Shown piece by piece: positions 1 to 64,000 of a DNA stretch of 64,000 nucleotides. The notes beneath the pieces were generated by a model. The model ran no database searches. It was not told the DNA's origin and was given only the letters and a program-made list of their open reading frames with translations. The stretch's first letter is position 1. Every line of letters begins with the position of its first letter. Source of the stretch: Botryllus schlosseri (taxonomy: Eukaryota); the NCBI GenBank assembly GCA_051294905.1, contig CM119371.1:4652001-4716000 (forward strand), given 5' to 3'. The position numbers and the translations under genes were made by a program.

Positions 1-839
1 AAATCATGCATGTGCTATATGAGATATAGCATTCACTCGGAAGGGTACCCTCGAGCAAAATATGGCTATGCATGCTGGCACCAAGATTCATATTGTCATA
101 TACCGTAATTTCTCATGTATGATACGCCCCGCGAGACTTGCGACACGGTAATCCTTGTTAATACTGGCAAAAAAAAATCATAAATGTCAAGCTTTCTGAA
201 ACCGCCAACATCAAGCACGTGGATTGAAGTGTTGAGTTCTAAAGTCACGCAAGGTCATGATCAAGTAATTCGAGTCGTGCATGATGCATCCACCTTAGAA
301 TTGTTTCGCTGCTAGCAGTGTCAAGTGATTGCCCTTGAGAGCGGACGTATCACTACATTTCTCAAGCTATCATACTGTATGAGCCAACATATTTTTCATG
401 TACACTTTATGATAGTCATGCAACATATTGCATTAATACTGGGTAATATGAAAGAGACAAGTATTGTTGTACATTTTTTGAGTATTGATGTACATTTGTT
501 GACAAGCGTTCTACATTTCTCCAATATCCTTGTGATCGGTTTTCGTTTGTGTGATGATCTTGCAGCCATTGCTAGCTAGTAATTGCTTAGTTAGTCCTGA
601 ATAGTGGTAGTTCTGTCTGTCTGATTCTTCAGTCATTTTGTACCGATGTTCATGTAGAAAGCAAATCTGATTCCTATAAAATATAACGATTGGTCTGCTT
701 CGGAATCAAATCTGGTAGTTGTGTTTCGTTTGTTACTGATTTTCAAATGTCGTTAGTGATTTAGTTGTGCAGTTTAAACATTCAGTAGTTTGTATAAGTC
801 TGGTGCCAGCTTGTTTATGTACGATATTTCATTTTGCAG

Positions 840-1028
840 ATTGATTAAATCGATTATATCCGAAAAAGTATACCTTGCAACGAAAGAGATCTCTGAATTC
901 ATGTGTGATGACTCTACTTGGAACCATACAGGAGAGATCCATTTCTTGGCAAAGGCGGATTTGCCAAATGCATTATACTTATTGAAGTCAGAACAAAACA
1001 AGCTTTCGCTTGTTAAAATATGCCAACG
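840..1028 (+). other. Candidate internal coding exon of an unidentified gene
   Basis: Flanked by tttcattttgcAG and GTgagt; 189 nt, phase 2-2, open frame LIKSIISEKVYLATKEISEFMCDDSTWNHTGEIHFLAKADLPNALYLLKSEQNKLSLVKICQ. No family recognised and no partner exon found. Confidence 0.3.
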
Positions 1029-1560
1029 GTGAGTCGTCTTTGTTGACACTATAGAATCTGTGTTACTGATTCTATTTGTCACATTCACTAATGCCATTTT
1101 GTAAAGACTCTAGTGAAAACAAATGTGGCCAAGAACTTGCAAGTTGCCATTTCTACATGCTTTTTATAACTAGAGCTGAGTTGATTTTGGGATTTTGAGG
1201 CGATAACGATGAAACTGAAACCAAACACCTTCGCCGATAACCTCGATGTTTATTTAGATTAGGCCACATTTTCACAAATATAACAGCTTCACAGTCATTG
1301 CTATGCCTAGAACGGACATGAAATAAACTAGAAAGGCTGCATCTGGACACCTGTAAGATATAAGAAGTCTATTAATATTTCCAGTGTAGCAGTCGCACAG
1401 TATTTTGTGACCACGGTATGGCCACGCTGAAATTATATATATATTTGCTTCTCATGGACGATACCAGTCTATCTTCCAAAGTGTGATATCGATACGGTGT
1501 TGTTAGCAAACCTGATGGGCCTGGCAGTAGATGCGAGCATTAATTTAGCGTTCATTTTAG

Positions 1561-4500
1561 GCACTTCTTGTGAATAAGCATCATAAAGACGAAATGTGTC
1601 AAGAGACCAGTCTCCATCGCGGTTTGTTTGATTTTATGGATTTTTCAAACTCAAGAATTTCTTCCATATTGCTCTGTAGTTGTGCAAAAGAAGCGTAAAG
1701 CATTTCTTTGATACAGCTGTAATGTCTCTCAAACTGTTATGTTGGCAATTGCATCAACTCTGCCACGTCCATTACTAGCCGACTAGGACGACAAATTGAT
1801 ATAAAGTGAACTGATTTTTGGTGTCATTCTTTTTTAGAATTTAGTAATTCTAGTCTACTTTATAAAAAAATGATGTAGCCTTGATTCTAATTCCAAGCAC
1901 ACTCGGAAAAACACGAAAGTTATAATTCTGATCTAAATTGAAAAAACTTGTGTAGCTTTAATGCTACTTCTAATCCAATTTAGAAAAAAAACTGTAGATA
2001 TAATTATAATTCTAAGCTAGTTTGGATAAGCTGAAAATTTTCTGTTCGACGACTCTGATCACATGAGTGATAGGCACAATCATTCGAGTACTCGATTTGA
2101 ATCGAGTATTTTATCGAATGAGTTGAGTCGAGTAGTGAGTCATGTTTTTTTGAGTACTGAAACAATACGCCTCTTGTCACAATGGTCGAAATTATTACCA
2201 ACAAACCTCACTGAATATAACTGAGAGTTAATTTACGAATGACAATTATGGTTTCGAATGTGTTTTCTATGGAAGGCCGTATGTAAACATCGATTGGCTG
2301 TGTTGCAGTATACGAAACATGTAGTACAAAGCTACACTCGTTAATGGAAATGACATATCTGTGAAGTCGTGACCAACCCACAGCATTGTCACAAAGTGCA
2401 ATGAAATATATATTGTACCGGTATGGTGAAAATATACAAGTTATCAGTAATGTGCTGTAGAACTGGCGTGACGCTGTCTGTGGTCGCATCAAAAGTACAT
2501 ACTTGAACTTTCCTAATATTCCATAATGTTGTGACCTGATACTAAGTGATAATCGACTCAAAGCCTAATACTCGGTTCAGAATCGAATTACTCTGATTTC
2601 ATGTCGAATATAAAAAAAGCAGCATGAAATGAATTTCTAATTTGGAAGGTCCACCTGCCCGCTAAATTTGTTGACAAATTGCTTGTTTCCGACTAGCTCA
2701 AACAGGTCACTAATTAGGATGTTCTCAACAAACACCATTGTTGTTTTCATTCTATCAATTCGATAAACTTTGACTTTTTTGTCAGTCGCAGATATGAGTT
2801 TTCAAGTTATTGCACGTCATTACAGAGACTCGTTATTGCATGCAACAGATTCTGCTTGTAGTCATTCATCTTCACAATTCAGGGATCGTTCATAGGTGTA
2901 TCTCAAGGTAACGTTGGTTGCAGTGTTACTGGACTTGTGCAAACTAGTACATTTTCTTTGCACAATTAGAACTATTACTACTCACTTTTAAAAACTACTC
3001 ACTTTTCAAAATTTACAATTACATCTAGAACTACTGGATTTACAAAATTTGCATTTCGAAATCGAACTACAACTACCGGTACTGACTTTTCAAAACTCTG
3101 AACTAGAACTAGAATAATTCATTTAGCAACAACTATAGAACTGGCGACCGTTAAATATTTGCAACCAACTCAACTCCAAATGCGGATAATTAATGGTGAG
3201 AATAAATTAATCGCAAACAGGCTACAAAATATTAAAAGGACTGGATTTCTAGTTTAGGGGTTGCGACCCCATAACCCTCCTCATGGCTATGCCGCTGTTA
3301 GTAGTGGTGACTCTGAGCTAGTGATGGCTGCCAACACATCACACAGCAGAACATCAGCAGCACAACTTGTGTCAACTAGTTGTTCGTAAACTAATTTTAT
3401 TCAATGCCCATTTGGAACTACTCATAAAGCCAGTAATTCGTTGACCATAAATTAGTTATGTAACTGGATTTGTATTGACAGCTGGAGAACCTCTTCCTGA
3501 ACAATAATATGGAGGTGAAGATTGGAAATTTTGGCCTAGCTACCAAAATCTACTTTGACACCCAGAGATAGCTTTTTTTAGGCCACACCCAACTGTTTTG
3601 CCCCGGAAGGTCTCGGCAGGAATGGACACATTTTCGAAATGTACACTTGGTCACCGGGTTGTATTTTGTGAATATGATCCAACACTCACCTGGGAGTTAC
3701 TAAAAGGGGTTGCAAGGGCCTTCGGTGTAGAGATGAGTGAAATCGAATACATCAGTAGTTTGATTTTGAATCGAGTATTAGTCTTCGACTCAAGTATTCG
3801 AGTATATCTCGTTATGACACTATAACAGTATGAACGATGTGAAAGTTGCAATATGAACCTTTTCTGCCACCACAAACAATGTAATGCCATTTCTACATCA
3901 CATCAAAGCTAATTTGTATATTTTAACCATACCGGTACGGTACTTATTTCATGCACTATGTGACAATGCAGTGGTTTGATCACGACTCCACCTAAATGTC
4001 ATTTCCACTAACACTGCACCTTTATGCTGCCTATTTCTTAAGATGCGATACGACCAATCGATGATTACAGCCACCCTCATTTAGAAAGTAGTAATCAAGG
4101 TATAATTCTTGTTGCCTAATGAACTCTTAGTGGACTCTTAGCATAAGATCTTAGCAAAAGGTATGTTATATCTGAGACTGGGAGTTGGTATTTTGATTTT
4201 TTTCCAATGTGCTCTGCCGTGTTGGGATGACAGAGTCAACTTTTTCAAGTGTCTTGACTTAACTGCAGTCGAGTCACCTTCAAAAATTAGTGACGTTACC
4301 TGACGCAAGTCTCCTTCGCACAATCAAATCACAATAAAAAATCTAAACTTGGACTTGCCTAAAACATTCGAGGAACTTGACTCGATTCAAAATGTGCAGC
4401 GACTCGATATGACATGTGACTCGAACATAGTGACTCGTTTCCAACTTTTCAACTGATTCTTGACAGCATTTTGTCGTTTGACCCATCACAACGACCTACA

Positions 4501-4615
4501 ACAAAGCAAGCATTGTCCAGTGAGTTTTCCCATGGCTGTATTCCACAACAACTACCGGCCACCTGATTGACTATCAGGCCCAGATCATCAAGTCGACTCC
4601 AGCCGAGTTTCACAA
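1561..4615 (+). pseudogene. PLK1: PLK1/polo-like kinase pseudogene fragment, copy 1 (kinase-domain exons)
   Basis: Exon relics, most with AG/GT flanks: 1561-1694 (ALLVNKHHKDEMCQETSLHRGL..GFF..LCKR), 2786-2907 (ITETRYCMQQILL..IVHRCIS-like), 3482-3667 (LENLFLNNNMEVKIGNFGLATK..stop..TPNCFAPEGLGRNGHIFEMYTWSPGCIL), 4467-~4615 (LSFDPSQRPT..GCIPQQLPAT*L). These match PLK1 motifs LGNLFLN..KIGDFGLATK and GTPNYIAPE..GHSFEVDVWSIGCI. Stops and frameshifts present. Confidence 0.88.
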
Positions 4616-4654
4616 TTGAGATTTTTATACTTCTATAATATGGTTACTGCTGAG

Positions 4655-6201
4655 CAGAGTTGGATCAATTGTAATTTGTAATTGTAATTGAATGTAATTA
4701 ATTACATTTTTCAATGTAATTGTAATGTAATTGTAATTGAAGCATTTTTATTTTGTGTAATTGTAATTGTAATTTGACAAAAAATTTGCTCAATTACAAT
4801 TTCAATTACATTAAATTGCTATTGAGACCTGACAAGCACAACATAAAATAATTGACTTATAATGCATTCTCTTTAAATGTCGACAAAGAATTTGGTGGAT
4901 CCATTCGCGGAAGCCCTTGACTGCGCCCTTGCGGGCGAAGTTTTTTTTATTTTTACCGCTATGCTGGCCTCGGCTGCCATTGTATACAATCTTTAGATTA
5001 CTAACCAACCAATGGATTCGCAACACGTGAACCACGATTGAATACGCCGAGAAGCGAACTGCTGAGCCGGCTAAAAGCAGCAGAATTGATAGTCCCATAG
5101 CTGGCGATCCAAGCGTCGAAATTTGAAAGGTAAGGTCCTAATCGAAACCTAGTGTCGCACTGATTCCGCAATAAAAGTATATTTCCAGGCAATGGTACCA
5201 TCCCAAAATAGTCGTGAAAGTCTGGGAAGCGGCATTGTTCTGAACAATCGCTGGGCGTAATTGGTAATTGTGTGGTCATGCTGCTGCAGCGCACTCACTT
5301 TTCAGAACAGTCAGCCTTAAACGGCTATTTTGGAGCAGTTACATTGCCCTGACGAGATTTTATTTTGTATTTTCGGAATTAGTACATCAATAGCTTACGA
5401 TAAAGACCAGATGCATCAAATTTGGACGCATGGATCGCCAGCTCTAGGACTACACAGTTTGCTTCTTTTAGCCGGCTCTGCAGTACGTTTGTCGGTGCAT
5501 TCATCCGTGACTCACATCTTGTGCAACTATCCGTGGGTTGGCAATCTACAATACGATTTCAGATCACGGATGCTGCATCGTTACTTCGTCTGGCTAACTA
5601 ACCAGACCACAGGATATTATATAACGTCTTATCTGACAAAGCACGGTTTTGTTTTTACTCCTCATCCTAATTCCTACGTCCCTCGATAAAAATAATATTA
5701 TTTCTTTAATTATATACTATATACGCAAATCCAACTCGTGCATATATTATAATACTTTTTCAACGGCATACTGCACCCTATCCTTAATCCTAACCCATAG
5801 AAAATTAGTTAAAATAACATTTTACATTTCCAATTACGTGAGCCATAATTACCGAGCATACAAAACACGCTTATATTACGTCACAATGACATCTTACATA
5901 GCACACTATGTACGCACATATACGCATTTATTACTACACAATCTGAACTAGACTTGAATTGTTGTTAAATACGACGCTACGGTTGTCAAGGAGCACGGTT
6001 GAATTTAAGATTATTCAATTACATGTTCAACAGCAGCAATTGTAATTGTAATTGTAATGTAATTGAAGCATACAAGGAGTAATTGTAATTGTAATTTGAT
6101 ATTTTTAGCATGGAGTAATTGTAATTGTAATGTAATTGAAACATTCATGAAAGTAATTGTAATTGTAATTGAACTGAAATAATGTAATTGATCCAACTCT
6201 G
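4655..6201. mobile_element. Non-autonomous hAT-type DNA transposon with (TAATTG)n subterminal arrays, copy 1
   Basis: TIR cagagttggatcaatt / aattgatccaactctg. Near-identical to 29291-30886, which has a perfect 8-bp TSD. The TSD here is not recognisable (ctgctgag / ctccgaac). Confidence 0.85.
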
Positions 6202-6724
6202 CTCCGAACCAGATAGCCGTCCCTAATCGCCTGGTTGAACCGGGCTGATGGTATCACACTTGTTCTAGAATTGTTCCGAATCTAATATTCAGTGATCCCG
6301 AGGATTTGTTGAAGACACAGAAAATTAGCAGTTTATTGTATCGGAACTGAAATCTTTCGGACAATCAAGTTGAGACCTGAACGTCCCAAATCTTCTACCC
6401 GCAGCCAATATCCGAATCTGAAATGTGATTGTGATCTACAAATGTATGTGCGGAACATCTGTAAGGAACTACTCGTCTGAATTGTCAGGTTGCCGATCAT
6501 CACAATGGCTACGCTGATCATTGTACTAAACTGGTATTATTAGGTCATAAGTTTGTTGTTCTTGGATATTGTTATTTATCAAACTGTTCCGTTTTTGCTT
6601 ATTTTTTCCGTTTTTCAGACTGGGCTGCCATAATATAAGCTTGGTTGAATACTTGTTTTTAAGTAGAGAGCGGTTAATGTGTGATGCTTGAAGAAGTAAA
6701 GTAACATACAGCTAATCCAGAAGA

Positions 6725-9088
6725 ATGAAAAACATGTGCTGGATCTGTGGAAAGAGCTTCCATCGTAAGGGCAGATCGAAAGCTCACTTGCGATTCCACC
6801 TTATAAATAGAAATACCGAATGTGAGATCTGCGGAAAAACCTTTGCTGCAATCAGTTTATTGAAAAAACATTTACTATCCCACACTTTTTTGAAAAATCA
6901 TGAACACAGAGGCATTGGCAAAGAGTGTAATCAGATCGTTCACTTGAAAAGACATGCGGATACACGTACTGCTCACCTTGGAGTCAAAAACCACGACTGT
7001 GAGATCTGTGGAAAATCATTTGTGCGGGTTGGCGACCTGAAAACGCATGTAAATATACATACTGGAAGCAAAAACTATCCATGTCAGATCTGCGGGCAAA
7101 CGTTTACCCGGCTTGGTCACTTGAAAACACATGGACATAAACATACTGGAGTAAAAAAGTATGCATGTCAGATTTGCGGAAAAGCGTTTACCCAGCTTGG
7201 TAACTTGAAACGACATGGAAATACACATAATGGAATCAAAAACTATGCGTGTCAGATTTGCGGAAAAGCGTTTACCCAGCTTGGTAACTTGAAACGACAT
7301 GAAAATACACATAACGGAATCAAAAACTATGCATGTCAGATCTGCGGAAAAGTGTTTGCTCGGATCGGACACTTGAAGACACACGAGAATACACATACTG
7401 GAGTCAGAAAATATGCATGTCAGGTCTGCGGAAAAGCGTTTACCCAGCTTGGTGCCTTGAAAATACATGGAAATACACATACTGGAGTCAAAAACTATGC
7501 ATGTCAGATTTGCGGAAAAGCGTTTATCCATCTTGGTAACTTGAAAATACATGGAAATACACATACTGGAGTCAAAAACTATGCATGTCAGATCTGCGGA
7601 AAAGTGTTTGCTTGGATCGGACACTTGAAGACACACGAGAATACACATACTGGAGTCAGAAAATATGCATGTCAGGTCTGCGGAAAAGCGTTTACCCAGC
7701 TTGGTGCCTTGAAAATACATGGAAATACACATACTGGAGTCAAAAACTATGAGTGTCAGATTTGCGGAAAAGCGTTTACCCAGCTACGTGACTTGAAACG
7801 ACATGAGAATACACATAATGGAATCAAAAACTATGCATGTCAGATTTGCGGAAAAGCGTTTACCCAGCTTGGTAACTTGAAACGACATGGAAATACACAT
7901 GATGGAATCAAAAACTATGCATGTCAGATTTGCAGAAAAGAGTTTACCCAGCTTGGTAACTTGAAACGACATGAAAATACACATAATAGAATCAAAAACT
8001 ATGCATGTCAGATCTGCGGAAAAGTGTTTGCTCGGATCGGACACTTGAAGACACACGAAAATACACATACTGGAGTCAGAAAATATGCATGTCAGATTTG
8101 CGGAAAAGCGTTTACCCAGCTTGGTGCCTTGAAAATACATGGAAATACACATACTGGAGTCAAAAACTATGAGTGTCAGATTTGCGGAAAAGCGTTTACC
8201 CAGCTTGGTGACTTGAAACGACACGAGAAAACACATAATGGAATCAAAAACTATGCATGTCAGATTTGCGGAGAAGCATTTACTCAGCTTGGTAACTTGA
8301 AACGACATGGAAATACACATACTGGAGTCAAAAACTGTGCATGTCAGATTTGCGGAAAAGTGTTTGCTCGGATCGGACACTTGAAGACACACGAGAATAC
8401 ACATACTGGAGTCAGAAAATATGCATGTCAGGTCTGCGGAAAAGCGTTTACCCAGCTTGGTGCCTTGAAAATACATGGAAATACACATACTGGAGTCAAA
8501 AATTATGAGTGTCAGATTTGCGGAAAAGCGTTTACCCAGCTTGGTGCCTTGAAAATACATGGAAATACACATACTGGAGTCAAAAACTATGAGTGTCAGA
8601 TCTGCGGAAAAGTGTTTGCTCGGATCGGACACTTGAAGACACACGAAAATACACATACTGGAGTCAAAAACTATGCATGTCAGATTTGCGGAAAAGTGTT
8701 TACCCAGCTTGGTGCCTTGAAAATACATGGAAATACACATACTGGAGTCAAAAACTATGCATGTCAGATTTGCGGAAAAGCATTTACCCATCTTCGTGAC
8801 TTGAAACGACATGAAAATACACATACTGGAGTCAGAAACTATGCATGTCAGATCTGCGGAAAAACGTTTACCCAGCTTGGTGCCTTGAAAATACATGGAA
8901 ATACACATACTGGAGTCAAAAACTATGAGTGTCAGATCTGTGGTAAAGCGTTTAGTCTGCTCAGTAACTTGAGAAAGCACGTGCATACACATACCGGAGT
9001 CAAAAATTATGAGTGCCAGACGTGCGGGAAAGCGTTTACCCTGCTTGGTAACTTGAAAAGACATGGAAATACACATACAGTAGAATAG
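6725..9088 (+). CDS. C2H2 zinc-finger array protein, 787 aa, 28 finger units (27 canonical, unit 3 degenerate), no effector domain in this exon
   Basis: Uninterrupted ORF of CxxC-x12-H-x3-H repeats with TGVKNY/NGIKNY linkers. In-frame TAA at 6713-6715 just upstream of the ATG; candidate splice acceptors at 6618 and 6720. Confidence 0.93.
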   Translation: MKNMCWICGKSFHRKGRSKAHLRFHLINRNTECEICGKTFAAISLLKKHLLSHTFLKNHEHRGIGKECNQIVHLKRHADTRTAHLGVKNHDCEICGKSFVRVGDLKTHVNIHTGSKNYPCQICGQTFTRLGHLKTHGHKHTGVKKYACQICGKAFTQLGNLKRHGNTHNGIKNYACQICGKAFTQLGNLKRHENTHNGIKNYACQICGKVFARIGHLKTHENTHTGVRKYACQVCGKAFTQLGALKIHGNTHTGVKNYACQICGKAFIHLGNLKIHGNTHTGVKNYACQICGKVFAWIGHLKTHENTHTGVRKYACQVCGKAFTQLGALKIHGNTHTGVKNYECQICGKAFTQLRDLKRHENTHNGIKNYACQICGKAFTQLGNLKRHGNTHDGIKNYACQICRKEFTQLGNLKRHENTHNRIKNYACQICGKVFARIGHLKTHENTHTGVRKYACQICGKAFTQLGALKIHGNTHTGVKNYECQICGKAFTQLGDLKRHEKTHNGIKNYACQICGEAFTQLGNLKRHGNTHTGVKNCACQICGKVFARIGHLKTHENTHTGVRKYACQVCGKAFTQLGALKIHGNTHTGVKNYECQICGKAFTQLGALKIHGNTHTGVKNYECQICGKVFARIGHLKTHENTHTGVKNYACQICGKVFTQLGALKIHGNTHTGVKNYACQICGKAFTHLRDLKRHENTHTGVRNYACQICGKTFTQLGALKIHGNTHTGVKNYECQICGKAFSLLSNLRKHVHTHTGVKNYECQTCGKAFTLLGNLKRHGNTHTVE
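7141..9078 (+). repeat. 84-bp coding minisatellite (homogenised zinc-finger units)
   Basis: Backbone aatacacatactggagtcaaaaactatgcatgtcagatttgcggaaaagcgtttacccagcttggt recurs almost verbatim every 84 nt, including at synonymous sites. Confidence 0.95.
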
Positions 9089-9379
9089 CGGAATGCATAT
9101 CTTTTTCTTCTCGTGATGATGATCTCGAACATGAAGCAGTAATATTGACAGGAATACCTTATACTAAAATATGCTGTTACTTAGAGTAGACGTTCATTCA
9201 CTCTGCTATCATGTCAATACGATTTACTATTGCGATCAAATTTGTACGAGTACTCAACGCATATATCTTTGAATCACCTTTCCAGCTAAACGATTACTGT
9301 GCCGGCTGTCTAGAAATTGTGGTGGACTTGCATCTTCGTGTTACTAAGACTCTTGCCCATGTCCATTTGTCGTTGCCAC

Positions 9380-9521
9380 AATAAAAATTTCTCTATATGT
9401 TGTTTTTTATCATCTATTTTTTTTCAGTTTGAACATGTTTCTCCCATTTTCATATTTTAATTACGGTGTATGATTACTGCCTGAAAATTTCTTTCTCACT
9501 GCCCTAATCAGTTTCAATAAA
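9380..9521 (+). promoter_or_regulatory. Candidate polyadenylation signals of the ZNF gene (AATAAA at 9380-9385 and 9516-9521)
   Basis: Two AATAAA hexamers 0.3-0.4 kb after the stop codon, followed by T/GT-rich sequence. The AT-rich background makes this weak evidence. Confidence 0.3.
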
Positions 9522-10209
9522 GACATCTTTTGCGGTAATTTGCACTGGGTCTGTTGTTTAGAGAAGTTTGATGTGGATATTCAAATCTTTGTATCACAGT
9601 GTGATGAGCTAATACTATAGTTTATGTCACCTAAATTTTAAGCTTCGTGTGCATTATCCTTTGTCATATTGTCTGTTTATTAGCAGTCTGTTCATATCGT
9701 TTTCAATTTCGTTTCAAATTGTAATGTTGTGGCCATTCTGTAAATATGTGTTTCTCCTTGCCATCCATTTCATGCAATTTGTCGACATTTTCACTTCCTC
9801 ATGGTAGTTGACGTGAAATGATACCTGTACGATTTGTGATGCAGGTGATTAGCATATCATTGATCGCTATCCTTTGTGATGGTGAGATTATGAACAGTCA
9901 GCCGCAACAAATATTATTTTTATTCTGTTTCACTTTGAAATCTATTGAATATCTGATCAATTCTGTGTGTATTTCTGATATACACTCGGTGCATCTTGTC
10001 AACAATTTCGTTTCTTCTTAAGATTTTTTTTCATTCAGATTATTTGTAATTCATACTGCTACGACGATGCACCACAGTGCTCCTTACCTTGTTTTGTTTG
10101 ATGAAACATTGAAGCTGCTACGACGAACTCATCAACCTTGTTTACTAAAGAGGCAAACTGAGGTAAATCGTGATATGAATAATCATTTGGCATTCATTCA
10201 TTCAACGTT

Positions 10210-13200
10210 TACGTTCCTCAGAAACTGCCGAAAACCGGCTGAAACATGGCGCCCAAAATTTTGGAAAGCCAACTACAGAGTTTCAACTGAAAGTTTTTCG
10301 TATGTCTTGGCAAAATCTAGTTCTTGATTAATTTGATTTTGAATCAAGTATTACATTTCAAGTCGCGTACTCGAGTTTCATTCATCAACACTAGAGCCCA
10401 ACCGCTATCATATTTCTGAGCTGATAGGGACAAGCAGCACCTTCAATGATAACCACGATATATTCAGGCTATAGTGAAATAATATGGCAACTAGTTTAAG
10501 ACATATTTCCAAACGTTCAGAGCATTTATTTGAACAACTTTGCTATACTTATGTATGAAATAAACGAGAAAGGATGCATCTCAACGCATCCAAGCAGAGT
10601 CAGTCAGTAGCAATAGTAGCCTACCTCTACTTTCGCAGAATACTCAATAAGGTTTTGACCCGCATTTTCACCCTTATTAGTAGTGATGACTCTGAGACGA
10701 CTGCAAGAACATCACTCAACGAAAATCCGGTATCATGATTCACGACAAACGAATACACGTGTTTTCTAGTTTATCGGCAACTAAAATATTTTTGCATGCA
10801 CAAGTAGAACTACAGAACTACTCACTTTTTAAAATCTGCAACTAAGTTAAGTAATTATCTGAATTACAGGCATTGCTTCTGAAGTAGCATGAGAAAGTCA
10901 AATGTGTCAAGATATCGGTCTCCATCGAAATTTGAATCACAAGCACGTCGTTTGATTTCACAGATTGTTCCAAGACAAGGATTTAGTCTGTATCGTTCTT
11001 GAGTTGTGTAAAAGAAGGGTAAAGGTATTTCCTCATTACAAATGTAATATACCTCTAACTGTGCCGGCCGAAAATGCATTAGAACTGTAATGTGCATGAC
11101 TAGCAGACTTCTACAACCAGATCATTATTGCTCTGGCTAAATATGGTAAAATGCTTATAATGTAATTCTAATCTAATTAGTAAACTATTTCTATATATAT
11201 AGTGTGAAACAAGTCAAGATTGGTGAACAGTTATTTACTATTCTCATGCTCATGATAATCAAATCTGATTTGATATGAACTGAACTTGATTTCTTTTCCA
11301 ACTAGGCAATTGTGATTCTAATCTAATTTGGAAAATTTTGTTTCATATAATTAAAATTCTAATCTAGTTTGGATAATGTGTTCATTTTTTTCTGACGCAG
11401 CTGCGATCACTTGGGCTGTGCACAATAATTTGATGACTCAAATCTGAATCGAGTATCAATTCTAATCATTTGAGTCGAGCGGTAGGCACTGATTGTTTCG
11501 AGTACTGACAATATACGCTCCATGCCACAAAAGGAAAAAATTATATTACCAATAAGCTGAACTGAACCAATGGGAATTATACTTTCGATAATATTTCTCA
11601 CCGTGAAAAGCTGTAAACCTCTATTGGTCTTATCGCAGCATACGAAACACGTAGTACAAAGCTACTCACGTTACTGAAAATGACATTTCTGCGAAGTCGG
11701 GACCAACCTAAAGCATTGTCCCATAGTACGATGAAATAGCTATGGTCATAAAGTGAAATATAATCTTTATGACGTGACTAGAACCGGCATTATGTTCCTT
11801 GTGGTGTTGCTGTGACGTTAACATGAGTGACTCAAGCTCATTATTTGATTCAGAATCAAATCACTCACATACTCTATTTTAGCCAGCCCTATTTATCACA
11901 CGTTCATTATCATTAAGCAAGTATTAAATGAAGTTTATAGTTTGGAAGGTTCACCAGTCTGCAAAAACTGTTGTCCCATCTGACCGTCCCTCTAACTCAG
12001 AAAGGTTGAGAATTACTGTCCAACAAATAATATTGTTATTCTCATTCCAGTAGACCAGCTACCTTATTATTTGTTGTCAGTCGCTGATGGAAACTACAAA
12101 AGAAGATGCGCCATCACAGAACCAGAGACTTGGTGTTGTTTGGTTTCGTGATTGTAAAATCATTCACAGAGATATCAAGGTAACATTATTTGCAGTAGTG
12201 CATTCATAAATAATCTTCGAGAATGATGTCAGAACTAGAGCCGACTGATGATTGGTTCGTCAATTTTGGGATATAATTATGCACATTATGTACCATCAAC
12301 GTAAAATGATTGATGGCGCTACAAGCTCTCTAAAGTGGACTTGTACAAACCACTGGATTTTCAACATGTGCGACAAGAATTAGAACTGCTTACTTTTCTT
12401 AATTCTCTACTTGAACCAACGATCATTGAAAATCTGCTACTAACTAACTAATACATAACACACTAATGATTGTTTGGTTACAAAATTACAAATGAGCTGA
12501 GAAATATCGGGGATAGAATTGGCATCTTAAATTGACGGGGTTTCGAGTTTAAAACGGGAGTGGTTTTTGACCCATAATACTCAGCCCTGCCTATACCACT
12601 GTTTGGCGTGATCACTCTGAGTCAGGGTTGTAATTCAAGTTGCGATTTTCAGTGACTCGACTTGACTCGAGTCATTTGTTCAAATGACTGAAATGACTTG
12701 TCTCGAGACTAGGACTGTCACTGTAACTTCGAAGAATAGTAAAGTCACCACATAATTGGTGTTTCGTATAGTAGTCCTGATACTTAAAAATAGGGCCAGA
12801 AACTGTTAAACTGAGGAAAATAACGATATTATCAGTGTGAACCATTCTATATCACTCGACGACAGTTGGAAAATGGTGATTGAACCAGATTGGACTGATA
12901 ATGGAACAGTGAACATAATGACTTGCACTCAGACTCAGATCTTTACTAGCTGATTTGGATTCGGACTTGACTCGATGGTGAATTGGAAATGACTCGACTT
13001 GATTCGAGTGAAAACTACAAAAGTGAGATTGACTTGTGACCTGGTTACAACCCTCCCCTGAGCTAGTAAAGTCTGCAATAATATCATGCAACAGAACACC
13101 GGTATCACGACGACATACATTTTCGAGTTGTCGGCAACTACATTTTTTGAATGAACCACTCACTATTCAAGATCCGCAACTACAAACAAACAAACTTACT

Positions 13201-16079
13201 TTTATATTATGCAACTAAAACCTGAACTCCTCAGTAATTGAATATTTGGTAATTGAATATGAAAGTTGTATCGACAGCTTGGAATCTATTCCTGAACAAT
13301 ATGAAGATGAAGATCGGATATCTCGGAGAGATGTCATCCTGGCTACCAAAGTCGACTTTGACACAAAAATACTTTTTGTGGCACACCCAACTATATTGCC
13401 CTGGAAGTTGTTGGAAAAAATGGGCACAGTTTCGATGTAGAGACCTGGTTGTTGGGCTGTGTTTTGTGAGTATGTAAGAACATTCATGTGAAACTTTATT
13501 AAAAGGGAATTCCGAGGGTCTCAAGTGTAGGACTGGGAGATTCGAGCAACTGAGTGATTTGATTCTGAATCCAATGTAAGCCTTAGAGTCCAGTATCCGA
13601 GTATCTCTCAATATGACGTCATAGAAGTATGAATAATGTGGAAAGTACAGATACATACTTTCACGCGAGCACAAAAATATAATGCCAGATCTACAATTTT
13701 GCATCACATTGAAAATGATTGCGTATATTTTTGACCACGCCAATTCTATTGCACTTTGTGACTTCACAGACGCTGCCCAATAGATTTGGCTCAATTCCAA
13801 ACAGCCGAATCGCAGCAGAGCCAATTGAAATTTTTGAATTTATTTAAAAAGGTAAAATTTTACTGTTAATCCGATGAAATTGCGAAGTTGCCCAAAATAA
13901 TGATGACAGTTTTCGCTCACTTCTAACCAACCCTACTTGACAGTGCTGCCAAATCTATAATTTCTGTCGAGTAGCAAGGATCGTATCATTTCGGTGCTCA
14001 AAAAATCATCTCTCATTACTCGACTGCAATCATTGTGCCCAACCTTAGCTACTGCATATTGCAGAGGCTTCTAACGTTATTATCAGCGAATCTGGTCAAA
14101 ATCAAGCATCTTGGTGATTGGATTACGTGGCCTGTAGCCTGTATCCTGCCAACAATCTGTGCGAATTCGAGTTCTTGTCTGGTTCCATGCTGAGTATAGA
14201 TTTGTCTTTTTATGAGGTCATAAAACCTACCAATCCACATTTTAACCTATTATGCTTTTGCGAAGGAAATGAATTTTTTCAGCCCTCGTCACAATTGCAG
14301 TGCAATTATTTCAAAATTGTATCATCTCACTTCTGTACTAATACAGAGACACAGAAGCACATATGTGACAAGCAAGAAGCGACCATTATTTGCAGTAATC
14401 AATAATTAGACTTTTATATGGCAGAATTGGAAGCTCAACTAAAGAAATTAATGCGCACCAATCCGACTTTGAAGTTTGCTATAAATATAGGTTGGTATTT
14501 ATGAAATCAGTAGCCTAATTGATTTCATTTTTAATCGACTTCCCTCTTACATGTAGGCCTACTTGTACGAATCAGAGATTTTATAGCATTCATGACTTTC
14601 ACAACTGAAGAATATCATAAATTCTCTGTGCAAATCCAGTTTGTCAAATGACATTGACGCAAATCTGACCGATACCTTGAAATCAATGTCAGTCTCAAAT
14701 TCATGATAGATCCAAGTTACGGCTGTTGCTCGCATGTGACGTTGTCGAGAAGATTGTTGACGCTTGGGCTGTGCAGAATTAATCCAGTGGGTGCTTGAAT
14801 CTGAATCGGGCATTATTTTTCTTGATTCCAGACTAATAGTGAGAAACGATCGGTTCCATCACTGAAGTCCCAGCGCTCCTTATTATTCAGAGTTGATTGA
14901 TCAATGAAAATGATTTCTTCGATACTCATGTCCACTATGCATACCTGTAAACTATGATTGGTCGTCTCGCGACATACTTAACATGAGGTACAGGCATGCA
15001 CGCCTATTAGTGGAAACCACATATCTGTCAAGTCGTGATCATCCTACAGCATTGTCGGTTTATCGGTTAAAAAAAAATTGTTGTCAAATTTTACAGGCCT
15101 GCTAAGTCAAAACGGTTGAGAAACACTGATTTAGACGTTCCCAACAAATAATATTGTTGTTTTCATCCTGTCACTCCGATTACCTTTAATTTATGTTTTC
15201 AGTCGCTGATGGAAGTTTACAGAAAAGACGGGCCATCACAGAAGCGGAGACTTGTTATTGCATGCGACAGATTCCGATCAACGTCGTTATCTTCACGATT
15301 GTAAGATCATTCACAGAGATATCAAGATAATAATTGTAGTGTAATTGTCTAATAAAACTAATTCGAGCGAATGCCTGTAATCTAATTCAAATCTAATTTG
15401 TCAAATTTTTCTATGCTGCCATTAATCTAATTTCTGGTTTTCCTGTAATTGCTACAGGGGAACCGTGTCGTGCGAAACCAACCAAGATTGATATACAGGC
15501 ATTTGCCATTCTTGCGCTGATGAGAATGAATTCTGGTTTGATATCAACTGATCTTCATGTCCAAGGTTTTTGTCAATTAAGTAATTCTAATTCTAATCTA
15601 ATTTTCAAAAATCGGTGTAGCTATCATTGTAATATTCTGAATTGGAAAAAGCTGTGTAGCTATAAGTCAAATTCTACTCCAATATGGAGAAAAAACTTGG
15701 TAGCTGTGATTTCAATCGTAATCTAATTTGGAAAAGTTGAAAATTATCTAGTGGATAAAGTCTACAAATAGGCATATCCTGATACTTGAATCTCGTCCTA
15801 CCAAACACGGAAATAGTATACCATTTCAAATCCAAATCCTGATTCCCAAACAATCTCATAAAAATGTGAGTTACTAGCTGTGATTTTATTACTATTCATG
15901 ATTTTATCAGCAGAATGTTTGCATGTGACCCCTCTCAACGACCCGCTGTAAAGGAAGTGCGGCCGAGCAAGTATTTCAAATGCTACATTCCACAGAAACT
16001 GCGCAAAACCTGTTAATCATGGCGCCCAGGATCTCGGAAAGCCAACTACAGCGAAAGCAACCTTTATAGAGTTTGAACA
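10210..16079 (+). pseudogene. PLK1: Scrambled-order PLK1-like pseudo-exon cluster
   Basis: 10210-~10287 (YVPQKLPKTG*NMAPKILESQLQ), 10870-11018 (..[32 protein letters not shown]), 12081-12179 (..IIHRDIK), 13278-13465 ([41 protein letters not shown]), ~14334-14490 (linker, DFYMAELEAQLKKLMRTNP), 15203-15326 (..YLHDCKIIHRDIK), 15914-16079 (MFACDPSQRPAVKEV..YIPQKL). Stops and frameshifts throughout. Confidence 0.88.
12623..13055. mobile_element. Non-autonomous hAT-type element with GACTCGAG/GACTT arrays
   Basis: Termini cagggttgtaa / ttacaaccctc; degenerate 8-bp TSD ctctgagt / ccctgagc. The paralogous empty site gtgactctgagctagtg is at ~3307-3323. Same family as 43984-44557 and 47769-49247. Confidence 0.75.
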
Positions 16080-17409
16080 GTGAGATTTTTTTCTAGCTCT
16101 TAGCAAATTAGAGTTCGAGTTTAATTTGATTCTAAATTGAGTGTTACGTTTCTAGTCGCGTACTCGAGTCTCATTCATGATAACTAGAGCCCGACCGATA
16201 TCGTATTTTTTTTAGCCAATACCGATAAGTAGCACTTTCACCTACAACTCCCGATATATTCGGCTGATATTGAAACAATATGGCAACTATCGTAAGGCAC
16301 ATTTCCAAAACTTTAGAACATTGATTTGAACTTTAGAGCCGTTGCTATACTTGGACATGAAATATACTATAAAGACTGCATATGTACACTTGTATGCAGA
16401 GCCAGTCAGTAACAATAGTAGCCAACTTCATTTTTTTCAGAATACTCAAGTAGGTTTTGCCGTGCACTTGCACTAATACTCGAGTCACTCAAATGTTTCT
16501 AGACTACTTTTGTACCTCCTATGTAACAGTTCAGTTTTTTGGCAAAACCAGGTCTGGAATACTTGCTTGAAATCGCTACTGCTGCTTGTGCTCGAGTAGA
16601 CATTTACAATGTTACTTCTACTTCAATCCTCGAGTACCAACGTGACCACTTGTAAGTTAAGAGATATAGATGAATATTCCCGATGTAGCAAACGCAAATA
16701 ATAGTTTTCCCTGCTACCCGGTTGTGACGTCACAGAAAGTGCCGATATTTTTACCTCTCATAGCTGATATAGGTCCAGCTCTACTATGGACTCGATATGA
16801 CTGGCCAAACGATATCATCGGTCTGGCTATAATTACAACTTATTTAAATAAACCTCATCTCCTGACACTCATGAACTGGCAATATCTCCTGATTGTAAAA
16901 TTCATCTCTAGTTCTAGTTCTAAACACATTCCATAGGGCCGCATATGGAACTGCTGAAATACAATAATCATTTTTGATTAGTTTTAGTAACTCAATTCAA
17001 CTCAAATCCGGGTTAAAGATCCCTAATTAACCAACTAATATGCCTAACTGATGATACGAAATACTGAATTTCATGCACAAATAGAACTAGAACTACTCAC
17101 TTTTCAATATCCGCTACTGAATCTAGTACCCTGTATCTGAATTATAGGCATTGCTCGCGTATGATCACCAGAAAGAAAATGTATCTCAAGAGATCATAAA
17201 TATCGCAGTTTGAATCACAAGTACGTCGTTGGATTTCACGGATTCTTCCAAGACAAGGATTTTGTCTACATCGTTCTCGAGTTTGTGCTAAAAAAGGTAA
17301 AAGCATTTCCTTGTTGGAAGTGTAATGTCTCTCAAACTATGGAGCTCGCAATTGCATCAGCTATGTAAGGTTCATTTCTGGCAGACTTTGCCAACTAATT
17401 GATATAAAG

Positions 17410-18981
17410 CAGAGGTCTCAAACACGCGGCCCGCGGGCCGCATGCGGCCCTCGAGAACATTTTGTGCGGCCCGCGAAGGCATTTTTCAATTTCAAGTATT
17501 CGACAATATATTCTAGTGTCATATATCTTTTTTTATATTTAGGAACTTAAAGTTCACTCAAAAACTACTACAAAAACCTGAAATCTAAACAAACTTCACT
17601 ATCACATCACTTTCTAAAATCTACTATGCAGTGGAAGATCGCTATTACGTCACATTTCTGGTTCATGATGACAAAACATGAGCCGTTGATGATTCGTGAC
17701 TGAAAATTGTGATTTTGTGTGGTGCGACCTTTAGTCAAATTACTCAATTTTGGATTGACTGGGTGATAAACTAAAATTGACTCGAGTTGAGTAGGGTCGA
17801 ACGTTGAAATCAGAGAAGGACTTGTCTCTCGGAATAGTGACTTGGCAATCCTACGGACTCAAAAATCTATGAAACTGTCGTAGGGAATAGTAATATATCA
17901 AAAGCCCGTAGCTTGCGTTGCGTAGGTTATATAGAATATAGAAATACAATCAGGTCTGTATGGAAACCATTGGCATTCTGTGGCCCCCGTGACGTAGATT
18001 TGGTTACATCCTGGATGTTGTTTGTTCTCTCTGTCCATGTTATTACCGGTGGCGAGTAAGTTAGTAGTACGCTCAACAGCTGTAACACCAATGGATTCTT
18101 CGGCGATTAGTCATTTCTATTCCAGGGGTTCATAACCAGGGGTCCGTATCCCCTTCGTGGTACAAAGCACCACATCAGGGGGTACAAGATGCATTGTGGA
18201 AATTGGCCTATATGCTGTGGAATCTTTTCTGGGCTAATTAATTCAACTGGAAAACATTCTTCGCGCTACGCTCGATTTTATTTGAACGGACATTCTGATT
18301 TTTACATAGGTCCCAGCAGAAACAGTGTTAAAAATCGACAGGGGTCACTGGAAATCTAATTGAAAGTACAAGGGGTACGATCGCTAAAACGGTCAAGAAA
18401 CAATGCTATTACTATGGAACAATAATGATTATATTTAAGTTGTTATTGATATGTTCCAATATTAATCGAAGAAAACCTAACGCTGCTTTAATTTGACTTT
18501 GACAATGACAGTCACAATAGCCTATACTTATCACGAGTATATCAGAAACCCCGATTCGGCTACACCGTTCACATGCTCTGATATCAGATCAATCTTTAGT
18601 GAATTCTAAAATATTCTACATAAAATTGTGGCATTTCAAAGGTCAAATAACTGCAATATTACAACCCGACAGCTTTTACGATATCATCATGCGTCCTCTC
18701 GCATGATGTCTAAACTCATTATTTCTAACAAATTATGCCCGGCAAAAAAAAACGATTCTATTCAAATATTTGAAAATGTGATTTTTTCGTGTCAAGCATG
18801 AATAGTATAATAGTAAATTATATTTTCTCGGTGGCTGTGAAATGCCTGTCTGGAAGGTGCCGTTAAATAAGGCCTAGTTGGATATTATACATTGAATACC
18901 CCTATTTCTTGATGCTGCGGCCCGCGGGTCATCACAAATTAGGAAATTGGCCCGCGAGCACATTTGAGTTTGAGACCTCTG
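17410..18981. mobile_element. Non-autonomous hAT (Charlie-like) DNA transposon
   Basis: Perfect 14-bp TIR cagaggtctcaaac / gtttgagacctctg; perfect 8-bp TSD ATATAAAG (17402-17409, 18982-18989); gcggcccgc subterminal motifs. Absent from the mirror arm (~58700). Confidence 0.92.
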
Positions 18982-20445
18982 ATATAAAGTGTACAGATTT
19001 TTGGTGTATTTCTTTTGCAAATTTAGTAATTCTAGTCTCATTCGTGAAAAAAAGGATGTAGCTGTAATTCTAATTCTGAGCACATTTGAAAAAAAAAATG
19101 GTAGTTATCATTCTAATCTAATTTGGAAAAATATCCAGCTGAGTACTCGGATCTGAATCGAGTATCAATTCTAATGATTTTGATTCAAGGTGTGAGCCAT
19201 GAATTTTGTTCGAGTACTGGAATGATAAGCTCTCTGCCACAATAGTCAAAATGATTACTAATAAACCTAGCTGAGAGTTAATTTACCAACGAGAATTGGC
19301 GTGGAAGGCTGTAAACCTGAATCGGACGTACGCAGCATAGCTACATAGGTTTCTGAAAAATCACATATTTGTGAAGTCTTGGTCAACCCAGAGCATTGTC
19401 AAAGAGTGCGGTCCATAAAATGTCAAATAATCTTCAATGTGATGCATAACGGGGATTGGACTCTTTGTGGTTGCATGGAAGGTGCATATTTGAACTTTAT
19501 ACATCATCCACGCTGTTGTTATGACAAAATGAGTTTTACTGATATAGTCGACGTGACTCGAAGCTCAATACTCGGTTCAGTTTCAAATCAGTCAGGTATT
19601 CGATTTTGCACAGCCCTACGTATAACAAGTCTAATATAAAAATAGCAGCGTGGTATTAAGTTTCTAACTTGTAAGGTTCACCGATCTGTAAAATTTGTTG
19701 TTGAATTTTTACCCGCCCCCGAGCTCAAAAAGGTTGAGGACCACTGATTTCTATGTACCCAACAAATACTGCTATTGATTTCATTGTATCAATCCGATTA
19801 GCTTTGATTTCCATTGTCAGTGGCCGATGGATCTCGACAAAAGAAGACGCGTCATCACAGAAGCAGAGATTCGTTCTTGCATGCAACATATTCTGCTTGG
19901 AGTCGTTTATTATTTTCACGAGTGTAAGATCATTCGCAGAGATGTCAAGGTAACATTGTTTGCGGTGGTTCCAGACAGTGCAAACTGGTGGATTTTTAAT
20001 ATGTGCAACTACAACTAGAACTACTCATTTTTCAAAACTCGTAACTAAAACTAGAACCAACAACCGTTAAAAATCCCAACTAACGAACTAAAATATAGCC
20101 AAGTAATGCCTGATAATTTAATTTCTGAATTGCAATTGAGCTAAGAGATATTGAAGATAAAATCAGCAGTTCAAGCTGAATTGGTTTCGGGTTTCAAACG
20201 GGAGTGGTTTCGACCACCCAATACTCCCCTGATTATACCACTGTCTTTTGGTAGTGATGACTCTGAGGTCCCAATCTCTGCAACATCATCACGCAACAGA
20301 ACACCGGCATCATGATGACACGCATTTTCTAGTTGTTCGGCAACTACGTTTTAATGCACAACATGAACTGGAACTGCATACTTTTAAAATACGCAAATAT
20401 AAAACTAGGACTACTCAAAAAGCAGCAGCTACTGTAGTTCGCTAT

Positions 20446-20844
20446 TGTTCCGACGCGGCACTAAAATCAATGAGTGGCGCTTTGTCAGGTGTTGGATCCT
20501 GTCTGCTGTACACTAAATCTGCCTCGGACTAGTCAAACCGTTGCGTATCAATCCTCTTCTGATCACAAATTCGAGCAGTCCAAACGAATAATACGGAACA
20601 GCTTGTTTAGAATAAGACATGTAAATGGCAAGATTAGCAAGATTGCTTGCTCGTCCGATAACAGTTGGACAAGAGCATGGAGCAAGAAATTGCAGCAACA
20701 GAGCAATATAAAGGTAAACGAAAACGGACGATGCAACGATTCAATCAACCAATCATGAAATCAAACAAAACAATTAAGAGTTGTCGAGGAGAATAACGGA
20801 ATGAAAATAAAGGACAGTGACTAAAAACATGACTTGTCAAAACA
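20446..20844. mobile_element. Solo LTR of an LTR retrotransposon
   Basis: 399-bp insert with TGTT...AACA ends, 5-bp TSD GCTAT (20441-20445, 20845-20849) and AATAAA at 20806-20811. The mirror arm (~57400-57430) shows the empty site gtagttcgccatcattt. Confidence 0.85.
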
Positions 20845-21181
20845 GCTATCATTCAGCTGGATTGGTAGTTTGTACTTTGTATACTTGTGTAACTCGGCGT
20901 GAAATTTGTATTAACAGCTGGAGAACCTCTCCCGAACAATATAAAGTTGAAGTTTGAGATTTCAATTGAGCTACTAACGGTCGACTGTGACAGCCACACA
21001 ATGAATACTCATTGCGGCAGTCCCAACTATTAATGAACCGGAAGTTCTCGGCAACGATGGACAGATGTTTCGAAGCAGCAGACATCTGTTCGCTGGATTG
21101 TGTTTTGTGAGTAGGCTATGATGCACCAATAGCACCATTGATTATTGATTTTTATAAAATAGATAGCAAGGGTCTTAAATG

Positions 21182-21640
21182 TAGGGCTGGGCTAAATCGA
21201 GTACCTGACTGATTCTATCCTGATCCGAGTATTTGGCTTCAGGTTGAGTATTTGACTATCATCTCTTGTGACGGCATGACGTTATGGAAATTGTGGAAAG
21301 TTCAAATATGCGACCAGAAATAATGTAATGCCATTTCTACATCACATAAACTAATTTTGTATCGTTTCAATCATTGTTATTTCTTTGTACTATGCGACAA
21401 TGCTGTGGCTTGATCGCGACTTGATATATAAGTCATTTCCACTAACACTGTACCTTTCTACTACATATTTCTTAAGATGCGATACGGCCAATCGAGGTTT
21501 ACAGCCTTCCATGTTATAAAATGGCGGCGAAATCATAATTCTGGTTCATAAAATTAACTGATGGTGGCAAGAAGCATATCATTTTAGAACTGGAAATAAT
21601 CATCTCTTACTTCTCGACTCGAATCATTGTGCCAGCACTA
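21182..21640. mobile_element. Exemplar of a dispersed ~450-500 bp MITE-like family (tagggctg termini, TCGAGTA arrays)
   Basis: Shared core (acaatgctgtgg..tcacgactt..atatgtcatttcca) recurs at about 2070-2590, 3730-4130, 11410-11890, 13520-13770, 14760-15060, 19140-19620, 41800-42250, 46290-46540, 56630-57080, 58075-58550, 61420-61920 and 63350-63600. Confidence 0.7.
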
Positions 21641-23482
21641 GCAACAAACATCCGACTTGATAAGTTGATACATGTTTTTCTTTCTCGTAGGTATATGCAT
21701 TGCTGGTCGGTAAGCTACCGCTTGATGCAAGACGTTGCAGTAAACTTTCATTAAGACAAGAATGAATAGACGATTCTACAAAATAATCACCACCAGCTTG
21801 TGATCGTATCAAAAGATATGTTGTAACTCATTTGCCTTTTTTCTAATGTGCTCCTCAGTATTGGGATGACCGCGTCAACTTTTTCAAGTGTCTTGACTTA
21901 ACTCGAGTCACAATAAAAATCGAGTAACTTGACTTGCCTCGAAAAATCGAGTAACTTGACTCGATTCAAAATGTGCAATGACTCGATATGACTTGCGACG
22001 CGAACATGGTGACTTGTTTCCAACTCTGACCTACCATGATTTTCACAGTTTGTTGGCTGTTGACCCATGAGAATGAACTACTGTGAAGCAAGCACTGTCC
22101 AGTGAGTCAGTCTTTCAAGGTTACATTCCACAAGAACTGCCGACAACCTGATTGGCTATCACGCCTAAAATATCGGAGAGTCAACTGGAGCCAAGTTTCA
22201 AAAGTGAGGTTTTTACAAGTCTTTAATATTGTTATGGATGCGCGAAATCGAGTGCTTGAATCTTGAGTATCATTTTAGCACTGGAGAGAATCATCTCTCA
22301 CTTGTCAACTGGAATCATTGCAATAAATACTTGATTCAAACTAGACTACTTGAACCATTGTGCGCAGCCTTAGTTACGATGAGAGCACGACCGATATTGG
22401 ATCATTGAGCCGAACCGGGGTCATAAGGACGCGAGTCATGACTCGACTCGAGTCATTGCACATGACTTAGCGAAGTCGTAAAACTTACGGCAAATCAAGC
22501 CAGAAAGTGTATTTTATGTTTGAATAAGCCAATTGAGAGTAGATGCGGTCAAAGTAGCCATCACTGGTACTCAAGTAGAAGTAACGAGGTAAATTGACAC
22601 TCAAGTAAAACTAAAAGTTGTGATCTTCAAGTAGGTAAAAAGGTCAATGTTCCAGGTCTAGTTTTGGATTGAAAACCGAAAATTGTTTTGTAGAAGTAGA
22701 AATCGTCCATAATCATAACTACTTGAGTAAGTATTGCAAGTAGAAGAAACCTAGTTTAGTACTTGGACAGAGAAAAAGTACTTCTTTACTGACCATATCT
22801 GGTTAGAGTGAGATAAATGAATGTATTTTGAATGCTAGGAGTTCGTTTTACTGGAGTGGAGTTAGGAAAATGAGTTGAACATGACTCGGGTTGTGACTCG
22901 ACTCTCATTACTATGACCGGTGACTCAGAATCTTGTGACGTGATTCAAACCCTGTCCGATACCGATAAGACCGGTAACTAGCACCTTCACCAATAAAGCC
23001 GATATTCAAAAGCTAAGCCATCTTGCGTAAGTCACATTTTCAAAAGTTTATTTGAACACCTAGCTCTTGTTATGTTTGGATATGAAATAATCTAGAAAAT
23101 CTGCACCTGGACACTTGTATGCAGGGACTCTTTATGAGTTTGTATATATGAAAAACTTACCAACCCAAAGTTTACCTGTTATATGTTTGCAAAGTAAAAT
23201 AATTCTTTCTCCCCTAATGGCAAACGTAGTGCTATTATCCAACAGCTGTATCAGCATATTGTTTTACATGACAGGTGCCGCTAATACAGAGACACAGAAA
23301 CCTGTCGGTGACAAGCCAGAGGCGACCTATGTATACAGTAACGAATCACCAGACTTCCATATGGCAGACGTTGAGGCTCAACTCAAGAAATTGATCGATA
23401 CCAATCCGTCATTGAAGTCTGCTATATATATAGGTGAGTATTGATTTTATAATCACTACTTGACTTTATTCTGAATAGACTT

Positions 23483-23552
23483 CCTCTTTGAAATGTAGGA
23501 TACTTCTATGAATAATACCTCTTTGAAATGTAGGATACTTCTATGAATAATA
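23483..23552 (+). repeat. Perfect 35-bp tandem duplication, left arm only
   Basis: cctctttgaaatgtaggatacttctatgaataata x2; single copy in the mirror arm near 54715-54745. Confidence 0.9.
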
Positions 23553-26094
23553 GATTTCATATAATAAAATCAGAATCTGGTAAAGGCTCAGGCTCAAATC
23601 AATTCTTGAGTATCGCGACAACTGAAGAATATCAGAAATTCTTCAACAAATTCAATTTGTAAAATGATATTGATGTATAAGTTGACCGATGTGTCGAAAT
23701 TCAAATTGGTGCTAATCCTAAATTCAAAATGTAATGGTACAAATGAAAGCTATTAGGATGTTCAAATATATATATCGAGTTCAACATGTATCAGAGAATG
23801 GTGCATAGAATATTCCTGTGTACAAATTTGGCTCAAATTCAAAAAAGGTTGTTGAAATCCACAGGGGTTAAGAACTCCGTATGCATATCCAGTCAAGCAG
23901 ATATCATAGATCCAAATTACAACTCTAGCCAGTATGTGACATTACCAAAAATGGTTAGCATTAGCTATATATTGCATTTCTGTATATCAAAACTGAGTTT
24001 GATTCAACAGATGAGGCAGAAGATCCTGCAGCCTGCAACTGTGCATTGGATTGGTGGATCTGACCGATAAAGCAGGATTCAGTATGGCTATTTTTGTATC
24101 GTCACAATATCTGGATAAAAGGAGCTCACTGACAAAAGGAGCTTACAATCTATTTCGATAAATACATCGACGGTCAAAGTAGTCAGCGCGACTACTCGAA
24201 TAGAAGTAGAAGTAACGTTATACATACATTTCTACTCGTTTGCAAGCAAAAGTTGCAATTTCTAGGACATGTCAAACTACTACATGTAGTAATAGAAGGC
24301 AGTCAAAGTAGTCGGTAATGCCACTCAAGTACAAGTAACGTCAACCCAAGTACGACTCAATTACAAGTCAATGTATCGATTTCAAAGACTGATCAAAACT
24401 AATTCATGTGGAAATAGATGCTAGCCAATGTAGTCAGCAATGATACTTTAGTAGAACTATTCATTGCTGCGGTAGCAATTTCAAAGAGAATGCAAAATTA
24501 AGGATGCAAGTCCAAGTAGATGTAACACTGTAAATTTCAACTCAATTATAAGTAAAAGTGGCGATTTCGCTTATTGACTGGCTATGACATGTTAAATACT
24601 TGTGCGGCTGCGCGCACATCGCACTTGGACAACTATATAATTCTAGGTGTCTAATTAAACTAATCTAATCAAAATGGTAATCTATTTGTTATCTAATTAT
24701 CGTGTGTTACAAGCCAAGCTCGATGTACAGGCATTTGTCATTCTCGTGCTCATGATATGACCTTTTGTTGTAGTTCTTTCCAAATCACAATTTAATTCGA
24801 TTTCTAAGTTTTTGTAAATCAAGTAATTCTAATAGTAACTCCAGAAAAGCTGTAGCCAGCATTCTACTTCTAATCCGTTAGGTAAAAACTAAAGATTTTC
24901 TAGGTGTCAAACTCTTGTGCCCACCGCCTTGTACAGATTAATACCCGCTAATACTGAACGCGAACTAAAAACTAGGAATTGTGTCAATATGGGACTGCTT
25001 CCATATCATATCATATAAGTCTGTCTTGTGTAATACATCTTGGCGTTTCACTGCTCAGGGATATAGGTAAGGCTTTCAAAATTGTCCTGTAGAAAGCAGG
25101 CCTTTAAATGTCTGTAAAATATTCATTAAATTAAAAACAATTTCAATATTATCCTTACTATAGCAGGCCTTCAAATATCTGCAGAATAATGATTTCCTTC
25201 AAATTTCAGGTTATCAACTATGTGATATCAACAACCGTGTACTTGTCAACAATAGCATGTGAATACTTCTGTACGCAAACAACGAATAATGGCGGAGTAC
25301 TACTACAACCTCCAACGTTACCCGAGTACTCTAAACAAGAAAGTAGCCTAGCTCAGGTATTTCCACAACTACATGTTCGAGCATTTGATCAAGGTTGGTC
25401 GAATCATTTTATGCTACTTTAATTGAAAATTTATGAAAGGGCTTGACTAAAATGTGATTTGACATGTAAATTGTTCAAACGACTCAATTTGACTCGACTC
25501 AAGTCTACATTTGTGTGACTTTACTTGAAAATTTATCAACTGACTCGAATACAGCCCGAATTTGCGTGAGTTGACTTGAAAAATTTATGAAATGGCTTTA
25601 CTGAAGTGTAGACTTCTAGTAGAGTAGCATCACTGACTACTTCAGCCACATATCTTCACTTCAAGTAGTTTGTGTCGTTGAAATAGTTACTTCGACTTGC
25701 AGTTGATTCGAAATTTATGAGGTTACTTCTTCTGTAACATCACCGCCTGCAACGACGTAACTTCTACTTGCATAGAAACACTGACTAATTTGAAGACCCC
25801 CCTCCAACAAAATTGTAACTCGGTATAAATATTTGTCATTACTTATCATCGTTTACGTGGATGATTTTACTTGCAGTTGATTTTAAATTTACAAGGTCCC
25901 TTACGATGGGATAGTTTGATCACCTCTTCTATTGTTTTAATGTATGTTTTCGTCATCCAGGACCCCACCAAAGTGATTCTGTGTCTTATGATGGGAACCT
26001 GTGATTTACATTGACCGAGAACGTAACCTCCGTACCGAAAAATTGGAACTGCTACAAAATATGGATGCAATCAAAGCCTGGACGGTCGCTTAGG

Positions 26095-26450
26095 GGCAAC
26101 TCTAAATGGCGGACCGCGGAACAGCGGAACATGTAATACTAAACGGCAGACAGAGTGGAACTGCGGACCGAGCGGACCATAAGAAAATAGCTCAATACTA
26201 AACGGCGGAACGAGCGGATCGCGGAACTAGCGGAACTTGCAATACTAAACGGCGGAACTGCGGACCATAAGAAAATAGCTCAATACTAAACGGCGGAGCG
26301 AACGGATCGCGGAACTAGCGGAACTTGCAATACTAAACGGCGGAACTGCGGACCGGGCTGACTACTACAAAGACCATAATGTAAACAGCAGACCGCGGAT
26401 CAGGCACAACTCGCAAATGTCGCAATACTCCAATTCTCTTAAAGGTTGCC
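26095..26450. repeat. GCGGA(A/C)C-rich repeat element with an internal 88-bp tandem unit; probable DNA-transposon derivative
   Basis: Units 26172-26259 and 26260-26347; recurrent aatactaaacggcgga; imperfect terminal IR ggcaactctaaa / ttaaaggttgcc. Confidence 0.6.
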
Positions 26451-26732
26451 TTTCATTTTGGCAATAAGGAACATGCCAAACATAAGGACATCTTTTCTAG
26501 GGTAACTATGGGGTGTCTTCAAGTGTGGCAACGTAGTACCAAGCTACCAACACACCCCAAACATACCCCAGACTTGATGTCCAGGTTGCAATGCAGTACG
26601 AACATACCTCAAAACATACCCCAGACATGATGTCCTGGTTGCAATGCAGTACTCTACTAACACACCACAGACATGGTATATATCGACTATCTGTGATCGA
26701 GTGGAAATTTCTATGTATGTTTCTACTTGAAC

Positions 26733-27258
26733 AGCTTCTTGGAGGTACAGAACCTCAATATACAATTGAATAGTATATTCATATTGAAATGAACCCGAAT
26801 ATTTGCGGCTGACACTCGTCCGGGGTAATCGTCAGCAAGTAGTAGAGAATTCAAAAGAACAGCGTATATCAACAATCGTAACACAAAATATGACGTCACC
26901 AGCACGAAATGTCAAATACGAGAGCGTTCAATGTACTGTTTTTAGATGATACACGAACACTTTTTGTTGACACAGCCTTGGCTGGTGCATTTTGATAAAA
27001 GTCGACTCCAAGGCACGCAAATGAAAGTGTGAGCGACCCTTTCCGAGTATGCGAAATCTGTCGTCTCGATAATTTTTCGCACATGCGGGATTATCCAACA
27101 AGTGTTTGTCAATTGCAGAATTTATGGCCTTTGATTGTTCCGCGTCAATCTTGAGCGGATGAAGTAAGGGTGAGCTTTTCACAGAGCGTGTTCTAATGAA
27201 TCTAGGGACATGCTGATTTAGGGACGTGCTTAGGGTGCTGGTGACGTCATATTTTGTG
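26733..27258 (-). mobile_element. Penelope-like retroelement 3' end (GIY-YIG endonuclease C-terminus + pLTR), copy 1
   Basis: ORF 26928-27182(-) SAIDKHLLDNPACAKNYRDDRFRILGKGRSHFHLRALESTFIKMHQPRLCQQK resembles PLE GIY-YIG C-termini. A perfect 24-bp inverted repeat 26882-26905 / 27235-27258 fits an inverted pLTR segment. Confidence 0.8.
26793..26826 (-). ncRNA. Degenerate minimal hammerhead ribozyme motif (two core substitutions)
   Basis: Minus strand accc-CGGACGA-gtgtcagcc-GCAA-atat-TC-gggt; paralogous to the intact-core copy at 37402-37435. Confidence 0.5.
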
Positions 27259-28145
27259 CTGACTCTGATAGTCGTTCCGTTTTTGGACTATATCAAAATG
27301 AACCAATTAATTTAAAGTTGAAATACGATCTGTTCACTTTCTGACATGTAGAAAGTAGTTTTCTTGCTCGAACACGATAATTTGGCAAGGGAAAACTTAT
27401 AACAACTTAGTATATAAATCCCAGAAGGATATTTTAATGAAAACGACGGGCCAGACGACAGATTACACAAACGCAAATCGTGGACTGACTGAAAAAATGT
27501 AATAGCAGACTAAGATGAATATGCTTGTCTCAGAGATTATAATCCATGCAGGTGTAAGTACGAACTGAACGTAAAGTGAAACTGCGAACACTCATTAAAT
27601 GAAGGTATGTCAGATTATGGATGTCACATACCTACTACGCTGGTCAACTTCTTTTATGGTTCTCACAGTCTTAGTTGAAAATGACTTAATTTTCCCACGG
27701 GGACATCAGATGAAGTACCTTTGATCTCCTGTATTATGGTGTAAACTGATTACCACTGCCCCCGCAGTCCAGGAAAATGAGAAGATGATATAGGTGGGCT
27801 ATATTTATCATCTTTAGTCACACACCATGTACAATGCGATGAGATGAACAGATAGGACGTTGTCGAACGACACGCATGCAGTTGCGATTCTTTTAATCTA
27901 ACATCCACCTGGGCCTAGGGCAGGGGTTCTCAACCCGCGGGCCTTATGCGGCTGACCTTCATTTTGCGACCCGCAACATCTTTCATTACGGAAGCAATTA
28001 CTACAGTCAAAGAATTTGTTACATAGTAAGTTAGCTACTTAGCTTTCTTATCGCACTGTTGTCTCTGTTTCGTTTGATTACTCATTCTTTGATGTGTTCT
28101 GGTTTCTTGATATAGGCCTATGCTGAATTTTAGATTGTTATTCTT

Positions 28146-30932
28146 TTGAGCTCAGTACTTGGACCGGTCCTCTTCACCTTATATGTCAACGACATTTTTG
28201 AAACCTCCTTATTGAACACGACACTGTTCGCTGATGACACTCACCTCCTCTCTTCCGCATCTTCGACGGCAGAGCTGGATGCTCTGACTGGTGATCAAAT
28301 GCCCAAAGTCCATGAGTGGACGGCCCAGAACAACCTTCGCATAAACGCCTCGAAAACCCAATTGCTGACAGTAAATTCAAAAAATAACCTAACCGTGAAT
28401 ATCGCTGGTCAGCCCGTTTCCAACACAGATAATGCCAAATATCTCGGGGTTTTACTGGACTCGAACCTGTCCTGGAAGAGTCATATATTCAGTCCCTAGA
28501 AACTAAATTATCACCGAAGTGCGGCCTGTTCTACAGCCTTGGGCGCTTCGTGCCAGCATGGGTTCTTCTGATGCTCTTTAAATCCTTAATCCAATCGAAG
28601 TTACATTATGGCATCCTCTGTTGGGGGGCTGCCAGTAAAACTGCACTCAAGCCACTGCAGAAACTACAGCATAAAGTACTCCGAATCATAGCTAGGGCCC
28701 CTTTGGGGCCTGGCTGCCCATCCAATAAGTCGCTGCTGAAGAGATTCGGCGTCCTAAACATAGAAGATATGCGGAAACTAGAAATCGCCAAGTTTATGTA
28801 TCAGTTTCACTGCGGTCGTTGCCCCGAATATTTCAATGACTTCTTTACCTCTGAATCAAAAGCGCACAAGTACAACACACGCGCGTCCACGTCGTCCAAA
28901 TATCATATGATCGACCGAAAAGATCATCGCTCTATCAAATATGCCGGACCTGATGTGTGGAACAGTATCCCGCCGGCCATCCGACAGTCGACGAGCATGT
29001 CCAGTGTCCACATTCAAGTCGAAATACAAGCAATTACTACTAAATAAATACAGTCCATCCTCAAGATTACCGGACCACGACTGACCTATCGATCTCGTTT
29101 CCCATGACATGCCGCCCAATTTCTTGTCGCTTTCTTTTTCTATACTATCTTCTTTACTTTCATTCAGTGTGCATGCCGCCTCTTTACATCGCCTAGGCCA
29201 AGGTTGGTGTCCGATTCCATAGACAACCCCTACTCGCTTCGACATCTTCCTTTCTTTTCATTGTATCGCATTTTTTGTGGTGTATTGAACCAGAGTTGGA
29301 TCAATTGTAATTTGTAATTGTAATTGAATGTAATTGATTACATTTTTCAATGTAATTGTAATGTAATTGTAATTGAAGCATTTTTATTTTGTGTAATTGT
29401 AATTGTAATTGTAATTTGACGAAAATTTTGATCAATTACAATTTCAATTACATTAAATTGCTATTGAGACCTGACAAGCACAACATAAAATAATTGACTT
29501 ATAATGCATTCTCTTTAAATGTCGACAAGGAATTTGGTGGATCCATTCGCGGAAGCCCTTGACTACGCCCTGGCGGGCGAAGTTTTTTTTAAATTTTTAC
29601 CGCTATGCTGGCCTCGGCTGCCATTGTATACAATTTTTAGATTACTAACCAACGGATGGATTCGCAACACGTGACTCACGATTGAATACGCCGAGAAGCG
29701 AACTGCTGAGCCGGCTAAAAGCAGCAGAATTGATAGTCCCATAGCTGGCGATCCAAGCGTCGAAATTTGATATGTATGGTCCTAATCGAAAGCTAGTGTC
29801 GCACTGATTTCGCAATAAAAGTATATTTCCAGGCAATGGTACCATCCCAAATTAGTCGTGAAAGTCTGGGAATCGGCATTGTTCTGAACAATGGCTGGGC
29901 GTAATTGGTAATTGCTGTGGTCATGCTGCTGCAGCGCTCTCACTTTTCAGAACTGTCGGCCTTAAACGGCTATTTTGGAGCAGTTACATTGCCCTGCCGA
30001 GATTTTATTTTGTATTTTCGGAATTAGTACATCAATAGCTTACGATAAAGACCAGATGCATCAAATATGGACGCATGAATCGCCAGCTCTAGGACTACAA
30101 AGTTTGCTGGTTTTAGCCGGCTCTGCAGTACGTTTGTCGGTGCATTTATCCGTGACTCACATCTTGCGCATCTATCCGTGGGTTGGCAATCTACGATACG
30201 ATTTCAGATCACGATGCTGCATCGTTACTTCGTCTGGCTAACTAACCAGACCACCGGATATTATATAACGTCTTATCTGACAAAGCCGGTTTTGTTATTA
30301 CTCCTCATCCTAATTCCTACGTCCATCGATAAAAATAATATTATTTCTTTAATTATATACTATATACGCAAATCCAACACGTGCATAGATTATAATACTT
30401 TTTCAACTACATACTGCACCCTATCCTTAATCTTAACCCATAGGAAATTAGGTAAGTAACATTTTTCATTTCCAATTACGTGAGCCATAATTACCGAGCA
30501 TACAAAACACGCTTATATTACGTCACAATGACATCTTACATAGCATACTATTTACGCACATAAAAGCATTTATTACTACACAATCTGAACTAGACTTGAA
30601 TTGTTGTTAAATACGACGCTACGGTTGTCAAGGAGCACGGTTGAATTTATGATTATTCAATTACATGTTCAACAGCAGCAATTGTAATTGTAATTGTCAT
30701 GTAATTGAAGCATGCAAGGAGTAATTGTAATTGTAATGTAATTGAAGCATGCAAGGAGTAATTGTAATTGTAATTTGATATTTTTAGCATGGAGTAATTG
30801 TAATTGTAATGTAATTGAAACATCCATGAAAGTAATTGTAATTGTAATTGTAATTGAACTGAAATAATGTAATTGATCCAACTCTGTATTGAACTGATAA
30901 AATTGCTAATAAACCAATGATGATGATGATGA
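28146..30932 (+). mobile_element. 5'-truncated non-LTR retrotransposon (CR1/L2-group-like RT), frameshifted, with (GAT)n tail
   Basis: SVLGPVLFTLYVND..LFADDT and KYLGVLLDSNLSWKSHI RT motifs; LHYGILCWG..GPDVWNSIP C-terminal motifs; 3' UTR interrupted by a MITE; aataaaccaatgatgatgatgatg end at ~30908-30932. Confidence 0.9.
29291..30886. mobile_element. Non-autonomous hAT-type element with (TAATTG)n arrays, copy 2
   Basis: TIR cagagttggatcaatt; perfect 8-bp TSD TATTGAAC (29283-29290, 30887-30894); inserted in the LINE 3' UTR. Confidence 0.93.
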
Positions 30933-31039
30933 ATCGGTGTTCGGCTGCACTCTGCTTCAAGAGAATCCCGCTGCGTAGAACACTTTTAAAAAGTGTTCAC
31001 ACACCGTGAATGGTTTGAGCAGAAACAAGTACTAGAAAC

Positions 31040-31590
31040 GCGAACGTCGAAAGCTGGGTTTGTAAGTCTCCGTCGAGCAATGAATGTGTTTTCCCAGATA
31101 TAAATGGAAAACCGATGTGTCATATATTTGTCAAAGAACAGTTGTCGTAACGAAGCGTCGAAGCTTAAAATGATACCACGCCTATTAGCTGTTGCTTCTG
31201 GAGTTTCACATACCGCCTGATCTTAGAAAAACGATGGTGGCAAGCCCAGCAATCCATATTTCGGGCATTGTCAAAATTAGAAGCGACGTTACAGACGCAT
31301 CGTTCAAAATTACTTAAACCCAAGAAATCTGCTAGAGAAAGTGTGATTTCATTAAGACTTTAACATACTGCGCGAATATTCGCTGTTTTCAGAACTTAGC
31401 AGCGAGGCCAGCATTACATGACAAATTGAGAAGCTACAGTTGTCTGATTCAACCGTGACCAGAAGAGTAACAGCAATGCCGGTCGATCTTTTATGACATT
31501 TTCAGAACCACGTTGCCGCGTAGCCTAGCATTGGACGAATCCACCTACTCCACAGACATATGACAAGCTAATTATCTGGATGCATTTTAT
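31040..31590 (+). pseudogene. Decayed hAT (Charlie/SPIN/GTF2IRD2-like) transposase
   Basis: Fragments DINGKPMCHI..VTKRRSLK, IEKLQLSDSTVTRRV and SLALDEST. A matching hAT-type left end caggggttctcaacc is at 27921, separated from this by the LINE insertion. Confidence 0.7.
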
Positions 31591-32188
31591 CAGAGTAGTG
31601 CGGCGGAAATGAGAAAAACAACAAATTTACAAAGCTGACTCCAGTACCTATTGGTGCAGTGCAGGGCTCAATCGACCATGGAAGGAAAGGAGAAGGGTTC
31701 ATTGGTTTGCTCAGAAATGACCCCGAATACCAGGCTTCTTCTCAGATCACTGAGAGCTGAGAGTCATGATAATGGCCTCTGTAACGAAACAGTGACCGAA
31801 ATTTCATACTTGATCAATGCTCACTCACGCATTGAAACAGGGTGTTCAGTTCTCTGTTGGAGTGGTTTGGGTGCATATACCTACTTGGAAACAAATGCAA
31901 CGCAGGCTCCATGTGGGGATTTACTTGCGCCGCTGGAAGATACATATTCTCACAAAAAACAAACAGCCACTGTAAACTTACGAGCGCTGTCCATTAATGC
32001 TCTAGAATGCATGAAAATGTAGTAAATGCCAGTATACGACTGGTAAATAGGCTATATAGGCCGCGGCCCTTTCTACTGCTGGTTCTTATTTCCATTCCTT
32101 GCGAGTGTTTTCTTTCGTTGGATATTTTACTGTGTTTTTTTTTTGTCGCCGTAAGAACGGCAACGGCAGGGGGAGAGGAGCCCAGATA

Positions 32189-32255
32189 AACCTCAGACGG
32201 GAATCGCACCGAGTCCGTCAGATTGGTGGGCGCTTACCACTACGCTATCTCCCCC
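32189..32255 (-). mobile_element. tRNA-derived SINE head
   Basis: Minus strand gggggagaTAGCGTAGTGGtaag..GGTGCGATTCCcg: Pol III A box and near-consensus B box; no intact cloverleaf. Confidence 0.55.
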
Positions 32256-35200
32256 GTCCATTCCACCACTTCCTATCTTTTCATTGTATCGCAGTGTTGC
32301 AGTCTTTTGAAATGATGAAATTGTTAATGGAAGTTGTATTATAGAACTGACGCTGTGGTCCGGTGTCAACAGATTACAATGTCATGACCATTAAAAGTTT
32401 ACTACATTTTAGAAATACAAAACATATTAAGTACAAAACGACATGGAATTCTTTACTCTGATTAGACTAGAATTACCTAATAGTACAATGGGGCTGTTCA
32501 AAAAAAATCTTCAGATTTCACTGGCTACGGATTAAAATTATTATGTTGGCTACAAAATCTATGCACACAAAATTTGGCTCAATTCCAACTAGTAGAAGCG
32601 AATCTCTTGCAGTAGAAAGCTTTCTACCGGTATTTATTACATAAAAATGAATAAAATACAAAATTTCTGCCGACCCCACAAAATTGTTGGGCTGACAGTA
32701 TAGACGATACACACCAAATTTGGCTCAATTCCAAGCAGTAGAGGAGAAGGTATGGCAGTAGAAAATTTTTGAATAAAATAGTATTTACGGTGAGTATTTC
32801 GTAAGACTCGTTATGAATATATTTGAATTACAACCCATCATTTTGATGAGCGTTATCTTAGCAGCATGGAAATATCAGCCCAATTTTCAAATAGCAATAG
32901 CTCTCCCAATTAGATAGATACATGACAAGGAAGTGTTTGCATTTTCAGAAGAAAAATTCAGCTCACAATGACTGATTGCTTTACTTACAACAAATAGAAT
33001 CACCGACATATGGTAGTGAATAGTGATAATAGCCTATATCTATTAATATCAAGGAGTGTACGATTACTGTACTTGAAAAATGATCTTACACTACTTGACT
33101 TGAATCATTACAAAATTACCCGATTAGGATTCGGGTACTCGAACCATTGTACCCAGACGCGCTAAAAATATTTATACAGTATAAATAAATGAATATATGA
33201 ACCAATGAAAAAAGACAGTAATCAAACAGCTCTATGTTGGTGTCTAATACAAATCACAATGTGACTTTACCCAAACAACATGTGAGACAAACATCAATAC
33301 TTCCTGCCACCGGACAGAGATGCAAACTTTACGTAACAATAATTAATTCAGCGACTGCGATTAATTAGTGTTCCCCATGAACATACCGACACGTATAGTG
33401 TTTTGTGGGATTGAAACACTTTTCATTATTTCAGCTATTCTCACTACACCCGGACATTTCTCGCAGTTGACATGACAATTTCTGGCGTATATCTCGTCGA
33501 TTGAGTGGCCGTTGGTGTGATCTTGAGAACAGAATCGGATAGCTACATTATTCTAGTTGACTAATTGGAGCAAAATGCCGGTAATATAGTTCTTATCTAA
33601 TTTGTAAAATATATTTTTATGTTCTTATTTTAATTCCCATTTGTCTGGTTTTCTTGAAAATACTACAGGAGAAATGTATCATGCGGAACGAGGCAAGCCT
33701 AGTGAACAGACCTTTGCCATTCTCGTGCCTGAACTCTTGATTTGGTATGAGCTGAACTTGATTATGGTTGTAGTTTGATTCAATTCAATTAGGCGACTAA
33801 GTTTTTTCATAGTCAGACATTCTAATTCTAGTCATATTTGGAAAAAAACTGTTAGTATAATTCTGATTTTAATCTCATTGGGAAAAGCAGTAAATTTTCT
33901 AATCGTCGAAATCACGTTGTGAACATACAATGCACCTTTTTGCATTTTTTTTAAACAATACAGCATTTCCAATTGCCACACAAGATTGTGATAGGGACAC
34001 ATATTTCGTGTAGCGAGTTACAAATTCAAAAGTCACTGTATTTTGGCCGGGAACACGTCAGACACCGATTAGTGATCAGGGAGAACACTTCTCAATGTCA
34101 GGGGTATACCGATGAATATATGAAGACTGTCAATTAAAGGGGCACTGCGCCCAAAAAATGATGTGGTCTCAAATTGAAGGGCAAAACGAAAAAAAAATTT
34201 TGGCCGCAGCCGTTTTCTTCAGAACGCCACCGTAATGGAGCTGCAATTTATTGAAATTTCCAGAAACGCACCCGGCTGCAGCTGTCGCGGCTCCGGGTAA
34301 TTTCTTAACCCGTTACATCGCATGATGACTTCATCGTCGCACTTGCTCGACGCGATTAGGCACTAGGCAGTCACGCAGAGGACGAACTTTAGATAGTTGT
34401 CACTTGTCAGCCGATGTTATGAAGGAAATATGTCTTACACGCCAAGATGGTGTAGATACGGCGTTCCACTGACGATGTTCAGTCACGAGATTTTTCTCTT
34501 AATTGGGCCTAGTGGATTCTATTTCTTGAGGGCAGGAATAGATCATGTCCTATTCTTATGTTGCCGTATGTATAAAACATTACCATCACCAATCAGTGTG
34601 CCCTCTGAACATTTTAAAATTCAGATCGGTCATAATTGGTTTCGCATTCAGGTTGGAGAATCATAAGATGACGGTATCGTAAAATTATGGCTTGGGGATT
34701 AATATGATTACAATATAATGAATACATGTGTTTTAGGGTCAGCCGCGGAATTGTGGGTTAAGGTTAGGTTTGCGTACCGTTGGATTTCGGTTAGGCATGA
34801 TGAATTTTCCTACAGTACCCGAACCCTACACCAGTTTTGAATGTCATGAATTTTGTCATGTTCATGGGGAACCCTGACTGTTGGTATTCGTCTTGTGGAT
34901 AAGAAATTACTGTTATCCCGAAAAACGACTACAGCATAAAGTGCTTTTCAACCTGTGTGAGGGTTTGTACTTGTGCGAATGAAAAGAATTTCAACCAAAT
35001 AGTCAACCAATGTTAAGTGTGAAAGAAAAACTGTATTTCCGGAGTTGAACTGGAAAGTTGGCCTTTTTTTAGTCGACCGACCACGGAGTCTGAAAAATTT
35101 ACCATTTTTTTCCGGATTCTACTTATCCACTATTCTATTTCTGAAAACTTTGAATAAGTGTCCCCCTTTCCCGAATCAAAAATATGATAACCCTACCTTG

Positions 35201-35744
35201 TAAGTGATAGTGGGCGATGCCAGTGTTGATTTGAATGCAAAGTATTGGAATTTCGGCACACACATTCATATAGCGTTGACATAACAAGTCGATTTAGTGG
35301 AAAAGTGATATTGTTGCGAGTGAATATTGTTCATGGGTTCGCCCTTTAAGCTTCGAAAGAAATCACTGCACGATACCCCCAGAAAAAGCAACGAAGACCT
35401 TGAGAACAGCAGAAGTGCGATATCTGTGATTTTTCTACTGCAGTGATTTTAGTATTTGATTAATCAACAATATGATACGCTGAATGTGAAATAATGACGC
35501 TCTGTAACTACAGGAAGCTCTACAAATACAAAAGTGGTAAGCTTTTCATTTTCTTTTTGTGTAATAAATTCCAGCTGGCTGGTGCGAATTAAATTGTTTT
35601 TCAAAAAAAGTGCAAATGGAGCTCAAAATGGTTGAAAAGCACTAGTCTACGCTATTGTCTTGCTCTACCCAGAGTCTTCGTAATAGTATATAGAATATAC
35701 ATTGCCATTATTGCAAGCTGCAATGACATCGAGAAGTTGTGCCG

Positions 35745-36350
35745 TTTCATCGGACTCACCTGGGTTTTCTGCAAAATATATGGTTTATTCATTTATGGAG
35801 AAGACTGAGAAAATTGTCCACGTCCAATTAGTCCAAAAAACAGAGTGCTCCAGCAGTGTTGCAATGGAAAAAGTTGGTATGGAGCGTGCCTTGGATGTTA
35901 TTATTTGAATCTTTTTTTGCCTTACTAACCATTTCTCAGGACTGAAAAAAAAGTTGGTGTCTCTTGGGTAAGAAGAAAGGTATGGAAGACTTGCTACTAT
36001 GGACAAGAAGCATCACTAATCACTTGTGGTGGTGCTGTCAGCAGTGTAAGTCTACATATCAACTATGTCTGACATCACATATTAGGAACTTTTTATATAA
36101 CAATATGCAATTGCAGGTGCTAAAAAGAAGATGGATATCTCTTCTGCATCACATCACCGGCGAACATGAGTGGACAGTTGACGGGGAGACATATTCCTGC
36201 AGCTATGGCACTTTGACTGGGGATAAGAGCCTAAGAACTAGATGGTCGCAATGTGGATCTCCTAGTTTCAAAGCATTGAAATCTTTGATAGAAAACAAAA
36301 GTTTGATCCGGGATTTGGAGCAGATGACTCATCACATCTGCACACCAGTT
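35745..36350 (+). pseudogene. Kolobok transposase fragments
   Basis: DSPGFSAKYMVYSFM..IVHVQLVQKTECSSSVAMEKVG; WTRSITNHLWWCC; RWISLLHHITGEHEW; GSPSFKALKSLI..DLEQMT. Probable intron 36046-36116 (GTAAGT..TTGCAG). Confidence 0.8.
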
Positions 36351-36676
36351 ATTCCCCTTGCGAGGAATTACTTTCAAAACGTCGTTCTAGAACGTGACTG
36401 AGATACAATACATTTCTATCGTACATCTTCGAGTTGTATGGCATGTGCAGTGCTGCGTAGCTTACTAGCACAATTTCATTCTTCCACTGCCTGACTGCCC
36501 CGTTGTAATACCCTGCCTATATAGTCCTCAGATGTTTCTATTATTATTTATTAAAAATTGTGCTGAAATACCGAGTAAGCAAAGTAGTGATGTATCAGGC
36601 ACAGCAGCCATTGGTGGAATATAGAATGCAAACAGCAACTGAACAGATTTCGACTTGAGAGCCGCAGTGTTATCAA

Positions 36677-36860
36677 TCACAGTTCGTTTTCTATCGGCCA
36701 TTTGAAGCCGACATACAGTCCATCATCACTCGGGTACTTTTGCTTTGTAGCAGTCACAATGCAGGCTGGCAAGGGCATTCTGTTTTTGCTACCCAAAACG
36801 TCGCCATCAAATAATCCATTCCAGTAGCCTATGTGTCGATAAGACACCAAGCGATATTGT
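36677..36860 (-). pseudogene. KolX accessory protein C-terminal exon (P2X7-ballast/nanor-like domain)
   Basis: QYRLVSYRHIGYW..LGSKNRMPLPACIVTATKQKYPSDDGLYVGFK; acceptor ttgcAG at 36861-36863; tail-to-tail with the transposase. Confidence 0.75.
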
Positions 36861-37401
36861 CTGCAATTGGAAAATATCAAAGTACATTGCAGCACGAATA
36901 GCAGCATACATATGACGGAGAGTATAATGCTCCCAATTTATAAAGTGTAGGCATTTATATAAAAGCATGCGAGAAAAGGTGAAGAATGCAGGAAATTGCC
37001 GTTTAAATCCAGGACTATAGAGTCATGACAAGCTCCAGACACAAATCCTCCTGATTTAACACCGCACGTTGAGCGCCGCCTTGGTGTGCAAGACATGATT
37101 CCTTCATAACATCGACTGACAACTATCTTAAGTTCGTCCTCTGCGTGACTGCCTAATCGCGTCGGGCAAGTGCGACAATGAAGTCATCGTGCCATGTAAC
37201 GGGTTAAGAAATTACCCGGAGCCGCGACAGCTGCAGCCGGGTGCGTTTCTGGAAATTTCAATAAATTGCAGCTCCATTACGGTGGCGTTTTGAAGAAAAC
37301 GGCTGCGGCCAAATTTTTTTTTTCGTTTTGCCCTTCAATTTGAGACCACATCATTTTTTGAGCGCAGTGCCCCTTTAAATAGTATATTCATATTGAAATG
37401 A

Positions 37402-37435
37402 ACCCGAATATTTTCGGCTGACACTCGTCAGGGGT
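37402..37435 (-). ncRNA. Minimal type-I hammerhead ribozyme motif in Penelope-like pLTR
   Basis: Minus strand accc-CTGACGA-g(tgtcagc)c-GAAA-atat-TC-gggt: conserved CUGANGA and GAAA core, UH cleavage site, 4-bp stem I, 1-bp stem III with palindromic AUAU loop. Stem II is weak. Confidence 0.68.
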
Positions 37436-39199
37436 AATCGTCAGCAACTAGTAGAGAATTGGAAAGAACATTGTATATCAACAATCGTATCACAAAATAG
37501 GACGTCACCAGCATGAAATTTCGAATGAGAGAGCGTTCAATGTACTATTTTTAGGTGATACACGAACTCCTTTTGTTGACAGAGTTTTGGTTGGTGTATT
37601 TCAATATGAATATACTATTTAATTGTATATTGAAGTTCTGTACCTCCAAGAAGCTCTTGAAGACTGTCAGTGAAATTGTCATTTTTGTGACTTAACTCGT
37701 GACTTATTACTGAGAATTTTCTTAATGGCCAACACAAATTGAGTGTAAAATAGCAGTGACTCGAAATGACTTTTGACTTGAACCCAACGCTATGCCGACA
37801 ACTGATAGCAGGACCAAATATCAACATTTTGCCATAGGCCTACCCACACAAATTACAAAATAAACAAGCAAAATATGGCAGCGTACTGGTACGATAACAT
37901 GACAAACTGTCTCTCAAAATACAAAATCAGATTGTACCGTGCATTGTATTCCAAAGGTCTTAAGATATCACTGCTGGAAAACATCACGCGGAATCGGCTG
38001 ATTGCATCAAAAGTACATCAGGCCAGCATAAACCATAAGTCGCTGTTATTTTATAATGGTGATCATTTTAAATCTACAGAATGTGCCACACTTGTACAAA
38101 CTACCATTCTGGTTAGTTGACGGTAAACTGATTTCTGTTTTAGGCAGTTCTTATTCCAGCTCTAGTTGCGGCATTTCAAAAGTGAGTAGTTCTAGTTGCG
38201 AATTTTGAAAAGCCAGTAAACAGACAGATGGCAATTTATTACTTATCACAAATAAACCAATATGAATGAAGATGATGATATTACCTGTAAAGACCATATT
38301 AATCATCTGAAACATAACAGTGTATAGAGTGACACAGTGCGCTCATGTTACCGCAATAGAAGAAACACAAATAAATAACGAAACAGCAGTCGTGTCAACG
38401 TGCTAGTCATAGCGATATAAGGTTGACATCACTAATCAGAGGCAAAAGCATGGAACACTGTACCAGACTAGAATTAAGATATTCAAGATATGGTATTTTT
38501 AATTCATGCCCAGCCAGAACTTTGATAACATCAGCCCATCAGGAACAATAATCCCAATTTTTGATCCCATATAGCATATTCAATAGACTGTTGAATCAAT
38601 CTAGAGTTAATGCAGTGTACCGTACATAAAAGCTGACTAGATTACATTCTTGTGATGCAGTGGAATAACAGGCACAGTATCAGATTGTCTTGGTACACGA
38701 CTGAAAAACACTGTATCACAATGCAAAACGAACCACAACAAGCTATCAAGATCAGCCTGACTACTATTGATTGACAATTTCCCATTTGCGCTTCGTGAAT
38801 GGGTGTGATGGAGGTGTGTCTGTGCCGGCCAGTCAATTAGAAAAACGGCGCTTTCGGAAGCTTTACAACCGCGTCTTGCTTCTTGCTCGCTCCATTGTTC
38901 AGTTGTGGCATTATTAGCTAAGCTTTGGACTGTAGCACAGATGTTGTGGGAAGTTGTCAGTCAGTACTGTAGTCAGGCTCATTCAGATGATTTAGTATGT
39001 GGTGGATTATACATTGGGATAATAGTGCTTTCCAGACATGTACAAATTACCTGAGCACTGGATTTTGAAAATACGCCACTTAACGTGGAACTAGAATTAC
39101 TGACTCTCGATTAGAACTAGACTTTCTTCAGTAAAATCCGTAATCAGTTGACCGTCAACTAACTAGAATTGTAATTCCTGCAATCTACAAGTCTGGAGC

Positions 39200-40172
39200 T
39201 TTCTATAAAATTCAAGTGATCCTGATTTCAGAAGCTCGCCAATCATAGTTTCACTGTGGACAATGGACATCAATCATAAACAAATCTCCCTATGTGACTC
39301 AGAAAAATATCTCGGCGCCAAAATATCCTGGAGCAGCATATTGAATGTACAATATCAAAACTAGCTCGGTGTGTGGGAATAATGACCAGTCTGGAATGTT
39401 TGGTTTCCAGATCAGTACTACGAACCATCTATTTCTCCCTTTTCCGCTCTCACCTGCAATATGGAATCGTAGTATGGGGAAATGCATGCACAACCCTGCA
39501 AAACCGTGCGATACGGCTGATCTCATCTGTACCTTTACGTACCAAACTATCGCCTTACTACCGTAAGCACCGAATTTTGCAAGTTGACAAACTATATCGC
39601 TTCGAAGTATCAAAAGTCATTCACAAATATTTTTCCAATAGTTTGCCTCCTGTGTTTGATGACTTTTTCATACCTGCCAAAAATGTCCACTCCCACTACA
39701 CGAGATCCTCGTCTAAAGGAAATATATACTTTCCCCCACCCAATAGCAACCTAACTAAGAGATCTATCGACTACTCGGGACCAATCATATGGAATGCATT
39801 ACCACCACGTATCCGTGAATTGCCTTATAATAGATTCAAAAAAGCCCAACTTGATCACCTCTTGTCGTTACACTAACACTGCTACCCTACCTCGCCCAGA
39901 CATTGCTTCATTGATCATTTGCTACCATCGTTTAATTTTTCTTCTATTTTTATTTTTTAACTACTGTAACCTTATTTACAGCCAGACTGTTCTGAGTCAA
40001 GTGTACCTGTTTGATGCTGGTGTGATCAGACTAGATGATCTTGACGGTCTTATCGATCATTCCTATCTAATACCGAATACTGTGCATGCATATTTTCTGT
40101 ACCACCATCACTGCCGTTTGTTATGTATTTTGGTTGGATAAAATAAAGACTCTCCCTCTCTCTCTTTCTCTC
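39200..40172 (+). mobile_element. 5'-truncated LINE (CR1/L2-group-like ORF2 C-terminus + 3' UTR)
   Basis: IYFSLFRSHLQYGIVVWG..LQNRAIR..HSHYTRS..SIDYSGPIIWNALP; ends in aataaa followed by a (CT)n tail at ~40150-40172. Confidence 0.85.
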
Positions 40173-42348
40173 GCCTATCAAACAGACGTATGGCTTACGG
40201 AGGCCTCACCCAGATGTACTTTTGCTTGAACCTGCCTATTTTTGGTGTTAATCATATTCCGACATTGTCATCTTTATCATTTAATAAAATACATCACAAA
40301 TTCGCGATATGCTGAAAAGATATGAGGATGGCGAAACTACTAGGAGCAATATTTCAGTCAGACACCCACCTCGGCCTTTATCATGTAAATAAATGGCATG
40401 TACAATGAATTTTGGAAAGGATATCCAGTGATACCTTCAAAATATCATGTTAGATAGAACCTGATATTGTGTTCTGACGGACAGTTTGTATATTCTCGTA
40501 CTTATAGCATATTTGCTGTCATCCTTTGTAGCCAGTGTTGGGATGGAATCAATGCCTTCAAGTTCTTTCCTATCCACACCTACATGATCATCTGTCCAAC
40601 ATCAATCAGTGCTCCCCGCGAATTAGTCGAAAGATATGGTAGTCATAATTGGTTTAGAGTAGTATTGGAAAACCAGAAAACTTTCATGTTTAATAAATTA
40701 GAGTAGAATCATAGGGAAACAAGATTGATGTTGGTCATGTTGTTGTGGACATGAAAGTAGACAGGACCTTTGGTTATCAACCGCCTATCCGTGGCAACTT
40801 TCCTGGCGTTTAGGGTTCTATAGCCCAGTTTTAAATGTCGAAAGTCGCACGCTTCTGCATTACGGCAATTACAAAAATGAGTTACATAATTTTATATTGA
40901 TTTTTAAATTTGGGGCGTAGCCTATCTTTCTGCACCATGTCGTAAAATGAGTTCATGATCTAGTTTTGACTTAGCATACGTCAAAATGCTGCAGATTTTG
41001 CACAAAACTGTTTAAAACTACCGGTAGACTACAACTCGTATCAGACCAGTCATATGTGAAGGCTAGGAAGACTTTTCAAACATACTTTGGTAAATATCAA
41101 AATTACAATTTAGCAATATGCAGTATTATGAAATCTACCAGACAGCAAATGTCGAATTTCTTTTAAACGAAACGTCATAATCAAAATCTACTTAGACTTT
41201 TTAACAGAACAATTCGCACTTCGCCCTACATAACGTTCAATAGAACCACATATAACAGGTCTAATATCAGAGGTAGCATAATATGAAATTTCAAGTATTT
41301 ACTTTTGAGTTACATACATTGGTCGTTGTGTCATTTGTGGTTAATTTTGATATTTGAAGGTTGATTGGTCCACGACATTTGTTATAAAGTTTGGCCTGAC
41401 CAAAAGGTCAAAAGGTTTAGAGCCACTGCACTAGACACCAAATTTTTACTCTAATGTCATTAAAGGTAACTATTTTTCAGCTCAAGTCACGAGGGAAGTT
41501 GTTTAAAAAAATTTAGATTTCCAATCAGAATCAAATCATCAAATTTAATCAGCCAGTATTTGTTTGATATAATGTGTGGATGTATATGTATAAATCTGTA
41601 TTGGGTATAACTCAAGTGCTCTATTTTCGCTAGCAATAATTATCATGCCAGTTTAGGGTATTATCCGTTTTATCGGTAATGTTACTGCATGCTGGTGGTA
41701 AAACCATATAAAAAACGTAAAAAAAGTGAAATCCAGTAAATAAAGGATTGACATTAATCACAACGCTTTGCAAAGTAGAATAGGCCATTTCATGACTTGA
41801 AATTTGACTCGAACATTCGCTTCCGAGTCCTGAGCTCGTTGGGCGAAGTTCAGTATTTGAGTATCACTCATTATTTTGTCATTTCAGTATGAATGACGAT
41901 AAAATTCAAAATATGTATCCGTTTTGCGAACACAAAGAATACACCTCCAGTTCCACGTCACGTTCAAGATAATTATGGCATATTGCAGACCATGCCTATT
42001 TCATTGCCCTTTGTGACAAAGCTGCAGGTGACTCACGACTTCACAGATATGTCATTTCCACAAACGTGCGTAGCTTTGTACTGCACGTTTCGTACGACGC
42101 GATCGATCAATGTAGGTTTCGCAGCTCCCACTGTAGATATGTATCGAAACTATAATCTCGGTTGATAAATTACCTAGTAGTGCCAAAGACTGGCAAAGAT
42201 TTTAGTACAGTACTCAAAAGAATCATCCCTATCGTTGTACCCAGCCATAATCGCAAGTAATGAAGTTCAAAGTGAGTTTGAAATCCCTTTAAAATTGATA
42301 TTAGACTTTGTCCATCTCAAAAAATCGATATGTCTATTTACTAAAAAC

Positions 42349-43643
42349 CAGAGGTGGTCAAAGTAGTCAAGAAATCTACTCAAGTAGAAGTAGAAGTAGC
42401 GACGAAAAAAATCTACTCAAGTACGAGTAGAAGTACTTCTTCCATAAGCAACCTAAAACTACTTGATGTAGAAGTAGAATTTGCTGACTTTAAAAGTACT
42501 CAAGTAAGTAAGTAGTTATGAAAACGATCCTAATTCGTTCACGATCACATGGATTATAAAAAAGTGCAAATTGAGCTATGCGATAGGTGACGAGCTTGAT
42601 TCAAATTGATGCATACCCACAGGTATCCAATTTTCGATAGCATAAGTATTCGTCCACATCACGGGATGAAAATGATAATATAGATATGGAAATGTGATGC
42701 TAATCCTATGTTTTCTCGAACAGCACGTTTTAGAAAATAGCATGGTATGACGCCATTCCCCATATTACAAGGCCCGTAGTTTAGTCGAAGAGCAATACGG
42801 AAAAGTTGTATAGGATACGGTGTAAACACTTTGCGCGATTAATAAACGTAAAAAAATAAAGTGGACCGTAAAAATGCCATATTGTGTAGCTTTATTTCCA
42901 TGAATTAAAGGCATTACTACACTTGCTTTTATACTTCAACATGTATGTTATCCAGACAAAAGAACTGATAATAATTATAACTCAAAGTATATGATACTGG
43001 GAATTGAAAGTGAAATAAAAATACTACTTCTGAAAGCAGAACATGATGTTCATGTTTTTAGTCCAGAAAATTTCAAAGGTAGTATGCTAAATAGTTCCGA
43101 AACTAAAAAAATATCAGAGTCCACTTTTCCAGATTTGGACACGCCATGGACATGCTAGATTACGATATGACAAGTAAATGCTAGATTGCGAAACATCAGT
43201 TTCAAACGTTATGATGAGCCATATATACTGTGATGAATTATTTGATATGGACGAAGGGCGACAATGTGGTGTGAACGAAACAACGCCAACCCTCTACCTA
43301 AATTATATTCACCGATACTTTCGTGAAATCATGCTGGCTACTCCGTACCCAGCACTGCGCGCGAGGCGCGACGAAAATTCTGGGCTTTATAAACTTTTAT
43401 GAAAATTATATGTTGATACTCCGTGAAAACGGCCCCAAAATTCCTCAGGCTATCTTCCTGATTCGAAGATTGAACTACTTCTACTTGACAAACTGAAAAT
43501 AGCGAAAAGTAAGTAAGTAGATCACAAAATATTACGAAGTAGAAGTAGTGAAAATCAGATATACTTGAGTAAGTACCAGAAGTAGAGGACAACTACTTGA
43601 GTACTTCGAAAAAGTAGAAGTACTTCGTTATTGACCACCTCTG
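42349..43643. mobile_element. Non-autonomous hAT-type element with AAGTAG/ACTCAAGTA arrays
   Basis: 13-bp TIR cagaggtggtcaa / ttgaccacctctg; perfect 8-bp TSD CTAAAAAC. Confidence 0.92.
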
Positions 43644-43983
43644 CTAAAAACTACCGATGGTCAGTAACTAGGTATTTCGACTTTTTCTTATTGGACGGTC
43701 TACCCATGGCAGTTTGAATTTCTTCAGTTTGACATTCAGAGCAATGAGCAGGGTTTCCGCTCCTTACTATGCAAATATAACTTTTCGCAGGACCAAGGCC
43801 AGCGTATCTGAGCTCAGTTACGTTACCATACTGGACTCTGATGGAATAGGTTTGCCTAAATCTGTAGGACCCATCTCAGCGCCAAGACGCGGAAATATTT
43901 ACATCTAATTAACTGCGAAAAGTATGCAACGACTTGACCAAATCTACTTTCAACTAACAGCCATGTTTTCTTGACACTAGTTC

Positions 43984-44557
43984 CAGGGTTTTAACCAAGT
44001 CACAAGGCTCCGAGTCACAAGTCAATCTCACTTTTATAGTATTGACTCGAGTCAAGTCGAGTCATTTCAATTCATCACCGAGTCAAGTCCGAGTCCAAGT
44101 CAGCAAACTGAGTGCTGAGTCCGAGTCATGGAATTATGACTCGAGTCCGAGTCCAAGTTATTGTTTTGACTGCTCAGTTTCCAGTTGAAGTCTTGGTAAA
44201 CCCACTTTTTATAACTCTGCTTGGTGATATCGAATGGTTCAGATTTATAATATACCAATTTTCCTCACTTTTAGCAGTTTATTGGCGCATTTTCAAGTAT
44301 CAGTACCAACAGACGAAATCCCAATTGTGTGTTGGCTTCGGAATTACAATGAAATGTCGGTCTTCTAAGTCTCGAGACAATGACTTGGTTCGAGTCATGC
44401 GCAACGACTCGAGTCCAAGTCGAGTCAATACACAGAATGACTCGAGTCGAGTCATTTCCGTATTTTCAATAAATGACTCGAGTCAAGTCGAGTCATCAGA
44501 AAATCGTGACTCGAGTTGGACTCGAGTCGAGTCATGACTCGAGTCATTACAACCCTG
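43984..44557. mobile_element. Non-autonomous hAT-type element with GACTCGAGTC arrays
   Basis: Termini cagggtt..aaccctg; perfect 8-bp TSD ACTAGTTC. Confidence 0.92.
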
Positions 44558-45359
44558 ACTAGTTCAATGCAGGCAGAAACAAAATCATACATTTTAAGCA
44601 GGGATGGTCGAAGTAGTCAGACTTGATATCCGAGTAGAAGTTGAGGTGGCGATGAGAATTTCCATTCAATTGCAAGTAAGAACAGCAAATTGCCAGGCAT
44701 GTCAAAACTATTTCAAGTGGAAGTAGAAAATGATAGTTTGGCAGAATACGTACGTAAGTAATTTCAAGGCTTGACTGTCGGAGACCATCGTAATCGAACT
44801 CAGTTAAAGACGCACTGCCCCTGGCTTTCGATTAAGTCGTATCATTCTCGACGTTGCAATCATACATATGCAAACCGCTTGATTTTCGAGATTTTAAAAC
44901 CAGAATTAAATTTACAACTGTCAATATCCAATAATACACAAAAAACTAACTTACGACTAACTAGATCAGTTCCAAGGTAAATCACCAATATTTATTATAT
45001 AAGATTGGAAATGCCTTTGAAAGAATGGTAGTGGAAGAAGTTTTGACCCCTGAAACAGCCTGCAGATATGCCACTGTTAGTAGTGATTTCTGTTAACCAG
45101 AAGTGGCTGTGAAAACATTGTGCACCAGTATCACGATTCATGTCGAACGACTACAGTGTTTTCATATTTGTTCTGTAGCCAATTTTCTTGATATGCAGCT
45201 AGAACTAAAACTGACTACTAAATTACGATATGCAAGTATTGCAAATGTGATGTTCACATTTTAATGATGCAATTTGTTTAGATTTGTCACACGCTCAATC
45301 ACATAGCAGGTTGTGTAATAAATGAATGCATGTTCTGAACTTGTGATGAGCACATCCAC

Positions 45360-46208
45360 ATGAAGATGAATAATCATCCATGCGATATAGCCAAGAATCC
45401 GTTCTCTCAAAAAGTTTACTGGAAGCCTCACACTTATTCACATGCTGGCATCAAGAATCATAACTGTGATATATGTGGGAAAGCATTCTTTCAGAAGTGC
45501 CACCTCAAGGCGCATATGGATATGCATGCCGGTATCAAAAATCATAAATGTGATATATGTGGGAAAAAATTCACAGAGAAGAGCAACCTCTCGAGACACA
45601 TGGATATGCATGCCGGTAACAAAGATCAGAAATGTGAGATATGTGGGAAAGCATTTACTCAGAAAGGTCAGCTCAAGCGCCATGTAGATATGCATGCTGG
45701 CATCATAAATTATATATGTCATATATGTGGGAAAGCATTCACTCGTAAGGATAGCCGCACGCGTCATATGGACATGCATGCCGGTAACAAAAATCATAAA
45801 TGTGAGATATGTGGGAATACATTTTTGTGGAAATTCCACCTCAAACAACATATCAATATTCATGCTGGTGTTAAAAATCACGAATGTGATATATGTGGGA
45901 GAACATTCATTCAGAAGAGCCAACTGTCGCGTCATATGGATATGCATACTGGTATCAGACACCATAAATGCGATATATGTGGGAAAGCATTTACTCATAA
46001 GGATAGCCGTAATCGTCATATGAATATCCATGCTCCCGTCAAAAACATCACATGCTATATTTGTGGTAAAGCATTCGCTCAGAATGGTAACCTCAAACAA
46101 CATATGAATATCCATGCTGGCGTTGAAAATCATGGATGTGATATATGTGGGAAAGCATTCTTTCGAAAGGATACTCTCAAGATTCATATTAATAGCCATT
46201 CTGGATGA
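45360..46208 (+). CDS. C2H2 zinc-finger protein, 282 aa, 9 canonical fingers + 1 degenerate N-terminal unit
   Basis: Intact ORF of CDICGKAF..H..H repeats with AGIKNH-type linkers; in-frame TGA at 45336-45338 upstream; candidate acceptor tgtttAG at ~45281. Confidence 0.88.
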   Translation: MKMNNHPCDIAKNPFSQKVYWKPHTYSHAGIKNHNCDICGKAFFQKCHLKAHMDMHAGIKNHKCDICGKKFTEKSNLSRHMDMHAGNKDQKCEICGKAFTQKGQLKRHVDMHAGIINYICHICGKAFTRKDSRTRHMDMHAGNKNHKCEICGNTFLWKFHLKQHINIHAGVKNHECDICGRTFIQKSQLSRHMDMHTGIRHHKCDICGKAFTHKDSRNRHMNIHAPVKNITCYICGKAFAQNGNLKQHMNIHAGVENHGCDICGKAFFRKDTLKIHINSHSG

Positions 46209-46962
46209 TGCATGCTTGCACTATGCGTGCGGAATTTTGGCAGAAATGTTCACTCTGTACATTCAACTTCCGTCTGATATACCAAGTTCAGCTCACGATT
46301 TCACGGATATGTCACTTCCACTAGCGACTAGCATGTTTTGCTTCGTACCTCATATTTCCTATGCTTCGATATGACCAATCGCGGTTTAAAGTGTTTCGCA
46401 ACGGAAAATAGTACGAAACTATAATTCCCTTATAATTAACTTTCAGTGGTGAGGATCCCTAGGTTTCACAGCAAAAATCTAATCATATCTCACCACTAAA
46501 CTCAAATCATTAAAATTGAATCTTGAATCATTGTGCCCACCCCTACAAGTAACCAGTTGACAAAAAGGGGTAATCGGCTGCAAATGGAAATATTTTTGAC
46601 ATTATAACGGACACTGTTCAACCTTGTTGAGACGCATTGGTACAATGATAGCTGTGCCATGTCGCGGATACCACATTCTTTTTCTGGTCTCTGAGGTTTT
46701 TTAGAATATTCAACGTATTTTACTGCAAGTCTCGCGCTATCATGTTATATAAGCATACGTGGTGCACATTTGTTACACGGATTTTTATTGAAATTACTTA
46801 TCCCATCAATACACGTGAAAGAGGCATCTGTCGTTGTACATTCGTTGAAGCACTCGGGCCATATGATTAATGCTGACAACCTATAAGCAGTGGTTTTCGC
46901 GACCCAAACTAAGATTTGGAAGAGTCAAATATTAGAAGTGTAATATCCCAACTAAAGAGTTC

Positions 46963-47310
46963 ATGAATAGGTACATAACAGCAGATCCTGACGTGCAGGT
47001 TGAGGCACCCACTGGAAAATCCTCTTTGAAAACAGAGCTGGAGGAACATATTGTTTTAGTAGGAGAACTAGGTGAGTATTACCTCACTCACTTGTCACCT
47101 CCCAATGGAAAAGGTCGTGTTTTGGCAAAAGAAACATATGAGTTTATTTCCGACGCCGAACTCTGCAAAAACCTAGCTGTCGTGGGATCAGACGGTACCG
47201 CTTCAATGACAGGGAGATTCAAAGGCTGCATTCGTGCAATGGAAAAACTTTTACAAAGACCACTTCTATAGGCTATCTGCTTGCTTCATGGTAGTGAGCT
47301 GCCATTGTAC
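46963..47310 (+). pseudogene. hAT-superfamily (hATm-like) transposase fragment
   Basis: EEHIVLVGE..YLTH..VGSDGTASMTG..GCIRAMEKLLQRPLL*AICLLHGSELP (catalytic D plus CxxH motif); a tagggcgg-type right end (ccgcccta) at ~49983-49990. Confidence 0.7.
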
Positions 47311-47768
47311 ATATCCACCTTGAAAGTTGTTGTGTAAAGATCTCGTCATGACTTTCTAGCACAGTGGTTCCCAACCTTTTTCATCTCGTGCCTCCCTTGA
47401 CCGAAATTTAAGCCAAAATTCCCCCCTTAGGATAAATCTGCCCAACGATTAAAAAAGGTCATTTTTACCGAGCAAACACCTGTTGACTGAGAGAATAAGA
47501 CGGGCGGTACCTAGTGATTGTTTCTAGCAGTGTTGTAACAACACTTTGTAGATCTCCAACAACAATGGTCTTGCTCGCAATCAAACAAATTTTGGAACCC
47601 TCGACTCAACAGACCCCCACACTTCCATTTGTGTTTTCGGCTTACCATATGCACCAATCGCTAAACTATGTGTTGTGAAAAATCAGTATGCATGGATTTG
47701 GTGGTCTCGCGATTTTTTTCAAGTTTGCGTATGCATTTGACCAATAATATTGGTACTTTCGTATATAG

Positions 47769-49247
47769 GAGGGTTGACCAGACTCGAGTCTGACTCGAAT
47801 CTACATTTTCTGACGACTCGACTAGACTCGAGTCATTTTTTCAAAATACGGAAACGACTCAACTTGACTTGGGTATTGAGTCGACTTGGACTCGAGTCAT
47901 TGAGCATTCCTCGAAACAAGCCATATGACTCGAGGATATAAGACGGCCAAGACCGACATTTCATTCAGTGTTGGGATGACTCGAGTCATGACTTGACTCG
48001 AGTCACTTTTTTCGTATGACTTGACTTGACTCGAGTCACTTTGCTAAAATGACTTGACTTGACTTGACTCGGCGTATCAAAAATGTGGATTGACTCGTGA
48101 CTCGGAGCAAAATTCACGAGTCAATTTCAAGTCACCAAGTAATCGATGTCGATAAAAATCCCTGTATCTTGCATATGGTCGGACTGTTCGCTAAATGCTG
48201 GTGTAACCCGTGAGAGCGACCAATCTTTCAGTGATCGTGCGCTTTACTGAACCTCCATTGTTCTCTCACTAATAAATTGATCGCAAATGAAGTGGACGAA
48301 ACTTACAGATTACGTTGTCGTAAACTAGTACAGTAAAGTAGTTTAATAGCAAAATGTCTGTTTCTGTTCTCTGTTCTTTCCTTAATCAAACCTCTTACTT
48401 TATTGAAATTGAATTCAAATATAGTTAATAAAACGTCAACTATTAGCGTAGGCTTGAATTGTATCATATCAATTAGTAAATAGTAATGTATTTCATCTTA
48501 TCAATTCGTTTCGCTATTCTCTATTTTGGCTGGTAACTATAAACTGAGGCTGTGCAATTACTTACGTAGTTTAGCAGTTCTACGTATATGCGAGCGATAC
48601 AGGGCCTTCTTGCGTGTATATTTGACTCTATATTCGCTCATTGGTTTAGAATCAATGACATCATCAATCTGTATTTCAGACAGCTAGCAAAATGTAATGA
48701 CGTAATCATGCCTCATACTTTAAAAAGGCAACATGACTTGAATTGTGACTTGACTCGACTTGACTCGAGTCACCTCCAAAAATCGAGTGACTTGACTTGA
48801 CTCGAGTCACTTTCGAAAATCGATTGACTTGACTTGACTCGAGTCAAAATGTGCAATGACTCGAGATGACTCGTGACTCGAAGGTAGTGACTTGATCCCA
48901 ACACTGATTTCATTGTAATTTAGAAGAACAGTACAGCGACCACCCTATTGGAATTTCGTCTATTGATCCTGATACTTGACAATGCGACAAGAAACTGCTC
49001 AAAGTGAGGAAAATTAGTATATCATAAATCCAAATCATTCAATATCACCAAACAGTGTTGTCTGGGGTGTGACTTGGACTCGGATTCGAGTCATAATACC
49101 ATGACTTGGACTCGACCCTCTGCTCTGTGACTTGGACTCAGACTTGACTCAATGATGAATTGAAAATGACACGACTTGACCCGAGTCAAAACTATGAAAG
49201 TGAGAGTGACTTGTGACTCGGAGCCTCGTGATTTAGTTACAGCCCTG
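47769..49247. mobile_element. GACTCGAG-array hAT-type MITE (middle member of nest)
   Basis: Termini gagggttg / cagccctg; degenerate TSD gtatatag / atatataa; homologous in reverse orientation to 43984-44557. Confidence 0.75.
47966..48906. mobile_element. GACTT/GACTCGAGTC-array hAT-type MITE (inner member of nest)
   Basis: TIR cagtgttgggat / atcccaacactg; perfect TSD ATTTCATT; second copy at 50983-51850. Confidence 0.92.
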
Positions 49248-50660
49248 ATATATAACATACACGTGATCAGATTCCCTGCTGGAGCTCATTGAAATTTAGG
49301 ACACCCATTACGTTTCGGCAACATTGCACCAAGTTTAATATGTCTTTTTTTTGATCGGGTAGCTGTTCTTTGACTTGAATCGATGACGTTGGAATATTTT
49401 GTCACTGTCTGAAAATGTTGACTTGAAAATATAAGGTAAATACTTTCACTAGAGGCCTTGTTATGATAGATTCGGCTCAACATTTCCTCGCTTAGGATAT
49501 AGTTGATTGAGAGGCCGTCTCTGGCCTACAAAATTGTCTTGCGAACTGCAGCACATCTGAACTAGTTTGAAAAAAGGGGGAATTTGTATGTGAAAAAGAG
49601 ATTTCAAATAGCATTTGAGCATACTTTCAGCAAGCAAAAAACAGCCATGAGGAGCATACGTTCGGATATAACTGGTTGACTACATGACAGTTCGAATGAC
49701 ATGAACAATTTGGAAAATCCGTTACAATTCTTAAGTAGAATTCCTCCCTAAAAATTGCAAAATTCCCCCCAAGGGGGGAATTCCTCCCCGGTTGGGAACC
49801 ACTGTTCTAGCATAAGCGATTATCAAGATATGGCAAAATTAGCTATTTTCGACTCGTTTGGTGAAATTGCTCGGCCACTAGAGTGCGTAAGAACCTGGAA
49901 TTATGATAGAAGTTATTAATTTTCGCTTTTGGATCAAATATCAAAGGCACTTTTTGAAATCCAAATTTTTCTTTTTTTCACTCCGCCCTAGTGCTTACAA
50001 TAGGGGTGTTCGCAAATGACTTTTCTTCTCAAATCGTACTGGCTACTTGATAAAATTGTTATGTTACCTAATTTAAGCCTACACACCAAATTTGGTTCAA
50101 TTCCAACCAGTAGCCGCATTGCTACAGGAGAAGAAAGTTTCCATTTATTATATAAAATAAACGAATAAAAAATTTTCGTTCAATATTTGATAGGTCATTT
50201 ACAATTGGCAACGCATACGTATACGTGGATTGACCTCACATAGGTGTACGAAATGAACCTCCGCTCATACTCAACGATAAAGTTATTATAAAATACAGGA
50301 AATATACGTGGCAGTTATCGAGCACAATGAAACAGTGATAGTCAGCATATGTGTATGGGGAAGACTGCCTCAATCTTTAACCAACAGCCATCCTTCATAG
50401 TTGGTCAGTAACTAATTAGCAAACTTCCACCTTTTCATTGCTGGCATCGCGTAGGCCTCGCGAGCACTTACGCTATTTACTCAAGTGGCTGTGTTATTAC
50501 GACTTCCACTCTTGTGTTTTTGTGTTATTCATGATGTCTGTCAACAGCTATGGTCATTTACACCAAGGTGTTATTCATGTTTTTTCCGTAGCTGCCAACT
50601 TATAGCACGGTCCACTTCTAGGCTTTTTGTAAGACACCACTTACGCTTTAGAATTCTGAA

Positions 50661-50734
50661 GTCGACCTCGGTCGGATTCGAAGCAGCACCTTTTCATGCT
50701 GCAGCCGTGGATTATACCACTGCGCTATCTCACC
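50661..50734 (-). mobile_element. tRNA-derived SINE head
   Basis: Minus strand ggtgagaTAGCGCAGTGGtat..GCTTCGAATCCgaccgaggtcgac: A box and B-box-like motif; similar to 32189-32255. Confidence 0.55.
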
Positions 50735-50982
50735 ACACATGTATTTTACAGTAACACTACTTACTTGACACACTTCGTATTATGAAAAGTAGAGCGTAGT
50801 TTTAAGTTGAGTCGCTGTTCCGATCCTGATCAAACATCTTCGGTTTTTGAAACTTCAGCACTTTTGGGGTCTTTCGATATATGTCTCTGTTGCAAGTTTC
50901 AAGATGTATTTAACATCGCTAATTCCACCCGTAATTCAGTGAAGATTTACCTCCTGAATTCCACTTCAAATCAAGTAGCAAG

Positions 50983-51850
50983 CCTCGCTGGGACGACTCG
51001 AGTCATGACTTGACTCGAGTCACCTTTTTCGTATGACTTGACTTGACTCGAATCACTTTGCTAAAATGACTTGACTTGACTCGGCGTATCAAAAATGTGG
51101 ATTGACTCGGAGCCAAATTCACGAGTCAATTTCAAGTCATCAAGTAATCGGTGTCGATAAAAATCCCTGTATCTTGCATATGGTCGGATTATTCGCTAAA
51201 TGATGGTGTAACCCGTGAGAGCGACCAATCTTCCAGTGATCGTGCGCTTTACTGAACGTCCATTGTTCTCTCACAAATAAATTGAACACAAACGAAGTGA
51301 TCGAATTTTACAGATTACGTTGTCGTAAACTAGTACAGTAAAGTAATTAAATAGTAATTTAGTAGTAATAGTAATTCAATGTCTATTTCTGTTCTTTCCC
51401 TAACCAAACCTCATGTTTTATTGAAATGAAATGTAGTTAATACAGTTCTCATCCATTAGCGTAGGCTCGAATTGTATCATATCAATTCGTTTCTCTATTC
51501 TCTATTTTCGCTGGTAACTATAAACTGAGGCTGTGTAATTACTTACGTAGTTTAGCAGTTCTACGTATATGTCAGCGATACATCGCCTCATTGCGTGTAT
51601 ATTTAACTCTATCTTCGCAATTGGTTCAGAATCAATGACCACCCAATCCGTGTTTCAACAGCTAGCAAAATGCAATGACGTAATCATGCCTCATACTTCA
51701 AAAAGACTACTTTGAATTGTGACTTGACTTGGGTCACCTCCGAAATTCGAGTGACTTGACTCGAGTCACTTCCGAAAATTGATTGACTTGACTCGAGTCA
51801 AAATCTGCAATGACTCATGACTCGAAGGAAGTGACTTAGTCCCAACACTG
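50983..51850. mobile_element. Second copy of the 47966-48906 MITE
   Basis: Colinear internal sequence; right TIR cccaacactg; TSD gtagcaag / ctagcaag. Confidence 0.88.
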
Positions 51851-52107
51851 CTAGCAAGGTCAGACTACTTTTGACCTTACCTGTGACACCGAATACTGCA
51901 ATATTCAATTCGACACATGATCTATTATGATAAATAATATCAACTCACTTTACAGAAGAAAGGTTTTCCTGACAAAGCTACACTGGATTTATTCACACAC
52001 AACGATCCGCAGTCATTTTATACAAAGTCAATCACATAATATTCATTCGGTCTAGACTCATACATTCATATTATGCAGTCATTGGTTAACTTTAAGCTCA
52101 GAAAGAG

Positions 52108-55100
52108 TCAGCTGCAAAGCTTAGAGCGATGCAATTTGCGAATAGAAATATACTGCTCGTCGTATTCAGCGTTGCTCGAATCCTCTTCACATCTTCAAAC
52201 ATGAATCTTCGCAAGATTGCATTCGTATTTTTGTAGCAGTTTGAATTTGTAGGTTGTGAAGTGACGCTCTCGGTCGATGTAAATCACAGGATCGCAACAT
52301 AGGATACAGAATCACTTTGGTGTGGTCCTGGATGATGAAAACATACTTAACAGTAGCAGATGTGCTCAAACTAGGTCCCATTGTAAGTGATATTGTAGAT
52401 TTCCAATCAACTTCAAGTAAAAGCAGAAAGTGAAAGTAGAAGTAATGCCACATATTTATACCGAGTTACAGCTTGGTAGGATGAGGTCATCAAATTAGTC
52501 AGTGTAGCTATGCAAGTATAAATAACAACGTAAATTGACAGTCAATTAGAATTGGAAATAGGAGGTGAGTTGAGCAGTCAGTGATGTTACAGATGAAGTA
52601 ACCTCATAAATTTCTAATCAACTGCAAGTCGAAGTAACTATTTCAACGACACAGACTACTTGAAGTGAAGATATGTGGCTGAGGTAGTCAGTGATCCTAC
52701 TCGAGTAGAAGTCTAGATATTAGTAGAGCCATTTCATAAATTTTTCAGGTCAAGTCACACAAATGTAGACTTGAGTCGAGTCCAAGCAAGTCGTTTGATC
52801 AATTTTCATGCCAGGTAACACTTTAGTCAAGCCATTTCATAAATTTTCAATTCAAGTACAATAAAATGATTCCACCAACTTTGATCAAATGCTCGCACAT
52901 GTAGTTGCAGAAATATTTGAGCAAGGTTTCTTACTCGGCTTGCGTGCTCGGGCACTGTGTAGTAAAACTCTGTCATGTCTCTGTCAATGTGTTCCACTTG
53001 CACATTGCCTGCTTATAGAAGTATCAGCGTGCTACTGTTGAAAAGTACGTCGTTGCTGTCGTCACATAGTTTGCAACCTGAAATTTGAATAAAACCTCAT
53101 TTTGCAGCTATTGGAAGACCTGCTATAGCAATGACAATATTAAATTTGGATTTGAATTAATGAATTTATTACAGATATCCCAAGTCCTGCTTTATTCGGG
53201 ACAATATTGAAATGCTTACATACATCCTTGAGCAGCGAAACGCCAAGATATATTACACAAGACAGAATCATACCATATAATATGGAAGCGCTTCCACATT
53301 GACACAATTCCTAGTTTTCAGTTCACGTTGAGTATTAGCGTGTATTAGTCTGTACAAGATTGCCACCACCAGAGTTTAGCAGCTAGAAAATCTTAAGTAT
53401 TTGCCTAATGATTTAGAAGTAGTTTGTACATTGAGTTTGGTTCGTTACACACGTTAGAGTTTTCCTGTAGCATTTTCAGGAAAACCAGAAATCAGATTCG
53501 AACTAAAATTGAAAAACTTGACTGGAACAATATAAAAATTTTGATTAAATTAGTCTAATTAGACAACTAGAATTATCTGGTTTTCAAAGTCTGATGTGCG
53601 GACAAGTATTTAACATCTCACAGTAATTCAATAGCAGAAATCGCTTCTTTTACTTGTAATTAGGTTGAAATTTACGGTGTTACATCTACTTGTGCTAGCA
53701 TAGCAAATATAACTACATTCACTACCCCTTAATGCTATGAGAAGTAATTTTCCCTCGTCGTTGAAATCGCTCATGCAGTAATTAAATAGAAATAATTTAC
53801 TAGGATAGTTCTATTCAAGTAGCATTGCTGACTACTTTGTCTACATTCTATCTCCACATGAATGAGTATTGATCTGTCTTTGAATCGATACATTTACTTG
53901 TAATTGAGTAGTACTTGGATTGATGTTACTTTTTCTTGAGTAGCATTACCGACTACTTTGTCTACATTCTATCTCTGCATGACATAGCTTTGACATGTCC
54001 TGGAAATTGCAACTTTGGCTTGCAATGGAGTGTAAATTTATGGCGCTACTTCTATTGGAGTAGTCATGCGGACTGTTTTGACCACCGATGTGCGATTGAA
54101 ATAGATTGTAAGCTCCTTTTGTCAGTGAGCTCCTTTTATCCAGACGGTATAGACAGACAGTGACGATACAAAAATAGCCTTACCGAATCCAGCTTCATCT
54201 GTCACATCCACCAATCCAATGCACAGGCTGCAAGATATTCTGCCTCATCTGTTGAATCAAACTCAGTTTTGATTTACAGAAATTCAATATATAGCTAATG
54301 CTAACCATTTTTTTGGTCGTGTCATATACTGGCTAGAGTTGTAATTTGGATCTATGATAACTGCTTGACTGGATATGCATACGGAGTTCTTAATCCCTGT
54401 GGATTTCAACAACCCTTTTTGATTTGAGTCAAATTTGTACACAGGAATATTCTATGCACCATTCCTTGATACATGTTGAACTCGATATATATAGATGGAA
54501 ATCCTAATAGCTTTGATTTGTACCATTACTTTTTGAATTTAGGATTAGCACCAATTTGAATTTCGACACATTGGTAAACTATACATCGATATCATTTTAC
54601 AAATTGAATTTGCTTGAAGAATTTTTGATATTCTTATGTTGTCGCGACACTCATAAATTGATTTGAGCCTCAGCCATTACCAGATTAGGATTTTAATATA
54701 TGAAAGCTCTGATTCGTAGAAGTAGCTTACATTTCACAGGGGAAGTCTATTCAAAATAAAGTCAAGTAGTGGTTAAAAGAAAATAAATACACACCCATAT
54801 ATATAGCAGACTTATCGATCAATTTTTTGAGTTGACACTTCTGGTGATTTGTAACTCTTTATGTAGATCGCCTCTTGCTTGTCACCAAAAGGTTTCTGTA
54901 TCTCTGTATTCGCGGCAACTGTCATGTAAAACAATAAGCTGATACAACTATTTGATAATAGCACTTGCCTTTACGATAAGGGGTGGACAATTTCTTTTAC
55001 TTTGCAAACAGATAACAGGATAAACTTTGGATTGGTAAGTTTTTCATCTATAAGACCTAATAAAAAGTCGAAGGCTACTTTATACTGTGGTGTAAAAGAC

Positions 55101-58100
55101 ACATCCCTACATTCAAGTGTGCAGGTTCGGCTTTTCTAGTTTATTTCAAATCCAAACATAACAAGAGCTGTAAATCTGTTCAATTAAATGCTCTGTACTT
55201 TTGAAAATGCGACTTTCGTTACATGTCATATCTTCTGAATATCAGATTTATTGGTGAAGGTGCTAGTTACCGGTCTTATCGGTATCGGATAGGGTTTCAA
55301 CAAAGATTCTGAGTCACGAGTCAATCTTTTTTCTATGGTAATTACTCCAATCATATTCATTTACCAAACAAGTCAAGTCCAAGTCAGAGTGTTGAGACTC
55401 GAGTTCCAACCCTAGTCATGTTCAGCTCCTAGGATTCTAAATACCCTCGTTTATCTCACTCTCAACCAGATATGCTCTGTAAAGAAGTGATTTTACTTTG
55501 TCAAAGTACTCAAGTAGGTTTTGTCTACTTGCAATACTTACTCAAGTGGTTATGATAGTAGAGAACTGTCATTTCTCCACCACAATTTTCGGTTCTCAAT
55601 CCAAAACTAGACCTGGTACATTGACCTTTTTACGTACTTGATAATCGCAACTTTTAGTTTTACTGGAGTGTAAATTTACGTCGTTACTTCTACTTGAGTA
55701 CCAGTGATGTCTACTTTGACCACATCTACTCTCAATTGGCTTATTCAAACATAAAAGACACTTTCTGGCTCGATTTGCCGTAAGTTTTACGACTTCGTTA
55801 AGTCATGGGCGATGACTTGAGTCGAGTCATGACTCGCGTCCTTATGACCCCGGTTTGGCTCAAAGATCCAATATTGGTCGTGCTCTCATCGTAACTAAGG
55901 CTGCGCACAATGGTTCAAGCAGTCTAATTTGAATCAAGTATTTATTCCAATGATTCCGATCGACAAGTTAGAAATGATTCTCTCCAGTGCTAAAATGATA
56001 CTCAAGATGCTAACACTCGATTTTGACCATCCATAACCATATTAAAGACTTGTAAAAATCTCACTTTTGAAACTTGGCTCCAGTTGACTCTCCGATATTC
56101 TAGGCGTGATAGCCAAGCAGGTGGTCGGCAGTTCTTGTGGAATGTCGCCTTGAAAGACGCATTTGAAAGTGCGTGATCCACGGTAGTTCATTCTCATGGG
56201 TCAATCGACAACAATCTGTGAAAATCATGGTAGGTCAAGTGTTGGAAACGAGTCACTATGTTCAAGTCACAAGTCATATCGAGTCATTGCATATTTTAAA
56301 TCGATTCAAGGTGCTCCATTTTTCGAAGCAAGTCAAGTTACTCGATTTTTGAATGGGACTCGAGTTGAGTCAAGACACTTGACAAAGTTGACGCGGTCAT
56401 CCCAATACTGTGGAGCACATTAGAAAAAAGGCAAAAGAGTTATAACATACCTTTTGATATGATCACAAGCTGGTGGGGATTATTTTGTAGAATCGTCTAT
56501 TCATTCTTCTCCTAATGAAAGTTTCCTGCAACGTCTGGCATTCAAGCGGTAGCTCACCGACCAACAATGCATATACCTACGATAAAGAAAAACATGCATC
56601 AACTTATCAAGTCGGATGTTTGTTGCTAATGCTGGCACAATGATTCGCGTCGAAAAGTAAGAGATGATTATTTCCAGTTCTGAAATGAAAGGCTACTTGC
56701 CACAATCAGTTAATTTTATGAACCAGAATTATGATTTTGCCGCCATTTTATAACGTGTAAGGCTGTAAACCTCGATTGACCGTATCGCAGCTTAAGACAT
56801 ATGTAGTATAAAGGTACAGGGTTAGTGGAAATGACATATATATCAAGTCGCGATCAAGTCACAGCAATGTCACATAATACAATGAAATAGCAATGATTGA
56901 AACGATACAAAATTATTTTATGTGATGTAGAAATGGCATTACATTATTTGTGGTCGCATATTTGAAGTATCCACAATTTCCATAACGTCATGCCGTCACA
57001 ATAGGTGATAGTCAAATACTCAACCTGTAGCCTAGTACTCGGATCAGGCTAAAATCAGTCAGGTACTCGATTTAGCCCAGAATTAGATTTAAGACCCTTG
57101 CGACCTATTTTTATAAAAATCCCTAATCAATAATGCTATTGGTGCATCATACTCACAAAACACAACCAAGGTGTCCACTTCGCAACTGTGTCCATCCTTG
57201 CCGAGAACTTCCGGGTCGTCGATATAGTCGGGAGTGCAGCAAAGAGTATTCATTGTGTGGCTTTCACAGTCGACCTTGGTATCTCAACTGAAATCTTCAA
57301 ACTTTTCCATATTGTTCAGGAAGAGGTTCTCCAGCTGTCAGTTAAAATTTTACATCAAGTTACACAAGTATATCAAGTTTCACAAACTACCAATCCAGTT
57401 AAATGATGGCGAACTACGGTAACTGCTGCTTTCTTGAGTAGTTCTAGTTTTAGTTGTATATTTGTGTATTTTAAAAGAGAGCAGTTCTAGCTCAAGTTGT
57501 GCATTTGACTAAAAATGTAGTCGCCAATATCTCCAATATTTCTTAGCTCACTTGTAATTCAAAAATTAAATTACCAGTTATTTGCTTAGCTACAGTTTAG
57601 TTAGTTAGTTGCAGATTTTCAACGGTCGTTGGTTATAGTTTTAGTTACGAGTTTTGAAAACTGAATACCTTAGTTCTAGTTGTAGTTGCACATGTAAAAA
57701 ATCCAACAGTTTGCACTGTCTGTAACCACCGCAAACAATGCTACCTTGATAGCCGTGTGAATAATCTTACAATCGTGAAGGTAAACGACTCCAAGCAGAA
57801 TCTGTTGCATGCAAGAGCGAGTCTCGGCTTCAGTCATGACGCGTCTTTATTTATCAATGCCCATCGACCACTGTCAATGAAAATCAAATCTAACGGGATT
57901 GATAGAATGAAATTATTAGCAGTATATGTTGGGTACATAAAAATCAGTTGTTCTCAATCGTTTTGAGCTCGGGGCAGGTAAAAATTAATCTACAAATTTT
58001 ACAGATCAGTGAACCTTCATAGTTAGAAACTTCATATCACGCTGCTATTTTGATATTTGACTTGTTATACGTAGGGCTGTGCAAAATCGAATACCTGACT

Positions 58101-58941
58101 GATTTGAAACTGAACCGAGTATTAAGCTTCGAGTCACGTCGAGTATATTAGTAAAACTCATTGTGTTATAATAACAGCGTGAATGATGTATTAAGTTCAA
58201 ATATGCACCTTTCATGCAACCACAAAGAGTGCAATCCCTGTTTTGCATCACACTGAAGATTATTTGACATTTGATGGACCGCACTCTTTGACAATGTGCT
58301 GAGTTGACCAGGACTTCACAAATATGTGATTTTTCAGAAACCTGTGTATAGCTATGCTGCGTACGTCCGATTCAGGTTTACAGCCTTCCACGCTAATTCT
58401 CGTTGGTAAATTAACTCTCTGCTACGTTTATTAGTAATCATTTTGACTATTGTATCAGAGAGCTTATCATTCCAGTACTCGAACAAAATTCATGGCTCAC
58501 ACCTTGACTCAAATCATTAGAATTGATACTCGATTCAGATCCGAGTGCTCGGCTGGATATTTTTCCAAAAGATTAGAATGATAACTACCGTTTTTTCTCA
58601 AATGTGCTCAAAATTAGAATTACAGCTACATCCTTTTTCACAAATCAGACTAGAATTACTAAATTTGCAAAAGAAATACACCAAAAATCGGTAAACTTAT
58701 CAATTAGTTGTCAAAGTCTGCCAGAAATGAACCTTATAGAGCTGATGCAATTGCGAGCTCCACAGTTTGAGAGACATTACAGTTGTAACAATGAAATGCT
58801 TTTACCCTTCTTTTGGACAACTCGAGAAACCTTGTCTTGAAAGAATCTGTAAAATCCAACGACATGCTTGTGATTCAAACTGCGATATTGATGATCTCTT
58901 GAGATATATTGTCTTTCTGGTGATCATACGCGAGCATTTGC
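52108..58941 (-). pseudogene. PLK1: Near-complete PLK1/polo pseudogene, mirror copy
   Basis: Minus-strand exons 58941-58806, 57870-57745, 57334-57157, 56576-56451, 56215-56065, 54918-54795, 54248-54184, 53077-52880 (CKLCDDSNDVLFNSSTLILL*..HIDRD..LLKYFCNYMCEHLIK) and 52327-~52108 (DHTKVILYPM..VIYIDRERHFTTYKFKLLQKY). Stops and frameshifts present. Confidence 0.92.
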
Positions 58942-61900
58942 CTATAATTCAGATACCGGGTACTAGTGTTAGTTGCGAATTTTGAAGAGTAGTTCTAGTT
59001 CTATTCATTCATTCAATAGAACTTTGGTTGTCGATCAACTAGAAAACGAATGTCAACATTTGGTGTGAGTCATGATACCGGTGTTCTTGCAGCCAGCTCA
59101 GAGTCATCGCCACTATGAAAGAAGTAGCACCGGGGTGGTTTTACAATCAAACCCGACTGATTTTAAACCCGAAAACATGTCATATTGAAATGCCGATTCT
59201 ATCTCCAATATTCATTAGCTCATATAAAATTCAGTATTCCGTATAATCAGTTGGGCCTATTAGTTAGTTAATTAGGGATGTTTACTACGCTTTCACCCGG
59301 ACTTGAGAAGAATTGAGTTACTAAAACTGATCAAAAAGGATCATTATACTTCATCAGTTCCATATGCGGCCCTGCAGAATGTGTTTAGAACTAGGACTAG
59401 AGATATATTGTAGAATCAGAAGATATTACCACTTCATCAATGTCAGTAGATGGTTTATTTTTAAAAGGTATAATGATAGCCCGACCGATGACATCGTTTG
59501 ACTAATAATATTGAGTCTCTATTAGAGTTTGAATTATATCAGCCATGAGAGGTGAAAATATCGGCAATATTTGTGACGTCACGACATGGTAGCAGGGAAA
59601 ACTATTATTTGCGATTGCAACATCGGGAATATTATCTATCTATTTCTCATAACTTACAAGTGGTCACGTTGGTACTCGAGTATGGAAGTAGAAGTAACAT
59701 TGTAAATGTCTACTCGAGCATACGCAGAAGTAGCGATTTCAAAGTAGGTACGTTATTAAAGCAAATATTCTAGAACTGGTTTTGCCGAAAAACTGAACTG
59801 CTACATAGGAGGTACACAAGTCGTCTAAAATATTGAGTGACTTGAGTATTAGTGCAAGTATACGGCAAAACCTACTTGAGTATTCTGAAAAAAATGAAGT
59901 AGGCTACTATTGTTGCTGACTGGTTCTGCATACAAGTGTACATATGCAGTCTTTATAGTATATTTCATGTCCAAGTCTAGCAACGGCTCTAAAGTTCAAA
60001 TCAATGTTCTGAAGGTTTGGAAATGTGCCTTACGCTAGTTGCCATATTGTTTCAATATCGGCCAAATAGACCGGGGTTGTAGGTGAAAGTGCTACTTATC
60101 GGTATTGGTTCAAAAATCTGATATCGGTCGGGCTCTAGTTACGATGAATGAGACTCGAGTACACGACTCGAAACGTAAAACTCGATTCAGAATGGAATCA
60201 AACACGAACTCTAATTTGCTAAGAGCTAGTAAAAAATCTCACTGTTCAAACTATATAGAGGTCGCCTTCGCTGTAGTTGGCTTTCCGAGAACCTGGGCGC
60301 CATGGACAAGCAGGTTGTGGGCAGTTTCTGTGGAATGTAGCCGTTGAAATACTCGCTCTCCAGCACTTTCTTTACAGAGGGTCGTTGAAAGCGGTCGCAT
60401 GCCAACATTCTAGCGACAAATCACAAATATTAACAAAATCACAGATTAAGTATCATATTTTTATGAGCTTGTTTGGGAATCAAGATTTGTGGATTTAAAA
60501 CCATAATATCAATCAAAATTTGAATTTGAAATAGTAAACTATTCCCGTAGTTCGATAGGAAGAGGTTCAAGTATCAGGATAAACCTAATTTTGACTTGAT
60601 AAACTGAAAAATTTTTCACCTTTCCCAAATTAGATTACGATTGGAATCACAGCTGCCAAGTTTATTTTATCCATATTAGAGTAGAATTAGAATTATAGCT
60701 ACACAGCTTTTTCCAGATCAAGATAGTACAATGATAGCTATACAATTTTTTACGAATTAGATTTCAATTTGAGTTGAAACAGTTTTACTTCGAAGTAGAG
60801 TAGAATGATAGCTACACAGATTTTTCAAAATTAGATTAGAATTACAATTACAATTCCTGAAATCCTGAATTGACAAAACTTGGACATCGAATGAAGTTCA
60901 GTTCATATAAGCACAAGAATCGCTTATGTCTATTGTACATCGAGCTTGGTTGGTTTTGCAAGATACAGTTCTCCTGCAAAAAGTTCAGAAAAACCAGAAA
61001 TTAGATTAATAATAACATAAAAAAATTTGGACGAATTAGATTAGAATTAGATTACAGGCATCCGGTTATAAGCTTTATTATTAAACAATTACACTACAAT
61101 TATTACCTTGATACCTCTGTGAATGATCTTACAATCGTGAAGCTAACGACGCCAATCAGAATCTGTGGCATGCAATAACGAGTCACTGACTTCTTCGTAA
61201 ACTTCCATCAGCGACGGAAAGCATATATTAAAGGTAATCGGATTGATTGGATGAAAACAATAAAACTATCTGTTGGGAACATCTAAATCAGTGGTTCTCA
61301 ACCTCTTTGACTTGGCGGGCCTGTAAAATTTGACAACAAATTTTTTGAACCGATAAACCTTCGTAATTTAAAATTTTATTTCATGCTGCCATTTTGATAT
61401 CCGACTTGTTACACGTAGGGCAGTTAAAATCGAGTACCTGGGTGATTTGAAAGTGAACTAGTAGGCTTCGAGTCGAGTGTTCGATAAGCGCTTATTATGA
61501 TGCCATACCCGTGTTGATGATGAGGAAAGTTCAAATAGGTAACTACAACCAATATAATGCTAGTCCTACATCACATTAGAGACGATTTTGTATCCTTTGA
61601 ACATACCTATTTCATTGCACTCTTCGACAATGCTGTGGGTTGATCACGACTTCACCGGTATGTGATTTCCAGTAATATATGCGTCATGCTTGTGCCACAT
61701 GTAAAGTATGTTGGGATACGACCAATTGAGGTTTCCAGCTTTGCACAGTGCACACGAGTATCGAAGCAATCATTTTCGTTGATCAATCAACTATGAATAA
61801 TAGGGAACGCGTGATTTCAGTGATGGAACGGATCGTTTCTCATTATTCCACTGGAATCAAGAAAAATAATGCGCGATTCGGTTTTAAGCACCCACCCAAT

Positions 61901-64000
61901 TCATTCCGCACAGCCCAAGTGCCAACAATCTTTTCGGCAACGTCACATACGAGCAAGAGCCGAAATTTGGATCTATGATATCTCTATAACTTGACATGAA
62001 TTTGAAAATGACATGGATTTCAAGATATCGGACAGATTTCCGTCAATGTCAGTTGACAAACTTGAGTTGCACAGAGAATGTATGATATTCTTCAGTTGTG
62101 AAAGTCATGAATGGTATAAAATCTCTGATCCGTACAAGTAGGCCTACATGTAAGAGGGAAGTCGATTGAAAATGAAATCAATTAGGCTACTGATTACATA
62201 AATACCAACCTATATTTATAGCAAAATTCAAAGTCGGATTTGTATGCATCAATTTGAGGTTCCAATTCTGCCATATGAAAGTCCAATGATTGATTACTGC
62301 ATATGATGGCCGCTTCTTACTTGTCACATATGTTTCTGTGTCTCTATATTAGTAGCACCTGTCAAGTAAAGAAATAAGATGATACAGCTTTGAAATAATA
62401 GCACTGCAATTGTGACGAGGGATGCAAAAATTCGTTTTCTTTGCAAAAGCATTTTCTTCGCATTTTCTTCGCAAAATCATAATAGGTTAAAATGTGGATT
62501 GGTAGGTTTTATGACCTCATAAAAAGAAAGTCTATACTCAGCATGGAGCCAGGCAAGAACTCGAATTTGCACAACTTGTTGGCAGGTTACAGGCTACAAT
62601 ATTACCCTAGTTTGACGCTTGATACCCAACACGTAACCCGATCACCAGGATGCAGGATTTTGCCAAGTCTTGCTGATAATAACGTTAAAAGTCTCTGCAA
62701 TATGCAGTAGCTAAGGCTGGGCACAATGATTTGAGTCGAGTAATGATTGAGGATGTTTTCGAGCACCGAAATGATACGATCCTTGCCACTCGACAAAAAT
62801 TATAGTTTTGTTAGCACTGTCCACAAGGGTTGTTCAAAAACAACTTTTTTTCTTCAGATTCTGGGGATTCACCGATCAAGTTGTTAGGTTGCCTAAAAAA
62901 GGCTGCACAACAAATTTTGCTCAATTCCAATCAGCCGAATTCAATCAAAATTTTTGTCTTTATTAAAACAAATTTTTTTTTTGTAAATTCTATTGTCAAT
63001 CCCTTTAATTTGTTAAGCTATCTGCAAAAACAATACAAAAGAAATTTGACGCGATTCCAACCCGTGGAAGCAAAGTGATTTGATTTTTTCATCTATTTTT
63101 CTGGGATTAGCCTACCCACCATCAATGCTATTTTTGCGAATCCAAACCAGCAATAACTTCACTACTACTGGTTGGAAGTGAGAGAGAATTGTTATGCATC
63201 ACTCTTTCAGGCAATTTCATCGGATTAACAGTAAAATTTGAAAATATGTAATTTTTGTATAAATTTAAAAATGTCAATCGGCTCTTCCGCGGCTTCGGCT
63301 GTTTGGAATTGAGCCATATTTGATGGGCAGCCTCTGAGAGGTCATGATCTACCCACAGCATTGTCACTAAGTGGAATGAAATAGGTGTGGTCGAAAAGAT
63401 ACGAAATCATCTTCAATGTGATGCAGAATTGCAAATATGGCATTATATTTTTGTGGTCGCGTAAAAGGTACTTAACCGTACTTCCCACATCCTCCATACT
63501 GTTATGACGTCATATTGAGTGATACTCGAACACTCGACTCTAATGCTAATACTGGATCCAGAATCAAATCACTCAGTTGCTCGAATTTTCCCAGTCCTAC
63601 CACTGAGACCCTCACGATTCCCGTTTAATAAACTTCCAGATAGATGTTCTTATATACTCACAAAACACAGCCCATCGAGCAGGTCTCCACATCGAAACTG
63701 TGCCCACTCTTTCCGATAACTTGCGGGCAATATAGTTGAGGGTGCGGCAAAAAGTATTTTTTGTTTGGCCGTCAAAGTCGACTTTGGTAGCCAAGATGAA
63801 ATCTTTGATCATCACCTCCATATCGTTCAGGAATAGATTCCAATCTGTAGATATAAATTCAATATTCGATGACACAGGTATACAAACTTGTACAAACTAC
63901 CAATGTAGTTAGTTGGTGGTCCACTCACAACTGCCATTTTGAGGAGTTCTGGTTTTAGTTGAATAATGTAAAAGCAAATTGTTGTAGTTGCATCTACAGA
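52210..64000 (-). repeat. Right arm of large inverted segmental duplication (continues past the window end)
   Basis: Reverse complement of ~13170-26070; the last bases of the window still align to ~13175-13225. Confidence 0.93.
60243..63844 (-). pseudogene. PLK1: Mirror copy of the scrambled PLK1 pseudo-exon cluster
   Basis: 63844-63662 ([40 protein letters not shown]), 62358-62210 (linker), 61214-61107 (..LHDCKIIHRGIK), 60409-60243 (MLACDRFQRPSVKKVLESEYFNGYIPQKLPTTCLSMAPRFSESQLQRRRPLYSLN). Confidence 0.9.

What the first reader, a model, noticed from the sequence alone, without database searches (positions are those of the whole stretch)
13170..64000. Giant tail-to-tail palindrome built from amplified PLK1/polo pseudogenes
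Seen: ~12-13 kb arms (13.2-26.1 kb on +, 52.2-64+ kb on -) are reverse complements across 13 PLK1-like exons and their introns, around a ~26 kb spacer rich in transposons and containing one ZNF gene. The arms are clearly diverged (many substitutions and indels by eye), so this is neither a fresh nor a fully homogenised palindrome. Established: PLK1/polo is an essential, normally low-copy mitotic and meiotic kinase; inverted pseudogene duplications can yield dsRNA/endo-siRNA, and ampliconic palindromes occur on sex-limited chromosomes. Inference: this may be a polo-derived small-RNA or antisense locus, or the relic of a germline amplification or conflict episode. It could also be neutral debris.
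Basis: partly seen in the sequence, partly recalled or inferred. Interest (0 to 1): 0.75.

Follow-up and report, generated by a model that had tools for sequence, protein, structure and literature searches.

The report
Old palindrome in PLK1-pseudogene/zinc-finger amplicon field
The inverted repeat is real and over twice as long as reported, but it is an old, decayed inverted duplication inside a 2.5-Mb field where living zinc-finger genes were repeatedly copied together with dead pieces of the cell-division kinase gene PLK1.

Summary
Observation confirmed and enlarged. The tail-to-tail inverted repeat exists: 13.25-26.07 kb (+) against 63.87-52.2 kb (-). With 20 kb flanks the symmetry runs from window -1561 to 26072 and from 52215 to 80736, giving arms of 27.6 and 28.5 kb, a 26.1 kb spacer and about 82 kb in all.

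Each arm carries intron-bearing, broken PLK1 fragments. There are 13 exon remnants in the reported arm, from three partial copies. Each arm also carries two poly-C2H2 zinc-finger genes. The larger ZNF is open in both arms (790 and 905 aa) with omega 0.13 on the scaffold and 3.4 at contact residues. The PLK1 remnants evolve near-neutrally.

Arm divergence is mosaic (K2P 0.05-0.22). A sister palindrome lies at C1 5.08-5.12 Mb and shares arm-specific stop codons. Genome-wide, 77 of 84 PLK1 exon-6 remnants and 17 of 17 close ZNF paralogues lie on the same contig at 4.03-6.51 Mb. The remnants form 20 blocks of alternating orientation around two intact PLK1 genes.

Best reading: passenger pseudogenes in a ZNF-cluster amplification. 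Two RNA runs gave no transcript signal on the arm. No small-RNA data were available. Moderate interest; new member of a known kind.

The parts
1..26094 (+). Left arm of the palindrome. It continues 1561 bases left of the window. Homology to the right arm ends at 26072; the PLK1 exon-11 remnant runs to 26092.
26095..51871 (.). Spacer, about 26 kb, enlarged by transposon insertions. Its rightmost ~0.3 kb (51872-52214) is homologous to the arm ends of paralogous copies, so it was once part of the arm.
51872..64000 (-). Right arm of the palindrome. It continues to about 80736, i.e. 16.7 kb beyond the window end.
853..4602 (+). PLK1 pseudogene fragment F1: exon remnants E1, E2, E3, E4 and E6 with stops and frameshifts. 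Only E1 has a mirror in the right arm (76445-76266).
4655..6201 (.). Copy of a dispersed ~1.6 kb element, 93% identical to 29291-30886.
6716..9085 (+). ZNF-A: open 790-aa poly-C2H2 frame with 27 fingers and HTGVKNY linkers. Its mirror copy at 71167-68453 (-) is an open 905-aa frame with 29 fingers.
10201..10278 (+). PLK1 pseudogene fragment F2: part of E6, with a stop.
10893..14489 (+). PLK1 pseudogene fragment F3: remnants of E2, E3, E4 and E7.
15220..16081 (+). PLK1 pseudogene fragment F4: remnants of E3 and E6.
17148..26092 (+). PLK1 pseudogene fragment F5: E2, E3, E4, E5 (weak), E6, E7, E8 (weak), E9 and E11. E1 and E10 are absent. The HRD motif reads RRD.
17404..18987 (.). Dispersed ~1.58 kb element inserted in arm A only. 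Arm B is contiguous at 58698. The listing shows 35 full or near-full genomic copies at 84-94%.
28134..28496 (+). Reverse-transcriptase fragment (RVT_1, E 1e-10) within a very high-copy repeat.
29291..30886 (.). Dispersed ~1.6 kb element with 35 copies at 93-96% in the listing.
34134..37378 (.). ~3.25 kb element with ~310-bp terminal inverted repeats. Copies at 96-98% lie on other contigs.
45339..46205 (+). C2H2 zinc-finger ORF in the spacer (289 aa open frame), related at 72-76% to the outer ZNF-B arrays.
52216..58943 (-). Mirror of F5 in arm B: E11, E9, E7, E6, E5, E4, E3 and E2, carrying its own stops.
60241..61264 (-). Mirror of F4 in arm B (E6, E3).
62211..63839 (-). Mirror of F3 in arm B (E7, E4). 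It continues outside the window to E2 at 65942-65817.

Best explanation
This is an old inverted segmental duplication with arms of about 28 kb. It lies inside a 2.5-Mb ampliconic cluster on one contig (C1 4.03-6.51 Mb). That cluster grew by repeated direct and inverted duplication of cassettes. Each cassette holds poly-C2H2 zinc-finger genes together with intron-bearing fragments of the neighbouring PLK1 gene.

The zinc-finger genes are the selected cargo. Their frames are open, the finger scaffold is conserved and the DNA-contact residues have diversified. The PLK1 pieces are unprocessed pseudogene passengers. They were already truncated when the inversion arose and have since decayed at close to the neutral rate.

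After it formed, the palindrome (or large parts of it) was copied again to at least one other site, at 5.08-5.12 Mb. Patches were exchanged among paralogues in both orientations. Transposons inflated the spacer.

Shown: the structure, the copy distribution, the decay of PLK1, the selection on ZNF-A and the mosaic similarity. Inferred: that ZNF expansion drove the amplification, and that the PLK1 remnants have no function.
For: Structure: 15 collinear inverted blocks align 18,400 of the 27,701 left-arm positions. No mirror was found beyond -1561/80736 within the 20 kb left and 40 kb right flanks examined, apart from one 462-nt match at 72%.

PLK1 remnants are dead:
- Every fragment lacks exons, and both arms share the same fragment order and the same absences (no E1 or E10 in F5).
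- Aligned codons carry 16 stops: 2 shared, 8 in arm A only, 6 in arm B only.
- 21 of 26 indels within the exon remnants are not multiples of three.
- Exon remnants are no better conserved than the flanking DNA (p 0.156, n=1627, against 0.124, n=12374). Codon positions differ at 0.151, 0.134 and 0.181.

ZNF-A is alive. It has open frames of 790 and 905 aa. Omega is 0.13 on the finger scaffold and 3.41 at positions -1, 2, 3 and 6.

Field:
- The exon-6 peptide of the intact gene finds 84 matches, with all 109 candidates scored. 77 are on C1 at 4.03-6.51 Mb.
- After merging overlaps these are 74 sites in 20 orientation blocks, with 9 convergent and 10 divergent switches.
- All 17 ZNF-A matches that span the whole query at 75% identity or more lie on C1 at 4.09-6.50 Mb, with no internal stops.
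- By my comparison, all 17 have the orientation of the nearest PLK1 pseudogene block.

Sister palindrome at C1 5.08-5.12 Mb. Its - arm shares arm B's stops and its + arm shares arm A's. Sequence at arm B's inner junction is shared with it.

Mosaic similarity: A-B K2P is 0.05-0.22. B against the 5.1 Mb - arm is 0.011-0.10. B against the 4.25 Mb + copy is 0.013 in one block.

Parent genes: two intact 11-exon PLK1 genes lie at C1 5.79 Mb (-) and 6.29 Mb (+).

RNA: depth is 0-1.6 per bin across arm A in a bulk run (12.9 M reads read) and, apart from the bin just 3' of ZNF-A and one bin over the inserted element, in a single-cell run (22.2 M reads). 0.96 and 0.69 of the laid reads run on into unlike sequence.
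Against: Pooled omega of the PLK1 remnants between arms is 0.53 (bootstrap 95% CI 0.40-0.72). A neutral null run through the same pipeline has median 0.73 (0.54-1.02), and only 1.9% of simulations were as low. So a weak trace of past constraint, or conversion from constrained copies, cannot be excluded.

Most stops are private to one arm. Much of the point-mutational decay therefore came after the inversion.

The pseudogene exons keep exact matches of 23-43 nt to 7 of the 11 functional PLK1 exons. The arms share 138 perfect runs of 21 nt or more. Small-RNA targeting is therefore possible on sequence grounds.

The contact-residue omega for ZNF-A could be inflated by register shifts or by conversion within the finger array.

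Expression of ZNF-A rests only on a sense-strand single-cell read pile just 3' of the ORF (9768-10434, depth 12.9). Those reads carry variants that could come from a paralogue.

That ZNF expansion drove the amplification is inferred from co-location and orientation. It is not demonstrated.
Confidence: 0.7

Rival explanations
1. Small-RNA source. Convergent or read-through transcription of the two arms (or of the many oppositely oriented copies in the field) gives double-stranded or antisense RNA. This is processed into endo-siRNAs or piRNAs that tune PLK1 in the germline, as hairpin-RNA loci and pseudogene-derived siRNAs do elsewhere.
For: The arms derive from PLK1 exons. Exact matches to functional PLK1 exons reach 43 nt (E6), 30 (E3), 29 (E7), 28 (E11), 25 (E2) and 23 (E1, E9). 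138 perfect arm-to-arm runs of 21 nt or more cover 4,049 nt. The field holds copies in both orientations. RNA-seq can be depleted inside strong hairpin arms (passages read in PMC10317233), so low long-RNA depth is not decisive.
Against: Arm identity is only about 82-85%, with many indels, and the spacer is 26 kb. Known hairpin-RNA loci are described with near-perfect duplex arms inside one transcript (PMC10317233, passages). No transcript-like coverage was seen on arm A in two RNA runs. No Rfam family matched in the window (0 matches). The exon remnants are not conserved relative to the introns.
Confidence: 0.1
2. Relic of a selected PLK1 amplification. PLK1 copies were once functional and were amplified by selection (dosage, germline conflict or drive). 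They later decayed, and the zinc-finger genes are bystanders or suppressors.
For: An unusually large number of PLK1-derived pieces: 84 exon-6 matches. Two intact PLK1 genes. 14 of 16 stops are private to one arm. Omega is marginally below the neutral null. Separate polo-box-only copies are dispersed on three other contigs.
Against: The fragments in the window are structurally incomplete in the same way in both arms and in the sister palindrome, so they were fragments before these duplications. None of the copies examined in 234 kb of the field is intact. The zinc-finger genes keep open frames throughout.
Confidence: 0.12
3. Mobile palindrome. The structure is a foldback-type or other transposon that captured PLK1 and ZNF fragments and spread as a unit.
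For: At least two palindromes share junction sequence.
Against: All amplicon matches to arm sequence outside the inserted 1.58 kb element lie on C1 at 4.25-5.12 Mb, not dispersed. The spacers differ (26 against about 13 kb). The arms carry ordered, intron-bearing host gene pieces spanning tens of kb.
Confidence: 0.05
4. Assembly artefact: a false inverted duplication made by the assembler.
For: Ampliconic regions are prone to misassembly. No read or contig examined bridges the inner junction; the best piece reaches only 22 nt past it.
Against: False inverted duplications are near-identical; that statement is recalled, not tested here. These arms differ by 5-22%, with arm-specific transposon insertions and arm-specific stops. 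Arm-A-specific sequence is found without differences in contigs of a DNA run, although that run may be the assembly's own source.
Confidence: 0.03

Closest known systems
Clusters of poly-C2H2 (KRAB-type) zinc-finger genes expanded by tandem and segmental duplication in vertebrates
   Same: Many paralogous poly-ZNF genes sit in a Mb-scale cluster (17 close paralogues in 2.4 Mb). Finger number changes between duplicates (27 against 29). Divergence between duplicates concentrates at DNA-contact residues. PMC3126818 (passages read) describes expansion by repeated segmental duplication and signs of positive selection at contact residues in paralogues.
   Different: No KRAB domain was found in the ORF scanned (upstream exons were not examined). 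The linker is HTGVKNY rather than the usual vertebrate linker (the vertebrate form is recalled). The host appears to be a tunicate. Here the cassette drags about 80 pieces of an essential kinase gene with it.
Unprocessed (duplicated) pseudogenes carried in gene/pseudogene cassettes, e.g. the mouse Mup cluster
   Same: Intron-bearing gene copies with stops and frameshifts, amplified together with a living gene, in both orientations.
   Different: For the Mup paper (PMC2441477) I saw only the search listing and the start of the abstract. The cassette detail is recalled. Here the pseudogene and the living gene belong to unrelated families.
Arm-homogenised ampliconic palindromes of sex chromosomes
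   Same: Large inverted arms around a unique spacer, in an ampliconic region. There is some evidence of past exchange between copies (A-B K2P is 0.05 in one block against 0.22 in another).
   Different: Arm identity is about 82-85%, not above 99% (the latter figure is recalled). The arms' namesake gene is dead. Each arm's nearest relative is often a copy elsewhere rather than its partner.
Drosophila hairpin-RNA (hpRNA) loci derived from inverted duplication of their target genes
   Same: Inverted repeat built from pieces of a protein-coding gene located elsewhere. siRNA-length exact matches to that gene remain.
   Different: hpRNA arms are near-perfect duplexes inside one transcript and yield Dicer-2-dependent siRNAs (PMC10317233, passages). 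Here the arms are diverged, lie 26 kb apart and show no transcript signal. Small RNAs were not examined.

Membership tests
Unprocessed (DNA-duplicated) pseudogene of PLK1 | Derived from the named parent gene | tested here: met
   PLK1 is the best PDB match, ahead of PLK3, PLK2 and PLK4. Exon peptides of the genome's own intact PLK1 match the remnants at 44-93% identity in the matches with E below 1e-5.
Unprocessed (DNA-duplicated) pseudogene of PLK1 | Keeps the parent's exon order with intron-sized gaps (not a retrocopy) | tested here: met
   F5 runs E2 to E11 over 8.9 kb, against 11.8 kb in the intact gene, in the same order. One match extends about 200 nt into flanking intron.
Unprocessed (DNA-duplicated) pseudogene of PLK1 | Disabling lesions | tested here: met
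   Missing exons in every fragment. 16 stops at aligned codons. 21 of 26 indels break the frame.
Unprocessed (DNA-duplicated) pseudogene of PLK1 | Neutral evolution | tested here: inconclusive
   Exons are not conserved relative to the flanks. But omega is 0.53 against a neutral null median of 0.73, with 1.9% of simulations as low.
Arm-homogenised ampliconic palindrome (sex-chromosome type) | Large inverted arms around a spacer | tested here: met
   Arms of 27.6 and 28.5 kb and a 26.1 kb spacer.
Arm-homogenised ampliconic palindrome (sex-chromosome type) | Arm-to-arm identity near 100%, kept by ongoing gene conversion | tested here: not met
   K2P between arms is 0.05-0.22. Arm B is closer to copies 0.4 Mb away, at 0.011-0.013.
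Arm-homogenised ampliconic palindrome (sex-chromosome type) | Intact multi-copy genes in the arms | tested here: inconclusive
   PLK1 copies are broken. ZNF-A is open in both arms but only 80% identical over its N-terminal part.
Arm-homogenised ampliconic palindrome (sex-chromosome type) | Sex-limited or germline-restricted chromosome | not testable with these tools
   No sexed or tissue-resolved DNA coverage was available.
Hairpin-RNA / endo-siRNA locus | Arms homologous to a target gene | tested here: met
   Exact matches of 23-43 nt to 7 of 11 functional PLK1 exons.
Hairpin-RNA / endo-siRNA locus | Near-perfect duplex arms within one transcript | tested here: not met
   The aligned part of the arms is about 85% identical. 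The longest perfect run is 65 nt. The spacer is 26 kb.
Hairpin-RNA / endo-siRNA locus | Primary transcript present | tested here: inconclusive
   Depth is 0-1.6 on arm A in two RNA runs of unknown tissue, each sampled at 3-6%. Hairpin arms can be depleted in RNA-seq.
Hairpin-RNA / endo-siRNA locus | Dicer-dependent 21-22 nt small RNAs | not testable with these tools
   No small-RNA run was offered.
Segmentally duplicated poly-C2H2 zinc-finger gene cluster | Tandem C2H2 fingers with conserved linkers | tested here: met
   zf-C2H2 E 1e-154; 27 and 29 fingers; 84-bp period.
Segmentally duplicated poly-C2H2 zinc-finger gene cluster | Clustered paralogues | tested here: met
   All 17 matches that span the whole query at 75% identity or more lie on C1 at 4.09-6.50 Mb (150 of 2115 candidates were scored, so counts are lower bounds).
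Segmentally duplicated poly-C2H2 zinc-finger gene cluster | Purifying selection on the scaffold and diversification at contact residues | tested here: met
   Omega 0.13 against 3.41 between the two arm copies. Caveat: register shifts within the array could inflate the contact-residue value.
Segmentally duplicated poly-C2H2 zinc-finger gene cluster | KRAB or another N-terminal effector domain | tested here: inconclusive
   None among the 23 Pfam families hit by the 790-aa ORF. Upstream exons were not searched.
Foldback transposon | Dispersed copies across the genome | tested here: not met
   Arm sequence outside the inserted 1.58 kb element matches only C1 at 4.25-5.12 Mb, apart from one 69-nt match on C12 (40 of 13,429 candidates were scored).

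The most novel reading that the evidence does not exclude
The whole 2.5-Mb field acts as a dual-strand small-RNA cluster (piRNA or endo-siRNA). The field holds about 75 PLK1 exon-6 remnants in 20 blocks of alternating orientation, wrapped around the two functional PLK1 genes. In this reading its antisense products set PLK1 dosage in the germline or early embryo. Alternatively, the field records an arms race in which PLK1-derived sequences and fast-evolving zinc-finger repressors were co-amplified. The window's palindrome would then be one convergent transcription unit of that system.
Probability: 0.08. Interest if true: 0.75.

Novelty: new member of a known kind. Interest (0 to 1): 0.35.

Why it matters
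PLK1 is normally a single-copy essential mitotic kinase (recalled). Here one genome carries two intact copies and about 80 intron-bearing remnants packed into 2.5 Mb, interleaved with living, fast-diverging zinc-finger genes.

If the passenger reading holds, this is a clear and datable example of how a zinc-finger cluster in a non-vertebrate chordate grows by direct and inverted segmental duplication with patchy exchange. It is also a warning for gene annotation and copy-number calls of PLK1 in this genome.

If instead the remnants feed a small-RNA pathway, it would be a pseudogene-based control of a core cell-cycle kinase. The sequence potential is there, but no expression evidence is.

Tried and rejected
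- Pfam scan of 125 + strand stop-to-stop ORFs of arm A: only 5 weak Pkinase fragments, and no POLO_box at E below 1. The genome-wide POLO_box search also did not list the window's own polo-box remnants at E 0.001 or below. They are too decayed for the profile and were found only with tblastn.
- Maximum-likelihood trees: the tree programs could not be loaded (searches were not run). I used K2P matrices per block instead, so no rooted order of events is claimed.
- Run search: no RNA holder was listed for window 6201-16200.
- X10 is only guessed to be RNA. It covers 29 of 30 bins with a depth profile parallel to the DNA run, so I treat it as uninformative.
- DNA contigs were too short to bridge the inner junction.
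- Rfam: 0 matches at gathering score in the window.
- Literature: searches for polo-like kinase + tunicate + pseudogene (1 unrelated paper) and Plk1 + ascidian + paralog (6 papers, none from its title or abstract start about a PLK1 amplification) found no description of this field. A search on palindrome, inverted duplication, pseudogene and zinc-finger cluster gave only general analogues.
The outer limit on the left therefore rests on 20 kb of flank.
- Considered and set aside: retrocopies (introns are present), a haplotig duplication (arms too diverged), and a single inversion followed by independent decay (contradicted by the mosaic distances).

Full report
OBSERVATION

The inverted repeat is real. 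Of the 25 longest inverted pairs found in the window, 21 fall on a single diagonal joining 13.4-25.75 kb to 52.6-63.7 kb, at 80-96% ungapped identity. Gapped blastn gives collinear blocks from 13249-26072 (+) to 63873-52215 (-) at 74-89% identity, with bit scores up to 3993. The window has no N and an even 36-43% G+C.

The PLK1 attribution is also right. Two exon-sized open frames of arm A hit PLK1 kinase domains first among solved structures (E 2e-11 and 6e-4), ahead of PLK3, PLK2 and PLK4. They carry degenerate motifs: APE reads ALE and HRD reads RRD. A polo-box exon from the same genome retrieves ascidian PLK1 proteins as its best named relatives (77-80% for the named ones, 83-85% for two unnamed ones). 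The genome is therefore probably a tunicate's.

ANATOMY OF THE ARMS

I mapped exon remnants with tblastn, using a 572-aa relative (P0001) and the eleven exon peptides of the genome's own intact PLK1.
- E4 + E7, the tail of fragment F3, which starts at 10893.
- E3 + E6 (fragment F4).
- E2, E3, E4, E5 (weak), E6, E7, E8 (weak), E9 and E11 (fragment F5). E1 and E10 are absent.

Arm B repeats this order in mirror image. Further + strand fragments lie upstream: F1 at 853-4602 (E1-E6) and F2 at 10201-10278.

The exon order and intron-sized spacing match the intact gene: 8.9 kb for E2 to E11 in F5, against 11.8 kb in the gene. These are therefore DNA-level duplicates, not retrocopies.

THE PALINDROME IS LARGER THAN REPORTED

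The window lies at C1:4,652,001-4,716,000 of a 495.5-Mb assembly. I added 20 kb on the left and 40 kb on the right. The mirror symmetry then continues outward through four more segments:
- 12363-13929 against 64845-63169.
- 10201-11997 against 66611-64842.
- 9262-9803 against 67746-66824, at 88-93%.
- A 2.9-kb zinc-finger gene, 6222-9078 against 71694-68802, at 83.6%.

Beyond these come PLK1 exon 1 (765-1056 against 76543-76238) and a second zinc-finger array (-1561..92 against 80736..79094, 82%). Nothing beyond that is mirrored, apart from one 462-nt match at 72%. In particular, a further PLK1 pseudogene at -19.4 to -11.8 kb has no partner.

The arms are therefore about 27.6 and 28.5 kb, the spacer is 26.1 kb, and the whole structure spans about 82 kb. 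Fifteen collinear blocks align 18,400 of the 27,701 left-arm positions. One stretch breaks the symmetry: left 1056-6222 holds F1 exons 2-6 and a transposon copy, while the right arm (71694-76238) holds other repeats.

LIVING CARGO AND DEAD CARGO

The larger zinc-finger gene is an open frame in both arms: 790 aa at 6716-9085 (+) and 905 aa at 71167-68453 (-), with 27 and 29 C2H2 fingers. Between the two copies:
- The finger scaffold has omega 0.13.
- The four canonical DNA-contact positions have omega 3.41.
- Omega over all aligned codons is 0.38.

Register shifts in the array could inflate the contact-residue value. The outer zinc-finger gene is open on the right (777 aa) and split on the left.

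The PLK1 remnants look quite different:
- They differ between arms by p=0.156 (n=1627), against 0.124 (n=12,374) for other aligned non-coding DNA.
- The three codon positions change at 0.151, 0.134 and 0.181.
- Aligned codons carry 16 stops: 2 shared, 8 in arm A only, 6 in arm B only.
- 21 of 26 indels are not multiples of three.
- A further stop at the end of exon 1 appears in both arms' alignments to P0001.

Pooled omega for the PLK1 remnants is 0.53 (bootstrap 95% CI 0.40-0.72). A neutral simulation used the local substitution spectrum and the same filters. It gives a median of 0.73 (0.54-1.02), and 1.9% of runs were as low as the observed value. I read this as near-neutral decay with, at most, a weak trace of earlier constraint or of conversion from constrained copies.

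THE WIDER CONTEXT CHANGES THE READING

The genome has two intact 11-exon PLK1 genes on the same contig, at 5,790,872-5,807,149 (-) and 6,285,472-6,298,495 (+). Every matched exon gives the same peptide in both genes, and their introns are 84-96% identical.

The exon-6 peptide of the intact gene finds 84 places in the genome, with all 109 candidates scored. Two are the intact genes. 77 of the 84 lie on C1 between 4.03 and 6.51 Mb. After merging overlaps these are 74 sites: 51 on + and 23 on -, in 20 blocks of alternating orientation, with 9 convergent and 10 divergent switches.

The distinctive N-terminal 125 aa of ZNF-A find 17 matches that span the whole query at 75% identity or more. All 17 are on C1 at 4.09-6.50 Mb and none has an internal stop (150 of 2115 candidates were scored). 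By my comparison, all 17 point the same way as the nearest PLK1-pseudogene block. Of two more distant copies (60%), one agrees and one does not.

The window's ZNF-A is 94-95% identical to copies at 4.999, 5.424 and 5.609 Mb, but only 80% identical to its own mirror copy.

THE PALINDROME HAS RELATIVES

DNA of arm A (17.0-26.1 kb) matches only C1 outside one inserted element, apart from a single 69-nt match on C12. The C1 matches are at 4.253-4.2605 Mb (+), at 5.0917-5.0947 Mb (+) and at 5.108-5.1147 Mb (-).

The 5.08-5.12 Mb region is itself a tail-to-tail palindrome with a spacer of about 13 kb:
- Its - arm carries arm B's private stops and its + arm carries arm A's.
- The sequence flanking arm B's inner end (51.9-52.2 kb) recurs next to the arms there and at 4.26 Mb.
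- It follows that the ancestral arms ran about 0.3 kb further inward and that arm A was truncated later.

Per-block K2P distances are mosaic:
- A-B is 0.051 at 18990-19450, 0.109-0.143 in the middle blocks and 0.221 at 24864-26072.
- B against the 5.1 Mb - arm is 0.011, 0.013, 0.041, 0.081 and 0.102.
- A against the 5.09 Mb + arm is 0.154, 0.160, 0.106 and 0.059.
- B is within 0.013 of the 4.25 Mb + copy in one block, although that copy has the opposite orientation.

This pattern needs either patchy ectopic conversion or repeated partial re-duplication. It excludes a single event followed by independent decay. It also shows that the arms are not being homogenised with each other. I could not build rooted trees because the tree programs failed to load.

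SPACER

Pfam finds a reverse-transcriptase fragment (28134-28496) and a 9-finger C2H2 frame (45339-46205) among the 47 spacer frames scanned. Three dispersed elements stand out:
- A ~1.6-kb element at 29.3-30.9 kb has 35 copies at 93-96% in the listing. Another copy lies at 4655-6201.
- A ~3.25-kb element with ~310-bp terminal inverted repeats (34134-37378) has copies at 96-98%.
- A 1.58-kb element sits in arm A only (17404-18987). Arm B is contiguous at 58698.

DNA k-mer depth is hundreds-fold to thousands-fold higher at 26.4-27.1 and 28.4-29.1 kb than in the unique bins. The spacer has therefore grown by insertion.

EXPRESSION

No listed holder of the stretch is on record as RNA. I laid two raw-read RNA runs carrying the same species label on 9101-29100.
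- Bulk run: 12.9 M reads read, about 6% of the run. Depth per 667-nt bin over arm A was 0-1.6.
- Single-cell run: 22.2 M reads read, about 3% of the run. Depth was similar, with two exceptions noted below.
- 0.96 and 0.69 of the laid reads continue into unlike sequence.

Real pile-ups occur only on spacer repeats, and those reads carry fixed differences, so they come from other copies.

Two bins stand out in the single-cell run. One is a sense-strand pile at 9768-10434 (depth 12.9), just 3' of the ZNF-A frame. Its reads carry variants that could come from a paralogue or an allele. The other covers the end of the inserted dispersed element at 18.4-19.1 kb.

Tissue is unknown and no small-RNA library was available. 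A paper on hairpin-RNA loci notes that RNA-seq signal can be depleted in duplex arms (PMC10317233, passages read). This is therefore weak negative evidence only.

SEQUENCE POTENTIAL FOR RNA INTERFERENCE

The arms share 138 perfect runs of 21 nt or more (4,049 nt in total; the longest is 65 nt). The pseudogene exons in the 124 kb examined keep exact matches to the functional PLK1 exons of 43 nt (E6), 30 (E3), 29 (E7), 28 (E11), 25 (E2) and 23 (E1, E9). The small-RNA idea therefore cannot be excluded from sequence alone. No Rfam family matches the window.

INTERPRETATION

Most likely (about 0.7), the palindrome is one old inverted segmental duplication within a zinc-finger gene cluster that grew by copying cassettes in both orientations. 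Fragments of the adjacent PLK1 gene were caught in the cassette early and have been carried along as unprocessed pseudogenes.

The closest known kind is the segmentally duplicated poly-zinc-finger cluster of vertebrates. PMC3126818 (passages read) describes expansion by repeated segmental duplication and signs of positive selection at DNA-contacting residues of paralogues.

It is not a member of the arm-homogenised palindrome class, because arm identity fails. It is not a member of the hairpin-RNA class as defined, because duplex quality fails and the small RNAs are untested.

Rivals are:
- A small-RNA source (0.10).
- A relic of a once-selected PLK1 amplification (0.12).
- A mobile palindrome (0.05).
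- An assembly artefact (0.03).

My searches found no paper describing a PLK1 amplification in tunicates.

VERDICT

The functional interpretation is not supported but is not refuted. Novelty: a new member of a known kind. Interest is moderate. The unusual feature is the scale: about 80 intron-bearing remnants of an essential kinase gene, wrapped around its two intact copies.

Noticed in passing
G000 C1:5,790,872-5,807,149 (-) and C1:6,285,472-6,298,495 (+); loci L026-L029: Two intact 11-exon PLK1 genes in opposite (head-to-head) orientation about 480 kb apart. Every matched exon gives the same peptide in both genes, and their introns are 84-96% identical. A degenerate partial copy lies just 3' of the second gene (C1 6,302,411-6,308,499). 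An uncollapsed haplotype cannot be excluded.
   Followed up: partly
L031 (C8 20.707-20.712 Mb), L032/L033 (C16 22.46 and 22.49 Mb), L034 (C12 20.42 Mb): A ~3 kb piece of PLK1 carrying only polo-box exons E8-E10 is dispersed on three other contigs at 98.1-99.97% identity. It forms an inverted pair 25 kb apart on C16 (arms 99.8-99.97%). From the coordinates, a second inverted pair lies 41 kb apart on C12. The C12 and C16 copies share three stops. The C8 copy has none and also keeps E11. This could be a recent capture and spread by a mobile element, or a polo-box-only gene.
   Followed up: partly
window 9768-10434 (+): The single-cell RNA run shows a sense-strand read pile (depth 12.9) just downstream of the ZNF-A open frame, compatible with a 3' UTR. 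The reads carry variants (9809 T>A in 4 of 12, 9826 T>C in 11 of 16) that may come from a paralogue or an allele.
   Followed up: no
window 17404-18987: A ~1.58 kb non-coding dispersed element is inserted in arm A only. The listing shows 35 full or near-full copies at 84-94% on many contigs. It marks an insertion later than the inversion.
   Followed up: partly
window 34134-37378: A ~3.25 kb element with ~310-bp terminal inverted repeats (92% complementary). Copies at 96-98% lie on C10, C14 and C104. It is probably a young DNA transposon. No Pfam domain was found in its frames.
   Followed up: partly
window 4655-6201 and 29291-30886: Two copies (93%) of a ~1.6 kb dispersed element that has an internal inverted segment (positions 336-894 match themselves in reverse at 68-69%). 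The listing shows 35 genomic copies at 93-96%.
   Followed up: partly
window 12674-13020: DNA contigs of run X1 (up to 20 contigs per variant) join 12674 to 13018-13022, skipping about 345 bases. This looks like the empty site of a small insertion, seen either in paralogous copies or as a polymorphism.
   Followed up: no
window 11336 to 15582: DNA contigs (9-12 in X1, 1-2 in X10) join these two points, skipping 4.2 kb, with 20-23 nt on the shorter side of the joint. They may reflect a paralogue lacking this segment or a repeat-induced join.
   Followed up: no
G000 C1:21.89-22.15 Mb: A second cluster of more distant relatives of ZNF-A (44-71% over the N-terminal part), mostly with no internal stop, all on the - strand.
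   Followed up: no
G000 C1:4,998,817 (+), 5,424,340 (-), 5,608,611 (+): Copies of ZNF-A that are 94-95% identical to the window's copy over the N-terminal 125 aa. They are much closer than its own mirror copy (80%), which points to recent re-duplication or conversion of the ZNF gene itself.
   Followed up: no
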